Source: a virus
Lineage: Duplodnaviria > Heunggongvirae > Uroviricota > Caudoviricetes
IMG/VR virus record: IMGVR_UViG_2602041644_000008
Coordinates: 1-37,809 of that record
DNA length: 37,809 nucleotides
Reading direction: 5' to 3' (one strand)
Shown: positions 1 through 37,809 of the stretch, one piece after another
Layout of the letters: the number at the start of each line of letters is the position of its first letter
Position numbering within the stretch: the stretch's first letter is position 1
Translations under genes and position numbers: made by a program
The notes under the pieces: model-generated
Databases searched by the model: none
Seen by the model: the letters and a program-made list of their open reading frames with translations, nothing else
Told to the model about the DNA's origin: nothing

Positions 1-516
1 ATGAAATTTAAAAAATGTCTTCTGCCTGTGGCAATGTTAGCGTCATTCACTCTGGCAGGATGCCAGTCAAATGCTGATGATCATGCCGCCGATGTTTATC
101 AAACCGATCAACTGAATACCAAACAAGAAACTAAAACCGTTAATATTATTTCCATTCTTCCCGCAAAAGTTGCCGTAGACAACTCCCAAAATAAACGGAA
201 CGCACAAGCCTTCGGCGCGCTTATTGGTGCAGTCGCTGGCGGTGTAATCGGCCACAACGTGGGGTCTGGCAGCAATTCCGGAACGACGGCAGGTGCAGTT
301 GGCGGCGGAGCTGTTGGCGCGGCAGCGGGTTCTATGGTGAATGATAAAACCTTAGTGGAAGGTGTTTCTCTAACGTATAAGGAAGGCACCAAAGTGTATA
401 CCTCTACCCAGGTGGGTAAAGAGTGCCAGTTTACGACAGGTTTAGCCGTTGTTATTACCACGACGTATAACGAAACGCGTATTCAGCCAAATACGAAATG
501 TCCTGAAAAGAGCTAA
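1..516 (+). CDS. Host outer-membrane lipoprotein, glycine-zipper (SlyB/Pcp/YcfJ-like, Rick_17kDa_Anti-type)
   Basis: Signal peptide with lipobox LAGC; Gly/Ala-rich zipper AVAGGVIGHNVGSGS...AGAVGGGAVGAAAG typical of the SlyB/YcfJ family. RBS GGAGG precedes the next gene. Confidence 0.6.
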   Translation: MKFKKCLLPVAMLASFTLAGCQSNADDHAADVYQTDQLNTKQETKTVNIISILPAKVAVDNSQNKRNAQAFGALIGAVAGGVIGHNVGSGSNSGTTAGAVGGGAVGAAAGSMVNDKTLVEGVSLTYKEGTKVYTSTQVGKECQFTTGLAVVITTTYNETRIQPNTKCPEKS

Positions 517-531
517 TGATCAGGAGGAGTC

Positions 532-1071
532 ATGAAGAAAGTTTTTCTTTGCGCCATCTTAACCTCCTTAAGCTATCCGGCTATCGCCTCATCATTGCAG
601 GATCAACTCTCTGCTGTCGCAGAAGCGGAACAGCAAGGTAAAAATGAAGAGCAAAGGCAGCATGACGAATGGGTCGCGGAGCGCAACAGGGAAATCCAGC
701 AAGAGAAGCAACGTCGCGCAAACGCCCAGGCCGCCGCTAACAAAAGAGCGGCAACGGCAGCGGCAAATAAGAAAGCTCGTCAGGATAAACTGGACGCCGA
801 AGCCACTGCGGACAAAAAACGCGATCAAAGTTATGAAGATGAGCTACGCAGCTTAGAGATTCAGAAACAAAAACTGGCGCTGGCGAAAGAAGAAGCCCGC
901 GTTAAGCGAGAAAACGAATTTATCGATCAGGAACTGAAGCACAAAGCTGCGCAAACCGATGTGGTGCAATCTGAAGCTGACGCAAACAGGAATATGACTG
1001 AGGGCGGTCGCGATCTGATGAAAAGCGTGGGCAAAGCAGAAGAGAACAAATCGGACAGCTGGTTTAATTAA
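532..1071 (+). CDS. Host secreted Ala/Lys/Glu/Gln-rich coiled-coil protein (unknown function)
   Basis: N-terminal signal peptide MKKVFLCAILTSLSYPAIASS followed by a highly charged low-complexity region. Strong RBS AGGAGG upstream. Confidence 0.45.
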   Translation: MKKVFLCAILTSLSYPAIASSLQDQLSAVAEAEQQGKNEEQRQHDEWVAERNREIQQEKQRRANAQAAANKRAATAAANKKARQDKLDAEATADKKRDQSYEDELRSLEIQKQKLALAKEEARVKRENEFIDQELKHKAAQTDVVQSEADANRNMTEGGRDLMKSVGKAEENKSDSWFN

Positions 1072-1110
1072 TCGATGTAAGTAACTTCAAGCCTATAATT
1101 CTTGAAGATA

Positions 1111-1142
1111 AAAAACCCTCTGTAGTAACAGAGGGTTTTGTT
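1111..1142. terminator. Bidirectional rho-independent terminator at the host/prophage junction
   Basis: AAAAACCCTCTGT-AGTA-ACAGAGGGTTTTGTT is a perfect 12-bp stem flanked by A- and T-tracts. Preceded by the inverted repeat CTTCAAG..CTTGAAG (1089-1107). Confidence 0.6.
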
Positions 1143-1267
1143 CATTCATAGTGCAGGGATCAAAATCATTCCCACTCAATTATTTACGATACACATAAAC
1201 AATTGACTGATAACAACTTTCTTCCACATGATTTTCACCGTACCGTTTTATATACCGTCACCGGAAA

Positions 1268-1765
1268 TCAGTGCCACGATTTTTGCTTCTTCAGTGAATC
1301 GTATTGCTGTTCGCAGGATTCTCCTGCAATCCGATACTTTTCAGCCTCAGCTGCTGTTGCGTTGTAAACTCGGTTGCTTTCTTCAAGCATGTCGGCGAGC
1401 ACACCGATGACCTTGCTGGCTGGCGTGCCAGTGGGGAAAGATCCGGTATAGTGTTCGGCGAGTCGCTTGGTTTTGTCAAGCTCGGCGCGCAGGCTGTCAG
1501 CAGCGGCATTAGCATGCTCAGCATCAACACGCGCCACATCGATACGGGATTGTGCTTCACGTTCAATTTGTGTTTTCTCCTGATCACGTTGTGACCTGGC
1601 CTTATCATCAGCCTGTTTCTGATCTTCCTGTGCCTGCGCATACCCGGCGTCGTACTGACGACTGCCGTGTGCATTCCAGGCTACAACTCCTGATATGACC
1701 AGAACAGCAAGCATCGCCATGATAACCAACTGTTTCCAGTATGCTTTTGCGAATGCCCAGATCAT
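1268..1765 (-). CDS. i-spanin (Rz-like)
   Basis: N-terminal TM ([18 protein letters not shown]) followed by a charged coiled-coil. Overlaps the endolysin stop (ATGA). Last gene of the lysis cassette. Confidence 0.65.
1291..1539 (-). CDS. o-spanin (Rz1-like) embedded in the +1 frame of Rz
   Basis: Alternate frame within Rz encodes [17 protein letters not shown] with lipobox LLTAC, followed by a Pro-rich short lipoprotein; classic embedded Rz1. The start codon choice (M at 1539) is inferred. Confidence 0.5.
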   Translation of the reverse strand: MWRVLMLSMLMPLLTACAPSLTKPSDSPNTIPDLSPLARQPARSSVCSPTCLKKATEFTTQQQLRLKSIGLQENPANSNTIH

Positions 1766-2391
1766 ACCGCCAGCACCTTACTGGCAGTGATGTATCGCGC
1801 GCGCCGGTCATCAATGCCGTTCCGGCCACCATTGATAAGCAGAGTTACACGTGCAATATCTCCGGTATACTTCATGCAGCCTTTGCTGGAGAAGAACCAG
1901 GCCGCGCTACGAGCCGCGTATTCGTCCTGTGCCAGCAGTTCAGGATTCTCCAGCAGGTCAACTTTCAGACCGTTTCCGCAGTCACGATAGTTATTCAAAC
2001 CGGTAATCTGGATAAGCCCGCGCCCACGGTAATTCCAGCCATCGCCGGGAGCATTGTTACCCATGCGTTTGCTGTATACCAGATTTGCGATCGCGCGCTG
2101 GCGCTCAAGTGGCAATGGTGGTTCACCAGCGCGGCGCCCCAGTGCATTAGCCTGTCCCTGGGTGAGGCGTCCAGTCCGGACAAAGCTTGCCAGTCCGGTA
2201 ACGCTGTAGTTGAAATTCTCCTGCAACCTAGTGAACCCCCCAGACTCATGCCCAACTTGAGCAATAAACATTGCCTGATCTTCTGCTTTGCTGATACCAA
2301 ACTCTTTCATCGCAGAAGTTATATGCGAGAACCAGCGAGCGGCCAGCGCCTCGCTAATACCAGCAGCTCGCTGGAATTGTTTAATCTCCAT
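1762..2391 (-). CDS. Endolysin, glycoside hydrolase family 19 (chitinase-like lysozyme)
   Basis: GH19 motifs [12 protein letters not shown] and [15 protein letters not shown]. Confidence 0.8.
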
Positions 2392-2689
2392 GTTTAGACC
2401 TCGTTATTTTGAAAATCTGAACGACGTTACCGCGCGTTTTAATAACCGCAGCAAGCATGACAGCGTTGATAATGACCTCAGATAAATCCACAGCCATTGG
2501 CGTGCGTAACCAGATTGCATAGACGACACGAACTGGAATACTGGCTGCAGCAACAATCAGGAAATAAGCAAGCCATCCCCCCCATCTTCGGTGTTGTGAA
2601 CCGTTACGCCGGAAAGTGACAACGCGAATTGCTATGCCAGTACAAATAACTGCATTGGTGATAAGCAAAAAAAACTCATGCGTTACCAT
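2381..2689 (-). CDS. Small membrane protein of the lysis cassette (holin/antiholin candidate)
   Basis: About 3 predicted TM helices, basic C-terminus. Overlaps both neighbouring genes. Confidence 0.4.
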
Positions 2690-3092
2690 CGTCTTTTCTC
2701 CCCGGAATTAACTCGCGTGGATTATCGGAACGGTGATAGAGCCAGATGCCAATTCGTACTGCGACGATTGCTGACACAAATGCGCCAGCAGAGAAAACAA
2801 TCCCTTTCTCGAAAGAGTCCTGCGTGATGGTAGGTATCAGGCTGGCTATGCCGATAAGAATTGATGCTGCTGGTTTGTAGAAAAGAAGTCCGCAGAGAAA
2901 ACTAAGCATCGACAAGAGTACGCGACGACGAATTGGGTACTCTACCGCAGAGGTAACAAAAATTACCGCGCCAGCCAAAGCTCCCAAAGCAACCTCAGGA
3001 GGCACTCCTGCTATCACCGCCGCCAGAGAACTCATGCTAAGCCACTGATTTAATGTTTCACTGGTTAGTTGAGCTGACATATTTTCCACCAT
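2676..3092 (-). CDS. Holin candidate (multi-TM membrane protein)
   Basis: 3-4 hydrophobic helices and a charged C-terminal tail. First gene of the lysis cluster. Confidence 0.45.
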   Translation of the reverse strand: MVENMSAQLTSETLNQWLSMSSLAAVIAGVPPEVALGALAGAVIFVTSAVEYPIRRRVLLSMLSFLCGLLFYKPAASILIGIASLIPTITQDSFEKGIVFSAGAFVSAIVAVRIGIWLYHRSDNPRELIPGRKDDGNA

Positions 3093-3301
3093 TTATATGC
3101 ATAACGACCCCCTAAATAGTAAAACATCATGCATGATAAACCATTTGTGGTTTTTTGTTACCCTGACATCGTCAATCCCCTGCCTTTGATGTCGATAATA
3201 AGGCTCGCCTTTTACATAACTCTGAACAGATTGCAGTACAGAAATGATTTAAAATATAGAGGCTTAGTTGAATTCCGCGCCATCAAATGGCGCGGTAGCA
3301 G

Positions 3302-3586
3302 TCAAATATAGAAATAAACACCAAAACAAACAGTAACAGGAACAACAAAGTCAAACAGGCTTCCAACATCCCATACGCGCGGATCAAAACCGCCCCACCA
3401 CGGCATGTTCATACGCTTGCCATGCCCGAACATTTCAATCCAGCGATATTCTGCCTGGGTGTGTTCACGCGCAATGAAGAACGTACAACCAGCTATCGCT
3501 CCATAAGCCCAGTTTCCGGTAAAAAGGCCAATCAGTACCTGCGAAGCCACAGCACAAAACGCATGAAGGAAAGGTGTTATATCCAT
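3302..3586 (-). CDS. Small polytopic membrane protein (94 aa), unknown function
   Basis: Start reassigned to MDITPF, which follows AAGGAG-N6-ATG; the upstream 21 codons of the tracked ORF lack an RBS. Several TM helices. Sits between tailspike and lysis genes, where epsilon15-like phages carry O-antigen-modification or exclusion genes. Confidence 0.5.
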   Translation of the reverse strand: MDITPFLHAFCAVASQVLIGLFTGNWAYGAIAGCTFFIAREHTQAEYRWIEMFGHGKRMNMPWWGGFDPRVWDVGSLFDFVVPVTVCFGVYFYI

Positions 3587-3620
3587 TATCGCTCCTTTAA
3601 CATAAGGATAAATAAACACT

Positions 3621-5936
3621 TCATAAAATAGATTTCGTCTTTGTAACAATAATATCTACAAAATCACCTGCAGATATAGCTGATGGTACTGTATCTGCAA
3701 GAGTAATCTTTTCTGAAGAGATGTTTTGCACATCTAATAATTTATTTTCAACCCCATCCGTATATACCAATTTGACATCACTGAATGGAGGGTAATAAGT
3801 GACTGTTCCTTGGTATACATATATTTCAATGCCTGAAATTGATTTCACTACATACCTGCCCCTTACAAGATTAATTTTGAGTTCAGATAAATCGGTTTTA
3901 TAACAGGTAATTCCTGAACCAATGTTAGCCATACTAATATCAGTATCACTATAATAAGTAATTGCTTTTCCTTGTTTTAAGGTGAAGTTATCTTTGCTTT
4001 TCCTTGGCAAGGATGTGCTATTTTTGTAATATCTACCAGTTAAGCATAGCCATGAAAATGCAGTATTCGCTACATTACCACCAGAATACACAGCTAAACG
4101 AATTGCACTAACTGGAACCCCTTCATTATTAATCCTGATCTTAATGGAAGAAATGTTAGCAACAGTAGCATATCTATGGTTAGATGAATCCCATTGCATA
4201 GAAGAAGTTATTGCTTCTGTTTGTGAAGTTATGACATTCCCATCTCCATCTAATGCATACAGGTAAATGCGAAACGATGCCGTATCTGCTGAGAATGTAA
4301 ACATATCACCATTTCTTACTGGTACATCTCCAGATTCCCATAACAACCCAAAATTCCGCATAAAAGCAAACTTAGAAGAAACTAGGTGACGGATATTATA
4401 TAAACCATCTACATCTGTTTGATATGCTAATACACCAACTTCTCCATTGTTGGCACTGGATATAAATGGGGTGTTAGCATTTAAAGAAAACAATGTTACT
4501 TCATCGGATATATTTTCCTGAACATGAAATACTGCATTCCCCTTGCCATTATCAGTTACCTCTACATAAGTGTAAGGTGATGGATTGTATGGTTCATTTG
4601 TATAGTAAGGAGAACTTAACCATGAAGCCTCAATTGAGTTATTCCACGTATATTCACCAAAGTTAATTATCAACTGTTGGTTAGTTGGGGATGATGGATA
4701 TCGTTCAAAACGAAACCCGTAGAAGTAATTGTTATCACCTCTTTGAATATCAATTTTACCTGCCCCCTCCATAGTTCCACCATAAAACTTATTGTGGTTA
4801 TGATGATATGGATTATCAGCGAAAATTATATTATTCGTACGATTCAGATAAAAATAGTTTTCATTTATCCATCCGTTCTCAACTCCAAGAAAATGAATTG
4901 TATCGACCTTTTTCAGGTTAAAGGTTGAGTATGCTATTGAATAATCCGTCGATGCCACCGAAGCATTATAATTTGCATATAACTGTAAGTAGTCGCAACG
5001 CTCAATGTTTATATGCTGCCCTTTTGCCCCGATAATACGAATATCCGGTGTCGTTTCAGATGAAATACCAGAATTTCTGATAATCGTTCCGAAGTTTTGT
5101 CTTGGGTTGTTAGGGTTTGATGCATTCCCGCCAAGCAATACCCCTATTCCTGAGTGGGATATGGTAAAAACAGCATTGGTCATTTCGAGGCTGACATTAC
5201 GAAGATTTAATGTCTCCGTAATAATAAAATTACCTTCCGCTCGTAATGTTCTGGATGATTCTCGTGCATATTCTGCAGCCAGGATCAATGCAGATGTATC
5301 ATCTGTTATACCATCGCCTTTTGCCCCAAAATCGCAAACACTAACGGTGTCTCTCATCTTATCCTGGAACGTTCGGTATACTGCTCCAGAACCATACTGA
5401 ATAAACCAACCAAAACCACCAACAACCCCGGCGATTGCAGCATCGACATAATTACGCATTGAGCGATTATTTACAGCGTCCTGCTCAAGTGATGGATCTG
5501 CAAGGTTAGAAATTTTGTTTTGCTTTGCATCGTAATATTTTGCAAGCAAAGATGGTTTCATCAATGCACGTCTGAACCACCCAAAACATTGCTGGATCAG
5601 CATCGTCAGGTAGTCAAAAGCATCTTCATGCACTTCGGGGAAAAATTTTCCCTGATTGCGAAGATCTGTCTCCTGCACTACATCAAGCACACGATCTATC
5701 GTAATTCGCCAGCCAGCAGCAAGCGGAGACGGCAGAACCACTGAACCGCCACTATAAGTGCCCGCCCCAGTTACCGTATAACCGGTATCCAGAACCAATT
5801 CTGTTACGTTCCCGTTCAGGTCAGACACCTGAACAACCAGGTCTGATTTTCTGAAAATTCGAAAAGTATACGGAAACGATGTCGTAACGCCGTTACCTGT
5901 GTATTCGTTGTGGTCAACTTCGGTTGAGACCGTCAT
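3621..5936 (-). CDS. Tailspike/tail fibre: T7 gp17-like N-terminal adaptor domain plus right-handed beta-helix (pectate-lyase-3-like) depolymerase domain
   Basis: N-terminus EYTGNGVTTSFPYTF..DLVV..DY..LPSPL..DLRN matches the gp17 N-terminal pattern. Internal CDFGAKGDGITDDTSAL is a beta-helix motif. C-terminal two-thirds is AT-rich (receptor-binding module). Confidence 0.8.
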   Translation of the reverse strand: MTVSTEVDHNEYTGNGVTTSFPYTFRIFRKSDLVVQVSDLNGNVTELVLDTGYTVTGAGTYSGGSVVLPSPLAAGWRITIDRVLDVVQETDLRNQGKFFPEVHEDAFDYLTMLIQQCFGWFRRALMKPSLLAKYYDAKQNKISNLADPSLEQDAVNNRSMRNYVDAAIAGVVGGFGWFIQYGSGAVYRTFQDKMRDTVSVCDFGAKGDGITDDTSALILAAEYARESSRTLRAEGNFIITETLNLRNVSLEMTNAVFTISHSGIGVLLGGNASNPNNPRQNFGTIIRNSGISSETTPDIRIIGAKGQHINIERCDYLQLYANYNASVASTDYSIAYSTFNLKKVDTIHFLGVENGWINENYFYLNRTNNIIFADNPYHHNHNKFYGGTMEGAGKIDIQRGDNNYFYGFRFERYPSSPTNQQLIINFGEYTWNNSIEASWLSSPYYTNEPYNPSPYTYVEVTDNGKGNAVFHVQENISDEVTLFSLNANTPFISSANNGEVGVLAYQTDVDGLYNIRHLVSSKFAFMRNFGLLWESGDVPVRNGDMFTFSADTASFRIYLYALDGDGNVITSQTEAITSSMQWDSSNHRYATVANISSIKIRINNEGVPVSAIRLAVYSGGNVANTAFSWLCLTGRYYKNSTSLPRKSKDNFTLKQGKAITYYSDTDISMANIGSGITCYKTDLSELKINLVRGRYVVKSISGIEIYVYQGTVTYYPPFSDVKLVYTDGVENKLLDVQNISSEKITLADTVPSAISAGDFVDIIVTKTKSIL

Positions 5937-6039
5937 GTTAAATCTCCAGATAGTCGCAGCACCCGTTGCGCCGCATATCTGGTTATTCTATTACCCAAAA
6001 AACCATATATGGATAGAAAGACTGTGAATATGAATAGAT

Positions 6040-6056
6040 ATTACCTTTCAGGTAAT
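6040..6056. promoter_or_regulatory. Operator dyad ATTACCTTTCAGGTAAT
   Basis: Perfect 6-N5-6 inverted repeat. Lies between the divergent tailspike gene and the 6133 ORF. Confidence 0.6.
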
Positions 6057-6092
6057 TTGCAAAACGTGCTGGATAGCAAACAAATTATTTGC

Positions 6093-6112
6093 TACTGTAT
6101 AAATATACAGTT
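6093..6112. promoter_or_regulatory. LexA (SOS) box TACTGTATAAATATACAGTT
   Basis: Perfect CTGT-N8-ACAG with an AT-rich centre, 20 bp upstream of the 6133 start. Confidence 0.6.
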
Positions 6113-6132
6113 ATTGCATGGAGAAGATTAAG

Positions 6133-6390
6133 ATGCAGCAGTATCACTATCCACTGGAAGACGGATTTACCGAAAGGATTCACACGCCGGGAGGCGTCAG
6201 GTCACTGGTGGAGGGATCGCACTTGATGAAATTACTCCGGGATCTCGATAAGGATGGATTTAATGTCGATGGCCCACTTGCCGAACTGACTGCACTGATT
6301 AACTACGTCACCAGCTCACAGATGTCTATGCAGGATCTGCAAACACATCTCGACTATTGTGCCGAACAATTACGAAAACAAACCACATAA
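6133..6390 (+). CDS. Small protein (85 aa) paralogous to the C-terminal domain of the adjacent Bro-N protein; candidate SOS-induced antirepressor
   Basis: RBS GGAGAAG 7 nt upstream. Residues TPGGVRSLVEGSHLMKLLRDLDKDGFNVDGPLAELTALINYV..DLQTHLDY align with Bro residues SPSGVLGLTENSLLMNLLNQLQEDGHDVSGAAAELTTMFCYI..DIQTHAEY. LexA box upstream. Confidence 0.5.
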   Translation: MQQYHYPLEDGFTERIHTPGGVRSLVEGSHLMKLLRDLDKDGFNVDGPLAELTALINYVTSSQMSMQDLQTHLDYCAEQLRKQTT

Positions 6391-6412
6391 AGAAAAGGCC
6401 GCTAGAGCGGCC
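6391..6412 (-). terminator. Rho-independent terminator (mainly minus strand) after the 6412..7140 gene
   Basis: GGCCGC-TCTA-GCGGCC followed by TTTTCTTT on the minus strand. Confidence 0.5.
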
Positions 6413-7140
6413 TATCGTTTCGCTTTGTGCTCGTCCCAGCACGTTTTGCACCATGCCATTAAGCCATCCGCATTTTGATTATTAGGGTAAAAGCTGGTTC
6501 GTTTTCTGCGGACATTACAAATTGGGCACCACTTCATATGGCGTGTATTCTTTGGACCATCGAGACACCTTGCACACCACTTAGTCAATCCATCTGGATT
6601 TTTTGACGATTTCCTGAATTTTTCATATGGAAGGTTTATTCTGCATCGCAAGCACTGCTTGCTACCACTTGAAACTCTGTTAGCTGATTCTTCTTTTGGC
6701 GGCGATACAGAAGGTATTCTTGCTGGCTCTGATACTGCCTGAGGTGCTTTTTTAGATGACTGAGACGATATGTCATCACCAGGGAATCGTCCATGATATG
6801 CCGGACGCGTTGACACTCCAGGTGGAAGCTCTGCTGTAAATGGCTTTGGCTGAATCAGTTGCCTCTCTTTTGCTAACTCCTGCTGTTTATAATATGTCTG
6901 GATTACCGCACTATCATAAGCAGGAGGTGCGGAAATATTAGGCGCATTACCTCCAGTTTTTTGAAACTGAGTAGAGGTGTGTTCTATCACCTGTGTACGA
7001 TTAATCGTTATCTCCCCATCTTCGGTCTTTATCGTTTTGTTATGATTAACGACCGTACGATCAGAGATCTTAGTCTTGTTCTGGTTGATAACATAAATAA
7101 TCACCGCAACCACACCAACAACTATCCAGAAAACTTCCAT
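6412..7140 (-). CDS. Membrane-anchored protein with Pro/Ser-rich linker and C-terminal tandem CxxC zinc-ribbon repeats (unknown function)
   Basis: Strong RBS GAGGAAAAG. N-terminal TM FWIVVGVVAVIIYVI. C-terminus has two repeats: CLRCRINLPYEKFRKSSKNPDGLTKWCARC and CPICNVRRKRTSFYPNNQNADGLMAWCKTC. Low GC. Confidence 0.6.
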   Translation of the reverse strand: MEVFWIVVGVVAVIIYVINQNKTKISDRTVVNHNKTIKTEDGEITINRTQVIEHTSTQFQKTGGNAPNISAPPAYDSAVIQTYYKQQELAKERQLIQPKPFTAELPPGVSTRPAYHGRFPGDDISSQSSKKAPQAVSEPARIPSVSPPKEESANRVSSGSKQCLRCRINLPYEKFRKSSKNPDGLTKWCARCLDGPKNTRHMKWCPICNVRRKRTSFYPNNQNADGLMAWCKTCWDEHKAKR

Positions 7141-7159
7141 TGCTTTTCCTCACAATAAC

Positions 7160-7176
7160 ATTACCTTAAAGGTAAT
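7160..7176. promoter_or_regulatory. Operator dyad ATTACCTTAAAGGTAAT
   Basis: Perfect dyad 20 bp upstream of the 6412..7140 start, in a divergent regulatory region. Confidence 0.6.
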
Positions 7177-7252
7177 ATCTTGCTTTCAGGTGATCAAGCG
7201 TTAAACGCAATCAACCAAATAAGGTTGATTTTAATATTTCTTCGCGTTTATC

Positions 7253-7269
7253 ATTACCTTTTAGGTAAA
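7253..7269. promoter_or_regulatory. Operator dyad ATTACCTTTTAGGTAAA
   Basis: Second copy in the divergent region, 93 bp from the first. Adjacent inverted repeat TCAACC-N6-GGTTGA (7211-7228). Confidence 0.55.
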
Positions 7270-7535
7270 TTTACATCGCACTCCTCTTGTGCCATAGTAA
7301 TTGGGCACTGGCAAAATCCAGTGCCGGGATTGGTCTCCCGGATTACTACAGAGGCACATATGCCGCATAAGCGGTTTTTTTATGTGTAAAGCGCACCTAT
7401 TCTATGGTGAGCTGTGTGGGGGCACCGAAAGGTGCGCCGGGTTCCTTTGTAGCCGGTAAGACCAACTCTGCACAGTTCACCACCATCTGATTGGTCTCAG
7501 CGGTGGTGATTAACCTAACTACAAAGGTGATCGCC

Positions 7536-8228
7536 ATGAATACCAAACCTTCCATCTTTTCCTTTGAGTCATCCTGCCAGATCCGTATGTTCATGATTGA
7601 CGGAGAACCTTGGTTTGTCACCAAAGATGTGTGCAATGCTTTGAATATTGATGTTACACAAGCGAGAAAACTTGATAAAAAAGGCTGGAACAAAAAGGGG
7701 CTGTATTCAATACAGACCCCTGGTGGAATACAAGAACTATCCATCGTTTCAGAATCAGGTCTCTACATCCTTATTCTGCGTTGCAAAGAGGCAATGACAG
7801 AGGGAACGAGAGCGTTCAGATTTCTTGAATGGGTTACAGGTGAGGTTCTTCCTCAGATCCGCCGCACCGGAAGTTACATTAAAAACTCGCTCCCGCAGGA
7901 AGAACGCATAAAGATGGTTGCCGACCAGGTAGCCAACGCCACAGCATCAGCAATGATGCAGGCAATGAAGATAGAGAACAAAACCTACAGTGCCCCACTG
8001 AAGCCCGGCTACCGTAGCCTGATTCATTCTCCGTCTGGTGTTCTCGGCCTGACGGAGAACTCACTGCTGATGAATCTGCTGAACCAGTTACAGGAAGACG
8101 GGCACGATGTATCGGGCGCGGCGGCGGAGCTGACCACCATGTTCTGCTACATCGTCGGTGTGAGCAAATGCCTGCGTGATATCCAGACCCACGCGGAGTA
8201 CATCAACGACAAAGCAGGATTCTTCTGA
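7536..8228 (+). CDS. Bro-N domain protein (antirepressor-like, BRO family)
   Basis: Start moved to MNTKPS, which follows AAGGTG-N7-ATG. Bro-N signature FSFE...IRMFMIDGEPWFVTKDVCNALNI. C-terminal domain is paralogous to the 6133 ORF. Confidence 0.7.
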   Translation: MNTKPSIFSFESSCQIRMFMIDGEPWFVTKDVCNALNIDVTQARKLDKKGWNKKGLYSIQTPGGIQELSIVSESGLYILILRCKEAMTEGTRAFRFLEWVTGEVLPQIRRTGSYIKNSLPQEERIKMVADQVANATASAMMQAMKIENKTYSAPLKPGYRSLIHSPSGVLGLTENSLLMNLLNQLQEDGHDVSGAAAELTTMFCYIVGVSKCLRDIQTHAEYINDKAGFF

Positions 8229-8299
8229 CGGGCGGCGGCACAGGGATGTGCCTTTAAATAATTCTGTACAGATTGCAGACCGGGGGTGAATAGCGTACT

Positions 8300-8316
8300 A
8301 TTACCTTAAAGGTAAA
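8300..8316. promoter_or_regulatory. Operator dyad ATTACCTTAAAGGTAAA
   Basis: Immediately upstream of the promoter/RBS of the 8358 ORF. Confidence 0.55.
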
Positions 8317-8357
8317 CCTGTTTTTATTTTATACCTGTAACTTACCGGAGATTAAAG

Positions 8358-8684
8358 ATGACAAAACTTGGATTCGTGATGAGAGGTCCGGTAAGAAGCG
8401 GAACTCATGCAAAGCGTAGCAAGAGTCGTATTTTTACTGGTAAGGTTGTAGCACGTAAATCAGCTATTGGCTCGTTCAATAGTGAAAATGCGGCATTGCG
8501 CCATATTTTTATCAGCACAAAGCCAAGAGCATCCGCTGATGTGCATACAATGTCTATTCCTATCACAAAGAATATCAAGCGGATAAAAAAGCTCTCATCT
8601 GCAGAATCAAAAGAGATATCTTTCCGCCAGCTTAACTCATTAGAAACGCATATGAAGGAAGAGGAATTCGATGTTTTTGAGTGA
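8358..8684 (+). CDS. Basic 108-aa protein, first gene of a two-gene operon (putative antitoxin partner)
   Basis: RBS GGAGATTAAAG-ATG. Overlaps the downstream gene by 14 nt. No recognisable domain. Confidence 0.35.
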   Translation: MTKLGFVMRGPVRSGTHAKRSKSRIFTGKVVARKSAIGSFNSENAALRHIFISTKPRASADVHTMSIPITKNIKRIKKLSSAESKEISFRQLNSLETHMKEEEFDVFE

Positions 8685-9183
8685 GTATAGCGGGAAGGTT
8701 ATACCTACTGGTGAGTTTAAAACTGATGACTTTCTGATTTCGCTAAAAGATGCTTTTAAACAACACTGGCGTCATGGTCATCATCCTGATCTGGGAAAAG
8801 ATACTCTTTTTGAAAGACCAGACGAAGTATTAGGCTTCCATCTCAGAAAGGTTCATGTCAATATTGGTGAATATGCATCATATTCATACTCATGTACTGA
8901 ACAGTGTTGGGATGAGTGGTCATATGGATTGATTGATGAACAAGGAAATTACAGGCCAAAACCAACCAGTAACGCATATCTCATATATGCAGTCAATGAA
9001 ATAAGAGATGCAGCCTTACTAGCTTATTGGGACCCGCCCGCACACACCAAAGCTAACGCAAAAGTTTGGATGGATTCCGTATTGAATTTCACAAAATTAT
9101 TTCATGAACGAACTAATACAGCTCCACTTAGTAGAAATGTTTATCCGTGGGATTATTCGTACAAATCCAAAAAGCCTGCATAG
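8671..9183 (+). CDS. YafO-like toxin family protein (candidate type II TA toxin)
   Basis: RBS GGAAGAGGA. Segments HPDLGKDTLFERPDE, FHLRKVHVNIGE, NAYLIYAV and ALLAYWDPPAH parallel E. coli YafO motifs (LPDIFGRDALYDD, FERVAHIHLANE, AHLVYC, LLIAILKPEPH). Comparison is from memory only. Confidence 0.4.
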   Translation: MFLSEYSGKVIPTGEFKTDDFLISLKDAFKQHWRHGHHPDLGKDTLFERPDEVLGFHLRKVHVNIGEYASYSYSCTEQCWDEWSYGLIDEQGNYRPKPTSNAYLIYAVNEIRDAALLAYWDPPAHTKANAKVWMDSVLNFTKLFHERTNTAPLSRNVYPWDYSYKSKKPA

Positions 9184-9264
9184 TAGTTTTTTATGGACGA
9201 AACAAAAGTCAGTGCTACACTCATTGACGCCACATTGAGGTGGCTTATAGATGGAAATTTCACA

Positions 9265-9426
9265 ATGAAAAAAGCATTTGCTGCACTGTTCGTTTTGTTG
9301 TCTCTGGTAGCTTCAACTCAGGCCTTTGCCGGTCGTTGTCAGCACGACAGCGATACTGCCGCTGACGGCTCCCGCTGCGGTGGGCGTTCTGCGGATTCCC
9401 GCCCGGGCGGCGGTGGCATTCGTTAA
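9265..9426 (+). CDS. Small secreted peptide (signal peptide MKKAFAALFVLLSLVASTQAFA plus 31-aa Gly/Ser/Asp-rich part with 2 Cys)
   Basis: Internal ATG of tracked ORF 9193..9426. A 5-codon uORF (MEISQ, 9251..9268) with SD GAGGTGG overlaps this start as ATGA. Start site uncertain. Confidence 0.3.
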   Translation: MKKAFAALFVLLSLVASTQAFAGRCQHDSDTAADGSRCGGRSADSRPGGGGIR

Positions 9427-9455
9427 AAACAAGGCCGCGAAAGCGGCCTGTTTGA
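9425..9455. terminator. Bidirectional terminator between convergent genes
   Basis: AAAAACAA-GGCCGC-GAAA-GCGGCC-TGTTTG. Confidence 0.6.
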
Positions 9456-10307
9456 TCACTGTGCAGTTTTCGCTGATCGATTTTCAGCTCTAAATTCAAG
9501 AACCGTTTCAATATTTCTTTCCTTCAGCATATCAATAACATTTTTATTCACTTGACTATCACTGGTTAATAACTGGTAAACGTTGCTTCTCTCTTTATCA
9601 GAGTTTTCTTTAACAGCTGCTTTGCATGCCAAATGCTTATTGAAATTTTCTACATCGCTAGTACAGGAATTTACGGCTGCTGATGAAATATCAGACGCTG
9701 AAGAAACACCATCATCCAAACGTTTTATAGCATTTTCTATACATGAGTTAAGGGAATAAACGACAACTGAGCGATACCCTTCAGACGCACACCATTCTAA
9801 ATTTCTTGAAGGATCGAGTGGTTTTACTTCGCTGGATTGAATTAACTTGTCAAAAACTGACTTATATTCAATCTGTTTTTTATCTATAGCCCATACTTCA
9901 GTAGCTGATTTATAATTCCCCGTATGCCTATTAACATCAAATCCATGTTTTATAAGCAAATCTGCCCATGAAAGATTTATTGATTCATTGTTATGAGGCC
10001 ATTTTCCTGTCAGAACCGCCCCCATAGACCCCATATATCCGCCATATGATGGTATAGCACCATGGCTCAGTAACTTCTCAGCAACCACAGGGCAATTAAT
10101 TACATAAGAGGCGTAAAGCCCATTCCATAAAGCCCCTCTATAGTAATCGCCACGATTAGGTTCTTTTAAGTCGATAGCCTTTGATAATTGTTCACACGTT
10201 TTGCATGCATCAAAGTTATCCTTATTGCATTGCAATGAACTGGCAGCTGTAGGATTTACAGAGACTATTGAAAGCACTATGCCAAAAAACAAATTTATTT
10301 TTTTCAT
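9456..10307 (-). CDS. Secreted Cys-rich protein (283 aa) with ankyrin-like repeat signatures; last gene of the virion operon
   Basis: Signal peptide MKKINLFFGIVLSIVSVNPTAASS. 10 Cys. LLSHGAIP and LLIKHGFDVNRH resemble ankyrin repeat ends. Start is 1 nt after the stop of the gp16-like gene. Low GC. Confidence 0.5.
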   Translation of the reverse strand: MKKINLFFGIVLSIVSVNPTAASSLQCNKDNFDACKTCEQLSKAIDLKEPNRGDYYRGALWNGLYASYVINCPVVAEKLLSHGAIPSYGGYMGSMGAVLTGKWPHNNESINLSWADLLIKHGFDVNRHTGNYKSATEVWAIDKKQIEYKSVFDKLIQSSEVKPLDPSRNLEWCASEGYRSVVVYSLNSCIENAIKRLDDGVSSASDISSAAVNSCTSDVENFNKHLACKAAVKENSDKERSNVYQLLTSDSQVNKNVIDMLKERNIETVLEFRAENRSAKTAQ

Positions 10308-10308
10308 C

Positions 10309-13300
10309 CTATTTCATCTGCTCTTCAACTTTATTTAGTAATGGTGATATCGCCCACAGATTCTGAAAAGGTAGCATTTTACGGACAGCGTGGGTTTGCT
10401 GGCTGTCAAATTCTCCGTTAAGTACACCATTCGCAACCGTCGCGGCATCACCGCCAAGATCAAAGGTAGGACCAAGTAAAGCACCAATAGTATTACGACT
10501 CTGAAACCTTGATACCGGAGGCGCACCAAACATCGCGCCAAGACCAAACCTACCGCCGCTTATGTTCTCAACGGTATTCAGCGGCTCAGAGAGCCAGCCA
10601 AGCATTCCGCCCCGGTCGATCCCCTCTTTCACAAGGTTATTCCAGCTGTAGTCGATATCGCGACCGCTTAACTTCTGTTTCATCATATAGACCATTGAGC
10701 CAAGCGCAATCGTGCCAAGCGCACCAAGATAGAATGCAGCATCGCCCTGCTGGATACCAGATACTAGCACCCTGTTATGCTGTGCGAAGATAAACGTTTT
10801 GAACTGCGTGATCATCTTCCAGCCTTCTTTACTAAAAAACAGCGGTGTATCACCTACGCCAGGCGTTACAATCACTGAGTCTACATCTTTCAGCACTGCA
10901 GACTGGAAAATCTCTCTAGCGAAACGGTCATCCCACAGATGACTATGCCCGGTTAACAGCCCGTCCATATCCTCTCCGTGCTTCCCGAATTGCTCCCCGA
11001 TTCGGCGCAGAACATCTTCATTGATGCCGACCTGTGCCATCTTCCGCATTTCACTTTTGGAGAGCGTGCCACCAGCAGAAACTTGGCGAGCCGCGTCAAG
11101 TATCCTCGACTGCACTATCATCCCGGACCATGATTTAAGTGCGCTGTTCCACTGATTCATCAGCGTCCAGTTACCGAATTTCTGCGTCATCCAGTTCAGG
11201 CCTCGCTCAGCGGCGCTTCTCCGGCTATAGGGGTCAGTAAGATCCGCTATAGCCTTTGTACGCGTAGACAGGACATAATCAAGCCCAACGGCCATTTCTC
11301 GCAAATCCCTGGTTGCAATCTTCACTGAGTCCATATTTTTAAGCATGCTTACCATTGGTCCGAGAGATTTTCTCAGGCCATGCTGCATCATCGGTCGCAT
11401 CAGATCAGTTGCAGCGGAGACGGTCATTCCACCAAGCAAACGGAGGAAGTTAATATTCCTAGCAACTCGCCCGGCACGAACAAAGAAACTGCGTGGATCT
11501 TGAGGTGCGCCGTAAGTACCAAGCAGTCGGTCACGCATAGCCGTAATATCCCTAATATCAGCCTCCCGTTGCTTCTCAAGAGCTGCACGTCGTTTAGGTG
11601 TTTTAGCCTCTTTTATTAGCCGGGTATATTCCTCACTAACCTGACGGATTTGCTCCCCCATATCTTTACGGCCAAACTGCGCAGTCAGCTCAATTTCTGG
11701 CGCCACCTGCCGGAGATAACTTTCCATGATGTAGTTAACATCTGATTCAAGAAAATCTTCTATACGCTCATCAGGAATAAGCAGCGTTCGGCTTTTAGTG
11801 AAACCAGCCCGACCAACGAGTCTCTCTGGGATAATATCGGCTGGTACAAGCCCGGAAGGTGCGCCTATTATTTTATTCACGATCTCGTCAGCAGCGTCCT
11901 CTGCTTCCTCTCGGGATAGAGGCTCCATCTGCTTCAGTGCTCGCTCGCGGCTTGCATTCAGCCTTGTGGTTGAATTTGCCCGTTTTTGCAGTCGGCGAAG
12001 CTCAGAACGATATTTCCGTGGATTATCCAGCAACTCCATATGGCGCTGATAGACAGGAAGCTCACTCTTTGCCTGCGCTATATCATCAAGGCGAGTTTTA
12101 AGGTCAGAGCTTTCTTTCATCATTCTTGCCTGAAGTTTTTCTGATGAAGTCTCGGCCAACTCTTTTTCTATTCTTGTAAGACGCGCCTGTGTGTCAGTCT
12201 CCTGAGATATAAGCCTATTTCGTTTATCCAGTTCTTCCATGAGTAGAATTTTTTTACCAGACCATTTCTCCGCTTCAGCGATTTCACTAGCGAGAGCATC
12301 AGCGCGCAGTGCTGATTCCTCTGCAGTTTTTAGCAATGAATTTATCTTTTCAATTCGCTGACCTGCTTTGTCAGCACCTTTGGCACTAATCCCTTGTATC
12401 CAGTTGGCAATTCGCCCTCTGAATTCCGTGCGGTCGGAAAGTATCTTATCGAACTTATAAATGCGGGGAAGATAACTTTTCGCCGTCACGACATCGATAT
12501 CCTCAGGAAGGATCCCCAATTCCTGCATACGGGCTTTTGTGGTCTCAAAAATGGGGCGGATTCTGGCGGCTGCTTGTGAAACCTCAGGAATATCACTCTG
12601 ATCACCACGGCGCATAGCCATGCCAACAGCTTCATTGAAATCAATAAAGTTCATCCTCTTCACGCCGCGGGCGCTGACAGATTTGCTGTACTGCTGGTAA
12701 GCATCACGAGTAGCTTCCATCTGCTTATAAAGCATGGCGTCGTATTGCTTAATCTTAGTCTCGACTGCCGTAAACGTAGCCAACCCCTCATCATTTTTGG
12801 CGAAGAAATAGTTATTTTCGGCAAGCTGCTGGTTAATCTGACGGGAAACAAGAGATGGTGATTGCGCCAAGCGGCCAGCAGGAGTGACACTCAACGTTTT
12901 GTTAGCAAGTCCAAGTCCAGCGAGCTGTTCCTGATCGAGTGTGGTATTGAAAACCTGAGCTGCACCAATGCTTTGAGGAGAATCCATACCTCGCAAATGA
13001 TTACCTACTGAGTTAACCACTGCCTCGCGCGCGCTAGGTCCAGCAAGTAGCTGTGCACCAGCACCAAGGATCCCACCAACGAGAGCATCAACAACAACGT
13101 TCGATACGCTCTCCATCGGTGAGCGAGCTTCCTGAGTGGCCTGCAATGCGGCCTCTGAAGCAACACTGCCAGCAGCATTGGCTAAAGCAAAACGTCCGGC
13201 TGTTTCTGCAATACGACCGCCACGAACGACAGCGCCGAACGGAATAAACATAGAAATCGCATTGAATGGATCTGCTAATCTCATTGCTACAGAAGAGACT

Positions 13301-13698
13301 GTACCAGCAAATCCCAAGCCTGAATTGTATTCCATGTCAGCTCTCTGCTGATCGATTCGATGTTTAATTGCCATTGTTTCTTCAGGCGAACCGGAGTTGA
13401 TAAACGAATCTGCAAAATCTTCATAGCCTTTAATATCTGCTGCATCGTTATCAAATGGGTTATATCCTTCAACCCTGTCAAACTGACTGAAAGGAGCACT
13501 GGCAATAAAGCTACCCAGCGTGTTATCTATACGAAATGCTGCTTGTCTAGACCTTTGAACGCGTTGATCACTGGTAAATGGGTTCACAGCAGAAAGCAAA
13601 GAAGGTGTTTCCATATAGAAATTACTGTCATCAGGTGCTGCTATTTGCTGAATATCCTCGCCAAGCAACTCTTTAGGATCCTGTTCATATATCGGCAT
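10309..13698 (-). CDS. Internal virion/ejection protein, T7 gp16-like by position and size (1129 aa)
   Basis: Large protein following the gp14- and gp15-like genes in T7 order. Coiled-coil-rich middle. No motif verified. Confidence 0.55.
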   Translation of the reverse strand: MPIYEQDPKELLGEDIQQIAAPDDSNFYMETPSLLSAVNPFTSDQRVQRSRQAAFRIDNTLGSFIASAPFSQFDRVEGYNPFDNDAADIKGYEDFADSFINSGSPEETMAIKHRIDQQRADMEYNSGLGFAGTVSSVAMRLADPFNAISMFIPFGAVVRGGRIAETAGRFALANAAGSVASEAALQATQEARSPMESVSNVVVDALVGGILGAGAQLLAGPSAREAVVNSVGNHLRGMDSPQSIGAAQVFNTTLDQEQLAGLGLANKTLSVTPAGRLAQSPSLVSRQINQQLAENNYFFAKNDEGLATFTAVETKIKQYDAMLYKQMEATRDAYQQYSKSVSARGVKRMNFIDFNEAVGMAMRRGDQSDIPEVSQAAARIRPIFETTKARMQELGILPEDIDVVTAKSYLPRIYKFDKILSDRTEFRGRIANWIQGISAKGADKAGQRIEKINSLLKTAEESALRADALASEIAEAEKWSGKKILLMEELDKRNRLISQETDTQARLTRIEKELAETSSEKLQARMMKESSDLKTRLDDIAQAKSELPVYQRHMELLDNPRKYRSELRRLQKRANSTTRLNASRERALKQMEPLSREEAEDAADEIVNKIIGAPSGLVPADIIPERLVGRAGFTKSRTLLIPDERIEDFLESDVNYIMESYLRQVAPEIELTAQFGRKDMGEQIRQVSEEYTRLIKEAKTPKRRAALEKQREADIRDITAMRDRLLGTYGAPQDPRSFFVRAGRVARNINFLRLLGGMTVSAATDLMRPMMQHGLRKSLGPMVSMLKNMDSVKIATRDLREMAVGLDYVLSTRTKAIADLTDPYSRRSAAERGLNWMTQKFGNWTLMNQWNSALKSWSGMIVQSRILDAARQVSAGGTLSKSEMRKMAQVGINEDVLRRIGEQFGKHGEDMDGLLTGHSHLWDDRFAREIFQSAVLKDVDSVIVTPGVGDTPLFFSKEGWKMITQFKTFIFAQHNRVLVSGIQQGDAAFYLGALGTIALGSMVYMMKQKLSGRDIDYSWNNLVKEGIDRGGMLGWLSEPLNTVENISGGRFGLGAMFGAPPVSRFQSRNTIGALLGPTFDLGGDAATVANGVLNGEFDSQQTHAVRKMLPFQNLWAISPLLNKVEEQMK

Positions 13699-16445
13699 TA
13701 TTTGCCCCCTGCGTATATATTGCTCGGAAGGTAATTGGCTGAACCATAACCGAATGGTTTGGTCAGATCTGGAGGAGTATATCCATCTTTATTGCTGAAC
13801 TGCGGCAGCGGATTGCCTTCTCTCCGCACTCTAGCCTCATCAACACGCTGTTGCTGGAACTGAATGGTTTGCCTGTACATTGGAGATGTCAGCTGATCCG
13901 GCTTGAAACGAACAGGGAGACCATTTTCTCCAATATAATTTCTCGGTTCTATCGCTCCGTTTGCGTCAGGCTGTAAAACCATAACAGCATAACTCCTATC
14001 CCTTGCCGTAAGGCCATCAGAAACAAGTATTAAGTCCGTATCACTGCGAGGACCGCCAAAGGATTTTGATTTAAGCTCGCGTTTTTCCTGCTCCCACTGC
14101 CCCTGTATCCAGTTACCAGCACCATTATTTACTCCGTACAATGCCTCAGGTGCATACTTCATAACCTCTGCTTTGCCATTAACCGTAGAAACTCCCCAGG
14201 TGGTTCTGATCATGGCATTGGTCATTTTCTCAGCCTGTTCTGCATCGCCACCTGTCTGTACAAAGTTAGCATCGTAAATTGTCTGGTAATCTCGCTGATA
14301 GGCCGCATTTGATTTTCCTGGATCGGTAATATCCGGAGACCACGAACCAAAGGAAGTCAGACTGCTGGCGTTATTTTGTGCAGCAGTTGCCCTCGCCGCG
14401 ACATATTTTTTGTCTCGCATGGCAGTGGAAAGCATCTGTTTCATTCGGTCATCCTGTTGGAACACCTGGCTGTAAGCCATATCAACAGCCTTATCCTCCG
14501 GCACTCCAGCGCGGGAATAATCGTAAACCTTGCCGTAAAATGCCATCGTACTTTTATCAAGTGTTGCCGCTGCCGCCGGATTATTATCGAATAACTGACC
14601 GTAGAATTTTGCCATCGGGACAACCAGCGCAGGATCTCTTGATGTTGCTCCACTGTTAAGCATTGTTTTAACCTGAGTTGGTATCATGCCGCTTTTAGTT
14701 GTGACGGTGACCAGTGTATTGATGCTCTGCGGATCAGATATGGAAAACGAAGGCGCGATATCCTGCGCGAAATAACGGTCTACCGCTGCCTGATTGTTTT
14801 TGTCGTTCGGGTCCAGCGGGAAGTTATTTTGCATTGAAGACACGAACCTGTTTCTTCCCTGCTGAATCTCCCACTCCCTATCCATCTCTTTAAATTTGGC
14901 CTGCATTTTCTCCCAGCGTTGCTGGTTAGCTGCAAATCCAGGAGCGTTTGGATCCTGTGGACGTAAACGTTCAAGAATGTCTTGTCGTCCTTCTGGAGTG
15001 AGGTCTTTAGCGGCACCAATGACACCTCCATATTGTATCTGCGCCTGCATATCCTTCCACTTCATAGCGCCAATGCGCGGACCATTGGCCCGGATAAAAT
15101 CGTCCTCAGAAGGTAACTTCTCAGGTTTCAATCCTTCATCAAGGGCTGAATATGCATCTTTAACTACGGTGCTAAGCTGGTCCGCATACTGCTGGCGGTA
15201 CTGATTTCTCAGCTCATTAGCCTGCCTCAATGCCTGTATTTGCATTTGAGGGCTCATAGCATCAAATGCCGCATTGCCCGTATAACGCTTAGGTGAATCA
15301 AGGTTAGTTAGACCAAGGGCTGCCGAGATACCAGTTTCAAGCTGTTCGGTGCTATAAGGCATACTGCCATTTTCGTGTTTAATAATCCCAGCACATAAAG
15401 CAGCTAGTGTCTTTGGGTTAGAGATATCAAGCTGATCATTCTCCCCAACACCAAGCTCACCACACAATGCCCTAATATAAGCATCAGTATTATTACCATC
15501 ACTAGCCGGAGCATAGCGATTAACAATCTCGCTAACGGTGTCATAGCCTTGACGCTGGTAAGACAACATATTTTTACCCAACGCGCGGATTCCATGCTCA
15601 GGGGTAGCAAACGTTGCAAAACGTCCATCGCTACCGATCTGACCTTCCCACGGGTTAGATTTGCTCGCTTCAATATTACCAGGGTTATTATTACGTAAAC
15701 CACGAGCATCCAATGAATTACCATGTGATATTGCACGACTCACACCATCAAGATCCCCTGGCTCTCCATTAACCTGAAGAAACTCGTTGTATTTTTGAGC
15801 GATATTTCCTATCCATGCTTGCTGCCCCATTTGTTCCTTGAGCTGAGTTTTCTGCTGAACACGCCACTCATCAGGAAGCCCATGCGCATCAGCGTATTGA
15901 TCAATAGATTCAAATCGCTGCTTGGCTAAATCGACAAATGCTTGGTTATCGCTATATAGCCCCGCAGACTGAGTGACAGCCAATGCATTTCCTGACAAAT
16001 ACGTTTGATCTTGGAATTGCTGAAACTGCCCAACTTCATATCGACGTGCCTGATTGTAATAAGACTGCATAGACTGCTGGAGTTGAAAGGATAATTTATT
16101 CCTTTCCTCACTTTCAGGAATTGAGCCTAATAATGCCTGAGCCCTTTCCTGCATATTTTTCATAACAGCGTCACTCTGACCAAGAGCGTTTTTACCCTGT
16201 TTAGAAATCAGCCCACTTTCAGGGTTGTTAATCTGGTCATCTGCAAATTGGTTAAATTGCAGTAACGCCTCCTGGGCCATAGCAACATTCGCTTTCTGCC
16301 TGGCTTCACCATATGCCACCGCATACTGATCTGCGACATTCGCCAGCACCTGACCTGCTTGAGGAACATCGAAGATCTGAAAACCACCGGTTTGCACACC
16401 ACGACTTTGCACCTGGCGTCCGGATGTAGTAGGAACAACAGGCAT
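13698..16445 (-). CDS. Internal virion protein, T7 gp15-like by position (915 aa), with embedded conserved NNPGN-motif domain
   Basis: Residues about 245-365 are GLRNNNPGNIEASK..FATFATPEHGIRALGKNMLSYQRQGYDTVSEIVNRYAPASDGNNTDAYIRALC, a compact conserved-looking block. Confidence 0.55.
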   Translation of the reverse strand: MPVVPTTSGRQVQSRGVQTGGFQIFDVPQAGQVLANVADQYAVAYGEARQKANVAMAQEALLQFNQFADDQINNPESGLISKQGKNALGQSDAVMKNMQERAQALLGSIPESEERNKLSFQLQQSMQSYYNQARRYEVGQFQQFQDQTYLSGNALAVTQSAGLYSDNQAFVDLAKQRFESIDQYADAHGLPDEWRVQQKTQLKEQMGQQAWIGNIAQKYNEFLQVNGEPGDLDGVSRAISHGNSLDARGLRNNNPGNIEASKSNPWEGQIGSDGRFATFATPEHGIRALGKNMLSYQRQGYDTVSEIVNRYAPASDGNNTDAYIRALCGELGVGENDQLDISNPKTLAALCAGIIKHENGSMPYSTEQLETGISAALGLTNLDSPKRYTGNAAFDAMSPQMQIQALRQANELRNQYRQQYADQLSTVVKDAYSALDEGLKPEKLPSEDDFIRANGPRIGAMKWKDMQAQIQYGGVIGAAKDLTPEGRQDILERLRPQDPNAPGFAANQQRWEKMQAKFKEMDREWEIQQGRNRFVSSMQNNFPLDPNDKNNQAAVDRYFAQDIAPSFSISDPQSINTLVTVTTKSGMIPTQVKTMLNSGATSRDPALVVPMAKFYGQLFDNNPAAAATLDKSTMAFYGKVYDYSRAGVPEDKAVDMAYSQVFQQDDRMKQMLSTAMRDKKYVAARATAAQNNASSLTSFGSWSPDITDPGKSNAAYQRDYQTIYDANFVQTGGDAEQAEKMTNAMIRTTWGVSTVNGKAEVMKYAPEALYGVNNGAGNWIQGQWEQEKRELKSKSFGGPRSDTDLILVSDGLTARDRSYAVMVLQPDANGAIEPRNYIGENGLPVRFKPDQLTSPMYRQTIQFQQQRVDEARVRREGNPLPQFSNKDGYTPPDLTKPFGYGSANYLPSNIYAGGK

Positions 16446-17020
16446 CAGTAACCTCCTATTTTGAATCGGGAGTCAGAATTCATAAAACCTGAGTTAGATA
16501 ACATTGGCGTCCCACCACTAGATGTACTTCCTTTAGAGAACGGACTCCACGTCCCACCAAACATCTGGTACGCACCGTATGCCTTCAGAGGCGCAGTGAG
16601 TAAAGTTGTTGCTGCTCCCACATTCCCCTGTTTACGGGCTGAACTGGCTTCTGCTTTATAGTTGGCAGCCTGAACCTGATAACCGTAAGCCTCGCGTTGC
16701 GCGTTATTCACCGTCGTCAGAGAATCAAGAGCGCCAAACTGGGCAGTGTCGCCAAATATATCCAGCGCGTTACCTGTAGATAAATCAGCGCCGGTAGCCC
16801 CCATTGTCGCCGCCTGTGTACCAAGCCGCTGTCGGGTCTCTCTGCGCCGTTGCTCAGCTTCAGCGTTACCTCTGTTTATTGCATCATTTGCCTGAGCTGT
16901 GGCTATATCTGCGTTCGCTTCTGCAACCTTCGAGGCATACTTTCCCTGTTGGTACTGGGTGTATGCCTGAATGCCACTCATGGCGAGCATTGCGCCACCA
17001 GCAATAACCGGATCGCACAT
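16445..17020 (-). CDS. Internal virion protein B (T7 gp14-like)
   Basis: N-terminus MCDPVIAGGAMLAMSGIQAYTQYQ resembles T7 gp14 MCWAAAIPIAISGAQAISGQ. Length 191 aa versus 196 for gp14. Confidence 0.55.
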   Translation of the reverse strand: MCDPVIAGGAMLAMSGIQAYTQYQQGKYASKVAEANADIATAQANDAINRGNAEAEQRRRETRQRLGTQAATMGATGADLSTGNALDIFGDTAQFGALDSLTTVNNAQREAYGYQVQAANYKAEASSARKQGNVGAATTLLTAPLKAYGAYQMFGGTWSPFSKGSTSSGGTPMLSNSGFMNSDSRFKIGGY

Positions 17021-17484
17021 TATTTTCTCTCCATGTGAAATCTGTGGAAATTAAGACCAAGAGCACCATAAGGCGCGGCTTCTTCAAGCCTGAATCCAAG
17101 CCAGTGCAGCCATGCTTTGGCAACATGGTTTCGCTCGTCGACATAGTTTTCCAGGCGCGGATAAACTGCCAGCATCTGCTGCAATACAGGGCGGCAGTGG
17201 CGAAGAAATGTCTTCTGATATTTTTCGATACGGCTGGTTCCGACCAGCCAGGGCGTACCATTGCCACCGATCATTGACGCCGGAGATACGCCAAACATGG
17301 TTACCAGTTCTCCGTTCGCAAATCCTGACCAGGCCATAGTCGCAGTACGCAGACCAACACGCAGCGCATCTTCGGTAGTCATCAGTGATACCGCATACAG
17401 TTCGTCAATATCAGCCTGACGAACATCCGGCAAAATCATCTGAAGATGCTCTTCGGTTGCGGGAATAATTTGAACACCGATCAT
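17020..17484 (-). CDS. Virion-module protein (gp13 position), unknown function
   Basis: Position only, between the gp12-like and gp14-like genes. Confidence 0.35.
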   Translation of the reverse strand: MIGVQIIPATEEHLQMILPDVRQADIDELYAVSLMTTEDALRVGLRTATMAWSGFANGELVTMFGVSPASMIGGNGTPWLVGTSRIEKYQKTFLRHCRPVLQQMLAVYPRLENYVDERNHVAKAWLHWLGFRLEEAAPYGALGLNFHRFHMERK

Positions 17485-19955
17485 CAGAATCCCCCAACAG
17501 TAAGGCGAGGAATAACGGCAAGAACAGACAGCGGCAACGGATCAAGCTGACGGATTTTTACACGTCCGTTTTTGCCCCAGTTACTGTCCAGTTTCACTTC
17601 TACTTTTCCGGTAGCATCATCAACAGGATCATCGTAGAACTCGAATTCACGCTGTGGATATTCGTACCATTTACCGCCGGGCGTAGTCGCCCAGATGCCG
17701 CGACTGGCATTCACAACCAGAGTAACGGAGGGGATCACCTGTTTTTTGTCCAGCAGCGTTTCCTGTCCGTTAATGTTGATATCCAGTGTTTCGAATTCAG
17801 CAGTTATTGGCAGGCCGATGTGCACTACAGCCCCCGGAGATTCCAGCGTGACGGCACCTCCGGAAACCACTTTCTGTGGTTCCACGTTCGCATCAGAGAG
17901 AATGTTTACGGTCTGGCCTTCAAGATGAGACAGGCCTCCAAATGTCCGGCGCGCCATCTGCCAGTTCGTGGTGGCCACATTCCTGAGGGATGGCGGGACG
18001 TTCCTGTTAGCACGAACCACTACAGCGGTGTTGCTGGTTACAGAAATAATGTCGCAACGTAATTCTTTTGACACTTCATCGCCAGTATCAGGATCAGTTC
18101 CGGTATAAGGGAACTGTAGTTGCGCGCCGACATCACTACTGGTGAAGTACGCACCACCAGAAACACTGATTGTATATTCCGCATGGTAATCCCATTCACC
18201 AGAACCACCAGTGATGGTCATCGTTCTGTCAGACGTATTTCTTCCATCATAGCTAAGGCCAGAATCAACAAAGAAAGCATCTTCATCGCTGGTAAATAAA
18301 CGGCTGGACAGTCGCTCGATGTATCTCACTGTTTGCCCGTTAACGGTTCGGTTAACGACGAAATACACCGCATCTTCATTGCCTTCGCTGATACTGCATG
18401 TGCTTTCATATTTTCCGGTACTGGATTGTGGTGCCCATGCAAAAACCTGCTGATCACGCAAATAGGTCATCACCAGTAATTTACCGTCATCACGAATGCA
18501 GAAGGCACTGGAGTAAGGGACAATCGAGAAGCACCAGTCAACAATGCTGTGCTTCTGAAAAAGATGATTGGCAAGGATGGTCAGGTCGTTCCCCTGATAG
18601 CCGTCAACATCGAATGAGTAGGCCAGATCACGGACAACGCTGCCTTTCTCCTGGACGAACAGAGCAATATTCGCCACGGCAATTGGCGGGACGTTGCTTG
18701 AGCCATTTGATCCCTGAGAGCTGAATGCAAATGATGATGGGGTTAACACTTTGTTCTGGTCGCCGGTGATGACGTACTCACCTCCGGAAGTCAGCGCCAC
18801 CAGAGAACCAACATCAATCAGGTGACGGATCTCATTAACCTGACGCCCGGCATAGGTGTAGATAATTCTGTCGTCATCCTGCGTAGGATTGCTTTTGCCA
18901 AAATCCTTATAATCCCCGGTACGGCTGGCCCAGATAGTCTGAGGGAACGCAGTCGATGCGGCGAAGTAAAGACGTTGTTGATAATAAACAACAGTGCCAG
19001 GATAACCATTAACACTGTTCCAGGCATATTTAGCCCATTTATAGCTGGCATTATCCTCGCCAACGACCTGCGAAGGGATATAGGAAATCACCTCGGCAGT
19101 TGCAGTAGTTCCATTTGCAGCAGTGATACGGGCAATGCCAAAACCACTGTGCAGATATTCCCACTCAATGCCGGTATCATCATCACCGGATCCGCCCCAG
19201 CCATCCCATGATGTGCCTTCTGTATGCGAAGGGCGCAAAGTGCCTGTTTTACCTGCTGTAACAGCGCGATAGTAGTTACTGTCTGCACGGCGAACATCGT
19301 CAATCGACGTACTCTTACTGGTTTCCCATACCGGCACTGAATCCACTGCAGGCTGTTCCAGATAGAACAATTTGCCTACCTGCTCCGAGCCAAAAATAGA
19401 GGCGCTTGCCGTTAACGTAATTGTCCCGGTGCTGGCGCTGGCATAAACCGTCACTGACTCGTCAATATTGATATCTTCAAATGGTCCGTTCTTCGTTACC
19501 ACATCAACCAGTTGCCAGTTGTCATGCGCATAGCGACGCAACTCTTTCGGCGGGTATGCCGGATGAACCAGCGTAAGCACGTCTGCGCTTTGCGTGAATT
19601 TAATTCGGAACAGATCGGCTTCAGTATATGGCGTGGCAATTTCATAAATAACATTGCTGCTGTTCAGCACCAACGCACCATCTTTGATAACGCGCATGTA
19701 CTGGTGTCCGAACTCCAGAGCATAGGTCTGAACCGTCGAGAACTGGAACGGGATCAGGCGGCATTTCCGATTTTGGTATTTGGCGGCACCGACAAAACGC
19801 GTACCAGGTCGATTCTCAACGCCGCCATACTGCCGCACGATAAAGTTATCGCACTTGCGCAATGCTACCTGGTACTTCGCCATGTCAATACGCCCGTACA
19901 ACGACGGTCCAATCTCACCACCGGCAAAACTGGGCTGGATCCAACTGATAGCCAT
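17484..19955 (-). CDS. Tail tubular protein B / nozzle (T7 gp12-like)
   Basis: 823 aa versus 794 for gp12. N-terminus MAISWIQPSFAGGEIGP parallels gp12 MALISQSIKNLKGGISQQP. Follows the gp11-like gene. Confidence 0.55.
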   Translation of the reverse strand: MAISWIQPSFAGGEIGPSLYGRIDMAKYQVALRKCDNFIVRQYGGVENRPGTRFVGAAKYQNRKCRLIPFQFSTVQTYALEFGHQYMRVIKDGALVLNSSNVIYEIATPYTEADLFRIKFTQSADVLTLVHPAYPPKELRRYAHDNWQLVDVVTKNGPFEDINIDESVTVYASASTGTITLTASASIFGSEQVGKLFYLEQPAVDSVPVWETSKSTSIDDVRRADSNYYRAVTAGKTGTLRPSHTEGTSWDGWGGSGDDDTGIEWEYLHSGFGIARITAANGTTATAEVISYIPSQVVGEDNASYKWAKYAWNSVNGYPGTVVYYQQRLYFAASTAFPQTIWASRTGDYKDFGKSNPTQDDDRIIYTYAGRQVNEIRHLIDVGSLVALTSGGEYVITGDQNKVLTPSSFAFSSQGSNGSSNVPPIAVANIALFVQEKGSVVRDLAYSFDVDGYQGNDLTILANHLFQKHSIVDWCFSIVPYSSAFCIRDDGKLLVMTYLRDQQVFAWAPQSSTGKYESTCSISEGNEDAVYFVVNRTVNGQTVRYIERLSSRLFTSDEDAFFVDSGLSYDGRNTSDRTMTITGGSGEWDYHAEYTISVSGGAYFTSSDVGAQLQFPYTGTDPDTGDEVSKELRCDIISVTSNTAVVVRANRNVPPSLRNVATTNWQMARRTFGGLSHLEGQTVNILSDANVEPQKVVSGGAVTLESPGAVVHIGLPITAEFETLDININGQETLLDKKQVIPSVTLVVNASRGIWATTPGGKWYEYPQREFEFYDDPVDDATGKVEVKLDSNWGKNGRVKIRQLDPLPLSVLAVIPRLTVGGF

Positions 19956-20560
19956 CAGGACAACCTCGCAATGGTAAACTCGTCAACCGGTGGCTGTGGT
20001 TCCTGTGATTCATTCTGGCTATGCGAGCCAGCACTCAGAATCACGCGATTGTACATATTGAGGGCAAACGTACCGAGGTCTGCCTTCCCAGTCAGCGCCA
20101 TGTTAATAGCTGCCGCAAGACGCCAGGCCAACGCCTCCATAAAAATGGCATCAAACATGTTCACATCTGAAACGCGAGAGACATACTTGAGCCATGCCTG
20201 CGGCTGGTCTGTGTAGATCAACTTTCCTGTTCCGTTGGTGTCTGCACCAACTTCGTACTGAACGCGCATTGCTGCTGTTGGATTGCGTACACCAGGAAGC
20301 ATAATTTCAGTAATGCGCAGACAATCGGACGGGTACTGGTACGCATATTCCCAGTCAGGCGGTGGATTGCTCGTATCTGCAAGCGCCACGCGTTTGGTAG
20401 CAAAGTTCCAGTCAAAATCAGAAAGCACAGCATCACGGCAGGCCTCAAAGTGCAGCGAACATTCCCCCGCTTCCTTGCTGGCTTCCGTCAGGCTGTTAAT
20501 ACTGCGGCTGTTGCCAATATTGGACAGCGCACGATTGCAGATCTCTACTACAGAGGCCAT
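19955..20560 (-). CDS. Tail tubular protein A / adaptor (T7 gp11-like)
   Basis: 201 aa versus 196 for gp11. ICNRALSNIGNSRSINSLTE..RDAVLSDFDWNFA parallels gp11 VNDILASIGEPPVSTLEG..RQIQSRGWTFN. Confidence 0.55.
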   Translation of the reverse strand: MASVVEICNRALSNIGNSRSINSLTEASKEAGECSLHFEACRDAVLSDFDWNFATKRVALADTSNPPPDWEYAYQYPSDCLRITEIMLPGVRNPTAAMRVQYEVGADTNGTGKLIYTDQPQAWLKYVSRVSDVNMFDAIFMEALAWRLAAAINMALTGKADLGTFALNMYNRVILSAGSHSQNESQEPQPPVDEFTIARLS

Positions 20561-20582
20561 AAGTTTCTATACTCCTGCAATA

Positions 20583-20600
20583 AAGGGGCCGAAGCCCCTT
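20583..20600 (-). terminator. Intra-operon hairpin/attenuator AAGGGGC-TTCG-GCCCCTT followed by TTATT
   Basis: 7-bp GC stem with tetraloop between two late genes. Confidence 0.4.
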
Positions 20601-20616
20601 GTCTGATTCGCGAGGC

Positions 20617-20961
20617 TTACACGCCCAGTTCTTTACGCTTATCTGCGATCTTCTTGCGTAGCGTTTCGGCTTTGGCGTTATGGTGTGGCTTCTCGTTAAA
20701 GAGCAATTCGTACTCTTCACGGAGCTTATCCAGTTCACCATCATCTGACACATCGTTGATGATTTTGGTGCTGGTTGCTGCCATTGACACCTTTCCTGCA
20801 ACTTTTGCTTTTGCCTGTCTGGCTGCATCGTTAACAGGTTCCAGTGCGCTACCAGGCTCACCTTCGTATTCGATTTCTGCCCCCTCCGGCCACAGAGTGT
20901 TATGGATATGAGAGAGGCGCAGAACGCGGTATCTTGGTTTCTCACCTGACATCGATATCAC
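20617..20961 (-). CDS. Hypothetical head-module protein (114 aa)
   Basis: ORF in the late operon. No domain recognised. Confidence 0.4.
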   Translation of the reverse strand: MISMSGEKPRYRVLRLSHIHNTLWPEGAEIEYEGEPGSALEPVNDAARQAKAKVAGKVSMAATSTKIINDVSDDGELDKLREEYELLFNEKPHHNAKAETLRKKIADKRKELGV

Positions 20962-20962
20962 C

Positions 20963-21400
20963 TTAACCAGTTACTTTTGAGCGGATCGGGTACGGCGTAT
21001 TGGCATCAACATCCAGACTGATACCCGCAGTGAATTTGCCAGCCGTTAGTGGGCCAGTTGCGACGGAGTAGTTAACACGCAGATATCGCTGAACACCGGC
21101 AGGCACCTTTGCAGAAACAACTCGTTTACCTGCTGTCAGGGCGGTCTTTGCCAGTGCGCCACTATCATAAATAGTGGTCCATGAGCTGTTATTCTCACTC
21201 GTCTGCAACTGGATGTTTACAGTTGCCTCACCACTTGCCGTGGCGGCTTCGTTAACCAGCACCCAAAACTCAAGCGGATAACCCACGCCGATATCACGAC
21301 GTTTTCCGTCAATTGGACCGAGATCGATTACGTCAGTAGAAGCCGCGGTATTCGTAACCGCCTGAGCTTCGGAGAACATCAACAGTTTGTCGGTGATCAT
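20963..21400 (-). CDS. Hypothetical head protein (145 aa; decoration/minor capsid candidate)
   Basis: Follows the major capsid gene and a hairpin. Beta-rich composition. Confidence 0.4.
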   Translation of the reverse strand: MITDKLLMFSEAQAVTNTAASTDVIDLGPIDGKRRDIGVGYPLEFWVLVNEAATASGEATVNIQLQTSENNSSWTTIYDSGALAKTALTAGKRVVSAKVPAGVQRYLRVNYSVATGPLTAGKFTAGISLDVDANTPYPIRSKVTG

Positions 21401-21405
21401 CTTCT

Positions 21406-21425
21406 TTCTCCATTAGTGGGTCTGT
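21406..21425 (-). promoter_or_regulatory. Stem-loop immediately downstream of the major capsid gene (transcript stabiliser/partial terminator)
   Basis: GTGGGTC-N6-GACCCAC. Typical placement for capsid-gene stoichiometry control. Confidence 0.4.
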
Positions 21426-21451
21426 TACGACCCACAGGTTAATAACAGGCG

Positions 21452-22438
21452 TTACACCACGCGGGCTTCTGTTTCCAGAAGCGCATCAGTTTCACGGATT
21501 GGTACACCACGGAATGAAGTCCACCACTCGCCTTCTGTCTCTTTTACGCTGATCGCCAGAGATGTTTTCTCCAGAGATTGCAGATCAAGAGCCTGGCCTA
21601 CAGTGCGGTTCATGTAGAACACCGGGCGACCCATGCCACGATTTGGAATGCGATGCAGTGCTTTAACCATCAACTTCGCAATATTTGCGGCAGAGGATGG
21701 TTCTGAAAGATTGCTGACATCGATGTTTGCAATGCGAACAACATAACGCCAGTCACGCAGAGCAAGTCCGTTATCCCATTTGTAATGGGTACGGTAGCCT
21801 TCGTACTTGCCGCCATTAGCATCTTCCAGTGTCACCTGGCCTTTATCTTCCATCTGAATGCCAGCCTTCTGCCCTTTCGGGAAGATGCCATGCACGGTGT
21901 TTTCGCCCCACACCACTAACCAGATTGAGGTGTTATCTGTACCCGTGCCACCAGCATCAATGATGTTCTGAGCATTACCTGCAGACAGGCTGGAATAGCG
22001 GGAGGACAGTCCCATAAACTGCTGAGGGTTAACGCTGGAATCACCATAAAACAGCGTCTGCGCCATCTGCTGATTCATCGCTTCAATAAATGCGCGGTCT
22101 TCAGACAGGCGGAATTCGGCGGTATTGCCGTTCAGATCAGCCAGTGACTTATCGACTTCAGCATAGGTTTCCAGCATGCCCACGGAATCGGTTACCTGCA
22201 CTGTGGTTGATTTGCTTGGCTGTACGCCATAGTTCAGCAAACGCCAGGTAGCTGAAGGTAAACCAGAACGAATGGTGGTTTTGTGTCCGGTAGGAAGGTT
22301 CCCTTCGACAAAAGGCATATCCTGAAGGATCGGGTTAGTTTGACCGAGAAGCTCGATAATCTTATCGACTTTCCCATCTGGATCGACGCGCTTACCCCAG
22401 TCAGCCAGCGTTAGCGCAGTTAAGCCTTTAACAGCCAT
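21452..22438 (-). CDS. Major capsid protein
   Basis: 328-aa protein directly after the acidic scaffold gene. Call is positional; not T7 gp10-like in sequence. Confidence 0.6.
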   Translation of the reverse strand: MAVKGLTALTLADWGKRVDPDGKVDKIIELLGQTNPILQDMPFVEGNLPTGHKTTIRSGLPSATWRLLNYGVQPSKSTTVQVTDSVGMLETYAEVDKSLADLNGNTAEFRLSEDRAFIEAMNQQMAQTLFYGDSSVNPQQFMGLSSRYSSLSAGNAQNIIDAGGTGTDNTSIWLVVWGENTVHGIFPKGQKAGIQMEDKGQVTLEDANGGKYEGYRTHYKWDNGLALRDWRYVVRIANIDVSNLSEPSSAANIAKLMVKALHRIPNRGMGRPVFYMNRTVGQALDLQSLEKTSLAISVKETEGEWWTSFRGVPIRETDALLETEARVV

Positions 22439-22452
22439 TGTTATTTCCTCTC

Positions 22453-23154
22453 TTATTTGCCATAGAGCACTTCGGCCGCACTACGCTGGCCTTCATTACC
22501 ACCGGTGACCATGCCATCTTCAGACATCGCCTTTCCGATTTTCACGAACGTTTTGACCAGATCAGGGTGATTACCCAGCCCGGTGGTGTTCAGATATTCT
22601 TTGAGTTCAGGTGTCCCGAACTGGTCAAGCGCACGCTGTGCGGCGCTAAGGTTAGAAATCAACTTGTCGCCACCGATTTCTTTGTCAGCTTTTACATCAG
22701 CAGCCCACTGCTCGGTTGTTTTCTGCCAGGCTTCTGCCTGGCGCTGCTGAACACCTGCCAGAATCTTCGGATAAGCATCAACCAGCTTTTGCGCTTGCTC
22801 GTTGGTCAGGTTAAGTTCTCGCGCCACCGGCTCGAATTCCTTCAACGCTTCTGTATCCAGCTCTACGCCTTCGGCAGCCTGAAACTCGTACTTCTCCGGC
22901 GCACCATCCGGTTTATCGCCGTCCTTTTTTTCACCCTGCTTATCGCTTTCAGGCTTTTTGTCATCAGCAGGTTTATCGCCATCAGCAACAGGTTGCGGCT
23001 TATCACCTTCTTGTTGTGATGGATCACCAACTGGAGCATGGTTATCACCTGCAGGCGCTGACGGTTCTGACGCAGCCGGAGCTGCTCCACCATCGACTGG
23101 TTGCTCATTGCAAAGACGGCGATACAGCAAACGCTCAAATAAATTCATGATCAC
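22453..23154 (-). CDS. Scaffolding protein
   Basis: Highly acidic, Pro/Asp/Lys-rich N-terminus and helical C-terminus. Sits between portal and capsid genes. Confidence 0.6.
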   Translation of the reverse strand: MIMNLFERLLYRRLCNEQPVDGGAAPAASEPSAPAGDNHAPVGDPSQQEGDKPQPVADGDKPADDKKPESDKQGEKKDGDKPDGAPEKYEFQAAEGVELDTEALKEFEPVARELNLTNEQAQKLVDAYPKILAGVQQRQAEAWQKTTEQWAADVKADKEIGGDKLISNLSAAQRALDQFGTPELKEYLNTTGLGNHPDLVKTFVKIGKAMSEDGMVTGGNEGQRSAAEVLYGK

Positions 23155-23447
23155 TCCTGTTCACTGGCCTCTTTGGCCATCTTCAAATACTGTTCAGGGC
23201 AATGCGCCATAACGCGCTGAAACAGTTCCAGCGCCAGATTGCGTTGCCCCTCATTAAATGCCATTGCCATAGCGTCCATCGGTGAGATAGCGGAAAACAC
23301 ACGGCCTTTCTCCAGCACCGACCAGACAACGCGACGCCCCTGTTCACTGCTCATGACAAAGCGAATGTCATCAATTTCACGCTGCGCCATGTCACGTTGC
23401 TTACGGGCGTTTTCTTCTTTCAGTTGATCGTCTTCGTAATCTGTCAT
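23151..23447 (-). CDS. Hypothetical protein (98 aa) between portal and scaffold
   Basis: Overlapping start/stop coupling with neighbours. Confidence 0.4.
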   Translation of the reverse strand: MTDYEDDQLKEENARKQRDMAQREIDDIRFVMSSEQGRRVVWSVLEKGRVFSAISPMDAMAMAFNEGQRNLALELFQRVMAHCPEQYLKMAKEASEQE

Positions 23448-25123
23448 TGTGATTGCCCACCCTGACCACTAACTGCATTCGCCATAGCTGACAAAACACT
23501 CGGATCCGAAGTTTTAGCTTCGCTTAGCGTCTTGGCACCCTGTGCCGCCGCCATCCCCATCGCCATCATTTGTTGCTGCTGTTGCTGCTGTGCCCGTTGC
23601 TGGCGAGCCTGCTCAACCTGTTCCTGCGGAACAATGACGGTTGGAGACACTCCGGACATATCAGCGAATGCATCGATCGCCTGATCAACGTTGAGTTTGT
23701 CGAGAGCTTCTGGTTTCGCTTGCGCAAGTTGACCAATGAAGTTGACCGTAGACGCCAGACTGGACAGGCCGATAGACTTCTGCGCCTGAGCCATGACGGA
23801 AATGTATTCGACCTTCAGGGGCATACCTTCCATCGCGTCAGGCGGTGGCGGCAGCATGTTTTTACGCACCATCATCGAGAAAGAGCGGTCAATGAGAGGA
23901 TTAAGACATTCGTCGTTCAGACGCTCCAGAACCGGCCCCAACATCAGAAGTTTTTCTTCTTTCATTTCGATCACCGCTTCAACAGGCATCGAGCGGGTAT
24001 TGATGTTCTGCAACATCATGAACAGATCGACAAAGTAGGCGCTGTTAATGATTTGACGAGTGTCCTGAATGTCTGCTACCAAATCTGCTGTACTGGGGTT
24101 AACCAGATAAGCAGGCCTGAAGCCATCCTGACCAGTAATCTGATCGATATACGTGATGTCGCCAGGAAGAAGGGAGGCGCGCTGATTCTTGAGGGAAATC
24201 GGAGCAACCATCGGCGGATTGGTGGCTTTATCAATCAACTGCGACTTGCGCTTCTGGAGAAGCTGCAATGCCTTAACAGGTCCAAGCGCCAGCATACCCG
24301 GGCATGATGATCCATAAACATCTTCGCCGTTAACTTCCCAGCGCGGAGCCATAATTGGAAACTCATCGAATCCGGACTCACGCAACAACTTGTCGTTATC
24401 GCCACCAACCTCGTAATAAACCGATTTGAATGGCTTGTTCTTGCTATCCAGCTTCGATGTATCGCGGTCAATGTTCGGGTAAACCGAATGCATCACTTCA
24501 ATCCACTTCTCGTAGGTGCCGCTTTCCCACATGCTTTTTACGGATTCGCTGACGTTATTTAGCCCGAACTCCTGAACAAGCTGACGAACAGTCATAGAGA
24601 ACTTGCGAAAACAGGTGTCCACACTGCCACGAGGTGAGTTAGCCAGGTAGTAACTGCCTATCGGGAATGGCATTGTGCGAATGATGTCCTCGTCATCCTC
24701 CAGCACTGCCATTGCACCAGTGCTGTATGTGCCGAGGCTTCCGTATAACTGCGGCAGCGACTGATAGAGATTCGACTTATTGAACATATCGTTCATGCGG
24801 TTCTGCACCGCCTCAAGCCACAACTTAACAGGGCCATAATCCATCATTTCAGGATCTGGCGTAGCCAGGCGAAACCACGGACGCGCGGGGCTTGTGATGC
24901 CTGACATCATGCCGCTGGCGAGAGTGCGCGCCGCCATAGTCCCGGTCGAATCAATAATGCGTGTATTGCGTCGATCGTTACGGTTGACCTCAGAAGTCAG
25001 AAAGCGGGAACCACGCGGGTTGATGTAATCACTCAACTCGCGCCAGTGCGGCTCGAACGACTGACGCTCGCTTTCAAGTTGTGCGAACTGTTTGTTCAAT
25101 CGCTCTTTAGTTGTTTCCGCCAT
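23444..25123 (-). CDS. Portal (head-to-tail connector) protein, T7 gp8-like
   Basis: 559 aa. C-terminal QQRAQQQQQQQMMAMGMAAAQG..AMANAVSGQG parallels the T7 gp8 C-terminus (QQKMAQQSMQMGMDNGAAALAQGMAAQ). Confidence 0.75.
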   Translation of the reverse strand: MAETTKERLNKQFAQLESERQSFEPHWRELSDYINPRGSRFLTSEVNRNDRRNTRIIDSTGTMAARTLASGMMSGITSPARPWFRLATPDPEMMDYGPVKLWLEAVQNRMNDMFNKSNLYQSLPQLYGSLGTYSTGAMAVLEDDEDIIRTMPFPIGSYYLANSPRGSVDTCFRKFSMTVRQLVQEFGLNNVSESVKSMWESGTYEKWIEVMHSVYPNIDRDTSKLDSKNKPFKSVYYEVGGDNDKLLRESGFDEFPIMAPRWEVNGEDVYGSSCPGMLALGPVKALQLLQKRKSQLIDKATNPPMVAPISLKNQRASLLPGDITYIDQITGQDGFRPAYLVNPSTADLVADIQDTRQIINSAYFVDLFMMLQNINTRSMPVEAVIEMKEEKLLMLGPVLERLNDECLNPLIDRSFSMMVRKNMLPPPPDAMEGMPLKVEYISVMAQAQKSIGLSSLASTVNFIGQLAQAKPEALDKLNVDQAIDAFADMSGVSPTVIVPQEQVEQARQQRAQQQQQQQMMAMGMAAAQGAKTLSEAKTSDPSVLSAMANAVSGQGGQSQ

Positions 25124-25137
25124 TTCAATGACTCCGG

Positions 25138-25344
25138 TTACTGACCAAGCAGCGTTTTACCGCTGGTATTAGCGGTTGATGTGTCACCCTGAGAACCGGT
25201 AAGCAGCGTAGAACTACGACCAGCAGCAGCGCGACGGCGACGTGTTTCTTCGTCGCGGGCATCAACAACGGCGGCATCCTGCTCCTGTGGTGCTGCCTGA
25301 ACTTCTGGTGTTGCAGGCACTGATGGTGAGCTACCCATGCACAT
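25138..25344 (-). CDS. Small Pro/Ala-rich protein (68 aa) upstream of portal
   Basis: Shares the RBS context GGAGTCATTGA-N-ATG with the portal gene. Confidence 0.35.
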   Translation of the reverse strand: MCMGSSPSVPATPEVQAAPQEQDAAVVDARDEETRRRRAAAGRSSTLLTGSQGDTSTANTSGKTLLGQ

Positions 25345-25433
25345 ATCAATGACTCCGTACGCAATTAAATTATTACCAATTTAACCACATATGATTTATT
25401 TATCGTAGATAATTGACATTTAACGCACGAGTT

Positions 25434-25450
25434 ATTACCTTTCAGGTAAG
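25434..25450. promoter_or_regulatory. Operator dyad ATTACCTTTCAGGTAAG next to a TTGACA -35 box (25413-25418)
   Basis: Intergenic, between the start of the minus-strand late genes and the plus-strand leader/tRNA unit. Confidence 0.5.
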
Positions 25451-25479
25451 CAAAGAGTTCATTCCGGTTATTAACCTGA

Positions 25480-25770
25480 CTGGCTTGTCGTTAAATTGAA
25501 CAGGTGGAGTGAGCTTTTATTTTGAGCAGTACGGCGTATGGCACATGCGCCGATAGCGGTCTGGATACGTTTAAGGGGTACCCTCCCTTGCTCGGGCAAA
25601 CGAACCAGGTAGCCGGAATGTGCAAGTCGAGCGGTTTTATTCCGCGCACGGGGATTCACCATCCCGGCGATTCGGTGTGACGCCTCGGAAGAGACGAGGG
25701 TACAACGATGAGAGCATTTATGGAGCCGCGACAAAGTGTGGCGCCTTAACAGGCTAAGTGCTCTCAGCGT
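25480..25770 (+). ncRNA. GC-rich, highly structured non-coding leader upstream of the tRNA (candidate ncRNA or tRNA remnant)
   Basis: No ORF of 60 aa or more on the plus strand. Long-range pairing GGTACCCTC/GAGGGTACC encloses hairpins CTTGC-TCGG-GCAAG, CGGAAT..ATTCCG and GGGAT-TCACC-ATCCC. Confidence 0.35.
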
Positions 25771-25771
25771 T

Positions 25772-25848
25772 GTGGCATTAGCTCAGTTGGACAGAGCAAC
25801 CGCCTTCTAAGCGGTTGGTTGCAGGTTCGAATCCTGCATGCCACGCCA
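25772..25848 (+). tRNA. tRNA-Arg (anticodon UCU)
   Basis: Cloverleaf: acceptor GTGGCAT/ATGCCAC, D-arm GCTC..GAGC, anticodon stem ACCGC/GCGGT with loop CTTCTAA, T-arm GCAGG-TTCGAAT-CCTGC, 3' CCA encoded. Resembles argU. Confidence 0.85.
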
Positions 25849-25891
25849 GAATCACGCCTAAGGACCGTGATGCCAGAAGTTCCAGGTGCTT

Positions 25892-25934
25892 GGCGGTGAC
25901 AGTTTCCCTTGAAGGACTATCACCGCCCTTTTTA
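25892..25934 (+). terminator. Rho-independent terminator after the tRNA
   Basis: GGCGGTGA...TCACCGCC followed by CTTTTT. Confidence 0.6.
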
Positions 25935-26011
25935 CAGCAGGACGCCATTGCGATGACTTCATGCTGTAAACCCGTACAGCCACGGAAGGCATAACTCATT
26001 GCTTCCAGTTC

Positions 26012-26038
26012 GCCCGGTTCGCCGGGCATTTTTTTAAG
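26012..26038 (+). terminator. Terminator-like hairpin 10 nt upstream of the Gp49-like start
   Basis: GCCCGG-TTCG-CCGGGC followed by ATTTTTTT, then RBS AAGGTGAG. Confidence 0.45.
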
Positions 26039-26046
26039 GTGAGATT

Positions 26047-26403
26047 ATGAACGACCAGCAAATCGAAAAAGAAATCGTTGAGAAAGGCAAAACCGCTCCG
26101 CGAGTTACGCCTCAATATATCGAAAGCATCATTCTTGAAGAGCATTTCTTTACTGCTTATGACGGCATTCGTGCTGCCAATATGGGCGTTGGCGATACGT
26201 GGACAGCGCATAAATCTACAGACCTCCTTACTTTCTGCGTACTGGTGCTGAAGAATGGCTTCACCGTCACCGGAGAGAGCGCATGTGCAAGCCCGGAAAA
26301 CTTTGATGCAGAAATTGGTCGGAAGATTGCCAGGCAGAATGCTGTAAACAAAATCTGGATGCTTGAAGGTTACTTGCTGAAGCAGAAGTTAAGCGAGCAA
26401 TAA
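26047..26403 (+). CDS. Gp49-like phage protein (unknown function)
   Basis: RBS AAGGTGAG. Sequence resembles the small Gp49 family common in enterobacterial prophages. Opposite strand to the flanking late genes. Confidence 0.5.
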   Translation: MNDQQIEKEIVEKGKTAPRVTPQYIESIILEEHFFTAYDGIRAANMGVGDTWTAHKSTDLLTFCVLVLKNGFTVTGESACASPENFDAEIGRKIARQNAVNKIWMLEGYLLKQKLSEQ

Positions 26404-26406
26404 CAC

Positions 26407-26420
26407 CGTGACATGTCACA
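26407..26420. repeat. Palindrome CGTGACATGTCACA (copy 1), at the 3' flank of terL and the Gp49-like gene
   Basis: Perfect 12-bp palindrome GTGACATGTCAC. Identical 14-mer recurs at 28673-28686. Confidence 0.6.
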
Positions 26421-26423
26421 AAC

Positions 26424-26451
26424 AGCCAGCCTATGAGCTGGCTTTGTTTTA
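26424..26451. terminator. Terminator AGCCAGC-CTATGA-GCTGGCT followed by TTTGTTTT
   Basis: 7-bp stem plus T-tract on the plus strand and an A-tract on the other side (weakly bidirectional). Separates terL and the Gp49-like gene. Confidence 0.55.
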
Positions 26452-26493
26452 TCCTCACCAGAGGATATCAACGACATTATCCCCACCAGCGGA

Positions 26494-27969
26494 TTAAGCA
26501 TAGGGATCGTAATCTGTAATGGCCTTGCCTTGCTGGTTCTGCTGACCTGGAATTCGCAGACGCTTCGACACAGGGAAAGCAAACGTCAGCAATAGCGCAT
26601 CGCCTTTACCCGGCGAACGCCCAAGCCGCTCCTTGATATCTTCCTTCGGTTCGATAACGATTTTACCGTCCACTCGAACTTTGTACTCTGCCGCCGACAG
26701 GTCGTCCGCTGTTTCCTGGTCATCAAGCATCCCGCCCAGCCTCAGCCATGTCTTGCATGAGTTGAACATCTCCCCACGCTTGTTGAGCATCTGCGGGTCA
26801 GTAGACGCGCCACCGAACGGAACAAGTTGCCATGTGCGCCCCCAACCGTCACCGATTGACTTCAGACCGGTACCGTAACCAAAGTCGATGAACACTGCGT
26901 CAGCCTGATACAGGTCTTCAAAGTCAGCGATACGCTTCGCCATAATCAGATCGTCGGTAGTCTTGTTGCCAGTCCACAGCACCTTACTGTGTAGCCCCTG
27001 CCGCAGGTATATCACCGCGTCATCAACGCCTGAATATGCCGGGTCAACACCGATTATCACCGGAGCATGCGCCACCTGCGCAGCGGTTACCACCCGTTTC
27101 ATTGCCTCATCAGTAAGACCGGTAGGGATAAACTGCAATTCAGATGCATCAGGGAATATGCCGCGCACACGGATTTTAACGAAGTCGCTGTCTTCCCCGT
27201 AGTCATCAACCCATTTCTGCAACTGCTGTTTGTTAGTGCCTTCCACCGTCCGGCTGTCAATCTGCGCAGTTTTCCAGCGGTGTTTATATTTGCGGAAACA
27301 TTCGCGGAAACGCCCGGTGTTACGTGTAGGGTTTCCGAACGCCACCCAGATAATCTCAGTGTCTTCGTCCGTAAGCGCACCCTCAGCAACTTCCCACACC
27401 AGATCCGCAATGTTCGACGCTTCATCGAATACCACGATGATGCGTTTGCGCTCGTTGTGTAGTCCGGCGAATGCCTCAGTGTTGTGCTCAGACCAGGGTA
27501 TTGCGTCAGCCCGCCACCGCTTGTCGTGCCCAGGGTCATTGCTGTACATCGCGGTAGCGGTACAGGTAAACCAGTCTTTCGTGATAGCAAGGTTAGACCA
27601 CTTGATAATTTCCGGCCAGGTCTTCGTTCGTAGCTGGTTGTCGGTGTTAGCGGTCACCACAACCTTACAATCCTCGCAAGTGGACATGCCCCAGTTGATC
27701 AGCATTGAGATGAATGCGGATTTACCAATACCGTGACCAGAAGCGCGTGCCAGCATAAGCGGCTGATAGCGCGTCTCTGGATTCTGCAGGTGATCACGTA
27801 TCTCTCGGAACGCATCAGCCTGCCACTGACGTGGGCCGGTGGCATGTGCCAGTTCAGTCCCCTCTTCCCCCCACGGGAACGCATAGAGAGCATAGCCAAG
27901 CGGATCGTGAGTGAACCCTGCAATATCCTCGATCAACTGCTCTTCAGGAGATAACGCTGTATCTGTCAC
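26494..27969 (-). CDS. Terminase large subunit
   Basis: 491 aa. ATPase region GHGIGKSAFISMLINW (Walker A-like) and VVFDEASNI (Walker B-like). C-terminal nuclease-like region. Overlaps the terS stop. Confidence 0.85.
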   Translation of the reverse strand: MTDTALSPEEQLIEDIAGFTHDPLGYALYAFPWGEEGTELAHATGPRQWQADAFREIRDHLQNPETRYQPLMLARASGHGIGKSAFISMLINWGMSTCEDCKVVVTANTDNQLRTKTWPEIIKWSNLAITKDWFTCTATAMYSNDPGHDKRWRADAIPWSEHNTEAFAGLHNERKRIIVVFDEASNIADLVWEVAEGALTDEDTEIIWVAFGNPTRNTGRFRECFRKYKHRWKTAQIDSRTVEGTNKQQLQKWVDDYGEDSDFVKIRVRGIFPDASELQFIPTGLTDEAMKRVVTAAQVAHAPVIIGVDPAYSGVDDAVIYLRQGLHSKVLWTGNKTTDDLIMAKRIADFEDLYQADAVFIDFGYGTGLKSIGDGWGRTWQLVPFGGASTDPQMLNKRGEMFNSCKTWLRLGGMLDDQETADDLSAAEYKVRVDGKIVIEPKEDIKERLGRSPGKGDALLLTFAFPVSKRLRIPGQQNQQGKAITDYDPYA

Positions 27970-28563
27970 TGATTACCATCCTGACGTTCTTTGAGTCGCT
28001 TCCTGGCTGCCGCTATGCGATCAGCAATTGTCACATTCACATTAACATCCAGGCGTTCTTTGAACGCGTTGACATCAACATGCTTACCAATCAGCTCAAG
28101 GTTCTTCACCTTGTCAGGCCATTTAATTTTTTTGAGGATTGTCTCTATCGAATCCTCGTTCATGTTCATGATGGTCGATGACAGATCAAAGCCACTAAGC
28201 GTAGTGCGCCAGATTTTCGGCCACTCACGGATTGGTTTAAGGCTCCCATCGTCGTTGAGGATGTCGATCACGTCCATCTGGTCGATCTCCACCAGGCGCA
28301 TGAGAACGTAATCAGCACTGACGCGCATTCGTTTGTTGCGCTCCTCCATCAACTCGGCAATCCGTTTTTGAATGCGTTCATCGCGCATCATGACACTGGC
28401 TTTAACTGCCGCTGTATTTGGGGAGAATCCTGCGTTAATCGCTGCCTGAGTTTGGTTTTCAGGCGTTTTGATGTATGACTGGCAATAAGCCTCCTGCATT
28501 GTTGTTAGTGGCTTAAATTGCGTTGATTTGCGTTTATAGGTTTTAGGTTCAGCAGGCATCATA
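27966..28563 (-). CDS. Terminase small subunit
   Basis: Start moved to MMPAEPK; the tracked N-terminal 26 codons translate the operator/terminator repeats. HTH-like N-terminus and basic C-terminus. Directly upstream of terL. Confidence 0.65.
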
Positions 28564-28595
28564 ACCACCGTGGTAATAGTTACCGTTGTGGTAAT
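28561..28595. promoter_or_regulatory. Two adjacent operator-like dyads (ATAACCACCGTGGTAAT and GTTACCGTTGTGGTAAT) over the terS start region
   Basis: 6-N5-6 dyads matching the genome-wide motif. Located between the upstream terminator and the terS ATG. Confidence 0.5.
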
Positions 28596-28602
28596 AGTAC
28601 CA

Positions 28603-28631
28603 TGCAAAATAAAGCCGCCATAGTTGGCGGC
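28603..28631 (-). terminator. Rho-independent terminator upstream of terS (end of early/nin transcription or tR'-like element)
   Basis: Minus strand GCCGCC-AACTAT-GGCGGC followed by TTTATTTTG. Confidence 0.55.
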
Positions 28632-28672
28632 AGTATTCAAAATCCATCAAATTCATCATGCATAATCTACTC

Positions 28673-28686
28673 GTGACATGTCACAC
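28673..28686. repeat. Palindrome CGTGACATGTCACA (copy 2), upstream of terS
   Basis: Identical 14-mer to 26407-26420. Overlaps the stop codon of the 28681..29028 gene. Confidence 0.6.
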
Positions 28687-29028
28687 TATTAATTTCGTTT
28701 CATGCCAGCCTTTAGTCACCCAGCATTGCGAGTCACCATTACACGGGCATGAATTAACGGGAACTCTCTCGCCGCACTTACCGCAAAGTTTTCTGCTGAT
28801 CGATTTTATACGCCCGCGCACACGTGCATCATCCTGGCGGATCAGCAGCGCGATGTACTCGGCCATTTCATAGGGATCGCGACCAGGGCGCCGGGCGGCG
28901 CAGTTCCGCGCCAGCATTTCCTGCTCCTGCTTATCCAGCACCAGTTCAATTTTGCGCTCACCGGCGGCGGACTGCCGAGCGCGCTGCGCGGCTTTGCGTT
29001 CTGCGGGGGATTTAGCCACGAATCGCAC
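28681..29028 (-). CDS. Basic protein with C-terminal Cys cluster (CGKCGERVPVNSCPCNGDSQC); candidate zinc-binding late-gene regulator
   Basis: Arg/Ala-rich N-terminus and putative zinc finger. Immediately upstream of the palindrome/terminator/terS region, by analogy to Q/Ogr-type positioning. Confidence 0.4.
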   Translation of the reverse strand: MRFVAKSPAERKAAQRARQSAAGERKIELVLDKQEQEMLARNCAARRPGRDPYEMAEYIALLIRQDDARVRGRIKSISRKLCGKCGERVPVNSCPCNGDSQCWVTKGWHETKLIV

Positions 29029-29134
29029 TCCACGCCAGATTGATTAATGACTCCCAGGCAATATAAACCCGGATACCAGCAGCCAGGCCGAAACCAATCA
29101 CCATGGCATAAAGCAGAGCGTTGCACTTGTTCAT
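29015..29134 (-). CDS. Tiny hydrophobic peptide (39 aa, MNKCNALLYAMVIGFGLAAGIRVYIAWESLINLAWSAIRG)
   Basis: Untracked short ORF with one TM helix, coupled (ATGA-type overlap) to the upstream gene end. Speculative. Confidence 0.2.
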
Positions 29135-29904
29135 TACTTCACCTCCTGCGGTGGTTCCGGTAGCGGCATCCAGTGGGTTGCTTGCTCAATACCATTACCC
29201 GGCTTAATCGTTGCATCTCCGCGCCGAAAGGTGCTTCCGGTATAGCGTGCGGAGCATATTAGCGGTTCAACCAGAGAGCTATCGAAATTCACCGAAATAA
29301 GCACGTTCTGGCCCTTTTCAGGCATTCGCTCACTACAGCTTATCCAACCATCCGGAGTTACCGGAGTTGGTCCATCGAATTCGGGCATGTCAGGACCTTT
29401 TCTGATAGCTTTAGCCAGCTCCAGCGGGTCATCGTAAAGCCAGTCGCCAGTTTGTGGGTGATTTGCTTCTGCAAGCTGCGCAGCCCATTCAAGACCATCT
29501 TTTTGACCTTGGAGATAATCAAGTGGCAACTCTTCATGATTACTTGCAGGTTCGGCACCATGAAGCATGGCGGCGCGGCAGGCGTTCCAGCCTCTCACCT
29601 CTGCAATAGCGGCAACAGCATCAACCGCGTACATGCTAAGAGGATTAGGCATTGGTTTTTCTTCCGGTACTACTGGCACTGGAGGGGTGGCGTAGAGTGG
29701 AACTCCTCCCCCTCCACCAGAAAATTCATTGCGAGCGTTATACTCACGACCATCTGCGTCATCACGCATCCACGCCACCGCTTCTGCTTCCAGCGATGCC
29801 AGTGCGATTTCATAAGCCCGACGCTCAATATTGTCTCGGACGTCCAGGCTGCCTATACGCTCTCTGATTTCTTTAATCAGTTCTTTGTCGGTTAAAGTGG
29901 TCAT
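29134..29904 (-). CDS. DUF551-domain protein
   Basis: C-terminal DGWISCSERMPEKGQNVLI...ATHWMPLPEPP resembles the DUF551 module frequent in lambdoid early regions. Confidence 0.5.
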   Translation of the reverse strand: MTTLTDKELIKEIRERIGSLDVRDNIERRAYEIALASLEAEAVAWMRDDADGREYNARNEFSGGGGGVPLYATPPVPVVPEEKPMPNPLSMYAVDAVAAIAEVRGWNACRAAMLHGAEPASNHEELPLDYLQGQKDGLEWAAQLAEANHPQTGDWLYDDPLELAKAIRKGPDMPEFDGPTPVTPDGWISCSERMPEKGQNVLISVNFDSSLVEPLICSARYTGSTFRRGDATIKPGNGIEQATHWMPLPEPPQEVK

Positions 29905-30434
29905 GCTGCGTTTCCTTCTTTCTTATTAACAATTACACCGTCATATATTTCATTAAGGTGTCCTCTTAGCTCCATGCGCCTTAATGCAGATAACATGTAA
30001 TCGCATTCAACCTGCTTATTCCCAGTAAATGGCTTATCGTCAGGATTACCCCAACAGCAATTACCCCTGGGCCATCCATGTACTTTCCGTACTCTTCCGT
30101 TAACAACGTGAAGTAATCCCCAGCCGGGAGGTAAATCCTCAACTGAAATAATTTCCGGCTCACTAATAAAGAATCGCCAGTCGCCCATGCCAAGTGAGGG
30201 ATTTTTACGGAAACGCTTTTTTCTATCTGCCAACAAGTCAGCACGAGAACACTTCGCCTCTATCAGGCATGATGCTGAATTTCTGAATCCCATAGCATCT
30301 GGCTGTTCTCCGGTACTGGTTACAGCAACAAAGCGGTCATGAAAGCAAACCTTGAACCCGTTGCGCTTAAGGAACTTGTACGCAATCTGACAGAGTTCGT
30401 GGTGTGTTAACGCCATATCACTTTCCTTTCCCAT
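29901..30434 (-). CDS. PD-(D/E)XK nuclease-like protein (VRR-NUC-like motif)
   Basis: GEQPDAMGFRNSASCLIEAKCSRADL fits the G-PD...IE-K VRR-NUC pattern. Confidence 0.4.
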   Translation of the reverse strand: MGKESDMALTHHELCQIAYKFLKRNGFKVCFHDRFVAVTSTGEQPDAMGFRNSASCLIEAKCSRADLLADRKKRFRKNPSLGMGDWRFFISEPEIISVEDLPPGWGLLHVVNGRVRKVHGWPRGNCCWGNPDDKPFTGNKQVECDYMLSALRRMELRGHLNEIYDGVIVNKKEGNAA

Positions 30435-30452
30435 GTTGTCATGTGTTAGTCC

Positions 30453-30716
30453 TTATCCTGCTGTGCTTTCAACTGATGAGGGGAATAAAATCTTTTCATC
30501 AAATCCGGCATTCATATCATGGACAGCAACACACCAATCCATCGACGAACGATTATCAAGAGCCTCCATGATTTCATCCATGCGGCGCAGGTCATACAGG
30601 TAAATGCTTTTATCGCCAATGGTGTAAAAACCAATTTTTTTCGGTGATGGGCAGCGATCAAGAACGTCCTGTAATTCGCTCAACCATGCTTGTTCTTTTT
30701 TTGTCAAAGTTGCCAT
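30453..30716 (-). CDS. Hypothetical protein (87 aa)
   Basis: ORF in the nin-like region with appropriate spacing. No domain recognised. Confidence 0.4.
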   Translation of the reverse strand: MATLTKKEQAWLSELQDVLDRCPSPKKIGFYTIGDKSIYLYDLRRMDEIMEALDNRSSMDWCVAVHDMNAGFDEKILFPSSVESTAG

Positions 30717-30717
30717 A

Positions 30718-31212
30718 TCACTCTCCTTTGATGCGAATGCCAGTGGTACTCATTCTCCTGATTTCCCAGAGCACACGAGGAACACCACCGTTTCCGACCG
30801 GATCGCGCTTACTCCGCATGGCGACGCTTGATTCCGCCCAGCTTTTTCTTGGAGGAAGCTCTTTCACACGAACAAAACCAGCTGCGCGAAGAGATGCTCC
30901 TGATTCATCTGCCTGGGTGTACGTAATACAACGTTGATAACCCATAGCCTTTGCTGCCCGCCAGACAGCACCATAAAGCGCGCTGTTAGCGTTGCGTTCT
31001 CCTGTGGTACATGTGCGATTTACTTCAAGCGTTAATCCATCGTCCAAATGTCGTGCAACAGGTCGACCAGCTGTCGCCACACCTATCAATTCTCCGGCAT
31101 TATTTCTCAGACCAATGCTGAATTTATGCCCCACTGGTGGTTTATTGTGTCGGTGGTGCTGTGCGATAAATTCCTGCGCCGCTTTCAGCGTTATAGGTGA
31201 AATGACCATCAC
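30718..31212 (-). CDS. GNAT-fold acetyltransferase-like protein (tentative)
   Basis: IGLRNNAGELIGVATAG and ERNANSALYGAVWRAAKAMGYQRCITYT resemble GNAT motifs. Weak call. Confidence 0.3.
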   Translation of the reverse strand: MMVISPITLKAAQEFIAQHHRHNKPPVGHKFSIGLRNNAGELIGVATAGRPVARHLDDGLTLEVNRTCTTGERNANSALYGAVWRAAKAMGYQRCITYTQADESGASLRAAGFVRVKELPPRKSWAESSVAMRSKRDPVGNGGVPRVLWEIRRMSTTGIRIKGE

Positions 31213-31901
31213 TCAGACTCCTCCTTGATGCCAGCGGCGCGGGAATCATTCCATCGCTTTACTTCTTCACGAATTACGTCAATGCATTCTTTCGAATCCA
31301 TTAGGTAATCTTCATCAAAAAGACGTTCCTGTTCGTTTTCTATCGCAACAATGATTGCTTCAACTAATTTTTGTGCCTGAGAATCACTTTCTAACTCTGC
31401 AATGCGCTTCTCTGCGGCTTCCAACTTCTCGCGCATATCGTCAACGTACTCGACCAGAGAACCGCCAGCAGGAATTTCGCACTCCTCGACCAGTTGGAAG
31501 TAGATATCAGCTGCGGCCCGTGTGTTGCTATGCCTAGCGTCGCCCATCTCACCTTCACGAAGAGCATCGCGTTCGGCGGTAAGATTGGCTATTTTGCTGT
31601 CTTTGCCTTCCAGCTCAACGCGCAGCTTCCCTACCGTTAGCGCAATATCCTCGTTCTCCTGATCGCGGGATTTGATGTATTGCTGGTTCCTTTCCCGTTC
31701 ATCCAGTAGTGCCAAAGCAACCTTTGGATTAAAGGCAGCAATAAATTCAGCGTTGTTTTTCAGAACGTGTTGCGCAATGGCCTGACCACTTAGTCGGACC
31801 TTATAACCACGTGCGCCACGGTGTGGTTTATATGAGTCCCAGTCTCCCCACGTTGCTTTTTCTGCCTTTTCACGCAGTGCCTGATAGTTAATGTTGGTCA
31901 T
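31209..31901 (-). CDS. Ead/Ea22-like protein
   Basis: N-terminus MTNINYQALREKAEKATWGDW is typical of the Ead/Ea22 family. Coiled-coil middle. Confidence 0.55.
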   Translation of the reverse strand: MTNINYQALREKAEKATWGDWDSYKPHRGARGYKVRLSGQAIAQHVLKNNAEFIAAFNPKVALALLDERERNQQYIKSRDQENEDIALTVGKLRVELEGKDSKIANLTAERDALREGEMGDARHSNTRAAADIYFQLVEECEIPAGGSLVEYVDDMREKLEAAEKRIAELESDSQAQKLVEAIIVAIENEQERLFDEDYLMDSKECIDVIREEVKRWNDSRAAGIKEESE

Positions 31902-31902
31902 A

Positions 31903-32202
31903 TCACATCACCCTGAAGCCGTTGCATTTACGTAAAAAATCGCAGATATAGCCCTTCATTTTTTCGTGCCAATCTCGATCATTCCCATTGCACCAACCAT
32001 CAGGTGGAGTCCAGTTTTCTATCAGAGCAGCCATTTTCTTTGCTTTCGCCGGAGTAGCTGTTGCGGTATCGCAGTAATGACGAGTGTCAACCAACGTATC
32101 CATACCATCGATATCAAGTACGCAAAACCATGTGTGATTCGGAATTCCTACAGGTGGTATTTGTTGCCCACGTCGACGTTTATCAATAAGATATACACTC
32201 AC
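31903..32202 (-). CDS. Hypothetical protein (99 aa)
   Basis: ORF with coupled start/stop. Cys/His/Trp-rich. Confidence 0.4.
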   Translation of the reverse strand: MSVYLIDKRRRGQQIPPVGIPNHTWFCVLDIDGMDTLVDTRHYCDTATATPAKAKKMAALIENWTPPDGWCNGNDRDWHEKMKGYICDFLRKCNGFRVM

Positions 32203-32768
32203 TGGTTACCTCCTTTGCGAAGCTCTGCGGCGATATCTTCGAGAACGCCATCAGAGAATGAGCGGTCAAAATCGCCTTCCGGCGCATTAGCCATAAACTC
32301 AGTAGAGGTAAGAATCATCCGGGCAATATCCGCGGCGTTCTTCGCAGTATCATCAATAAAACCAGCTTCCCAGGCAGCCAGCATTCTGTTCGCCACAAAG
32401 TAAGCGCCCTCCTTGCGTGCTTCAGTCTTCACTTCAGCTAGGAAAGCATCGGTGGCTGGAATGGGCTTTTGTGGTGATATAGCAATGCGAATTGTCTCAA
32501 GGTCTGGAGCTGTTTCCGCTGTTGGCACCTTGATATAACCCGTCTGCACCCCATTCATGATGAACCTGCGACGGTCATCACATATCGCCTTAAGCCCCGC
32601 ATTCTCCGCTGCCAGCGCATTAGCACGCACCAGTTGCACTTCCAGTTGCGTTGCCAAATCGCTGATCAGCTTTGTCACACTGCGCATATCAACGGCACCA
32701 CATTCTGCTTTCAGTTCCGAAGCCATCTCATGCCCGGCGGCAACTAACCCTTTGATATTACTTTCCAT
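32199..32768 (-). CDS. Hypothetical protein (189 aa)
   Basis: ORF in the early-operon continuation. No domain recognised. Confidence 0.4.
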   Translation of the reverse strand: MESNIKGLVAAGHEMASELKAECGAVDMRSVTKLISDLATQLEVQLVRANALAAENAGLKAICDDRRRFIMNGVQTGYIKVPTAETAPDLETIRIAISPQKPIPATDAFLAEVKTEARKEGAYFVANRMLAAWEAGFIDDTAKNAADIARMILTSTEFMANAPEGDFDRSFSDGVLEDIAAELRKGGNQ

Positions 32769-32829
32769 CTTTACCCTCGCTTATCCACATAACTTATTGA
32801 TTACACTGATAACTAAAAAGATCGTCGAT

Positions 32830-33174
32830 TCAGAACTCTTCGATGTTCCAGCCACCACCTGCTTTCTTTGGCTTAACCGTTACCCCGATGATTCGGAACG
32901 GATACTGATCTGCGGCGACTTTGGTTTTCACCCTGGCGTCGTCGGTCCAGAAACCTTTCACTTCGTGCAGTTCCATCTCGCCGGTGGCGAGCATCACAGC
33001 AAAATCGGGCGTATAGAACGTGTTGTCAGCTAACCGCAACTTGATACCCTCGAATCGATACCAGGCGATTTCCCCTGCACGTTTACGCTGCTCAAGGTGC
33101 TGGCAATACGCAGATTCTGTTTTGTTCATCTGGCCTGTTTTGAGTCGACCAAGAGCCTGCATCTGTTTTCTCAT
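32830..33174 (-). CDS. DUF1064-like protein
   Basis: About 114 aa. NKTESAY..LE.RK.AGEI..YRFE...L.......YTPDF.V...GE.E.HEVKGFWTDDARVK.KVAA fits the DUF1064 pattern found in lambdoid phages. Start is overlapped by an operator. Confidence 0.5.
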   Translation of the reverse strand: MRKQMQALGRLKTGQMNKTESAYCQHLEQRKRAGEIAWYRFEGIKLRLADNTFYTPDFAVMLATGEMELHEVKGFWTDDARVKTKVAADQYPFRIIGVTVKPKKAGGGWNIEEF

Positions 33175-33176
33175 GA

Positions 33177-33193
33177 TTTACCCATGAGGTAAT
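33177..33193. promoter_or_regulatory. Operator dyad TTTACCCATGAGGTAAT
   Basis: Abuts the start codon of the 32830..33174 gene. Confidence 0.5.
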
Positions 33194-33238
33194 TAAAAAC
33201 CACATAAGACACGAAATCAATAGATCTTAGAACATTTT

Positions 33239-33255
33239 ATTACCTAGCAGGTAAT
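33239..33255. promoter_or_regulatory. Operator dyad ATTACCTAGCAGGTAAT
   Basis: Perfect dyad between the post-P terminator and the DUF1064 gene. Confidence 0.55.
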
Positions 33256-33264
33256 TATCAAGAC

Positions 33265-33287
33265 GTAAAAAAATGCGCTATCGCGCT
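33265..33287 (-). terminator. Weak terminator after the P-like gene (GCGC-GATA-GCGC followed by ATTTTTTT)
   Basis: Short GC stem with a 7-T tract on the minus strand. Confidence 0.35.
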
Positions 33288-33291
33288 GGTA

Positions 33292-34092
33292 TTACTTGAT
33301 AAATCCTGCCGCCTTTCCCCGCCTGTATTCCTCCATCAGCCACTGCGCCGGTGTTATTCCCCCCAGGGTAGCGGCGTTAGGCATACACCCGAAACTTCGC
33401 CCTGGTGGATGGTAAACGCCTCTCCCTGTGTCCGGAGGCGTACTCATGGGTTCTGGCTTTGCCTGTATGCTGATCACCGGATCGGGTATCTGCTGTCCGG
33501 AAGCCACCTTTTTCGCCCAATCATCAAGCAGCCTGCGCGCGTGTTTCTCAACCTCAATCTCGCTAAGCTGGCGCTGATACATTGCACGGCGGGTATCACA
33601 TACGACCCAGTACATAACCGGATGCCGCCACGGGAATCTTTCGGGACCACCAGGATATAAACTTTTTTCCTTGCTGTACCGGTGAAACTCCGCCATCACA
33701 TCGTCAATGGTGACGCCAAGAACCATCTTGCTGTCTTTACACCACTTGATAAATTGCCCTGGCGACGGCCAGAACGGAGATTCACTGGCGCGGGCGTGGC
33801 GCATACCAGCAGAAACCTGTTCACGGGTTCGGATCCCCCCTTCGGCAAACGCAGCAATCCACTGCTGTTTTGCAGCAACTTCCTGCTCTGGCGTCTTCAG
33901 GTTGGTTACCACTGCCGCCGGAAACAGTTGTTTCAACTGTTTGAAAAGGGCATCAACAAGCCTCTCTGCTGACATGTTCACTACGTTGTCATTGTTGGTG
34001 TACTGATGCTCATAACCTGACATGCGAGAAAGGGCTTCTCCGTCACGGTTTTGTATCGCGGTAAAAACGTTGTTCACAAGAAATCCTCCCAT
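33292..34092 (-). CDS. Replication protein P-like (lambda P family, DnaB helicase loader)
   Basis: EQEVAAKQQWIAAFAEGGIRTREQVSAGMRHARASESPFWPSPGQFIKWCK aligns closely with lambda P QNEVNEIRRQWVLAFRENGITTMEQVNAGMRVARRQNRPFLPSPGQFVAWCR. Confidence 0.75.
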   Translation of the reverse strand: MGGFLVNNVFTAIQNRDGEALSRMSGYEHQYTNNDNVVNMSAERLVDALFKQLKQLFPAAVVTNLKTPEQEVAAKQQWIAAFAEGGIRTREQVSAGMRHARASESPFWPSPGQFIKWCKDSKMVLGVTIDDVMAEFHRYSKEKSLYPGGPERFPWRHPVMYWVVCDTRRAMYQRQLSEIEVEKHARRLLDDWAKKVASGQQIPDPVISIQAKPEPMSTPPDTGRGVYHPPGRSFGCMPNAATLGGITPAQWLMEEYRRGKAAGFIK

Positions 34093-34889
34093 GCTTCAGG
34101 GCTGTTCCAGTGCGGAACGTTGTTATCAGGTAATGTTGATTGCTTCTGTCTGCTAATCTGCAGCCGCCTTGCCAGCTTCTGCTCCCACTGTGCCTGATGG
34201 TATGCCCTACCCTCAGCCATCCAGTAAATTCTGAACTCTGCAAGTTCCTGTGCCGTTGGCAGACTGTCCAGGTAGATCCCCTGCAATGAGCTTTTCCGAA
34301 GAAAGTCATCTGATGGCTGCCATTGTTCATGCATGACAAATTTGCCTAATTGCCCTGGCCCACCAGGAGGAACAAAGTTATTCATCACGGCGTTGTTTGC
34401 GCCGGGGTCATGATGCACAGAATCCCCGTTTTTTGTCCTGCTCTCCCTCTCTTGGTTAAATGACTGGTTATATGACTGGTTCTGGATCCCGTTTTTGGGA
34501 TCATTCAACATCCCGTTTTTGGGATCATTCAACATCCCGTTTTTGGGTATATTCCCGTTTTCGGGAACATTACCGTTTTCGGGTTCATTACCCCCTTCCC
34601 GGTTGCCTTTAATGTTCCCGTTTTTGGTTATATTAAGAGAGAAAACCCGCACTCTTTTCGTCGCTCCCTTTCTCTCTCCGGTATCTGAAATAAGCCCCAT
34701 TTTCATGAGCGATATAAGCCCGGCCTGCACGGTTTTTTTATTCAGGCAAGTGTCTTTAACGAGGCGTTCTATGCTGGGGTAGCAGAGGTTATATTCATCG
34801 GCTCTGTCAGCCATCGAGAGCAGTATGAGCTTTAATGACGAGCTACCTGGATCTGTCTCCCAGGCCCAATCTGTTGCATGTCTGCTCAT
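34074..34889 (-). CDS. Replication initiator (lambda O-like: N-terminal HTH DNA-binding domain, Asn/Gly-rich repeat linker, C-terminal domain)
   Basis: RBS GGAG-N8-ATG. Peptide repeats (ENGNVPENGNIPKNGMLNDPKNGMLNDPKNGIQ) encoded by iteron DNA inside the gene, as in lambda O. Position is immediately upstream of the P-like gene. Confidence 0.6.
   Translation of the reverse strand: MSRHATDWAWETDPGSSSLKLILLSMADRADEYNLCYPSIERLVKDTCLNKKTVQAGLISLMKMGLISDTGERKGATKRVRVFSLNITKNGNIKGNREGGNEPENGNVPENGNIPKNGMLNDPKNGMLNDPKNGIQNQSYNQSFNQERESRTKNGDSVHHDPGANNAVMNNFVPPGGPGQLGKFVMHEQWQPSDDFLRKSSLQGIYLDSLPTAQELAEFRIYWMAEGRAYHQAQWEQKLARRLQISRQKQSTLPDNNVPHWNSPEAWEDFL
34476..34630. repeat. Origin of replication: about 6 iterons (ATCCCGTTTTTGGGAT-type dyads) plus adjacent AT-rich stretch, inside the O-like gene
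   Basis: GATCCCGTTTTTGGGATC x2 (34476, 34500), ATCCCGTTTTTGGGTAT, TTCCCGTTTTCGGGAAC, TTACCGTTTTCGGGTTC, TTCCCGTTTTTGGTTAT, then ATATTAAGAGAGAAAA. Also direct repeat ATGACTGGTT x2 (34451-34472). Confidence 0.65.
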
Positions 34890-34904
34890 GATTAATCTCC
34901 GCTA

Positions 34905-35174
34905 TCAGCTTGAATGTTGTGGGGAGGAATTAATCATGATCTGCTTAATCTCTGCCCTGATACGACGGTTTGATTCCATGGTGCACTCAACACAGTGTCC
35001 GTTGTAAACCCAGCGTTCACTGTCATGTCCGTGCTTACATGGTTTTCCGGTGTAGTAGCGTTTAAGTCCGCGCTTTGCGGCATCAATACGTGTAATGATT
35101 TCCATGGTAAGCCCTGTTATTAGTATTGGGATTACGGTCATTTTGTGCTGACACAAAAAAAAGATCAACCACAT
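34905..35174 (-). CDS. Small Cys/His-rich (zinc-ribbon-like) protein, CII-position gene; start uncertain (M1, M12 or M24)
   Basis: KPCKHGHDSERWVYNGHCVEC motif. First gene after the cro terminator and an operator. Confidence 0.4.
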   Translation of the reverse strand: MWLIFFLCQHKMTVIPILITGLTMEIITRIDAAKRGLKRYYTGKPCKHGHDSERWVYNGHCVECTMESNRRIRAEIKQIMINSSPQHSS

Positions 35175-35184
35175 TTGGTTATTT

Positions 35185-35201
35185 ATTACCTTTGAGGTAC
35201 G
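35185..35201. promoter_or_regulatory. Operator dyad ATTACCTTTGAGGTACG
   Basis: Between the cro terminator and the zinc-ribbon gene. Confidence 0.5.
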
Positions 35202-35210
35202 AATAGATAT

Positions 35211-35233
35211 GAAAAGACCGCCGGGTGGCGGTC
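35211..35233 (-). terminator. Terminator after the cro-like gene (tR1-like)
   Basis: Minus strand GACCGCC-ACCC-GGCGGTC followed by TTTTC. Confidence 0.5.
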
Positions 35234-35255
35234 TACAGAGGGTTGTAGCTGGATA

Positions 35256-35486
35256 TCATGAGTAGAAGAAGTATGCCAGTTCTGCTTTTGAGTGCAGCCA
35301 TTGTCTTGATTTACAGGCTTTAAAAAGCCCATTCATCAATACCTTACCTGGCATTTTGCGCTTACCTGTTAAGTGAGTCTGGATATAGTGACTCGTCGTT
35401 CCGGCTTCCTGTGCGAAGGCTTCACGCTCATCCGGAGTAAGTGCAAGCCAGTGCTTTTTGAAATCGAAATGTCCGTTATCGCTCAT
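35256..35486 (-). CDS. Cro/CII-like HTH regulator (first gene of the early operon divergent from the repressor)
   Basis: HTH segment FAQEAGTTSHYIQTHLTG resembles the CII-type HTH. Position equals cro. Confidence 0.55.
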   Translation of the reverse strand: MSDNGHFDFKKHWLALTPDEREAFAQEAGTTSHYIQTHLTGKRKMPGKVLMNGLFKACKSRQWLHSKAELAYFFYS

Positions 35487-35521
35487 AGCTATTGCCTGAT
35501 ATTTATTTCAGATAATAAATA

Positions 35522-35538
35522 TTCACCTATAAGGTAAC
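35522..35538. promoter_or_regulatory. Operator O1 TTCACCTATAAGGTAAC (cro-proximal)
   Basis: One of three tandem dyads in the 154-bp cI-cro intergenic region. Confidence 0.6.
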
Positions 35539-35552
35539 AAAAATCAAGGATA

Positions 35553-35569
35553 GTTACCCATGAGGTGCA
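35553..35569. promoter_or_regulatory. Operator O2 GTTACCCATGAGGTGCA
   Basis: Centre 31 bp from O1. Confidence 0.55.
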
Positions 35570-35586
35570 TTTACCTGTTGGGTAAT
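35570..35586. promoter_or_regulatory. Operator O3 TTTACCTGTTGGGTAAT (repressor-proximal)
   Basis: Abuts O2. Lambda OR-like tripartite arrangement. Confidence 0.55.
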
Positions 35587-35640
35587 ATTGCTTTAAATTG
35601 AATCATCTTCTGATTCAGATATGAGGCGATTTTCCAGAAA

Positions 35641-36225
35641 ATGAAAAGTATCCAGGACGTCCGCAGGCAAAATCTCAACGACTTGATCGACCGTGAATTC
35701 AATGGTGTTCAGACGCGGATGGCTGAAAAACTTGGAACTCAGGCAAATCTGGTAAACCGCTGGGCTCTTGGCAAGAAGGTTATCGGCGACCAGGTTGCGC
35801 GAAAAATTGAAGCTGCCGCCAATAAACCCCGTAACTGGCTTGATATCGATCGCTCGCTTTCTCAGGAAGGTTTTCAGCCTGTCGGACCAAGCGACATTGG
35901 TCAACTGGCGGCTCACAACCTGGAACGCTGGATGAGCGAAAGCCGCGACCTTTCAACGCAGGGAAAACTTCACCGCGCATCCGGCGTCGCCCAGGTAACA
36001 ATCAGCCGCCTGTTAAACAATGAGGTCAGCGTTTCCATTTCCACCCTGGAGAATGTTGCATCCGCATTTGGGCGTCACGGATATGAATTACTGATTCACC
36101 CGCACGACCCCGCGACTATCAACTATGACCGCTCGCGCTACGCATTGTTACCTGAAACAGAGAAGGCAAAGATCGAAAGTTACATTGAATTTGTCATCAA
36201 CCAGAACGAAAAAAACAAACAATAA
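35641..36225 (+). CDS. Prophage repressor, two XRE-type HTH domains, no S24/LexA-like peptidase domain
   Basis: HTH1 TRMAEKLGTQANLVNRWALGKK. HTH2 LHRASGVAQVTISRLLNNEVSVSISTLENVASAFG. No Ser/Lys autocleavage module. Divergent from cro with three operators. Confidence 0.65.
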   Translation: MKSIQDVRRQNLNDLIDREFNGVQTRMAEKLGTQANLVNRWALGKKVIGDQVARKIEAAANKPRNWLDIDRSLSQEGFQPVGPSDIGQLAAHNLERWMSESRDLSTQGKLHRASGVAQVTISRLLNNEVSVSISTLENVASAFGRHGYELLIHPHDPATINYDRSRYALLPETEKAKIESYIEFVINQNEKNKQ

Positions 36226-36247
36226 AATCATATTTTTCAGTAAGTAA

Positions 36248-36270
36248 GCCGCCTTCTGGCGGCTTTTTTA
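36248..36270 (+). terminator. Rho-independent terminator after the repressor gene
   Basis: GCCGCC-TTCT-GGCGGC followed by TTTTTT. Confidence 0.65.
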
Positions 36271-36281
36271 TTGCCTATTTG

Positions 36282-36298
36282 ATTACCTAACGGGTAAT
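36282..36298. promoter_or_regulatory. Operator dyad ATTACCTAACGGGTAAT
   Basis: Perfect dyad upstream of the promoter for the recombination operon. Confidence 0.55.
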
Positions 36299-36316
36299 TT
36301 TTTTAACTCATATCTA

Positions 36317-36360
36317 TTGACATCAAACCAGATACGCATAATTATTACCTCAACGGTAAC
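36317..36360 (+). promoter_or_regulatory. Early promoter (TTGACA-17-AATTAT) with operator ATTACCTCAACGGTAAC (36344..36360) over the -10/+1 region
   Basis: Consensus -35 hexamer. Dyad overlaps the -10/start region. Drives the plus-strand genes from 36379 onward (PL-like). Confidence 0.5.
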
Positions 36361-36378
36361 AGACCGAGGTAACAAGTT

Positions 36379-36531
36379 ATGCAGTGGAAAATCATCAACG
36401 GTTGGTACTGCGTTACTGCATGCGGATTCATGAGCTGGAAGTTCCGCACCTTACAGGAAGGCATTAAGTGGGCTTTCGTCAGCAAAGAAGCTCGCGATGT
36501 GGCCAACGATAACGAGATATGGGAGGGCTGA
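36379..36531 (+). CDS. Small ORF (50 aa, Trp/Cys-rich), first gene of the recombination operon
   Basis: SD GAGG 9 nt upstream of ATG. Untracked short ORF. Confidence 0.25.
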   Translation: MQWKIINGWYCVTACGFMSWKFRTLQEGIKWAFVSKEARDVANDNEIWEG

Positions 36532-36533
36532 TA

Positions 36534-36833
36534 ATGAACGTTAATCAGCAGAAAAATCTTCAAAAAATCATGCTGGCATTCGACAAGGACTACCGCCTGT
36601 CAGAACAGCTATATGACCGACAAGTTGAACTGATTGAGAGTATCCGGCTTCATCAACTGGCATCAACTTTCGACGTTGTAACAGTTAAAGGCGTTCGCCA
36701 GGAAGTACTGGAGGCCGCTAAAGACAGTCCAGAGTTCGAAGAACTGATGGATTCCTACCGGCGCGAGGCAATGGCAATTATCGCCCGCTGGGATCTGGCT
36801 GATCAGCTTGATGGGCAGAGGGACGCGGCATGA
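36534..36833 (+). CDS. Hypothetical protein (99 aa)
   Basis: Start MNVNQQ follows GGAGGG. Helical. No domain recognised. Confidence 0.4.
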   Translation: MNVNQQKNLQKIMLAFDKDYRLSEQLYDRQVELIESIRLHQLASTFDVVTVKGVRQEVLEAAKDSPEFEELMDSYRREAMAIIARWDLADQLDGQRDAA

Positions 36834-37036
36834 AACCAACACTCCTCTCATTGCTGCGAGGTGGAAAACACAGCATCCGAGATATGGCAAAGATTCTTGG
36901 TATCTCAAGATCGAAGGTTTCTTGGTTCATCGCTGAGCTTGAACGTCGCAAATGGGTAGAGGTAACCAGGAGCGCAATATATTTCCACGATGGAACCAGA
37001 TCCAACAAGCAGAACGAATACAAGGTTAAGTTATGA
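36830..37036 (+). CDS. Small winged-helix/HTH-like protein (68 aa)
   Basis: IRDMAKILGISRSKVSWFIAELERRKWVEV is HTH-like. Stop overlaps the next start. Confidence 0.4.
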   Translation: MKPTLLSLLRGGKHSIRDMAKILGISRSKVSWFIAELERRKWVEVTRSAIYFHDGTRSNKQNEYKVKL

Positions 37037-37560
37037 ATACTGGCATCTATTTCGACATCAGCAATGAGGACTACCACGCCGGTGACGGCGTGAGTAAGTC
37101 GCAACTAGACATGGTTGCCAAGAATCCGGCGCTTCTTAAATGGGTTCAGGCAGCACCAGAAGACGAAGAGAAAAAGTCTGCACTGGATATGGGAACCGCA
37201 TTGCACTGTCTGCTTCTGGAGCCTGGAGAGTTCGACAAACGCTTCATTGTTTCACCGAAATTCGATCGTCGGACGAAACAAGGTAAAGCTGACGAAGAGG
37301 CATTTCTTCGTGATGTGGCGGATATGGGGATTACGGTACTTGATGCCGAGCAGTGGCGGAAACTGGAGCTGATGCGTGATAGCGCAATGGCTCACCCGGC
37401 GGCACGCTGGATGCTGGAAGCACCTGGTTACTGCGAAGCATCAATGTACTGGAACGATGAAGATACTGGTGAGTTGTGCCGCATTCGTCCAGACAAATGG
37501 CTGAACGAGCACAACGTGATCGTCGACGTGAAAAAGGTTGCAGATATGGACCGTTTTGCA

Positions 37561-37581
<21 letters not shown>
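37033..37581 (+). pseudogene. RecE/YqaJ-like PD-(D/E)XK exonuclease, 3' truncated by IS insertion
   Basis: Motifs GTALHCLLLEPGEF, IRPDKW and IVDVKK (catalytic D-x-K) present. Expected C-terminal region replaced by CQRHDV-stop, read from IS-derived sequence starting near 37561. Confidence 0.5.

Positions 37582-37809
<228 letters not shown>

Follow-up and report, generated by a model that had tools for sequence, protein, structure and literature searches.

Gene content and boundaries of the prophage

The window, a stretch of 37,809 nucleotides, very probably begins with a piece of E. coli chromosome (yfgH and yfgI), behind which lies most of a temperate podovirus prophage that is phiV10/epsilon15-like (Uetakevirus-like) and integrated at the guaA-proximal att site. 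Its features are collected in Table 1. Similarity to phage genomes began at position 1164 with the att core, which in SBF22 was present at both prophage ends, and the window was collinear both with complete phage genomes and with complete prophages flanked by yfgI on one side and integrase-guaA on the other. At the right side, similarity to relatives ended at 37560; the rest was multi-copy across chromosomes and plasmids, and an IstB motif was visible in the translation of its ORF. The window ends before the integrase and attL, which make up the right end of this copy.

Table 1. Features of the window, with positions, strand and basis of assignment
Feature	Position	Strand	Basis
Host genes yfgH and yfgI	1-1071		
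att core ATTGAGTGGGAATGATT, left prophage/chromosome junction	1164-1180	-	exact match to published attP/attB core of phiV10, epsilon15 and ZX5 (PMC9782041)
DUF2514 Rz-like spanin	1268-1765	-	RefSeq/phage annotation of collinear relatives
GH19 endolysin	1762-2391	-	as above
Holin	2381-2689	-	as above
Second holin-like membrane protein	2676-3092	-	as above
Tailspike, 771 aa	3621-5936	-	N-terminal ~166 aa, tail anchor domain of T7 gp17 N-domain type
Secondary immunity module, whole	7305-8228	+	sits in late region
isrK RNA	7305-7381	+	Rfam, above gathering threshold
C4 antisense RNA	7400-7487	+	Rfam, above gathering threshold
Bro-N antirepressor-like ORF	7491-8228	+	Pfam Bro-N, 2.4e-13
Cys-rich protein with signal peptide, 283 aa	9456-10307	-	phrog_6118, function unknown
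gp16-family internal virion (ejection) protein without N-terminal transglycosylase domain, 1129 aa	10309-13698	-	
gp15-position internal virion protein, 915 aa	13698-16445	-	inserted lytic transglycosylase/endolysin domain, aa ~247-399
gp14-family internal virion protein, 191 aa	16445-17020	-	PF24072 T7_gp14, 33.7 bits (cutoff 27)
gp13-like internal virion protein, 154 aa	17020-17484	-	phrog_308, 1.6e-62
Tail nozzle (gp12/tubular tail protein B type), 823 aa	17484-19955	-	PDB 8ck1_A 'Tail Nozzle', 2e-217
Head-to-tail adaptor (gp11/tubular tail protein A type), 201 aa	19955-20560	-	
Site of clean absence of 324-bp gp10 'capsid staple' gene (phiV10p13)	20561-20567	-	
epsilon15 gp9-like	20617-20961	-	
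Bbp16 cement	20963-21400	-	
Major capsid protein, GP7-type	21452-22438	-	PF20911
Protease/scaffold	22453-23154	-	
Bbp19-like	23151-23447	-	
Portal, T7 gp8 family, 559 aa	23444-25123	-	PF12236, 2e-186; T7 gp8 in same family
tRNA-Arg (TCT), phage-borne	25772-25848	+	ARAGORN, Rfam; annotated in related prophages
Terminase large subunit	26494-27969	-	terminase phrogs (phrog_2/5902 and phrog_51)
Terminase small subunit	27966-28640	-	as above
Putative late-control region, whole	28614-29028	-	function predicted only
Terminator-like hairpin, directly ahead of terminase genes	28631-28614	-	consensus scan
Promoter-like site	28684-28655	-	consensus scan
phrog_536 regulator gene	28681-29028	-	'transcriptional regulator', 1.2e-53
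lambda-P-type helicase loader	33292-34092	-	PF06992, 1.5e-56
DnaT/HTH_36 initiator	34074-34889	-	PF17948 and PF13730
Immunity switch, Cro-like gene	35256-35486	-	phrog_35
Immunity switch, divergent two-HTH repressor	35641-36225	+	HTH_3 and PHROG matches, both halves
IS21-family element end (IstB C-terminus), interrupting prophage PD-(D/E)XK (RecE-like) gene	37561-37809	-	

Portal, tail and head proteins

The first-pass annotation had read 10309-25123 as an authentic T7-family virion module. The ORFs were found as it described them, all on the minus strand and in the order of T7 genes 8, 11, 12, 13, 14, 15 and 16; the description held for the portal, tail and core but not for the capsid protein, cement, protease and terminase. 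With 21 T7 proteins as targets, BLASTP and phmmer returned no significant match, whereas family-level relatedness was found for gp8, gp13, gp14, gp16 and the gp17 N-terminus, together with gp11 (by fold) and gp12 (central domain). The relatedness of the virion parts to T7 is at the profile or fold level only.

For the portal, reciprocal cross-matches were obtained between PHROGs 332 and 449, and Smith-Waterman comparison with T7 gp8 gave z=10.4 against shuffled sequences. The remark that its C-terminus is T7-like was right because the C-terminal 80 aa gave z=5.8. The AF2 model of the adaptor (pLDDT 87) matched T7 gp11 (7box_M; E 2.6e-6, TM 0.57-0.59) and KP32 TTPA, with the Carin-1 connector 8ck1_E as the best match. 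No sequence-level signal was seen between the adaptor and T7 gp11, and the modelled structure suggests a relationship by fold only. The nozzle profile aligned with T7 gp12 in the central domain only (hhalign E 2.8e-5, columns 334-453 vs 349-466), which is the domain reported in PMC4819975, and it also matched 'nozzle gp13' 23sh_T. The proposed resemblance of the N-termini to gp11 and gp12 was at chance level, with z=-0.3 and z=0.7, respectively, for the N-terminal 60 aa.

The gp17-like start of the tailspike was borne out in part: phrog_1640 and phrog_27277 were matched by its N-terminus and by that of T7 gp17 alike, but the N-terminal 60 aa scored at chance (z=1.0) and the gene lies outside 10309-25123, where it had been placed. 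Pfam PF03906 matched the tailspike at E 0.38 only. Its C-terminal part was low in GC (36-39%) and formed a pectate-lyase-like receptor-binding part. Among solved structures, those of the Cobetia marina podovirus Carin-1 (PDB 8CK1) were closest for three parts, namely the nozzle (Table 1), the adaptor (E 2e-25, Foldseek TM 0.83) and the tailspike anchor (tail fibre N-terminus, E 9e-35), although Carin-1 differs in its marine host and its receptor-binding domains.

The head genes at 20617-23447 matched Pfam PF21190, PF20911 and PF25181, and their proteins were 99% identical to those of phiV10. The major capsid protein belonged to PF20911, whereas that of T7 belongs to PF21703, and the terminase subunits showed no similarity to T7 gp18 or gp19. 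The capsid protein, Bbp16 cement, protease and terminase are from other lineages and not of the T7 type. Only two points of this element are mildly new, and one of them is that the gp10 capsid-staple gene has been lost cleanly. The alignment breakpoints were located at 20560/20568 of the window vs 8458/8133 of phiV10, and phiV10 p13 had no tblastn match in the window or in EC.W1-9.

Internal core proteins and the 7-kb cassette

T7 gp13 fell into the same PHROG as the 154-aa protein (phrog_308, at 1.1e-42); the Smith-Waterman comparison of the two gave z=3.9, and Pfam PF11090 matched at E 0.088 only. The 191-aa protein begins with MC like T7 gp14, as had been noticed, and T7 gp14 also matched PF24072. 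Its identity to phiV10 p17 was 95% but confined to aa 1-170, and nucleotide identity to phiV10 started from 16539, revealing a mosaic junction near codon 160-170.

Beyond this junction lies a divergent 7-kb replacement cassette, the second mildly new point, which encodes the 915-aa protein with the lytic domain, the 1129-aa protein without it and the 283-aa secreted protein. The 915-aa protein gave z=4.0 against T7 gp15 (Smith-Waterman), which is only suggestive of relatedness. The 1129-aa protein matched phrog_342 at E 4e-233 over profile positions 192-1227, of which T7 gp16 covered 4-1227. It also matched T7 gp16 by hhalign (E 7e-4, with a collinear C-terminus) and Smith-Waterman (z=5.4), and tblastn linked it (E 1e-4 to 2e-14) to gp16-type proteins of autographiviruses (Proteus PM85/PM116, JG068 and Pelagibacter podophages). 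The lytic transglycosylase domain is carried by the gp15-position protein in the window, whereas in T7 it is at the gp16 N-terminus. The 283-aa Cys-rich protein, encoded by the final gene of the cassette, had no match in Pfam or NCBIfam and probably acts as a secreted moron, not as part of the virion. In phiV10, by contrast, the three large proteins after gp14 have 837, 600 and 824 aa (phrog_992, 1145 and 684), whereas the 1129-aa protein of the window is in the T7 gp16 PHROG. The cassette was present in 120 of 5426 E. coli genomes.

On these homologies, the virion would combine an epsilon15/BPP-1-type capsid (GP7-fold major capsid protein, Bbp16 cement and maturation protease) with a T7-type delivery machine, in which a gp8-family portal, gp11-type adaptor and gp12-type nozzle would carry tailspikes docked via the gp17-type N-terminal anchor. 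The gp13-, gp14-, gp15- and gp16-like proteins would form an internal core that, by analogy with epsilon15 and T7, may be ejected to digest peptidoglycan and form a trans-envelope channel.

Control, replication and late transcription

Control and replication had been described as lambdoid. The repressor/Cro pair, also assigned by the phiV10 annotation, and the O/P-like genes agreed with this, but the element is not purely lambdoid, with an isrK/C4 RNA and Bro-N module in the late region. The divergent repressor/Cro pair, the lambda-P loader and the iterons within the initiator gene (~6 iteron-like repeats at 34486-34638, repeat family D1) are shared with lambda and P22, and Ead/Ea22 and the nin-type DUF1064 and DUF551 genes are also of lambdoid type. 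Unlike in lambdoid phages, the initiator is of the DnaT/HTH_36 type and not lambda O. Lambda and this element also have unrelated virion genes. The isrK and C4 RNAs scored 74.7 and 78.2 bits in Rfam; C4 lies upstream of the antirepressor as in immI of P1/P7. For the ZX5 homologue of the Bro-N ORF the antirepressor role has been demonstrated, and the temperate biology, att site, and repressor and antirepressor tests of ZX5 have been reported (PMC9782041).

Judging from these homologues, lysogeny would be decided between the CI-like two-HTH repressor and the Cro-like protein, with the Bro-N antirepressor under C4 antisense RNA control as a second switch. The initiator may bind the iterons and, with the lambda-P-type loader, recruit host DnaB. 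By analogy with ZX5, the prophage may be competent for induction.

As first proposed, no RNA polymerase gene was found. T7 RNA polymerase, DNA polymerase and primase were absent from the window and from three complete relatives (EC.W1-9, phiV10 and the AST20 prophage); a six-frame search of the window with T7 proteins gave no match at E<=1, and no T7 promoter consensus was found. The late genes would be read by host RNA polymerase because the phage has none. Transcription probably starts at a promoter/terminator unit downstream of the small regulator gene, directly ahead of the terminase genes. The consensus scans behind this model showed no enrichment over shuffles, and no N or Q homologue was identified.

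Relationship to known phages

The epsilon15/phiV10 group comprises long-known temperate short-tailed phages, known since the 2000s. The element is an ordinary copy of this group and not a new "lysogenic autographivirus". The first-pass annotation was partly supported. [quoted passage not shown] 2016 (PMC4819975).

From ~16540 rightwards, nucleotide identity to phiV10, TL-2011b, ZX5 and others was 98%. When only the prophage part was counted, the identity-weighted similarity of the window was 80% to EC.W1-9 and 56% to phiV10, which is below the usual genus line of 70%. The att core and insertion site are shared with phiV10 and Salmonella phage epsilon15 (genus Uetakevirus), as are the lysis, head, portal, adaptor, nozzle, gp13-like, gp14-like, terminase, replication and immunity genes (97-99% to phiV10); the staple gene and the O-acetyltransferase gene of phiV10 are both missing from the window.

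It is unlikely that the element is a decaying, non-inducible remnant with a virion module that has ceased to function as a unit. The IS21-family insertion at 37561 in the RecE-like gene, the absent staple gene and the lack of an integrase within the window would fit such decay, but the RecE-like gene is expected to be dispensable for lytic growth, and all structural ORFs were full length and 99% identical to their phiV10 or EC.W1-9 counterparts. Moreover, EC.W1-9, which is staple-less and cassette-bearing, makes plaques and virions (10.1101/2024.06.28.601134).

A recent lysogenic offshoot of the Autographiviridae, derived from a T7-like phage through loss of the RNA polymerase and gain of lambdoid early genes, is very improbable. 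It would account for the shared gene order and for the Pfam/PHROG families common to T7 for the portal, gp13, gp14 and gp16; the adaptor fold, nozzle central domain and fibre-anchor domain are likewise shared. However, pairwise identity to T7 proteins was ~10-20%, at or near noise, the major capsid protein, cement, protease and terminase came from other families, and remnants of T7 early or replication genes were seen in none of four genomes. T7 differs further in having a primase-helicase and T7 promoters, whereas the phage in the window is temperate and encodes protease and cement proteins. The same architecture is kept across the whole epsilon15/BPP-1 group, whose split from T7 is about as deep as that between phiRIO-1 and T7 (PMC4819975).

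The lambdoid-type early genes, antirepressor module and O-antigen tailspike would also fit a prophage of the P22 type (Lederbergvirus), the second kind of temperate podovirus under lambdoid control that is common in enterobacteria. This reading has next to no probability: every nucleotide match was to phiV10/epsilon15-type phages, the adaptor and nozzle matched Carin-1, LME-1 and T7 types, and the reading was refuted by these nucleotide matches, by the Pfam families of the major capsid protein (PF20911) and portal (PF12236), and by the phiV10/epsilon15 att core.

Within the epsilon15/phiV10 group, EC.W1-9 (PP445227) and E. coli prophages such as that of SBF22 (NZ_CP067235) were 98.3-98.4% identical over 9187-26035 and, like the window, have the 915/1129/283 cassette without the gp10 gene. 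They differ in the tailspike C-terminus, the moron block (~3600-9200) and the nin-like genes (29200-32600), and unlike them the window copy carries a 68-aa MarR-like ORF and the IS21-family insertion.

Identity and integration site of the prophage

Listing of the open reading frames showed two host genes on the plus strand at the left of the window; to their right came an extended series of minus-strand genes and, near 35.3-36.2 kb, a divergent gene pair. The 17-bp att core ATTGAGTGGGAATGATT, common to phiV10, epsilon15 and ZX5 (PMC9782041), was found exactly and only once, adjoining yfgI. A hairpin repeat of the yfgI/guaA terminator was considered as the att core and was rejected, the published core being exact at its site. 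In AST20 and SBF22, two E. coli strains with complete related prophages, the element lay between yfgI and a tyrosine integrase gene adjoining guaA, and in SBF22 the core was present at both prophage ends. The element is thereby placed at the 3' end of guaA, integrated through ATTGAGTGGGAATGATT, with the second copy of the core in the relatives located at guaA beside the tyrosine integrase. The window was also collinear with the annotated records of Escherichia phage EC.W1-9 (PP445227) and phiV10 and with both complete prophages. From the exact core and these collinear relatives, the window comprises about 36.4 kb of a phiV10/epsilon15-type prophage together with its left junction; the integrase end of the prophage lies beyond the window.

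Megablast of positions 10309-25123 against phage genomes gave EC.W1-9 at 98.4% identity over 100% of the query. PhiV10, TL-2011b, ZX5, PAS61, the O157 typing phages and others matched at about 98% only from query position ~6231 on, and Epsilon15, Tyrion, PAT1 and Klebsiella phages matched at 75-82%. The identity-weighted similarity, calculated with the right end of the prophage outside the window, was 80% to EC.W1-9 and 56% to phiV10, to which 59% of the prophage part of the window could be aligned. The ICTV genus line of about 70% nucleotide similarity was used for the comparison with Uetakevirus, the genus given to EC.W1-9 by its authors (10.1101/2024.06.28.601134), and E. coli genomes are routinely mined for Uetakevirus prophages (PMC10408124). 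The element is a temperate podovirus prophage of an already known kind, belonging to the epsilon15/phiV10 group. Podoviruses of this group, with T7-related tails and cores, transcription by host RNAP and lambdoid-type early genes, are already established, and the T7 tail/core homology has been published (PMC4819975); the lysogenic relative of autographiviruses proposed in the first-pass annotation, with its evolutionary interest, is thus a rediscovery. EC.W1-9, a therapy candidate, is essentially this common prophage at about 98% identity. Its preprint states that the phage lacks an integrase and is safe for therapy, for which it has been proposed as "integrase-free" (10.1101/2024.06.28.601134); the GenBank record PP445227 annotates both an integrase and a repressor (5066-6316 and 573-1157).

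Positions of the features discussed in the text
Feature	Position	Strand	Remark
att core	1164-1180		adjoining yfgI
115-aa ORF	3302-3649		adjacent to tailspike
Tailspike	3621-5936
isrK RNA	7305-7381	+	Rfam
C4 antisense RNA	7400-7487	+	Rfam
Bro-N antirepressor-like ORF	7491-8228	+	directly 3' of isrK and C4 RNA
283-aa protein	9456-10307	-	Cys-rich
1129-aa protein	10309-13698	-	gp16 family
915-aa protein	13698-16445	-	gp15 position
191-aa protein	16445-17020	-	gp14-like
154-aa protein	17020-17484	-	gp13-like
823-aa nozzle	17484-19955	-	gp12-like
201-aa adaptor	19955-20560	-	gp11-like
Staple deletion site	20561-20567		between 19955-20560 and 20617-20961
Portal	23444-25123	-	gp8-like
tRNA-Arg	25772-25848	+	between portal and terminase blocks
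Iteron-like repeats	34486-34638		inside initiator gene
Repressor	35641-36225		faces Cro-like gene
MarR/winged-helix ORF	36830-37036	+	68 aa
IS21-family end	37561-37809		window ends within IS

Absence of T7 early functions

No six-frame match at E<=1 was found for any T7 protein in the window, EC.W1-9, phiV10 or the AST20 prophage, in a search that covered RNA polymerase, DNA polymerase gp5, primase-helicase gp4, SSB gp2.5 and exonuclease gp6. For the gp1 RNA polymerase in particular, tblastn gave no match at E<=1 in the same four sequences, as had been stated for the window, and no RNA polymerase was annotated in the complete relatives. The T7 promoter consensus was absent from the window within 3 mismatches. 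Since neither the window nor three complete relatives contained an RNA polymerase, the part of the element within the window lacks the defining feature of the Autographiviridae.

T7-type tail and internal proteins

The virion ORFs were real, and their order was that of T7 genes 8, 11, 12, 13, 14, 15 and 16. The tailspike was located outside 10309-25123, in which it had been placed. BLASTP and phmmer searches with all virion proteins against a set of 21 T7 proteins gave nothing significant, and the top match was a spurious portal-gp16 pair; profile and fold tests were positive for most of the tail and core proteins. NCBIfam matched none of the virion proteins, and at loose thresholds Pfam matched neither Tube (gp11) nor Phage_nozzle (gp12). 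Judged by sequence comparison, direct similarity to the T7 proteins is much weaker than the first-pass annotation implied. The first 60 residues of the gp11-like protein, the gp12-like protein and the tailspike, all of which were thought to resemble T7, scored at chance by Smith-Waterman with composition-preserving shuffles (z=-0.3, 0.7 and 1.0, respectively).

The portal matched PF12236 at 2e-186, a family also matched by T7 gp8, and the PHROG cross-matches were reciprocal. Its Smith-Waterman score against gp8 was z=10.4 with composition-preserving shuffles, and the Q/A/M-rich C-terminal 80 residues, for which a likeness to gp8 had been noticed, gave z=5.8. The AF2 model of the adaptor (pLDDT 87) matched T7 gp11 (7box_M) with an E of 2.6e-6 and a TM of 0.57-0.59 and also matched KP32 tail tubular protein A, with the Carin-1 connector and the LME-1 adaptor as the top matches of the fold search. 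The shallow profile of this protein gave no sequence signal against gp11 (hhalign E 0.47), and the modelled adaptor is a counterpart of gp11 at the level of the fold only. The nozzle profile, built from 30 sequences of a family with 18,312 representative clusters, aligned with residues 349-466 of T7 gp12 (hhalign E 2.8e-5, probability 74%), an alignment confined to the central domain. This agreed with the published result that significant similarity is restricted to the central domain (PMC4819975). The closest solved structure in the PDB was the "Tail Nozzle" of the Cobetia marina podovirus Carin-1 (8CK1), a code for which no paper was found in the literature; Carin-1 was recognised from a different paper. 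Both the 154-aa protein and T7 gp13 matched phrog_308, and the two scored z=3.9 by Smith-Waterman with composition-preserving shuffles. The 191-aa protein matched PF24072 "T7_gp14" with 33.7 bits (cutoff 27) and starts with "MC" as T7 gp14 does, just as had been noted.

The 1129-aa protein matched phrog_342 at 4e-233 over profile positions 192-1227, and T7 gp16 matched the same profile over positions 4-1227. Its hhalign alignment with gp16 was a collinear C-terminal block (E 7e-4), and the two proteins scored z=5.4 by Smith-Waterman. By tblastn (E 1e-4 to 2e-14), its C-terminal ~480 residues matched gp16 homologues of RNAP-encoding podoviruses, annotated as "internal virion protein (with endolysin domain)", in Proteus PM85/PM116, Burkholderia JG068, Mesorhizobium Lo5R7ANS and Pelagibacter podophages. 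A Pfam hit of this protein to "DUF919", a baculovirus family (23.4 bits over 46 residues), was treated as a coiled-coil artefact without functional assignment. For the 915-aa protein, the score against T7 gp15 was z=4.0 by Smith-Waterman with composition-preserving shuffles, and hhalign gave E 0.061. T7 gp15 provided its four top Foldseek matches among 350,542 PDB chains, but the TM-scores were 0.12-0.20, and tblastn of the C-terminal half against phages gave no link to autographivirus gp15 proteins. Its homology to gp15 is suggestive only. Both phrog_1640 and phrog_27277 were matched by the N-termini of the tailspike and of T7 gp17, and the matches covered the same ~160 positions. Direct tests against gp17 were non-significant, with a Pfam PF03906 E of 0.38, a pairwise z of about 1 and an hhalign E of 0.094 from a profile of the N-termini of five relatives, which held too little diversity.

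T7, epsilon15, P22, N4 and others were joined in a "transient tail homology group" by Hardies et al. 2016 (PMC4819975), who described syntenic epsilon15 homologues of tubular tail A/B, IVP-A, IVP-B and IVP-D and no confirmable IVP-C. A list of phages whose ejection proteins are gp14/15/16-like also includes epsilon15 (Swanson et al. 2022, PMC8954989). The components of this group found in the window were the gp8 portal, gp11, gp12, gp13, gp14 and gp16. The likeness to T7 is confined to the DNA-delivery end of the virion. The "authentic T7-family virion module" of the first-pass annotation therefore holds for the portal, gp11-gp14 and gp16 at the family or fold level, whereas the capsid, protease and terminase are of other lineages; the observation was partly confirmed and its interpretation partly supported.

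Epsilon15-type head and loss of the capsid staple

The head was of the epsilon15 type, with PF20911 (GP7 major capsid protein, 1.5e-149), PF21190 (Bbp16-like cement protein, 4.9e-49), PF25181 (2.8e-17), a protease and a Bbp19-like protein, and the head proteins were 99% identical to their phiV10 counterparts. The major capsid protein belongs to PF20911, the epsilon15 GP7 family, whereas that of T7 belongs to PF21703 (Gp10A-like). No similarity to T7 gp9, gp10, gp18 or gp19 was found in the window, whose terminase is unrelated to gp18/gp19, and the capsid, scaffold and terminase types of the Autographiviridae were not found there. The gp10 staple is a hallmark of the epsilon15 capsid, though it is no taxonomic criterion. 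Its gene (phiV10p13, 324 bp) was cleanly gone, with 7 nt in its place. The same deletion was found in EC.W1-9; phiV10 and the prophages of AST20 and SBF22 have kept the gene. EC.W1-9, without the staple gene, makes plaques and virions (10.1101/2024.06.28.601134). Loss of the gene in the lineage of the window, together with the viability of EC.W1-9, would imply that the staple is dispensable in this capsid. Near the portal, a tRNA-Arg gene with the anticodon TCT, which reads AGA, was located on the plus strand, against the direction of the late genes; this phage-borne gene was kept in the related prophages.

A variant ejection cassette

Similarity to phiV10 ended at 16539, within the last ~20-30 codons of the gp14-like gene, and similarity to the relatives resumed right of 9187. 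The segment between, at about 9452-16538 (7.1 kb), encoded proteins of 915, 1129 and 283 aa in place of p18-p21 of phiV10, which has proteins of 837, 600 and 824 aa there. The 915-aa protein was 44% identical to phiV10 p18 across its first ~500 residues. The 1129-aa protein had no BLASTP match to p19 or p20, and p20 belonged to another PHROG, 684. The lytic domain of the 915-aa protein (aa ~247-399) resembled the N-terminal domain of Gp29 of phage E1004, a T7-like gp16 homologue, so that the domain here is located in the protein at the gp15 position and not in the gp16-like protein.

The chances are about even that 9452-16538 is a functional alternative ejection cassette that was swapped into a phiV10-type genome, with the staple lost in the same lineage. 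By such a swap, the three-protein epsilon15 set may have been replaced by a more T7-like pair, a gp15-like protein with an internal lytic transglycosylase and a gp16-family protein without one, and the recombination point may lie close to the 3' end of the gp14-like gene, in its last ~20-30 codons. If true, distant podovirus lineages would be able to exchange ejectosome modules as a whole. Among 5426 complete E. coli genomes, 120 carried the cassette, which was also found in Klebsiella, Serratia, Pectobacterium, Yersinia and Salmonella. In the E. coli genomes, the 1129-aa protein was labelled "DUF919 family protein" in RefSeq and its neighbours "hypothetical", so that about 2% of complete E. 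coli genomes have an under-annotated ejection module. The variant cassette and the staple-less capsid are only modest leads, small and testable, for structural virologists. The 283-aa protein at the end of the late operon was Cys-rich, was encoded at low GC and carried a clear signal peptide at its N-terminus. It matched phrog_6118, a family of unknown function, and probably represents a secreted moron or a lysogenic-conversion or exclusion factor.

Control and replication region

Control and replication had been described as lambdoid, which held for the repressor, the Cro-like gene, the P-type loader and the iterons. The repressor contained two HTH regions and faced the Cro-like gene. The replication genes comprised a lambda-P-type loader (PF06992, 1.5e-56) and a DnaT/HTH_36 initiator, inside whose gene about six iteron-like direct repeats (ATCCCGTTTTTGGG...) were arranged with a spacing of 18-24 nt. 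This array is likely the replication origin. The arrangement resembles that of lambda, in which the ori is inside O, although the initiator here is of the DnaT/HTH_36 type. Nin-type genes (DUF1064, Ead/Ea22 and DUF551) followed. No match to an N or Q antitermination family was found in the window. In line with the proposed terminator-controlled terminase block, a promoter-like site and a hairpin resembling a terminator (28631-28614), both consensus matches only, lay between the phrog_536 regulator gene (28681-29028) and the terminase genes.

The lambdoid description did not extend to the unit of isrK RNA, C4 antisense RNA and Bro-N antirepressor-like gene, the presence of which means that control is not purely lambdoid. 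This unit resembles immI of P1/P7 but is set here among late genes. An antirepressor role has been shown experimentally for the ZX5 homologue of the Bro-N ORF (PMC9782041). The MarR/winged-helix ORF was located within a segment of ~195 bp that was missing at this place in EC.W1-9, phiV10, AST20 and SBF22 and was found in E. coli prophages such as E47 and DETEC-S566.

Tailspike region and IS insertion

The GC content was 36-39% over the C-terminal part of the tailspike and the adjacent 115-aa ORF (window positions 3000-5000). This low-GC region was common to the AST20 prophage and was not shared by EC.W1-9, phiV10 or SBF22. The low GC and the sharing with AST20 only among the compared relatives suggest that this part of the tailspike is a receptor-binding module that has been exchanged horizontally. 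The window contained no O-acetyltransferase gene resembling oac of phiV10. At the right end, a RecE-like gene of the prophage encoding a PD-(D/E)XK protein was interrupted by an IS21-family element, of which the window contained an IstB C-terminal motif on the minus strand; this sequence was multi-copy on E. coli chromosomes and plasmids.

What the first reader, a model, noticed from the sequence alone, without database searches (positions are those of the whole stretch)
25400..26451. Opposite-strand cassette (structured leader + tRNA-Arg UCU + Gp49-like gene) inserted between terL and portal
The terminase genes and the portal gene are normally contiguous. Here a 1-kb plus-strand unit with its own promoter (TTGACA at 25413 plus operator), two terminators and a bidirectional terminator separates them. 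The tRNA reads the rare AGA codon. Gp49-like proteins are of unknown function. The insertion forces separate transcription of terminase and head genes.
Basis: seen in the sequence. Interest (0 to 1): 0.55.

Follow-up and report, generated by a model that had tools for sequence, protein, structure and literature searches.

The report
Unannotated phage early-leader RNA with tRNA
The cassette is a real, repressor-controlled early unit carrying a tRNA and an anti-CBASS sponge gene, and its "structured leader" belongs to a widespread, apparently undescribed family of pseudoknotted phage RNAs that head early operons and probably help RNA polymerase pass the terminators that follow.

Summary
A plus-strand unit lies between terL and portal. 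It has a promoter with operator (25413-25450), a structured RNA (25529-25771), tRNA-Arg(UCU) (25772-25848), terminators T1 and T2, a PF13876 gene (26047-26403) and a third terminator, T3.

Every uetakevirus examined has the same layout, so it is ancestral to the genus and not a recent insertion. PF13876 is now the Acb4 anti-CBASS sponge family. In relatives the same slot holds Tad2-like genes.

The main result is the leader:
- It has a 175-nt pseudoknotted core, a covarying stem with a variable tip, and then a tRNA or tRNA-like domain and a conserved terminator.
- It matches no Rfam family.
- It occurs in at least 170 viral contigs and in 1840 of 5426 complete E. coli genomes, where it is never annotated.
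- It recurs just downstream of pL in lambdoid phages with no detectable N gene, in uetakeviruses, and next to tRNA-Ile in the P1 ban operon.

Best guess (about 0.4): a cis-acting, put-like read-through element for early and anti-defence genes. It is not homologous to put. The main rival (about 0.3): a processed trans-acting RNA.

The parts
25413..25441 (+). Early promoter: -35 TTGACA (25413-25418), 17-nt spacer, -10 TACCTT (25436-25441). Predicted start near 25448.
   Evidence: Sequence. The -35 and the spacing are invariant in 5 uetakeviruses. The consensus scan did not report it because the -10 matches only 3 of 6.
25434..25450 (.). Operator palindrome ATTACC-TTTC-AGGTAAG overlapping the -10 and the start site.
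   Evidence: Aligns with the 'repressor, lysogeny' protein_bind feature of epsilon15 (L002 3322-3338).
25448..25528 (+). 5' leader segment specific to uetakeviruses. The homologous stretch of epsilon15 is annotated as an RNase III site.
   Evidence: Alignment A3; epsilon15 annotation.
25529..25703 (+). Module A, the conserved pseudoknotted RNA core. P1 hairpin 25532-25552. P2 25561-25564 with 25605-25608. Near-invariant GGUAGCCGGAAUGUGCAAG at 25608-25626. P3 25631-25645. P4 25651-25665, whose loop CACC (25657-25660) pairs with GGUG (25674-25677). P5 hairpin with a GAAGAGA loop at 25684-25700.
   Evidence: Covariance model R1: 144.3 bits, E 6.7e-50. Pair counts. No Rfam match at E<=10. Not coding.
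25703..25772 (+). Module B: long stem P6 (CAACGAUGAGAGCA at 25703-25716 with UGCUCUCAGCGUUG at 25759-25772) enclosing a variable apical insert (25717-25758). Its 3' strand runs straight into tRNA nucleotide 1.
   Evidence: 17 distinct strand pairs, all complementary; 32 distinct inserts among 74 unique sequences.
25772..25848 (+). tRNA-Arg (anticodon UCU) with encoded CCA. It occupies the slot that holds a tRNA-like domain (module C) in other family members.
   Evidence: Module C comparison.
25851..25871 (+). Hairpin AUCACG...CGUGAU that follows the tRNA or tRNA-like module in both uetakevirus and lambdoid members.
   Evidence: Sequence comparison.
25892..25933 (+). Terminator T1 (GGCGGUGA...UCACCGCC, then CUUUUU). 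Homologous to the terminator that ends the unit in lambdoid phages.
   Evidence: About -19 kcal/mol. The flanks GCUUGGCGGU...CCGCCCUUUUUACA are shared with mEp460.
26012..26035 (+). Terminator T2, abutting the ribosome-binding site of the next gene.
   Evidence: Conserved in phiV10, SPN1S and Klebsiella prophages.
26047..26403 (+). Acb4-family (PF13876, N4 Gp49 / Sf6 gp66) gene: a candidate anti-CBASS cyclic-dinucleotide sponge.
   Evidence: Pfam 118.7 bits, E 1.6e-34. PDB 9e4w Acb4, E 0.006. Family assignment in bioRxiv 10.1101/2024.12.30.630793.
26424..26451 (.). Terminator T3 between the convergent acb4-like gene and terL.
   Evidence: phiV10 annotates it on the terL strand.

Best explanation
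**Shown**
- The region is an immediate-early transcription unit. Its promoter is overlapped by the phage repressor's operator.
- Its first ~450 nt are a composite non-coding RNA: a leader, a 175-nt pseudoknotted core (A), a long stem with a variable tip (B), tRNA-Arg(UCU) in the slot of a tRNA-like domain (C), a hairpin, and terminator T1.
- A second terminator, T2, and an Acb4-family anti-CBASS gene follow on the same strand. No consensus promoter lies between them.
- The A-B-C-terminator block is one member of a large RNA family of Enterobacterales phages with no Rfam match.

**Inferred**
- As it is transcribed, the core folds and acts in cis on the elongating host RNA polymerase. It may act alone or with host Nus-type factors.
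- Polymerases that started at the early promoter then read through T1 and T2 into the anti-defence gene. In lambdoid relatives they would read into the whole N-less early-left operon.
- This is functionally like the put RNAs of HK022 and HK639.
- The tRNA is a co-transcribed cargo or processing module that supplies the rare AGA decoder.
For: **Position**
- In 61 of 133 loci the element lies 90-160 nt downstream of a cI-type S24 repressor gene on the same strand. That gap holds pL and its operators.
- In the window it lies about 80 nt downstream of an operator-controlled promoter.

**Absence of N**
- The complete mEp460 genome has no annotated N, only a Q-like protein. Its 5.7-kb early-left operon (gp35 to xis) lies behind the RNA unit and its terminator.
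- The first ORFs downstream have no N-like Pfam or PHROG match.

**Terminators**
- A strong intrinsic terminator (about -20 kcal/mol) follows the element in nearly all lambdoid and uetakevirus loci.
- No sigma-70-like promoter was found between the element and the first gene.
- In all 12 annotated records the next credible gene is co-oriented.

**Parallel with a known system**
- HK639 is annotated with pL, then a putL-like RNA, then tandem terminators, then the operon.

**Likely host partner**
- The window phage and mEp460 share no plausible protein partner. This points to a conserved host target.

**Structure**
- The structure is real and strand-specific.
Against: - There is no experimental data, and no homology to put. 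The covariance search without filters gives no hit at the annotated HK639 putL-like RNA or in the fetched HK022 stretch (24500-29500), where the position of putL was not confirmed.
- The RNA is far larger and more complex than put.
- The unit carries its own conserved terminator and a tRNA or tRNA-like module. Neither is needed for antitermination, and both suit a discrete processed RNA.
- mEp460 has only one copy and none in the pR operon.
- In P1 the core sits about 2.3 kb from Pban, directly before ban, with no terminator between.
- epsilon15 has lost the core yet keeps T2 and the downstream gene.
- A virulent Klebsiella phage also carries the element.
Confidence: 0.4

Rival explanations
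1. The A-B-C block is a stand-alone, abundant early RNA that ends at T1 and is cut by tRNA-processing enzymes. Its conserved single-stranded motifs bind a conserved host factor in trans. It would act as an RNA-level host-takeover or anti-defence factor, encoded beside protein sponges and tRNAs.
For: - The unit has its own conserved terminator, homologous between lambdoid and uetakevirus members.
- Its 3' module is a tRNA or tRNA-like domain.
- GGAAUGUGCAAG is nearly invariant even when sequences are collected by an independent anchor.
- It is the first thing transcribed on infection.
- Its neighbours are Acb4-family or Tad2-like sponge genes and tRNAs.
- The tips of B and C are hypervariable.
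- A virulent phage carries it.
Against: - It does not explain how the co-oriented genes behind one or two terminators are expressed without N.
- The P1 version lacks B, C and the terminator and looks like a plain 5' UTR of ban.
- P6 is paired right up to tRNA position -1, which should hinder RNase P (my inference).
- No target is known.
Confidence: 0.3
2. The core is a cis-acting processing or stability element. It would be a structured 5' domain that sets RNA ends, protects the transcript from RNase E or Rho, or chaperones maturation of the attached tRNA or tRNA-like domain. It would not alter termination.
For: - It is always 5' of the downstream cargo.
- It lies directly 3' of tRNA-Ile in P1 (10 nt) and directly 5' of tRNA-Arg here.
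- The epsilon15 annotation places an RNase III site in the same leader.
- A long untranslated transcript needs protection from Rho (general knowledge).
Against: - Such roles rarely need a 175-nt pseudoknotted core with near-invariant junctions conserved across unrelated phages.
- Only 47 of 133 loci have a real tRNA next to it.
Confidence: 0.12
3. The RNA is a nut-like or qut-like recognition site for a phage-encoded antiterminator protein made elsewhere in the genome.
For: - It occupies the same position as nutL.
- The 3' strand of P6 (GUGCUCUUUCC in some members) resembles boxA, and some members are followed by a canonical boxA (GCUCUUUAACAA in L092).
Against: - The window phage and mEp460 share only DUF551 and Ea22-like proteins.
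- The P6 strand covaries with its partner, so pairing and not boxA sequence is under selection.
- The family spans podo-, sipho- and myoviruses.
Confidence: 0.08
4. One reading: a recently inserted moron-type cassette that split an otherwise contiguous terminase-portal block. The leader would be a simple structured 5' UTR.
For: Opposite strand, own promoter and terminators. The accessory gene is exchangeable.
Against: - The same architecture is found in all uetakeviruses examined.
- There is no compositional break.
- The promoter is repressor-controlled, so unlike a classic moron it should not be expressed from the prophage.
- The leader is a deeply conserved family.
Confidence: 0.05
5. The conserved block encodes small proteins, as annotated in several records (mEp460 gp36 and gp37, phiV10p04, an Ayreon ORF).
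For: ORFs of 45-87 aa overlap the region in the window and are annotated in some records.
Against: - No frame anchored on the invariant motif is open in more than 15 of 37 representatives.
- Core lengths run from 149 to 181 nt with no multiple-of-three pattern.
- Substitutions are compensatory in helices.
Confidence: 0.02

Closest known systems
put antiterminator RNAs of lambdoid phages HK022 and HK639 (cis-acting, protein-independent processive antitermination; PMC9378689; King 2011, cited there)
   Same: - It lies just downstream of the repressor-controlled early promoter pL in lambdoid phages that lack N.
- It is followed by intrinsic terminators and then the early-left genes. HK639 is annotated pL, putL-like RNA, tandem terminators.
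- It acts on the same strand as its cargo, and no phage protein partner is evident.
   Different: - No sequence or structure homology: the covariance model without filters finds nothing at the HK639 putL-like RNA or in the HK022 stretch fetched.
- The core is 175 nt with a pseudoknot, plus stem B and a tRNA-like domain. put is about 70 nt (126 nt annotated in HK639) with two stem-loops.
- There is one copy per genome, not a putL and putR pair.
- It also occurs in podoviruses, P1-like plasmid prophages and a virulent phage.
- Antitermination is not demonstrated.
Leader-encoded, RNase P-processed phage RNAs (P1/P7 c4, P4 CI; Rfam C4 clan)
   Same: A non-coding RNA encoded in the leader of a repressor- or immunity-controlled operon, linked to tRNA-like features, and followed by terminators.
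   Different: - The C4 family is about 87 nt and antisense-acting. A genuine C4 and isrK pair lies elsewhere in this window (7305-7487).
- The element has no Rfam C4 match.
Large structured RNAs of unknown function found next to tRNAs in phages (GOLLD, ROOL; recalled from my own knowledge, both are in Rfam)
   Same: A phage-borne, complex, conserved RNA, often adjacent to tRNA genes, with unknown function.
   Different: - No Rfam match to them.
- It is much smaller, restricted to Enterobacterales, and fixed at the head of early operons.
Acb4 anti-CBASS sponge family (PF13876), for the downstream gene only
   Same: Pfam membership at E 1.6e-34. The ENF-x-EIGR stretch aligns with the solved SPO1 Acb4 structure 9e4w.
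   Different: Only about 20 bits to the solved protein. Ligand binding of this homologue is untested.

Membership tests
tRNA-Arg(UCU) | Cloverleaf scoring above the tRNA model threshold, with anticodon UCU | tested here: met
   ARAGORN tRNA-Arg (tct) at 25772-25848. Rfam RF00005 73.2 bits against 29. CCA is encoded.
tRNA-Arg(UCU) | Expressed, processed and aminoacylated | not testable with these tools
   Needs a Northern blot or tRNA-seq.
Acb4 / PF13876 (Phage_gp49_66) | Match to the Pfam model above the gathering score | tested here: met
   118.7 bits against 27, E 1.6e-34, covering profile positions 1-82 of 82.
Acb4 / PF13876 (Phage_gp49_66) | Tetrameric sponge that binds 3'3'-cGAMP | not testable with these tools
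   Only weak sequence similarity to 9e4w (E 0.006). All eight homologues tested in 10.1101/2024.12.30.630793 bound cGAMP.
put-type antiterminator RNA | Located shortly downstream of an early, repressor-controlled promoter in a phage without N | tested here: met
   Lambdoid members. Window.
put-type antiterminator RNA | Homology to HK022 or HK639 put (two stem-loops, about 70 nt) | tested here: not met
   No covariance-model hit at E<=10 at the annotated HK639 putL-like RNA or in the fetched HK022 stretch, where the position of putL was not confirmed. The architecture also differs.
put-type antiterminator RNA | Promotes read-through of downstream terminators in cis and depends on the beta' zinc-binding domain | not testable with these tools
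   Terminators are present downstream, but read-through has not been measured.
put-type antiterminator RNA | Copies in both early operons (putL and putR) | tested here: not met
   A single copy in the complete mEp460 genome. One place per record in phage hits.
Any Rfam 15 family | Covariance-model match | tested here: not met
   Only the tRNA matches in window 25300-26100 at E<=10. Nothing in mEp460 2440-2960 or on the element in 15 other loci.
Moron (recently acquired promoter-gene-terminator insert) | Absent from close relatives, or compositionally distinct | tested here: not met
   Present in all uetakeviruses examined. G+C 0.47-0.56, like the flanks.
Moron (recently acquired promoter-gene-terminator insert) | Own promoter and terminator | tested here: met
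   The promoter carries the repressor operator, so it should be off in the prophage.

The most novel reading that the evidence does not exclude
Module A defines a new class of phage RNA that directly reprograms a conserved host machine. The target is most likely RNA polymerase, which would make it a third, structurally unrelated type of protein-independent processive antiterminator after put and EAR. Alternatively the target is a tRNA-handling or immune factor. The RNA is physically coupled to a tRNA or tRNA-like handle. Temperate Enterobacterales phages of three unrelated morphotypes would use it to launch their immediate-early anti-defence genes.
Probability: 0.35. Interest if true: 0.85.

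Novelty: new variant of a known kind. Interest (0 to 1): 0.7.

Why it matters
- **A large unannotated family.** About a third of complete E. coli genomes carry at least one copy of this RNA, yet no record examined annotates it. Several records instead call spurious ORFs across it.
- **A testable mechanism.** It sits where lambda has nutL and N, in lambdoid phages with no detectable N. That makes an old question testable: how do the many N-less lambdoids, other than the few put phages, express their early-left operon?
- **A marker for anti-defence genes.** In uetakeviruses and some P1-like elements it heads a slot that alternates between known nucleotide-sponge families (Acb4, Tad2-like). It therefore marks an immediate-early anti-defence locus and could be used to find new anti-defence genes.
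- **An unusual architecture.** The fused tRNA or tRNA-like module is unusual for a bacterial regulatory RNA.

Tried and rejected
1. **Rfam.** Gathering and E<=10 searches on the window, mEp460 and 15 other loci found only tRNAs, C4, isrK and int-alpA elsewhere.
2. **Alternative long-range helix.** RNAalifold proposed GCACAU of P1 pairing with AUGUGC of the invariant motif, plus columns 22-24 with 95-97. I rejected it. Natural variants L165, L187 and L166 break it, while P1 is maintained by compensatory changes.
3. **boxA.** The 3' strand of P6 resembles boxA, and L092 and L049 carry canonical boxA-like strings. But the strand covaries with its partner, so I treat this as unproven.
4. **Coding potential.** Rejected.
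5. **Homology to put.** Rejected. The shared strings GGAAGAG and GCUCUUUG in HK639 put are only anecdotal.
6. **A shared phage protein partner.** None was found between the window phage and mEp460. P1 and SopranoGao proteomes were not compared.
7. **Automated strand count.** A crude count of the strand of the first long downstream ORF was noisy because of spurious antisense ORFs. I discarded it in favour of 12 annotated records.
8. **Literature.**
   - A full-text search for the invariant motif returned nothing relevant.
   - King 2011 is not held in the library.
   - The P1 search was unhelpful, and the uetakevirus papers found do not discuss the leader.
9. **AGA in the P5 loop.** The loop GAAGAGA displays AGA triplets complementary to the UCU anticodon. 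A T-box-like tRNA contact is pure speculation: the loop is equally conserved where no tRNA-Arg is present, and I did not test it.
10. **rydB.** The weak similarity of the module C hairpin to rydB (E 4.2) is not significant.
Full report
**What the window is.** It is a phiV10/epsilon15-like podovirus of the genus Uetakevirus. The finding region is 92.5% identical to phiV10 over 1.5 kb, and the 702-bp non-coding stretch 25345-26046 is 98.7% identical. Most genes run on the minus strand: terS 27966-28640, terL 26494-27969, a gp3-like ORF 25138-25344 and portal 23444-25123. The finding lies between terL and gp3/portal, on the plus strand.

**Checking the observation.**
- tRNA-Arg(UCU) is at 25772-25848.
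- The ORF at 26047-26403 is a PF13876 protein.
- TTGACA at 25413 is followed after 17 nt by TACCTT. A palindrome, ATTACC-N4-GGTAA, overlaps the -10.
- The -35, the spacing and the palindrome are invariant or nearly so in phiV10-type, epsilon15, SPN1S, Tyrion and a Klebsiella prophage. The palindrome is the site annotated in epsilon15 as the repressor-binding site.
- Three terminators are present: T1 25892-25933, T2 26012-26035, T3 26424-26451.
- The 5' region folds better than shuffles, z = -2.9.

**The 'insertion' reading.** phiV10, epsilon15, SPN1S, Tyrion and Klebsiella prophage ST512-KPC3phi13.3 all have terL, then a plus-strand unit, then gp3-portal. G+C does not differ from the flanks.

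What varies is the content:
- epsilon15 keeps only a 73-nt remnant of the RNA and has no tRNA.
- The protein gene in the slot differs between relatives.

**The protein and the tRNA.**
- PF13876 was shown in 2024 to be the Acb4 family of anti-CBASS sponges that sequester 3'3'-cGAMP (bioRxiv 10.1101/2024.12.30.630793). The only PDB relative by sequence is Acb4, 9e4w.
- In Klebsiella prophages, and in one P1-like lineage, the same slot holds a Tad2-like (DUF2829) gene. In others it holds a coiled-coil membrane protein or a DUF551 protein.
- The slot is thus an exchangeable anti-defence and accessory position.
- AGA is used at 7.4 per 1000 codons, 12% of Arg codons. It is absent from terS, terL, portal, scaffold and capsid genes and enriched in tail, tailspike and early genes.

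**The leader is the real finding.** BLAST with the non-coding part showed that window 25531-25775 matches unannotated DNA in quite different phages:
- About 83% identity in unrelated lambdoid phages (mEp460, cdtI, 2H10, Ayreon, Stx2c and Stx2k phages).
- About 80% over the first 165 nt in P1, P7, D6, SJ46 and RCS47.
- Lower identity in a virulent Klebsiella phage and in a record named Stenotrophomonas phage.

Distribution:
- An independent motif from another part hit another 54 elements.
- 1840 of 5426 complete E. coli genomes carry it, up to 4 copies each, and it is never annotated.
- A strict pattern found it in 23 loci from GTDB species representatives. All but one are Enterobacteriaceae or Erwinia. 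The exception is a 1.7-kb contig of a Bacillota metagenome-assembled genome.
- No Rfam family matches.

**Anatomy.** Module A (window 25529-25703) contains:
- hairpin P1;
- AGCGGUC;
- a variable P2 arm;
- the near-invariant GGUAGCCGGAAUGUGCAAG;
- a variable P3;
- hairpin P4, whose loop CACC pairs with a downstream GGUG to form an H-type pseudoknot;
- hairpin P5 with a GAAGAGA loop.

Evidence for this structure:
- On 25 representatives, 95.4% of cells pair, 12 pairs show double changes, 0 of 500 shuffles reach this, and slid controls give 27-52%.
- On 78 distinct sequences aligned by the covariance model, 95.3% pair and 205 cells show double changes.
- The pseudoknot pair is C-G in 55 sequences and A-U in 11, with no exceptions.
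- G-U pairs make the structure strand-specific.
- The region is not coding.
- The 19-mer's invariance is partly an effect of how sequences were collected. With the independent anchor, 39 of 54 elements (two of them cut off by a contig end) keep it exactly. The others differ at 1-3 positions, and GGAAUGUGCAAG is almost untouched.

Module B is a 13-14-bp stem. It has 17 distinct, always complementary strand pairs around an apical insert of 18-107 nt. There are 32 different inserts, some with T-arm-like hairpins. Inserts are shuffled independently of the cores.

Module C starts with GUGG immediately after B.
- In 29 loci it is a real tRNA-Arg(UCU).
- Elsewhere it is a tRNA-like four-way junction with the acceptor GUGGUG/CACCAC, D-like and T-like arms and a variable centre. 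A few members keep canonical D and T arms.

A hairpin and a terminator with conserved flanks follow in both lambdoid and uetakevirus members. The tRNA of the finding is therefore an integral module of the RNA unit and not a chance neighbour.

**Contexts**.

| Context | Loci (of 133) | Position of the element |
|---|---|---|
| Lambdoid | 61 | A cI-type S24 repressor gene lies just upstream on the same strand; the 90-160-nt gap holds pL and its operators |
| Uetakevirus | 35 | Between terL and gp3-portal, as in the window |
| P1-like | 18 | 10 nt after tRNA-Ile2 and about 95 nt before ban |
| Other | 19 | Unclassified by the neighbour-gene rules used |

- For mEp460 the operators are the repeats TTGCATATCTCGCAA and TTGCATAATGCGCAA. 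Ayreon annotates a promoter in the same gap, and mEp390 has TTGACA-18-TACATT.
- In the P1-like loci the element lies inside the C1-controlled ban operon.
- A strong terminator follows the unit in nearly all lambdoid and uetakevirus loci.
- In all 12 annotated records the next credible gene is on the same strand.
- mEp460 has no annotated N, only Q. Its 11-gene early-left operon lies entirely behind the unit.

**Mechanism.** Four things are shown:
- The unit is under early, repressor-controlled transcription.
- It is a conserved, strand-specific, pseudoknotted RNA.
- Terminators stand between it and co-oriented genes.
- No N and no internal consensus promoter were found.

The best-supported inference (about 0.4) is a cis-acting read-through element that works like put. 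HK639, whose putL-like RNA is annotated, has the same layout of pL, RNA, tandem terminators and operon.

It is not a member of the put family. The covariance model run without filters finds nothing at HK639 put or in the HK022 stretch fetched, where I did not confirm the position of putL. mEp460 has a single copy.

The main rival (about 0.3) is a discrete, processed, trans-acting RNA. Its own terminator, its tRNA-like handle, its hypervariable tips and its anti-defence neighbours favour that reading. Lesser rivals are a stability or processing element, a site for a phage protein, a recent moron, and small ORFs.

**Verdict.** As described, the cassette is ordinary and ancestral. It holds a known kind of tRNA and a now-characterised sponge family. 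Its leader is a member of a large RNA family that appears to be undescribed, sits in a functionally suggestive position, and has an unusual fused tRNA or tRNA-like module. I could not check the subscription literature, so 'undescribed' rests on Rfam 15, the record annotations and the full-text searches available here.

Noticed in passing
window 7305-7487 (+): Adjacent isrK (74.7 bits) and C4 antisense RNA (78.2 bits) genes, which is an immI-type RNA immunity module. mEp460, which shares the leader RNA, has the same pair (L003 206-394), and P1 has c4. Whether the leader RNA and C4-type immunity tend to co-occur was not tested.
   Followed up: partly
L002 (epsilon15) 3545-3617: epsilon15 keeps only P1 and a few flanking bases of the RNA core (43.7 bits) and lacks the tRNA. 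It still has T2 and the PF13876 gene. The core is therefore dispensable for a viable phage.
   Followed up: partly
L030 3996-4155 and 4803-4960 (-): One lambdoid viral contig carries two same-strand copies of the core about 650 nt apart. The downstream copy diverges in otherwise invariant motifs (AGCGGCC, GGAAGCUGG).
   Followed up: no
window 20963-28640: The head and packaging genes (terS, terL, portal, scaffold, major capsid) contain no AGA codon at all. Tail, tailspike and several early genes have 13-23 per 1000.
   Followed up: yes
L010 2197-2718; L046 742-1317; L009 2911-3153: The gene slot behind the leader alternates between PF13876 (Acb4 family), Tad2-like/DUF2829, a coiled-coil membrane protein (phrog_4780) and DUF551. 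A P1-like lineage (L046) has A-B-C followed by a Tad2-like gene in place of ban.
   Followed up: partly
L009 (Tyrion) 2692-2756: An int-alpA RNA (Rfam RF02996, 44 bits) lies inside the Tyrion version of the cassette, between gp53 and the DUF551 gene.
   Followed up: no
L003 2845-2862 (module C hairpin GCCGGAGAUCAGCACCGG): Weak, non-significant resemblance to one hairpin of the E. coli sRNA rydB (E 4.2). It might hint that rydB is a relic of such a unit.
   Followed up: no
L214 (HK639) 14188-14313 (-): The annotated putL-like RNA of HK639 contains the strings GGAAGAG and GCUCUUUG, which also occur in P5 and P6 of the leader family. There is no overall similarity.
   Followed up: no
L158 (phage Huey) 1204-1584: A close homologue of the PF13876 gene is annotated there as 'anti-CRISPR protein', which conflicts with the anti-CBASS assignment of the family.
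   Followed up: no
L154 (1.7-kb contig of a 'Bacillota' MAG): It carries a full-scoring copy of the enterobacterial RNA core (160.9 bits). This is probably a mis-binned or contaminant contig.
   Followed up: no
window 25471-25734 (-), 25522-25680 (+); mEp460 gp36/gp37; phiV10p04: Public records annotate hypothetical proteins across the RNA unit on either strand. These look like spurious ORF calls.
   Followed up: yes

Follow-up and report, generated by a model that had tools for sequence, protein, structure and literature searches.

The stretch of DNA analysed here (the window, 37,809 nucleotides) contains the terS-terL block of an epsilon15/phiV10-like prophage, which is bracketed by two exact copies of the 14-mer CGTGACATGTCACA. 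The first gene of the block is terS (27966..28559, - strand), of the Terminase_2 family (Pfam PF03592, 2.2e-29), and the second is terL (26494..27969, - strand), assigned to phrog_2 (terminase large subunit); both carry these annotations in relatives. No further exact match to the 14-mer occurs in the window besides copy 1 (26407-26420) and copy 2 (28672-28685), neither of which is assigned to a strand, and in both the 12-bp core GTGACATGTCAC (26408-26419 and 28673-28684) is a perfect palindrome. The identical repeat and its palindromic core, as described in an earlier sequence-only reading, are therefore real, and the position given there for copy 1 was right, whereas that for copy 2 (28673-28686) was off by 1 nt.

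Copy 1 lies at the junction of two convergent genes, between the stop codon of a moron on the + strand (26047..26403, N4 Gp49/Sf6 gene 66 family, Pfam PF13876, 1.6e-34) and the terminator that follows terL. The TAA of this moron is followed by the 3 nt CAC (26404-26406) and then by the 14-mer (i.e. by CACC and the 12-bp core), and the slot that it occupies holds unrelated genes in relatives. Directly after copy 1, which lies 74 nt beyond the terL stop (26494), starts a bidirectional intrinsic terminator (AAACAGCCAGCC-TATGA-GCTGGCTTTGTTTT, 26421..26451, + strand, with narrower limits of 26424-26443) that is common to terL and the moron. Copy 2 is found ~115 nt upstream of the terS ATG, and the TGA in its first arm is the stop codon (28681-28683, - strand) of a gene for a 112-aa protein. 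An intrinsic terminator consisting of GCCGCCAACTATGGCGGC and then TTTATTTTG (28606..28633, - strand, with narrower limits of 28631..28614) separates copy 2 from terS, copy 2 being ~40 nt upstream of it.

The gene that ends in copy 2 (28681..29019, - strand; GTG start at 29019, or alternatively at 29028, which would give 115 aa) is the last of the rightward early/nin-like block and directly precedes terS. Its product corresponds to phiV10 p55 and epsilon15 gp49 and belongs to phrog_536 ('transcriptional regulator'), a family of more than 1000 clusters, while its sequence has no match in Pfam, NCBIfam or the PDB. With a shallow alignment of 16 sequences, the AlphaFold model had a low pLDDT (62), and a Foldseek comparison with the PDB gave nothing meaningful. 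The model made with a 40-sequence alignment shows a basic N-terminal helix, a ribbon-helix-helix (RHH) domain with the beta-alpha-alpha fold and a C-terminal Cys4 zinc ribbon, and the regulator is accordingly predicted, at the level of the model, to be an RHH DNA binder. A literature search on the motif sequence, on late regulation in Uetakevirus and on RHH/zinc-ribbon phage regulators returned nothing relevant.

A repeated 14-mer is in itself unremarkable, as the window contains 37 of them, and perfect 12-bp palindromes are not over-represented either (7 versus 9.2 expected). Two of the seven are identical, for which our own arithmetic gives p ~21/4096 = 0.005, to be multiplied by 1/16 for the matching flanks. 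It is the comparison with relatives, however, that is decisive against chance. In 8-9 diverged relatives, whose flanks differ, GTGACNNGTCAC is kept at the sites of both copies, and copy 1 is present as GTGAC-NN-GTCAC in phiV10, phiv142-3, PAS61, HEMP4, ZX5, Kp4865-1, ST11-OXA245phi3.2, BUCT554 and PAT1. Across relatives from Escherichia, Klebsiella, Enterobacter and Salmonella the arms are invariant at both positions, whereas the flanks, including even the sequence of the adjacent terminator, differ and the 2-bp centre is free (AT, AC or CT). The element can thus be written as Y-GTGAC-NN-GTCAC-R, with two invariant 5-bp arms around a free 2-bp centre, which is the signature of a dimeric protein-DNA site and not of an RNA stem. 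In its two C-terminal residues the regulator is variable (IV, MI, SV, LL, PL, TM and others), whereas the DNA overlapping them is invariant, and the comparison shows the element to be under selection at the DNA level rather than at the protein level. Conservation is not complete: copy 2 of phiV10 has one mismatch, and copy 1 is degenerate and relocated in TL-2011b and absent in the viable phage EC.W1-9. Given the latter, copy 1 appears to be dispensable, and a requirement for it is unsupported.

The connection between motif and regulator extends well beyond these relatives. Sets of loci were fetched by homology to the regulator protein alone, not by the motif. In the epsilon15-like set, 133 motifs were found in 1.29 Mb against 1.2 expected, with 79 of the 80 loci having at least one; in the P2-like set (regulator 38% identical) there were 65 motifs against 0.55 expected (62/74 loci), and in the Proteus-type set the motif was present in 41 of 64 loci. 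The enrichment amounts to ~100-fold. When all 512 possible palindromes of the 5-2-5 type were ranked, GTGAC-NN-GTCAC came first in each of four sets, and it alone reached 50% of the loci or more in all of them. All in all, the motif accompanies regulator homologues of 34-100% identity in five or more phage lineages, which include epsilon15-like, P2-like, N15/phiKO2, Yersinia and Vibrio phages. In the epsilon15-like loci it overlaps the stop codon of the regulator gene, and it lies on or directly after that stop codon for N15 gp46, phiKO2 p45, Yersinia gp13 and Vibrio VPHZ6, the first three of which have the same G-TGA-C register as copy 2. Vibrio K308 has one motif 226 nt downstream of the regulator gene and another 19 nt upstream of terS, so that in N15, phiKO2, Yersinia and two Vibrio phages a dyad is found within 250 nt of the regulator 3' end. 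Canonical P2 has neither the regulator gene nor a perfect motif. Comparison across these lineages shows the motif to be genetically coupled to the regulator family in several of them.

The coupling has an exception in the HK97-like AsXd-1, which has two copies of the motif (one on the stop codon of a Cro-like gene) and no detectable regulator homologue, so that the motif can exist without the protein. Covariation of protein and site could not be exploited, because the arms never change, the sole exception being GTGACCGGACAC, a variant of which an Aeromonas phage with a 34% identical regulator has two copies. A scan with the 14-mer also brought up arrays of the GTCAC half-site in GC-rich phages; these lie inside replication-protein genes, resemble iteron-type or coding 'VT' repeats and are treated as a separate phenomenon. 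Several matches in lambdoid phages encode 'RDMSQ', for example at the N-terminus of a Q-like protein, and are probably due to chance, amplified by the wide distribution of the genes concerned.

With respect to neighbouring genes, the position of the motif is inconsistent. In epsilon15-like phages, variable genes have it at their 3' end; in the Proteus-type group it precedes start codons by 17-20 nt; and in P2-like phages it is located either 100-150 nt upstream of variable genes or past the 3' end of the portal gene. No single promoter or operator geometry emerges from these arrangements. What does recur is the proximity of terminators: of 44 unique epsilon15-like contexts, 20 have a terminator no more than 10 nt from the motif, compared to 2.5% of random positions, and in Salmonella-type and other relatives the motif is followed at 10-40 nt by a terminator, with differing hairpin sequences. 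Additional copies adjoin intrinsic terminators and coincide exactly with the edges of variable moron cassettes. The association of the sites with terminators and module junctions is thus shown by their contexts. The motif is not itself an intrinsic terminator, since its hairpin is weak and the genuine terminators are the adjacent hairpins. A role as promoter seems doubtful as well. Copy 2 provides the -35 (its first arm) of a sigma-70-like match, GTGACA-18-CATGAT (28655..28684, - strand), which is weak (9/12 positions) and, on inspection by eye, not kept in all relatives, while promoter-like matches in the region are as numerous as expected from shuffles; a promoter here is no more than possible. 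For copy 1, inspection of relatives by eye revealed no conserved -10 element in either direction.

Following these observations, the best explanation seems to be that the palindrome serves the adjacent regulator as its operator, with an action at the boundaries of transcription units, although we hold it tentatively, at slightly less than even probability. A homodimer of the RHH protein, the candidate being the 112-aa RHH/zinc-ribbon product of 28681-29019 (-), would bind GTGAC-NN-GTCAC at two places, i.e. between the regulator stop codon and the terminator preceding terS, and, where terL meets the convergent moron, immediately past the bidirectional terminator at the end of terL. As the regulator accumulates, occupancy of the sites might then set the level of transcription passing the terminators on either side of the terS-terL unit, either as a roadblock or insulator or as a read-through switch. 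Both the binding by this particular protein and the sign and target of any regulatory effect are what we infer from this arrangement.

The likeness to known RHH repressor/operator pairs (P22 Arc, Mnt, CopG, TacA, ParD, AmrZ) lies in the small dimeric beta-alpha-alpha binder and the short dyad near its own gene, and the tandem sites ~35 bp apart in P2-like phages resemble cooperative RHH operators. Such operators, however, overlap a defined promoter, whereas the phage site is fused to a gene stop or 3' end beside terminators, and the regulator differs in its extra zinc-ribbon domain and in having no toxin or immunity partner. An operator of the CI/Cro type is not what the motif represents, as the immunity region has a different palindrome (TTACCT-N3-AGGTAA, 16 sites in the window versus 0.9 expected, clustered at 35186-36359) and no GTGAC dyad. 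Against the operator explanation stand the presence of the motif without a regulator homologue in AsXd-1, its inconsistent position relative to neighbouring genes, and the missing, degenerate or mismatched copies in EC.W1-9, TL-2011b and phiV10.

Of the original proposal of a binding site for a late-gene regulator, the regulator-site part is supported, if indirectly (the motif is fused to the stop codon of the Zn-finger protein, co-occurs with its homologues and fits the RHH model), while the specifically 'late-gene' part is not. N15 and phiKO2 have an annotated Q-like late regulator of their own and yet carry the gene-motif pair, and canonical P2 has an annotated ogr, which makes a role as general late switch unlikely; an Ogr-type late activator is presumably present in the regulator-bearing P2-like loci. 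The resemblance to the lambda Q/QBE-pR'-tR' module is one of synteny (last nin-like gene, putative site, terminator within ~40 nt, terminase genes). The two differ in several respects: the weak promoter-like match with its -35 inside the phage site is not conserved among relatives, the second site, read in the direction of the late genes, follows the terL terminator instead of preceding it, a Q-like gene coexists with the regulator-motif pair in N15 and phiKO2, and the regulator matches no Q family in Pfam or NCBIfam and has a modelled RHH rather than Q fold. Gram-positive late activators of the RinA, ArpU and LtrC types are likewise encoded immediately upstream of terS, with their target in a short intergenic region. 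The small regulator gene abutting terS is comparable, but the protein families are unrelated, and the present case has an intervening terminator and further sites elsewhere.

An alternative is that the palindrome, alone or RHH-bound, is a recombination 'linker', i.e. the crossover point for accessory cassettes and whole modules, in which case its position at mosaic junctions would be its function and not a by-product. The earlier suggestion of a module-boundary recombination sequence holds up as far as the boundary position is concerned, since the motif sits exactly at homology breaks beside at least eight different morons. Homology to relatives breaks at copy 1 (from query position 102 in PAS61, 108 in phiv142-3 and 109 in HEMP4, query positions 102-109 being 26401-26408 of the window), and at least eight unrelated morons end in the same way, as '...TAA-CACC-GTGACATGTCAC-terminator'. 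At the positions equivalent to 9452 and 6413 of the window the motif goes with the variable gene and homology to the window begins immediately behind it, while the terL copy remains part of the backbone, a pattern to be expected from crossovers inside the motif. At least six different genes of the Proteus-type group are preceded by the motif and a shared RBS, and in P2-like phages the motif borders the cos-proximal defence hotspot (PMC9122126), for which the exchange mechanism is stated as unknown in a 2026 analysis of P2/P4 hotspots (PMC13586616). The coincidence with breakpoints is observational and concerns the junctions that carry the motif. Exchange at the motif as such nevertheless seems unlikely: RecA-type homologous exchange needs more than 12-14 bp, the motif has neither a recombinase nor a nuclease linked to it, a patch of homology needs no perfect dyad with a free centre, and direct-repeat sites flanking terS-terL risk deletion of essential genes. 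Moreover, any selected cis-element embedded in variable DNA would resemble a junction.

Short conserved elements bordering exchangeable cassettes are known as module linkers, as in the Susskind-Botstein hypothesis, the promoter-stem-loop (PeSL) cassettes of T4-type phages and integron attC. The motif shares with these its place at cassette borders, often with a hairpin or terminator, and differs in being a 12-bp dyad without a linked recombinase instead of a promoter/stem-loop or a 60-120 bp attC. A bolder form of the idea, which we regard as a long shot, is that the RHH/zinc-ribbon protein and the 12-bp matS-like dyad together form a portable boundary element that actively promotes cassette exchange at the edges of accessory slots, perhaps by bridging two sites or by stalling replication and transcription at them. 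With similarly little likelihood, this would hold across otherwise unrelated temperate phages (epsilon15-like, P2-like, N15-like and Vibrio), the cos-proximal defence hotspot of P2-like phages included.

The site could also belong to a host protein, MatP-like or an unknown enterobacterial or vibrio factor, with the linkage to the phage gene being only syntenic. The arms are identical to those of matS (consensus GTGAC[AG]N[TC]GTCAC, quoted in PMC3603311), the hosts seen are all Enterobacterales, Vibrio or Aeromonas, and AsXd-1 does without the regulator. The motif is not matS, however: matS has 13 bp with an RNY centre, and every phage copy has 12 bp with an NN centre, while the 13-bp form GTGACNNNGTCAC was found neither in the window (1 mismatch allowed) nor in ~2.4 Mb of relatives. 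The spacer, shorter by 1 bp, should misalign a rigid dimer, and prophages are reported to avoid matS (PMC3603311). matS is furthermore scattered over the host Ter region, in contrast to the phage sites at phage gene ends, and MatP has a four-helix bundle and coiled coil where the phage regulator has a Cys4 zinc ribbon; hhalign detected no sequence similarity between the two proteins (probability 0.1). The same-register fusion to the regulator stop codon across lineages would also be hard to explain by a host factor, which is considered very unlikely.

There is also little to be expected of a packaging signal, i.e. of the palindrome being part of a pac/cos region recognised by the terminase, which the RHH protein might assist as an accessory factor. 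Such a role would suit the proximity of copy 2 to terS, the K308 copy still closer to it, and the regulator gene directly before terS, a position that HNH accessory proteins take in HK97-like phages. The sites of P2-like phages are in the region bounded by the regulator or hotspot cargo on one side and the 3' end of the portal gene on the other, in which cos has been reported (PMC9122126). N15, however, has three copies that are all 7-18 kb from cos, with none near the terminase genes, and in the Proteus-type group the interval from the regulator to terS is free of copies. Known pac/cos sites are not organised as two equivalent sites at a distance of 2.26 kb, and the dispensability of copy 1 argues in the same direction. 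The apparent end of the phiV10 genome inside the palindrome was discarded as cos evidence, since it reflects a convention of annotation by which the gp55 stop codon closes the record.

It is highly improbable that the motif acts as RNA, in the form of a nut/RAT-like hairpin that an antiterminator would recognise shortly before terminators. The order of motif and then terminator holds at copy 2 and at moron ends, and the regulator has a basic N-terminal helix, but in the late-gene direction copy 1 comes after its terminator. The palindrome hairpin (-2.9 kcal/mol) is no better than shuffles (z = -0.3) and matches no Rfam family, variation is confined to the centre, the would-be loop, with no covariation between the arms, contrary to what a conserved RNA structure would show, and the predicted regulator fold is that of a DNA binder.

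A function-less chance repeat, for which only the expected abundance of repeated 14-mers in 37.8 kb would speak, is effectively refuted by the conservation of both sites across genera and the enrichment in four independent locus sets, and its probability is close to nil.

If the pairing of regulator and motif is right, a family labelled 'hypothetical' or 'transcriptional regulator', with its many clusters and no Pfam or NCBIfam model, would gain a precise DNA target, and a regulatory or architectural site would emerge as a recurrent feature of terminators and of the borders of moron and defence slots in several phage families. The timing of terminase expression in epsilon15-like phages would then become testable by simple site mutations, as would, by the same mutations, the sharply defined swap points of accessory cassettes. 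The 1-bp difference from matS, the motif that prophages reportedly avoid (PMC3603311), is a testable curiosity. Should the boundary element prove true, it would be the long-sought physical 'linker' of modular phage evolution.

The 14-mer CGTGACATGTCACA occurs exactly twice in the window, at 26407-26420 (copy 1) and 28672-28685 (copy 2), with a core of 12 bp, GTGACATGTCAC, that is perfectly palindromic. Exact search thus bears out the identical repeat with a palindromic core and the position of copy 1 given in the sequence-only reading, which had placed copy 2 one nucleotide too high. In this epsilon15/phiV10-like (Uetakevirus) prophage, a series of small, nin-like early genes (29134-35174, - strand) is followed, in - strand order, by a 112/115-aa gene (28681-29019/29028, -), copy 2, an intrinsic terminator (28631-28614, -), terS (27966-28559, -), terL (26494-27969, -), a bidirectional terminator (26424-26443), copy 1 and a convergent moron (i.e. 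accessory gene) of the N4-gp49/Sf6-gp66 family (26047-26403, +). The TGA stop of the 112-aa gene (28681-28683) is contained in copy 2, and copy 1 is separated by 3 nt from the TAA of the moron. A near-copy, GCGCCATGTCAC (GTGCCATGTCAC in phiV10 and others), at 23384-23395 within the overlap region of two - strand genes (23151..23447 and 23444..25123) is kept among relatives and is probably a coding coincidence. Two other features of the region are a tRNA-Arg(tct) (25772-25848, +; annotated on the opposite strand in one relative), which overlaps an ORF (25778..26029, -) annotated as protein in relatives (phiV10 p04), and three 24-bp tandem repeats (ATCCCGTTTTTGGGATCATTCAAC...; 34486-34557) within a 271-aa ORF (34074..34889, -), which resemble origin iterons inside a replication-initiator gene, the arrangement also found in lambda O.

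The motif, GTGAC-NN-GTCAC, is linked to homologues of the 112-aa gene in several phage lineages. When loci were selected for a protein resembling the 112-aa product, and never for the motif, the epsilon15-like set contained 133 motifs in 80 loci (1.29 Mb; 1.2 expected), with at least one in 79 of them. P2-like prophages, whose regulator homologue is 38% identical and sits after replication gene A, held 65 motifs (0.55 expected) in 62 of 74 loci, and the Proteus-type epsilon15-like group (~ 50% identity to the regulator) had the motif in 41 of 64. The stop codon of the homologue is overlapped by CGTGACTGGTCACG in N15 gp46 and phiKO2 p45 and by TTGTGACGCGTCACAA in Yersinia vB_YenM_201.16 gp13; epsilon15-like, N15-like and Yersinia phages share one register, in which the first arm supplies the TGA that ends the regulator gene. 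In Vibrio VPHZ6, CGTGACAGGTCACG follows the TAA by 1 nt, and Vibrio K308 has two copies, 226 nt downstream of the regulator gene and 19 nt ahead of the ATG of terS. The only form in an Aeromonas phage whose protein is 34% identical is the variant GTGACCGGACAC, present twice, once 25 nt before the regulator start codon. When all 512 5-2-5 palindromes were ranked, GTGAC-NN-GTCAC headed the list for all four locus sets, and it alone occurred in half or more of the loci of every set. In canonical P2, neither the regulator gene nor a perfect motif was found. A counter-example is the HK97-like Aeromonas phage AsXd-1, which has two copies (one coding, one on the stop codon of a Cro-like gene at 11251) and no detectable homologue of the regulator; in lambdoid phages, AsXd-1 included, two different Cro/YdaS-like genes have a TGA stop that the dyad overlaps, with a shared GTG-TGA register. 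N15 carries three copies (at 28550, 33237 and 39269), and TG/CA is the centre of each; one stands between gene 33 and a terminator, one inside repA and one on the gp46 stop codon. A further 5-2-5 dyad, CGACC-NN-GGTCG, is repeated in N15 (4 copies) and phiKO2 (2 copies).

The only family match of the 112-aa protein is phrog_536 ('transcriptional regulator'), with no sequence relative in Pfam, NCBIfam or PDB. AlphaFold, run on a 40-sequence alignment (pLDDT 86), places a conserved basic N-terminal helix before an extended segment, two helices and a Cys-rich region (CxxC...CxC...C), i.e. a predicted ribbon-helix-helix (RHH) protein with a zinc ribbon. In the textbook picture of this fold, an RHH dimer reads a short dyad whose arms are invariant and whose centre is free. 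The best-supported reading of the pairing makes the dyad an operator for the RHH/zinc-ribbon protein encoded beside it, which on the sequence evidence we consider probable.

The motif stands at both positions in phiV10, phiv142-3, PAS61, HEMP4, ZX5, Klebsiella Kp4865-1 and ST11-OXA245phi3.2, Enterobacter BUCT554 and Salmonella PAT1, with AT, AC or CT as centre, diverged flanks and, in some, a different neighbouring terminator sequence; an exception is copy 2 of phiV10, GTAACATGTCAC. Homologues of the 112-aa protein differ freely in their last two residues but not in the overlapping DNA, so that the constraint acts on the DNA. Since copy 1 is absent altogether from EC.W1-9 and degenerate in TL-2011b, where it lies on the opposite side of the moron, it is not essential for viability. 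As for terL itself, it is annotated at 2451 nt in Salmonella PAT1 (975..3425) versus 1476 nt in the window, and in two other loci its tblastn matches are split by 1-2 kb, which suggests an intein or other insertion in some relatives.

When viral contigs were scanned for the 14-mer and the contexts sorted, two non-coding classes recurred. In one, the copy lies on the stop codon or the 3' end of a regulator homologue, and a terminator usually comes 10-40 nt further on; in the other, it sits at a gene's 3' end with an intrinsic terminator 1-5 nt downstream, many different genes and terminators being involved. Of 44 unique epsilon15-like contexts, 20 had a terminator no more than 10 nt from the motif (2.5% of random positions); of 54 P2-like contexts, 32 had one within 60 nt (6% at random), and of 31 Proteus-type contexts none had one nearby. 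The scan also retrieved, only because they contain the 14-mer, five GC-rich contigs with dense GTCAC/GTGAC half-site arrays (~ 10-11-nt spacing) inside replication-protein genes (coding 'RDMSQ...VT...VT'), which may be iterons for a different protein.

Because the 112-aa gene closes the early block and the sites flank both terminators delimiting terS-terL, and because in other places the sites stand close against terminators where genes converge, binding of the RHH protein would modulate the passage of RNA polymerase at unit boundaries, a step held with lower confidence than the pairing. The effect could be either a block or read-through, the sequence being compatible with both. The whole explanation (i.e. 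operator plus effect on polymerase passage) is offered tentatively.

The main rival holds that the junction position itself is the function, i.e. that the motif is a recombination linker. The motif coincides with mosaic junctions: in relatives with other morons the alignment to the window begins at the motif, at least eight unrelated morons share a 'TAA-CACC-motif-terminator' ending, and at the equivalents of window 9452 and 6413, where the window has no motif, relatives have the motif and a different gene. In the Proteus-type group, the motif and a shared RBS precede at least six different genes. In P2-like loci, the cos-proximal region between hotspot cargo and variable genes or the portal gene contains a degenerate site, followed 24 nt on by a perfect one and another 20 nt on by a TGTGAC half-site, bordering a described defence hotspot (PMC9122126). 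A linker seems unlikely as the explanation, and it is not mutually exclusive with an operator. Between the regulator gene and terS, Klebsiella-type relatives (L010, L272-L276) have a perfect LexA box, TACTGTTTATGTATACAGTA, just downstream of the dyad and ahead of an inserted umuD-like moron, which is by its sequence a predicted SOS-controlled gene.

A site for a host factor is considerably less probable. The matS site of the host protein MatP is 13 bp, GTGAC-RNY-GTCAC (PMC3603311); its half-sites are identical to those of the motif, which are spaced one base pair closer, and matS is ruled out, the 13-bp form being found nowhere in the window or the relatives searched. Marginally less credible still is a packaging signal. 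The motif is no demonstrated genome end: the phiV10 record stops within it by annotation convention, at the gp55 stop codon. In the stretch from the pre-terS terminator to the ATG of terS, a direct repeat, GGTAATAGT(T)ACC, occurs twice (28567-28600) and may be a repressor or TerS site; a degenerate TTACC...GGTAA dyad inside it (28580-28594) has 2 mismatches to TTACCT-N3-AGGTAA. The latter, a second and unrelated dyad family, appears to be the immunity-type operator of the prophage, which the motif is not: the family has 16 sites at up to 2 mismatches in the window (0.9 expected), perfect at 6041, 7161, 7254, 8301, 25435 and 33240 and with 1 mismatch at 33178, 35186, 35523, 35571, 36283 and 36345, and probably forms the immunity operator, given its concentration around the CI-like gene (35641..36225, +) and the Cro-like one (35256..35486, -). 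It is also intergenic in the late/moron part, e.g. at 25435 between the p06/portal operon and the tRNA. The motif is not a terminator, and an RNA element is very improbable (hairpin -2.9 kcal/mol, z = -0.3; no Rfam match); the promoter-like match at copy 2 (GTGACA-18-CATGAT) is weak and only partly conserved, such matches in the region being at shuffle expectation. Chance deserves practically no credence: the window has 37 repeated 14-mers, which makes one such repeat unremarkable by itself, and 7 perfect 12-bp palindromes (9.2 expected), of which two are identical (p ~ 0.005, times 1/16 for the matching flanking bases, by our arithmetic), yet the main proof is the sequence comparison with relatives and not these in-window statistics.

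RHH regulators with dyad operators are a well-known kind, to which this candidate pair belongs, and a literature search found no paper mentioning the motif sequence. What is new is the regulator family itself, uncharacterised and without a curated model, together with a putative operator fused to the stop codon of its own gene in a conserved register. Equally new are the apparent spread of this candidate pair over podo-, myo- and siphovirus-type temperate phages of enterobacteria, Vibrio and Aeromonas, and a putative operator, with the half-sites of matS brought one base pair closer together, that is placed systematically at predicted terminators and cassette borders.

Follow-up and report, generated by a model that had tools for sequence, protein, structure and literature searches.

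A probable vegetative replication origin within the initiator gene of a phiV10-like temperate phage

The locus considered here raises the question of what function is served by a cluster of six short, dyad-symmetric direct repeats that lies inside the coding sequence of a phage replication initiator: a replication origin, a regulatory array, a repeated peptide, or an unstable tract of DNA. The window, by which is meant the whole stretch of 37,809 nucleotides that was analyzed, is that of a phiV10-like Escherichia coli phage or prophage; because an IS21 insertion is present at its end, the prophage from which this copy comes may be damaged. About 10% of complete E. coli genomes contain matches to the region at an identity of at least 95%. 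Comparison with related sequences makes it quite probable that 34420-34640 is the vegetative replication origin of this temperate phage, located inside its own initiator gene, and suggests that the origin is of the lambda-type origin-in-initiator kind, carried by an initiator family other than that of lambda O. No rep_origin or iteron feature is among the annotations of the stretches examined from phiV10 and TL-2011b, and neither the iteron strings in a phage context nor a link between phiV10 and iterons was found in the literature searched; an earlier description is possible. The initiator gene and its surroundings comprise the following features.

34074..34889, minus strand: replication initiator gene, 271 aa (ORF list; Pfam, phrog_1032 and phiV10 DNA match)
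34626..34889, minus strand: region coding for the N-terminal winged-helix domain, aa 1-88 (AlphaFold model)
34134..34340, minus strand: region coding for the DnaT-C-terminal-like domain, aa 184-252 (PF17948, 1.1e-15)
33292..34092, minus strand: lambda-P-type helicase loader gene (PF06992, 1.5e-56)
35215-35234, minus strand: terminator-like hairpin after the cro-like gene, also in the phiV10 annotation
35512..35540, minus strand: pR-like promoter candidate (TTGTTA-17-TATTAT, 9/12 matches; consensus match only)

The initiator has a predicted three-part layout consisting of an N-terminal winged helix (HTH_36), a disordered linker whose coding sequence bears the putative origin, and a C-terminal DnaT-like domain of the single-stranded DNA (ssDNA)-binding type. 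Pfam places HTH_36 at aa 18-67 (1.6e-10) and DnaT at aa 184-252, and phrog_1032, "replication initiation protein," is matched over the full length (aa 1-269, 3.2e-108); with both domains, a full-length profile match, and a neighboring gene of the P family, the protein groups with the HTH_36 plus DnaT-C phage initiators (phrog_1032; DopC-like). In phage phiV10, whose DNA is 98% identical, the gene is annotated as a replication initiation protein or a primosomal protein. The pLDDT of the AlphaFold model is 85-94 to aa 70, 71-79 for aa 71-90, and about 30 for aa 90-180. The N-domain is modeled as four helices with a β-hairpin wing and is presumed, as aa 1-88, to be the reader of the iterons. A Foldseek search with this model gave no match at E ≤ 0.001 and recovered only generic dimeric wHTH proteins, including the staphylococcal plasmid Rep proteins 5kbj (E = 0.03) and 4pql. 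A search with the full-length protein found only close E. coli relatives, so the alignment used for structure prediction was shallow and the C-domain was poorly modeled; searching with the N-domain alone returned mostly truncated fragments. The DnaT C-terminal structures 4ou6, 4ou7, 6aep, 2ru8, 9zbt, and 9zbu in the PDB match the initiator at 1e-18 to 1e-20, in alignments that pair its aa 180-265 with DnaT residues 85-170 only. The iterons encode aa 88-134, which read TKNGNIKGNREGGNEPENGNVPENGNIPKNGMLNDPKNGMLNDPKNG and belong to the linker. An earlier examination of the DNA, referred to below as the sequence-only reading, had placed the repeats in the linker-coding part of the gene, and this is borne out by the gap between the Pfam domains, which extends from aa 67 to aa 184, as well as by the low pLDDT of aa 90-180.

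The sequence-only reading also called the initiator O-like, a description that holds for function, with homology that is at most very remote, but not in terms of BLASTP or Pfam. A BLASTP comparison of the initiator with lambda O gave nothing meaningful; PF04492 (Phage_rep_O), which matches lambda O itself at 7e-37, has no match in the initiator even at E ≤ 10; and the lambda O-type C-domain profiles phrog_277 and phrog_2357 are absent from its PHROG matches. Membership of the lambda O family was rejected on the Pfam and BLASTP results and because the C-domain is DnaT-like. The only link between the two N-terminal parts is through phrog_678 (1.7e-35 for lambda O and 1.4e-12 for the window initiator) and phrog_345 (5.2e-17 and 1.6e-08, respectively), which are matched by both at overlapping profile positions. 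Since there is no detectable similarity to lambda O, the biochemistry of the lambda system is not simply transferable to this initiator.

A lambda P homolog downstream of the initiator, which had also been claimed, is clearly present: the product matches the full-length PF06992 profile (positions 2-162 of 162), is 31% identical to lambda P over 202 aa (9e-36), and matches PDB entries 8v9t (2.4e-31) and 6bbm (3.4e-15). Its gene begins ahead of the initiator stop codon, with an overlap of 19 nt if the ATG is taken as the start and of 4 nt (GTGA) if the start annotated in phiV10 is used; in lambda, O and P share 4 nt as well. From the P homology we infer that replication would be of the DnaB-dependent theta type. 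The pR-like candidate, which lies upstream of the cro-like gene, would drive transcription across the initiator gene and the origin. The region from 33000 to 36500 contains no structured RNA matching an Rfam family. The minimum of the cumulative GC skew, near 34-36 kb, falls where the genes change orientation, and it was given no weight as evidence for an origin.

The repeats and the elements that adjoin them are listed in gene order.

34615..34630: iteron 1, TTCCCGTTTTTGGTTA on the plus strand, TAACCAAAAACGGGAA on the coding strand
34588..34605: possible decayed iteron, a 9/18 match to the period-18 unit, seen by eye, weak, and in no tool output
34570..34585: iteron 2, TTACCGTTTTCGGGTT
34552..34567: iteron 3, TTCCCGTTTTCGGGAA, with perfect 6-bp arms flanking TTTT
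34534..34549: iteron 4, ATCCCGTTTTTGGGTA
34510..34525: iteron 5, ATCCCGTTTTTGGGAT, with perfect 5-bp arms and GATC inside
34486..34501: iteron 6, the last, ATCCCGTTTTTGGGAT, with GATC sites on either side
34453..34485: CAGAACC box and 12-nt tandem repeats (period 12, 2.4 copies), CAGAACCAGTCATATAACCAGTCATTTAACCA on the coding strand
34423..34438: outlying iteron-like copy past the 12-mers, GGACAAAAAACGGGGA on the coding strand

Six exact copies of the core CCGTTTTYGG, all on the plus strand, are contained in 139 bp (34489-34627) and none is found elsewhere in the 37.8-kb window; the mean expectation from dinucleotide shuffles is 0.17, and 0 of 100 shuffles reach six. A seventh copy, with one mismatch, is the core of the outlying element (34426-34435). 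The repeat search gave a 24-nt family of six copies that start at 34486, 34510, 34534, 34552, 34570, and 34615, a spacing of 24, 24, 18, 18, and 45 bp, and Tandem Repeats Finder resolved two arrays, one of period 24 (34486-34547, score 124) and one of period 18 (34537-34592, score 77). Apart from these arrays and the 12-nt repeat beside them, the window contains no strong tandem repeat. The dyads are graded: two copies are perfect as ATCCC-N6-GGGAT and one as TTCCCG-TTTT-CGGGAA, and symmetry is weaker in the remaining three. The six dyad iterons at spacings of about 24 and 18 bp that the sequence-only reading had described are thus real, with dyads of unequal quality. The possible decayed iteron would divide the 45-bp gap into 18 and 27 bp. 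No DnaA boxes or IHF consensus sites were found near the array under the patterns used.

It should be considered whether the repeats exist for the sake of the peptide, as a flexible linker rich in Asn, Gly, and Pro in which the DNA dyads are incidental. Unit lengths in the window are 18 and 24 nt and the units stay in one frame, giving tidy PKNG/PENG repeats within a predicted disordered region; the NG/PKNG repeats noted earlier are indeed present in aa 88-134, but their meaning is that of a side effect of the 18/24-bp spacing. The evidence on this point comes from 72 intact homologous genes in different species, examined as 3.2-kb loci and dominated by Acinetobacter prophages, in which an array was defined as at least three copies of a locus-specific 10-mer within nt 230-620 of the gene. 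Arrays are present at the same place in 67 of the 72 genes, with a median of five copies, and the locus-specific 10-mers number 341 within nt 230-620 compared with 15 elsewhere in the loci. The commonest spacings are 17, 22, and 24 nt, and copies fall in two or three reading frames in 56 of the 67 arrays (in all three in 34), so that there is no peptide repeat in such arrays and the constraint must be on the DNA. The same motif is read as PKNG in the window, as TQKR in Edno5 and PPompW, and elsewhere as VPNLG. In addition, CCC and GGG, both of them rare codons, are invariant inside the iterons; iteron-encoded prolines use CCC in 5/5 cases, as against 2/11 elsewhere in the gene and 6/41 in neighboring genes, and changes at the dyad center alter the residue (Asn, Ile, or Phe) while the CCC and GGG arms are constant. 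The peptide-repeat explanation, which we consider hardly tenable, was rejected on this reading-frame and codon evidence, and the comparison shows that, across these genes, the constraint on the iterons acts at the level of DNA. Neighboring iterons can also form terminator-like hairpins on the plus strand; these are regarded as incidental, since such hairpins are impossible in relatives with 17/22-nt spacing.

Another possibility is that the array, as a contingency repeat prone to slippage or as a recombination hot spot, does no more than vary the length of the linker and has no sequence-specific reader. The number of iterons does vary among near-identical phages, from 4 to 8 and in whole units, and phages that are 98-100% identical have genes of 792-888 nt and proteins of 271, 279, 287, 291, and 311 aa; the residues of several database proteins also suggest that the repeat zone is translated there in another frame. 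Slippage accounts for this variation in number, but not for the conservation of a C-tract/A-core/G-tract dyad across elements from four proteobacterial classes (Gamma-, Beta-, Delta-, and Alphaproteobacteria), nor for the co-variation of the dyad with the N-domain, and an array lacking a sequence-specific reader is very unlikely. Relatives in Edwardsiella, Vibrio, Acinetobacter, Burkholderia, and E. coli phages with N-domains that are 43-57% identical have arrays of the CCC-N6-GGG type at the same place, with downstream partners that vary (P, a DnaB-like helicase, and others), and phage Min27, with a 29%-identical N-domain, has three copies of a different dyad, GGGGCAGGAGCTGCCC. Over the set, N-domain identity and iteron similarity are correlated (Mantel r = 0.42, p = 0.001), although this relationship is confounded by shared descent. 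These comparisons show the repeats to be strictly tied, in position and in evolution, to the N-domain family across many genera.

The hybrid initiator of Edwardsiella phage Edno5 bears on the same relationship. Its aa 1-128 align with aa 1-140 of the window initiator (52%, 2e-37), a span that takes in the iterons as well as the beginning of the box region, whereas its aa 137-280 align with lambda O aa 156-299 (61%, 7e-66), and a P gene comes next. By these alignments the Edno5 gene is a natural chimera, in which the N-domain, iterons, and box region are joined to a lambda O C-domain, and it shows, as an outcome of evolution, that this set of elements can be exchanged as a module for its counterpart in lambda O.

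The DNA that flanks the array differs from what had been expected. The AT-rich stretch said to follow the iterons exists as 20 bp at 34621-34640 (80% AT, the 99th percentile of the window), which is the sole clearly AT-rich piece, but it overlaps an iteron on the N-terminal side of the array, the side opposite to that in lambda. The least stable 30-mer (34610-34639, −35.3 kcal/mol, in the top 5% of the window) is likewise on the array side opposite to 34440-34485, and this lambda-equivalent side is just 55-60% AT against a background of 52%, with strongly skewed strands (AT skew −0.65 on the plus strand at 34430-34469). The CAGAAYC box with its 12-nt repeats (34453-34485), which adjoins the last iteron, is a more convincing neighbor element than the AT-rich stretch and is a candidate unwinding element or ssDNA-binding site. 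The box is present in 76 of 81 homologous loci by regular expression, 11-12-mers of the GAAYC type follow it in all 23 relatives in which the sequence was inspected, and over the 74 loci profiled positions +20 to +39 after the box are 72% AT and 49% A compared with a locus mean of 56% AT. The box is in a single reading frame in 41 of 53 cases, and it may therefore be constrained at the peptide level.

These properties of the flank also bear on the proposal that the iterons bind the initiator but are mainly regulatory, acting in titration, handcuffing, autoregulation, or exclusion of related phages, with replication starting elsewhere in the genome. The repeats of iteron plasmids serve initiation and copy control alike, a number that varies freely between 4 and 8 in near-identical phages is as expected of a tunable titration array, and the window lacks a strong AT-rich unwinding element beside the array. 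However, the window has no second repeat array; the box and 12-mers, which are conserved, and the A-rich stretch seen across the family directly after the last iteron resemble an unwinding element; and in the Edno5 chimera the iterons, together with no less than the first part of the box region, occupy the very place of ori-lambda in O. Regulation and initiation are, moreover, compatible with each other. A mainly regulatory role is accordingly judged improbable, and a replication origin at 34420-34640 is the preferred reading.

For such an origin the following sequence of events can be proposed. Dimers of the N-terminal winged helix would bind the six dyad iterons (CCC-AAAAAC-GGG on the coding strand), whose central A-tracts would bend the DNA, and would build an O-some-like nucleoprotein complex; this complex would destabilize the adjacent, strand-skewed CAGAACC/12-mer stretch at 34453-34485; DnaT-like C-terminal domains, tethered at the iterons, would hold the exposed single strand, dock P, or both; and P would deliver host DnaB, upon which bidirectional theta replication would begin. 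The iteron binding, bending, site of unwinding, P docking, and DnaB dependence of this scheme are all predicted. A more specific version, which is possible but doubtful, regards the initiator as a two-module, DnaA-like machine: iteron-bound winged helices would hold several DnaT-type C-domains beside the CAGAAYC/12-mers, and on the A-rich single strand the C-domains would assemble into a filament like that of DnaT, which would open or stabilize the origin and mark the site at which P hands over DnaB. If this were so, origin firing in this large phage family would reuse the chemistry of replication restart, and the GAAYC 11-12-mers would serve as an ssDNA element with sequence specificity, comparable to the unwinding-element repeats of plasmids and oriC.

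Several consequences follow if the locus is an origin. The phiV10-type phages, which serve as reporter phages for E. coli O157, gain a concrete and testable candidate origin, and the widespread annotation of this protein, usually as "primosomal protein" or "DnaT," would be corrected to that of a predicted phage origin-binding initiator. For the HTH_36 initiator family as a whole, the results describe a putative origin within the gene, iterons that are independent of reading frame, and a conserved box past the last iteron. The locus also provides a natural system for asking what role a DnaT-type ssDNA-filament domain has at an origin.

With respect to known systems, the initiator is similar to E. 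coli DnaT (primosomal protein I) in its C-terminal 85 residues, which match the ssDNA-binding, filament-forming domain, but differs in that its N-half is HTH_36, where DnaT has an N-terminal oligomerization domain and an acidic PriB-binding linker, and in that its gene is in a phage early operon with P; DnaT orthology was rejected because only the C-domain matches. The iteron plasmids (R6K π, F RepE, RK2 TrfA, and pPS10 RepA) resemble the present locus in having a winged-helix initiator, direct repeats, and an adjacent unwinding element (here a candidate one), which in the plasmids is built of repeats of about 13 nt. However, the iterons of plasmids do not lie within the rep gene, and they are as a rule asymmetric 17-22-mers to which monomers bind, whereas here the iterons are inside the gene, the initiator has no Pfam match to a Rep_3-type double winged-helix domain, and the helicase would be acquired via P rather than DnaA and DnaC.

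The likeness to ori-lambda and the origins of Stx phages 933W and P27 is closer. In each case the origin, in the window a probable one, is in the initiator gene between the N-terminal DNA-binding and C-terminal domains, with 4-6 direct repeats (four iterons in lambda and six in Stx phages; PMC7466680) that have dyads and a central A-tract and are about two helical turns apart. As in lambda, there is an A-run on the coding strand, the overlapping gene for a P-family helicase loader comes next, and iteron number is variable among related phages; the iterons are visibly similar (ATCCCTCAAAACGAGGGAT in lambda and ATCCCAAAAACGGGAT here), but the spacer between the arms is 6 bp rather than 9, 3 bp shorter than in lambda. 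The array also has the same relative place, aa 88-134 of 271 compared with aa 117-145 of 299 in lambda O. The arrangement of ori-lambda, which the sequence-only reading had recognized here, thus holds for the linker array, its relative position, and the P overlap, but not for the initiator family, which has no O homology by BLASTP or Pfam and a DnaT-like C-domain. The AT-rich side is weak in this window: the flank consists of the CAGAAYC box and 12-nt repeats with a modest AT content, in place of the 40-bp AT-rich tract of lambda, and an additional iteron-like copy is present past it.

DopC and DopE are a domesticated pair of O-like and P-like genes in Cellvibrionales and Oceanospirillales (Brezellec et al. 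2017, PMC5509034). DopC has an HTH_36 N-domain and a DnaT C-terminal motif and is encoded directly upstream of a PF06992 P-like gene, but the study detected no iterons in dopC and concluded that the gene does not serve as an origin (PMC5509034). The protein architecture and the P-like neighbor are alike, whereas iterons are present here and in 67 of the 72 mobile-element relatives; the iteron-bearing gene would be the ancestral phage state, lost on domestication to DopC, and loss of the iterons would explain why the domesticated genes stopped behaving as origins. The "replication initiation O-like" protein of Edwardsiella phages Edno5 and GF-2, finally, shares with the window initiator its N-domain family (52%), a CAGAAT box, a downstream P gene, and iterons of the same type (ATCCCAAAATTGGGAT, three copies at 24 bp plus weaker copies), but has a C-domain of the lambda O type rather than a DnaT-like one, and is a hybrid that links both systems.

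Within the minus-strand ORF 34074-34889, which encodes a 271-aa initiator, the plus strand from 34486 to 34638 carries six units with a CCGTTTTYGG core. All six cores are on one strand, and no further exact copy occurs in the 37,809 bases; dinucleotide shuffles give a mean of 0.17 copies, none of 100 reaching six, and Tandem Repeats Finder reported no comparable tandem array elsewhere in the window. The start-to-start spacing is 24, 24, 18, 18, and 45 bp; the 45-bp gap may contain a decayed copy, and a further, seventh unit differing from the core at one position is found at 34426-34435. Dyad symmetry is strongest in ATCCC-GTTTTT-GGGAT, present twice and having perfect 5-bp arms, and in the single TTCCCG-TTTT-CGGGAA; the remaining dyads are weaker. 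The array encodes residues 88-134 of the initiator (TKNGNIKGNREGGNEPENGNVPENGNIPKNGMLNDPKNGMLNDPKNG). The sequence-only reading had described six dyad iterons at about 24- and 18-bp spacing in the linker-coding part of an initiator gene, giving NG/PKNG peptide repeats, with an AT-rich stretch after them and a clear lambda P homologue downstream; all of this is correct except the AT-rich stretch. The features concerned are as follows.

Features of the replication region
34489, 34513, 34537, 34555, 34573, and 34618, plus strand: the six iteron cores
34453-34485: box element, CAGAACCAGTCATATAACCAGTCATTTAACCA
34074-34889, minus strand: initiator gene
33292-34092: lambda P-family gene
34905-35174, minus strand: small 89-aa ORF between the cro-like gene and the initiator gene
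35540-35512: pR-like promoter candidate

The initiator contains an HTH_36 domain (residues 18-67, 1.6e-10) and a DnaT C-terminal DNA-binding domain (residues 184-252, 1.1e-15), and matches phrog_1032, "replication initiation protein," over its full length (3.2e-108). The database name "primosomal protein DnaT" is misleading, because matches to solved DnaT structures span only DnaT residues 85-170. An AlphaFold model from a shallow alignment has a confident winged helix of four helices and a β hairpin in residues 1-88, with pLDDT of 85-94 through residue 70, 71-79 for residues 71-90, and about 30 for residues 90-180, so the model supports placing the iterons in the linker-coding part. Foldseek returned only generic dimeric winged-helix proteins, including staphylococcal plasmid Rep proteins, with no match at E ≤ 0.001. 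BLASTP against lambda O gave nothing, and Phage_rep_O did not match even at E ≤ 10 (lambda O itself, 7e-37); by ordinary criteria the initiator is not a lambda O homologue. A remote relation between the N-domains is possible: the N-terminal parts of both proteins match phrog_678 and phrog_345 at overlapping profile positions, and HHpred relates the N termini of O and HTH_36 proteins (Brezellec et al., PMC5509034). The product of the downstream gene belongs to the lambda P family (PF06992, 1.5e-56; 31% identity to lambda P over 202 aa) and also matches the solved lambda P-DnaB complex; its gene overlaps the initiator stop codon, as P does that of O in lambda.

Relatives were found by tblastn of the N-domain against phage genomes, and in every one listed an array occupies the corresponding position within the gene.

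Relatives of the N-domain, with percent identity and iterons
Edwardsiella phages Edno5 and GF-2, and Vibrio phage Her and its kin: 57%; in Edno5, three copies of ATCCCAAAATTGGGAT 24 bp apart, with weaker ones 17-18 bp apart; in Her, five copies of CCCGAAAACGGTAC 24 bp apart
Acinetobacter phages Acb75 and AB1: 50%; in Acb75, AACCCAAATTTGGGT
Escherichia coli prophage PPompW: 49%; ACCCAAAAACGGGA
Acinetobacter phage AP22: 47%
Burkholderia phage Bcep176: 44%; CCCAAA-type copies, including CCCAAATTTGGG (read from printed sequence)
Stx phage Min27 "O": 29%; an unrelated 21-nt dyad, GGGGCAGGAGCTGCCC, three times

The dyad center varies among relatives, the encoded residue being N, I, or F, and the CCC and GGG arms are kept; Edno5 and PPompW each have one copy of the motif in another frame, read T-Q-K-R. 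The N-domain alignment was also used to scan a single genome from each species, which yielded 80 further loci from many genera, with 72 intact genes. In nucleotides 230-620 of the gene, 67 of the 72 carry three or more copies of a 10-mer specific to their locus, and 60 carry four or more (median five); these 10-mers total 341 copies in the zone versus 15 in the rest of the 3.2-kb loci, both strands included. Spacings of 17 nt (66 cases), 22 nt (43), and 24 nt (41) are the most frequent. Of the 67 arrays, 56 are spread over two or three reading frames, 34 of them over all three, and in the window the iteron prolines are encoded by CCC in 5 of 5 cases, versus 2 of 11 in the remainder of the gene and 6 of 41 in neighboring genes. 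Because most arrays span frames and the CCC codons are fixed in the iterons, the constraint on the repeat is one of DNA; the NG/PKNG peptide repeats are only a consequence of the 18- and 24-nt units that this phage happens to use. In prophages of Scandinavium and Enterobacter (L146 and L150), at about nucleotides 290-480 of the gene, the consensus of the iterons widens to a near-perfect ∼24-bp dyad, AACAGTCCCAAAAACGGGACTGTT; the full recognition site of the family may have 9-bp arms, of which the window would keep only the inner 4-5.

Across the family, the iterons change along with the N-domain. They are CCCAAAAACGGG in enteric relatives, GTCCCAACAATGGGAC in most Acinetobacter prophages, and ACCCCCAAA..GGGGG in Pseudoalteromonas and Marinomonas, and N-domain identity correlates with iteron-profile similarity (Mantel r = 0.42, p = 0.001), a correlation to which shared descent contributes. 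In Min27 (L088, 2001-2669), with its HTH_36 N-domain, the unrelated dyads are followed by the same AGAACC...GAACC box. The C-terminal partner, unlike the iterons, is free to vary. Downstream of the initiator gene, Edno5 has a gene for a P homologue, and Acb75 and AP22 have one for a DnaB-like helicase. The clearest case is the Edno5 initiator (L084, 2001-2843), in which residues 1-128, a segment that takes in the iterons and the beginning of the box region, match residues 1-140 of the window protein (52%, 2e-37), whereas residues 137-280 match lambda O residues 156-299 (61%, 7e-66), which start just past the AT-rich tract of ori-lambda; a P gene follows. Thus, the N-domain, the iterons, and at least the first part of the flanking element have been exchanged for the corresponding piece of lambda O, with the C-domain of O and P kept. 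This chimera amounts to a natural domain-swap experiment, in which the module of the window would be the functional counterpart of ori-lambda plus the origin-binding domain of O. The phiV10-like phages TL-2011b, ZX5, and HEMP4 keep the flanks but have a different initiator. In TL-2011b (L002, 2341-3165), the only one of the three examined, the N-domain is unrelated to that of the window and the gene has two 19-bp GTAACGC...GCGTTAC palindromes 190 nt apart; the DnaT-like C-domain and P are retained.

The AT-rich stretch expected after the iterons is weak in the window: the C-terminal side, that of the lambda AT tract, is just 55-60% AT versus a background of 52%, although strongly strand-skewed with an A-rich coding strand, and the only clearly AT-rich piece (34621-34640, 20 bp, 80% AT) overlaps the first iteron in gene order, on the N-terminal side. 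A box, C[AG][GT]AA[CT]C, directly follows the last iteron in 76 of 81 loci, and two to three 11-12-nt repeats of the GAAYC-N6-7 type come after it in all 23 relatives with printed sequence. In the window the 12-nt unit is TGGTTAAATGAC (peptide NQSY/NQSF; 34453-34481); its copy number varies, and the phiV10 protein has 275 rather than 271 aa because of one extra unit. When 74 loci are aligned on the box, positions +20 to +39 are 72% AT and 49% A versus a locus mean of 56% AT, with no comparable enrichment on the other side of the array. The box/12-mer region, on the same side as in lambda, is the best candidate for an unwinding element, its AT content in the window being modest. Some peptide-level constraint on the box is possible, because 41 of 53 boxes share one reading frame.

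Among 80 phage contigs with 99-100% identical N-domains, 44 share the arrangement of the window and the others have four to eight iterons, differing by complete units of 18 or 24 nt. Most E. coli proteins of the family in the database have 279 aa, and forms of 287, 291, and 311 aa also occur. Several database proteins of the family (P0005, P0009, and P0014-P0017) stop within or just after the iteron zone, and judging by their residues some appear to read it in another frame (e.g. CTQKRVFECTQKRV), which points to slippage or misassembly within the repeats, or to gene calls truncated at contig ends.

Three GATC sites lie within 60 bp (34485, 34499, and 34523), the sole such place in the 37.8-kb window (34464-34526), each overlapping an iteron arm (GATCCC or GGGATC). 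GATCCC arms also occur in enteric and Edwardsiella relatives, and Her, Acb75, and AP22 each have a Dam-type methylase gene within ∼1.5 kb upstream of the initiator gene; origin control by methylation or SeqA is possible. Adjacent iterons form two GGGAT-N10-ATCCC hairpins followed by a T-run (plus strand, 34496-34539), which a scan scores as weak terminators of transcription running against the initiator gene; they are probably incidental, since at the 17/22-nt spacing of relatives such hairpins cannot form.

Region 33200-35600 shares 97.6-98.5% identity with Escherichia phage phiV10 and related phages (Uetakevirus, epsilon15-like temperate podophages) and is matched at ≥95% identity in 541 of 5426 complete E. 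coli genomes. In phiV10 the initiator gene carries the annotation "replication initiation protein" or "putative primosomal protein," and the gene after it is called "putative replication protein P"; the annotated features returned for the fetched stretches of phiV10 and TL-2011b include no origin, iteron, or repeat. The 89-aa ORF (66 aa in the phiV10 annotation) matches phrog_1081, of unknown function, and no Pfam family, and has a Cys/His-rich stretch, CKHGH...CVEC. At 37563-37809 lies an IS21-family IstB C-terminal fragment (37621-37800, minus strand; PF01695, 4.5e-14), and the RecE-like PD-(D/E)XK exonuclease ORF, much longer in phiV10, ends early at 37581 before it; an insertion sequence appears to have disrupted this copy of the prophage.

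From these sequence comparisons we infer a lambda-type embedded origin, functioning like ori-lambda, carried by an HTH_36 + DnaT-C initiator. Dimers of the winged-helix domain would bind the dyad iterons, whose central A-tracts, all in the same orientation, would bend the DNA as in the O-some of lambda (PMC7466680); the box/12-mer region beside the array would open, DnaT-type C-domains would capture the single strand and/or dock P, and P would deliver DnaB. Transcription from the pR-like candidate would pass through the origin, as in lambda. No description of the origin or iteron motif was found in the searchable literature, the epsilon15 and phiV10 (Perry 2009) genome papers and the Weigel and Seitz review lying outside the search; the family-wide frame-independent arrays, the conserved box, and the connection to the DnaT domain raise the interest of the site somewhat.

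The initiator falls outside the lambda O protein family and groups with the HTH_36 + DnaT-C initiators. The same architecture beside P has been described for the domesticated DopC/DopE pair, in which no iterons were found (PMC5509034), whereas they are present in the window. The variation in iteron number among contigs with near-identical N-domains parallels that between lambda, with four, and Stx phages, with six (PMC7466680). Save for a strong AT-rich tract, the element shares with ori-lambda every structural feature of an embedded origin that could be tested.

Follow-up and report, generated by a model that had tools for sequence, protein, structure and literature searches.

A repressor of the SPC32H Rep type, its operator dyads and its candidate antirepressors in a phiV10/epsilon15-like prophage

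The DNA analysed here (the window, 37,809 nucleotides in all) is a phiV10/epsilon15-like (Uetakevirus) prophage, and its lysogeny switch very probably represents the immunity and induction type of the phiV10/epsilon15 temperate podoviruses, built on the SPC32H Rep-Ant kind. The Rep-Ant antirepression system of the Salmonella phage SPC32H (PDB 5D50, 5D4Z), with Rep and Ant crystallised together in 5D50, was reportedly described by Kim & Ryu 2013 and Kim et al. 2016. This assignment is carried by the repressor protein, by its operator dyads and by a LexA-box gene for a small antirepressor.

The repressor gene and the Rep protein

The features of the gene and of its product are as follows:
35641..36225, plus strand: rep, gene of the 194-aa immunity repressor (ORF, Pfam, PDB-chain homology, AF2, Foldseek)
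Rep residues ~1-70: DNA-binding HTH; residues ~85-152: HTH-like dimerisation domain; residues ~153-194: tail (plan drawn by homology to SPC32H Rep)
36246..36265, plus strand: terminator-like hairpin at the end of the rep transcript

In Pfam, Rep was matched by HTH_3 (E=1.2e-9) in two stretches, most strongly at residues 106-147, and by a weaker Cro/YdaS-type HTH at residues 21-61. In the AlphaFold model, helices 4-59 and helices 85-151 form one HTH-like domain each, and a C-terminal helix 164-193 follows; the pLDDT is about 90 for helices 4-59 of the N-terminal HTH. The SPC32H Rep chain 5D50_A was aligned to it with E=4e-42 (query residues 1-190 on chain residues 2-197) and 5D4Z (Rep 92-198) with E=4e-20 across query residues 89-190; the same entries were the best Foldseek matches of the model (target-normalised TM 0.70-0.76 to 5d4z chains), and the whole Rep chain is covered by their all-helical fold. 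Judged by sequence and by predicted fold, a middle HTH-like domain and a C-terminal tail of the SPC32H type are present in Rep, and homology suggests that the tail (~aa 153-194) would serve tetramerisation and Ant binding. In PMC9986798 the SPC32H Rep is divided into DBD, MDD and CAD, of which only the N-terminal HTH binds DNA, the second HTH-like module dimerises, and the third, C-terminal domain is responsible for tetramerisation and Ant binding. The C-terminal tail had been missed in the first reading of this DNA.

Rep is 100% identical to the repressors of phiV10 (PhiV10p40) and vB_EcoP_ZX5 (ORF21), and about 42% identical to those of SPC32H and epsilon15. Divided by part, identity to the epsilon15 Rep amounts to 54% in the N-terminal domain, 34% in the middle domain and 45% in the tail; the helix 2-3 motif NLVNRW is common to the epsilon15/SPC32H Rep, and the operator half-site is likewise the same. 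According to PMC9782041, overexpression of ZX5 ORF21, which is the Rep of the window, cut the transcripts of lysis genes by >99.9%.

Peptidase_S24 (PF00717) was not matched in Rep by Pfam even at E<=1 and was found in 0/86 clusters of Rep homologs, and neither an Ala-Gly nor a Cys-Gly dipeptide (the RecA-type cleavage site) occurs in the whole Rep sequence. The earlier note had described a 194-aa repressor that carries two XRE-type HTH modules but lacks the S24 Ser-Lys dyad, and this description was borne out, the identity as immunity repressor being supported by what the ZX5 study reports for the identical protein. Both HTH modules were indeed found; in SPC32H Rep, however, the second one is a dimerisation module and does not read DNA (PMC9986798). 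To call such a pair unusual was an overstatement, since “two helix-turn-helix motifs” are already noted in the phiV10 record and the family has been structurally characterised. Two antisense ORFs within or overlapping rep (35593..35916 and 35780..36001, minus strand) are mechanical only, without support, and were rejected.

Operator dyads in the immunity region and across the prophage

Between rep and the cro-like gene there is a divergent intergenic region of 154 bp (35487..35640). The cro-like product was assigned to phrog_35, transcriptional repressor (E=2.6e-12), and shows 78% identity to epsilon15 gp39. The features of this region and of its surroundings are:
35256..35486, minus strand: cro-like 76-aa gene, first in the replication/late-direction operon (ORF)
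35215..35234, minus strand: terminator-like hairpin after the cro-like gene
35185-35201: further dyad beyond this hairpin
35512..35540, minus strand: predicted PR-like promoter of the cro-like gene, TTGTTA-17-TATTAT (consensus scan only)
35522..35538: O-a, dyad closest to the cro-like gene, TTCACCTATAAGGTAAC, one core mismatch
35553..35569: O-b, middle dyad of degenerate sequence GTTACCCATGAGGTGCA, differing from the core at 2 positions and with GGTGC as its right half
35570..35586: O-c, perfect dyad closest to rep, TTTACCTGTTGGGTAAT

Three 17-bp dyads, two abutting and one 31 bp away, had been claimed for this region, and they were confirmed at 35522-35586, with start-to-start spacings of 31 and 17 bp from O-a through O-b to O-c and with O-b abutting O-c. 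When the core is scored with <=2 mismatches, 3 sites are seen in the 154-bp region versus about 0.045 expected. O-a falls on the spacer and the -35 of the predicted rightward promoter, and its TCACC variant is kept in epsilon15, phiV10 and the compared locus L005; the GGTGC half-site of O-b occurs also in the Serratia locus L004. The stretch GCTTTAAATTG flanking O-c is kept in L005 and has a near-identical counterpart in epsilon15. O-c probably overlaps the rep promoter, TTTACC-17-TTAAAT, a candidate read by eye and backed by conservation only, while no rep promoter was returned by the consensus scan. Epsilon15, phiV10, a Serratia prophage and a metagenomic phage all have this three-site layout, which is kept down to 54% Rep identity (Serratia). 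In epsilon15, whose repressor gp38 differs from the window Rep (about 42-43% identity), the dyad core is also TTACC-N5-GGTAA and the three-site OR layout has spacings of 17 bp + 30 bp; the RefSeq record of this phage carries 7 annotated repressor sites, 0 of them in the rep-gp39 region.

The whole window was scanned with the 15-bp operator core TTACC-N5-GGTAA, which with <=2 mismatches gave 41 matches versus 11.0 +/- 3.4 expected. Exact copies numbered 11 (0.01 expected), and all of them lie outside likely coding sequence. The alternative motif TTACC-N7-GGTAA showed no enrichment (16 matches, 10.5 expected) and was rejected, N5 being the correct spacing. Exact dyads are not limited to the cI-cro region: OL and most of the other boundaries between transcription units have them as well, and the map totals about 16 dyads in the prophage, with several pairs exactly 62 bp apart that bracket promoters. 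Outside the immunity region they include:
36282..36360, plus strand: OL/PL, with perfect dyads at 36282-36298 and at 36344-36360 whose centres are 62 bp apart
36317-36345, plus strand: PL promoter of the early-left operon between the OL dyads, TTGACA-17-AATTAT
33177..33255: perfect dyad pair 33177-33193 and 33239-33255, 62 bp apart
28561..28595: dyad pair 18 bp apart, directly before the start codon of the terminase small-subunit gene (ATG 28559)
25434..25450: dyad preceding the gp3-like/portal cluster
8300..8316: dyad in front of a cluster of three genes, 8358..9426 (plus strand)
7160..7176: dyad located 21 bp before the gene 6412..7140 (minus strand, 242-aa product)
6040..6056: Rep dyad ATTACCTTTCAGGTAAT, between the divergent ant and tailspike genes

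Positions of the dyads are syntenic in epsilon15, phiV10 and L001, and their 62-bp, 30-31-bp and 17-18-bp spacings are kept among the compared phages. The OL pair is found in all three, and the OL sites of the epsilon15 record are marked “repressor”. The pair at 33177..33255, which flanks an internal promoter in the interval from the replication gene P to the DUF1064 gene, is kept in phiV10, L001 and epsilon15 (one site annotated “repressor”), so that epsilon15 has 62-bp pairs both at OL and downstream of its replication genes. This phage also resembles the window in having sites ahead of terS, of gp3 and of the tail fibre gene: the terminase-side dyads have their counterpart at 12-27, the dyad 25434..25450 at 2931-2947 and the dyad 6040..6056 at 19895-19911, each annotated as a repressor site. 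The operator had been presented by the earlier note as tripartite; the three dyads of the cI-cro region stand, but OL and about ten further dyads belong to it as well.

Antirepressor genes and the probable route of induction

Two antirepressor loci are present in the window, the smaller of which is preceded by a LexA box:
6093..6112: LexA box TACTGTATAAATATACAGTT, differing at 2 positions from the E. coli consensus of 20 bp, TACTGTATATATATACAGTA
6133..6390, plus strand: ant, gene of an 85-aa small antirepressor (5D50_E homology)
7253..8228, plus strand: second antirepressor module (Rfam, promoter scan, Pfam)
7253-7269: Rep dyad of this module
7270-7298: module promoter TTTACA-17-CATAGT (promoter scan)
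7305-7381: isrK RNA (Rfam 74.7 bits, gathering score 50)
7400-7487: C4 antisense RNA (Rfam 78.2 bits, gathering score 45)
7536..8228, plus strand: Bro-N antirepressor gene (Pfam Bro-N 2e-13)

The likely start of ant is ATG 6133, with GGAG before it, the mechanical ORF beginning at 6118. Ant was matched by 5D50_E, “Anti-repressor protein”, with E=1.4e-47 and by no Pfam family, and its identity is 86% to epsilon15 gp19 and 96.5% to phiV10p24. The LexA box core CTGTATAAATATACAG at 6095-6110 ends 22 nt before ATG 6133 (20 nt for the 20-bp box); in each of the three phages examined ant is preceded by a LexA box, and in epsilon15 and phiV10 its location is unchanged. Two further exact CTGT-N8-ACAG matches (21422, 25964) fall in structural or tRNA-adjacent sequence without a TA-rich core and were rejected as LexA boxes. 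Through the Rep dyad located 40 bp before the LexA box, Rep might also influence the ant or the tailspike promoter.

Published work on SPC32H, as cited in later papers, describes a non-cleavable repressor that is switched off by a LexA-controlled antirepressor (PMC7380047, PMC9638917, PMC9986798), the control of Ant by LexA being stated in PMC9638917, and in PMC7380047 a Rep tetramer with trans-paired DNA-binding domains and an Ant tetramer are reported. SPC32H and the window phage are both of the epsilon15-like podovirus genus type; they share a Rep that aligns over its full length in a three-part plan without peptidase, a homologous Ant, a LexA box before ant and an ant gene divergent from the tail-spike gene. 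They differ in that the host of the window is E. coli and its Rep is about 42% identical. The pairing of Rep with Ant in the window phage is only assumed, by analogy, because its Rep is ~42% identical to the SPC32H/epsilon15 Reps (34% in the middle domain) while Ant reaches 86%. The proposal made earlier, that induction runs through an antirepressor encoded by the LexA-box gene, finds support in the homologies to 5D50_A (E=4e-42) and 5D50_E and in the SPC32H literature, by analogy with that phage.

It could be argued instead that the Bro-N antirepressor with its isrK/C4 leader is the main trigger of induction and that the small Ant is accessory or has another purpose. In PMC9782041 antirepression is credited to the Bro-N protein: when the Bro-N ORF4 of ZX5 was overexpressed, prophage counts fell from 1e9 to 1e6 and rep transcripts by 75%. 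The module is shared with phiV10, its isrK and C4 elements upstream of an antirepressor gene are a feature of P1/Gifsy-type RNA-gated loci, and in Gifsy-1 isrK-type loci gate the antirepressor anrP. However, the Bro-N promoter is without a LexA box and has a Rep dyad sitting at the -35, so it should be off in a lysogen and could not start induction alone; in epsilon15 the module is missing although Rep, Ant and the LexA box are all there; and the Bro-N protein of ZX5 is just 39% similar to that of phiV10. This reading is considered improbable, and it is more likely that Bro-N amplifies induction once Rep has first been inactivated.

A cryptic site or peptidase allowing RecA-stimulated self-cleavage of Rep, in the manner of lambda CI, P22 C2 and LexA, would agree with the lambdoid gene order and with the induction of ZX5 lysogens by mitomycin C. 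Against it speak the absence of S24 (Rep at E<=1 and the 86 homolog clusters) and of both cleavage dipeptides, the 5D50/5D4Z helical fold that accounts for the entire chain, and the presence of a dedicated LexA-controlled Ant, which together make it extremely unlikely. Hardly more credible is the reading of the 194-aa protein as another XRE-type regulator or antitoxin instead of the immunity repressor: it is labelled “antidote protein VapI” in one phage record (H23), and HigA-type antitoxins appear among the weaker fold matches, but the gene occupies the place of cI, with early operons diverging on either side and no toxin gene next to it, dyads lie at PR, PL and before other transcription units, the identical ZX5 protein silences lysis genes, and homology links it to SPC32H Rep and to the epsilon15 protein labelled “repressor” in GenBank. 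On these grounds of domain and dipeptide absence, gene context and identity the cryptic-peptidase and antitoxin readings were both rejected.

The proposed switch and its significance

In the SPC32H-type switch preferred here, Rep would bind the TTACC-N5-GGTAA dyads as a tetramer, as homology to SPC32H suggests. O-a would occlude the rightward promoter and O-b/O-c would lie over or beside the rep promoter, PL would be bracketed by its two dyads 62 bp apart, and other transcription units would likewise have dyads in front of them. Since dyads are found at the cro-like promoter, at PL and at other transcription units, Rep probably shuts most lytic transcription directly. After DNA damage the self-cleavage of LexA would uncover the ant promoter, and Ant would bind the C-terminal part of Rep and take the tetramer off the DNA, as is presumed for the window pair.

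Divergent repressor and cro genes around a three-site operator, a second operator at the leftward promoter and an N-terminal HTH DNA-binding domain are shared with lambda CI, P22 C2 and LexA systems. In contrast to them, the window Rep has no S24 domain or cleavage site, its operators also precede late transcription units, and by analogy with SPC32H it would oligomerise by an HTH-like domain and a p53-like tail and be induced reversibly, through an antirepressor. Gifsy prophages and coliphage 186 Tum are similar in that LexA derepression yields a small antirepressor by which a non-cleavable repressor is inactivated through protein contact. With phiV10 and ZX5 the window shares the neighbourhood and the guaA-integrating prophage type, and it differs by an IS21-family element inserted into its recE-like gene, the protein itself being identical; the phiV10 type in turn differs from epsilon15 by the extra isrK/C4/Bro-N module. 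Operators and a small LexA-controlled Ant are not described in the phiV10 record or in the accessible ZX5 text.

A repressor with exactly this sequence has been published and a crystal structure from a sister phage documents the mechanism, so that Rep, the mechanism and the switch are already known, and the finding is real but ordinary, of little discovery value; the sole mildly unexplored aspect of the switch is the Bro-N/isrK/C4 module behind a Rep dyad. At many boundaries a terminator is followed by one or more dyads and then by a promoter. A speculative and rather doubtful extension is that Rep is a genome-wide clamp which holds late genes off directly, without a Q-type step, and that induction has two tiers. 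The 62-bp pairs and trans-paired DNA-binding domains could then permit one tetramer to loop out each promoter, and LexA-released Ant might strip Rep first, after which the isrK/C4-gated Bro-N gene would be derepressed and the decision locked in. The parts of this circuit are known singly, the whole being absent from the accessible literature.

The RefSeq names go no further than “helix-turn-helix domain-containing protein” for Rep and “hypothetical protein” for Ant. The rep region was found in 541/5426 complete E. coli genomes (about 10%) and the ant region in 529/5426, and with labels as bare as these the annotation can be upgraded. The map of about 16 dyads with conserved spacings offers ready predictions for footprinting or ChIP, and it allows one to ask how sites spaced at 17, 31 and 62 bp are read by a repressor tetramer whose DNA-binding domains are paired in trans.

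Prophage and gene order

The window represents an E. coli prophage, a temperate podovirus of the phiV10/epsilon15-like type (Uetakevirus). Of 5426 complete E. coli genomes, 541 contain the 1.3 kb around rep, the gene of the immunity repressor (Rep), at an identity of at least 95%. In the E. coli comparison strain DETEC-S566 the matching region sits in a guaA-adjoining prophage with T7-gp14-like core proteins, a Bbp16 cement protein, a DnaT-like/lambda-P replication module and RecT. Late and replication genes (-) are followed by the cro-like gene, the operator region, rep (+), a terminator (36246-36265), a second operator/promoter region and early-left genes (+), an order which mirrors the neighbourhood of lambda cI.

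Genes of the switch
35641..36225 (+), rep, 194 aa
35256..35486 (-), cro-like gene, 76 aa, divergent from rep across 154 bp
6095-6110, LexA box, a perfect CTGTATAAATATACAG
6133..6390 (+), ant, small antirepressor (Ant), 85 aa

An IS21-family element disrupts the early-left operon: it is inserted in the recE-like PD-(D/E)XK nuclease gene, truncated near 37560 (182 aa versus 273 aa in DETEC-S566; region 37033-37809), with the IstB C-terminus at 37621..37800 (-). Between the terminase and portal clusters lies a tRNA gene (25772-25845, +, Rfam 73 bits); the corresponding position of DETEC-S566 has an annotated tRNA-Arg. Two plus-strand ORFs at the left edge (1-1071), beyond the lysis genes, encode a glycine-zipper/TraT-like lipoprotein (1..516) and a DUF5384 protein (532..1071); they may belong to the host flank or be cargo at the prophage end.

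The repressor and its antirepressor

Pfam search of Rep returned HTH_3 (E=1.2e-9) in two stretches, with 106-147 scoring best, besides a Cro/YdaS-type HTH at 21-61. In the AlphaFold model (mean pLDDT 79), helices 4-59 and helices 85-151 form two HTH-like domains, and a C-terminal helix spans 164-193. Full-length Rep matches the repressor chain of PDB 5D50 ('Rep-Ant complex from Salmonella-temperate phage', E=4e-42), from the sister phage SPC32H, and 5D4Z, the Rep(92-198) tetramer, matches at E=4e-20; in a fold search both came on top, followed by generic XRE-family HTH proteins (SinR, ClgR, DdrO, HigA). SPC32H Rep is described as having an N-terminal DNA-binding, a middle dimerisation and a C-terminal p53-like tetramerisation domain, the last doubling as the Ant-binding domain (PMC9986798), and as a tetramer on DNA whose palindrome is read by two DNA-binding domains from different dimers (PMC7380047). 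Two HTH modules had been proposed earlier, and both are present, but the second is the dimerisation domain in SPC32H Rep; by this analogy the stronger Pfam signal (106-147) would not bind DNA and the reader would be the N-terminal domain. This domain shares the helix 2-3 motif NLVNRW with epsilon15/SPC32H Rep, and the operator half-site TTACC is likewise common to the window and those systems.

Annotated repressors of phiV10, vB_EcoP_ZX5 and several other E. coli phages are 100% identical to Rep. In ZX5, overexpression of the identical protein abolished free phage and reduced transcripts of endolysin and holin by over 99.9%, and mitomycin C induces the lysogen (PMC9782041).

Read as the 20-mer TACTGTATAAATATACAGTT, the LexA box differs from the E. 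coli consensus at 2 positions; its end lies 20 nt from the ant ATG (6133), which is preceded by GGAG, and a box occupies the equivalent position in epsilon15 and phiV10. Ant matches the 'Anti-repressor protein' chain of 5D50 (E=1.4e-47) and is 96.5% identical to phiV10p24. In comparison with epsilon15, Ant (gp19) is 86%, the cro-like protein 78% and Rep about 42-43% identical (N-terminal domain 54%, middle domain 34%, tail 45%). Two explanations are offered for this contrast: the Rep surface touched by Ant may be small and conserved, possibly in the C-terminal tail, or antirepressors may act across heterologous Reps, as reportedly happens among Gifsy phages.

Operators across the prophage

Sites were counted with the core TTACC-N5-GGTAA. 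Eleven exact matches occur in the window against 0.01 expected, and 41 with up to two mismatches against 11.0 +/- 3.4. An N7-spacer version of the core gave no enrichment and was rejected.

Rep-type dyads and predicted promoters
35522-35538, O-a, in the spacer and -35 of a predicted rightward promoter, TTGTTA-17-TATTAT
35553-35569, O-b, degenerate, starting 31 bp from the O-a start
35570-35586, O-c, perfect, starting 17 bp from the O-b start, overlapping the conserved TTTACC-17-TTAAAT
36283/36345, predicted OL/PL dyads, perfect, 62 bp apart, just past the rep terminator
36317-36345, predicted strong PL promoter TTGACA-17-AATTAT, bracketed by the OL dyads
33178/33240, second 62-bp pair, bracketing TTGATT-17-TTTAAT
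28562/28580, 18-bp pair preceding terS
25435, single dyad before the gp3/portal cluster
6041, single dyad in the ant-tailspike divergent region
35186, single dyad past the terminator of the cro-like gene
7161, 7254 and 8301, single dyads
32555/32617 and 35907/35969, 62-bp pairs of comparison locus L002
31953/32015 and 35070/35132, 62-bp pairs of comparison locus L003

The earlier note had placed three 17-bp dyads, two of them abutting, in the 154 bp between rep and the cro-like gene, and they are found there (about 0.045 expected, far beyond chance); its tripartite operator is, however, part of a much more numerous set. TTTACC-17-TTAAAT is taken, by inference, as the likely rep promoter. The layout of an imperfect O-a (TCACC half-site or comparable), 30-31 bp, a degenerate O-b, 17 bp and a perfect O-c is kept in epsilon15, where both abutting sites are perfect, in a Serratia prophage with a 54%-identical Rep and in a metagenomic phage with a 58%-identical Rep, and this conservation argues for selection on the three-site layout.

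All exact dyads lie outside likely coding sequence. Epsilon15, phiV10 and DETEC-S566 have dyads at corresponding positions and with the spacings seen here (62, 18, 17 and 30-31 bp), and seven dyad sites are annotated as 'repressor' binding sites in the epsilon15 RefSeq record. The 33178/33240 pair is preceded by a terminator-like hairpin and followed by a DUF1064 gene. Pairs with a centre-to-centre distance of exactly 62 bp bracket promoters in all four genomes examined, one dyad lying about 20 bp upstream of -35 and the other over -10/+1; from this conserved spacing it is suggested that one Rep tetramer may clamp both flanks of a promoter.

The mechanically called terS ORF (27966-28640, -, start TTG 28640) would enclose dyads 28562/28580, whereas the epsilon15-equivalent start (ATG 28559) falls directly after them. 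The phiV10-style annotation of a longer TerS is therefore probably too long; the shorter 197-aa TerS retains the full Terminase_2 match. Past the cro-like gene and its terminator comes 35167-35200 (+), which carries dyad 35186 and shares 76% identity with the portion of PL that holds the -10 and operator (36326-36350). Two roles are conceivable: a PRE-like promoter whose transcript would run antisense across the cro-like gene into rep, or an operator serving the next rightward unit.

Two accessory loci lie between the tailspike and virion genes: 6412-7140 (-), whose 242-aa product carries Zn-ribbon/endonuclease VII-like repeats at its C-terminus (phrog_6762), and 8358-9426 (+), a cluster of three genes with phrog_5933, phrog_1651 (weak YafO-like match) and a membrane-associated 77-aa protein. 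As a perfect Rep dyad stands just upstream of each, these genes may be under Rep control and not constitutively expressed morons.

Induction and rival explanations

The earlier note had proposed antirepressor-based induction through the LexA-box gene. The SPC32H and ZX5 literature makes this interpretation right and already established for the family: the identical protein has been published as a repressor, a sister phage gave crystal structure and mechanism, and two HTH motifs (stated in the phiV10 record) and dispersed repressor sites are in public annotation. A Rep/Ant/LexA switch is very probably the best explanation. The window itself contributes the homologies, LexA box, missing peptidase and conserved site map; published work on identical or homologous proteins contributes repressor activity, the Rep-Ant complex and the control of SPC32H Ant by LexA (PMC9638917). 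During lysogeny, tetramers of Rep on the dyads would keep PR, PL and other lytic promoters off, and ant would be kept off by LexA. After DNA damage LexA would be removed and Ant would build up, binding the C-terminal part of a Rep only 42% identical to that of epsilon15; the lytic units would then fire because Ant releases Rep from DNA.

A second antirepressor is encoded in a module (7253-8228) shared with phiV10, which has the identical repressor, and absent from epsilon15.

The Bro-N module
7253-7269, Rep dyad abutting the -35 of the isrK promoter
7305-7381, isrK RNA (Rfam)
7400-7487, C4 antisense RNA (Rfam)
7536..8228, Bro-N antirepressor gene, with isrK and C4 RNAs as leader

In ZX5, a Bro-N protein with 39% similarity functioned as antirepressor (PMC9782041), yet it is unlikely that Bro-N is the primary trigger of induction: its promoter has no LexA box, the -35 abuts a Rep dyad, so that repression by Rep is expected, and epsilon15 does wholly without the module. 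Bro-N is more likely an amplifier, and the module may be a second-tier, Rep-controlled antirepressor. That the 194-aa protein is not the immunity repressor but, for instance, an antitoxin is highly improbable, being contradicted by the position of rep, the operator map and the ZX5 experiment. Least credible of all is RecA-stimulated self-cleavage of Rep, which sequence and fold exclude to the extent that they can. The claimed lack of an S24 peptidase held, with no Peptidase_S24 in the Pfam search even at E<=1 and none in 86 Rep homolog clusters of a 5.8-billion-protein collection (mostly 190-200 aa, barring a few fragments), and a search for a cryptic cleavage site found neither Ala-Gly nor Cys-Gly dipeptides in Rep.

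The conserved 62-bp pairs would be fitting targets for a tetramer whose DNA-binding domains pair in trans. A circuit that combines such promoter-bracketing pairs with a two-tier cascade of antirepressors in phiV10-type phages is a tentative reading, which may so far be unexplored.
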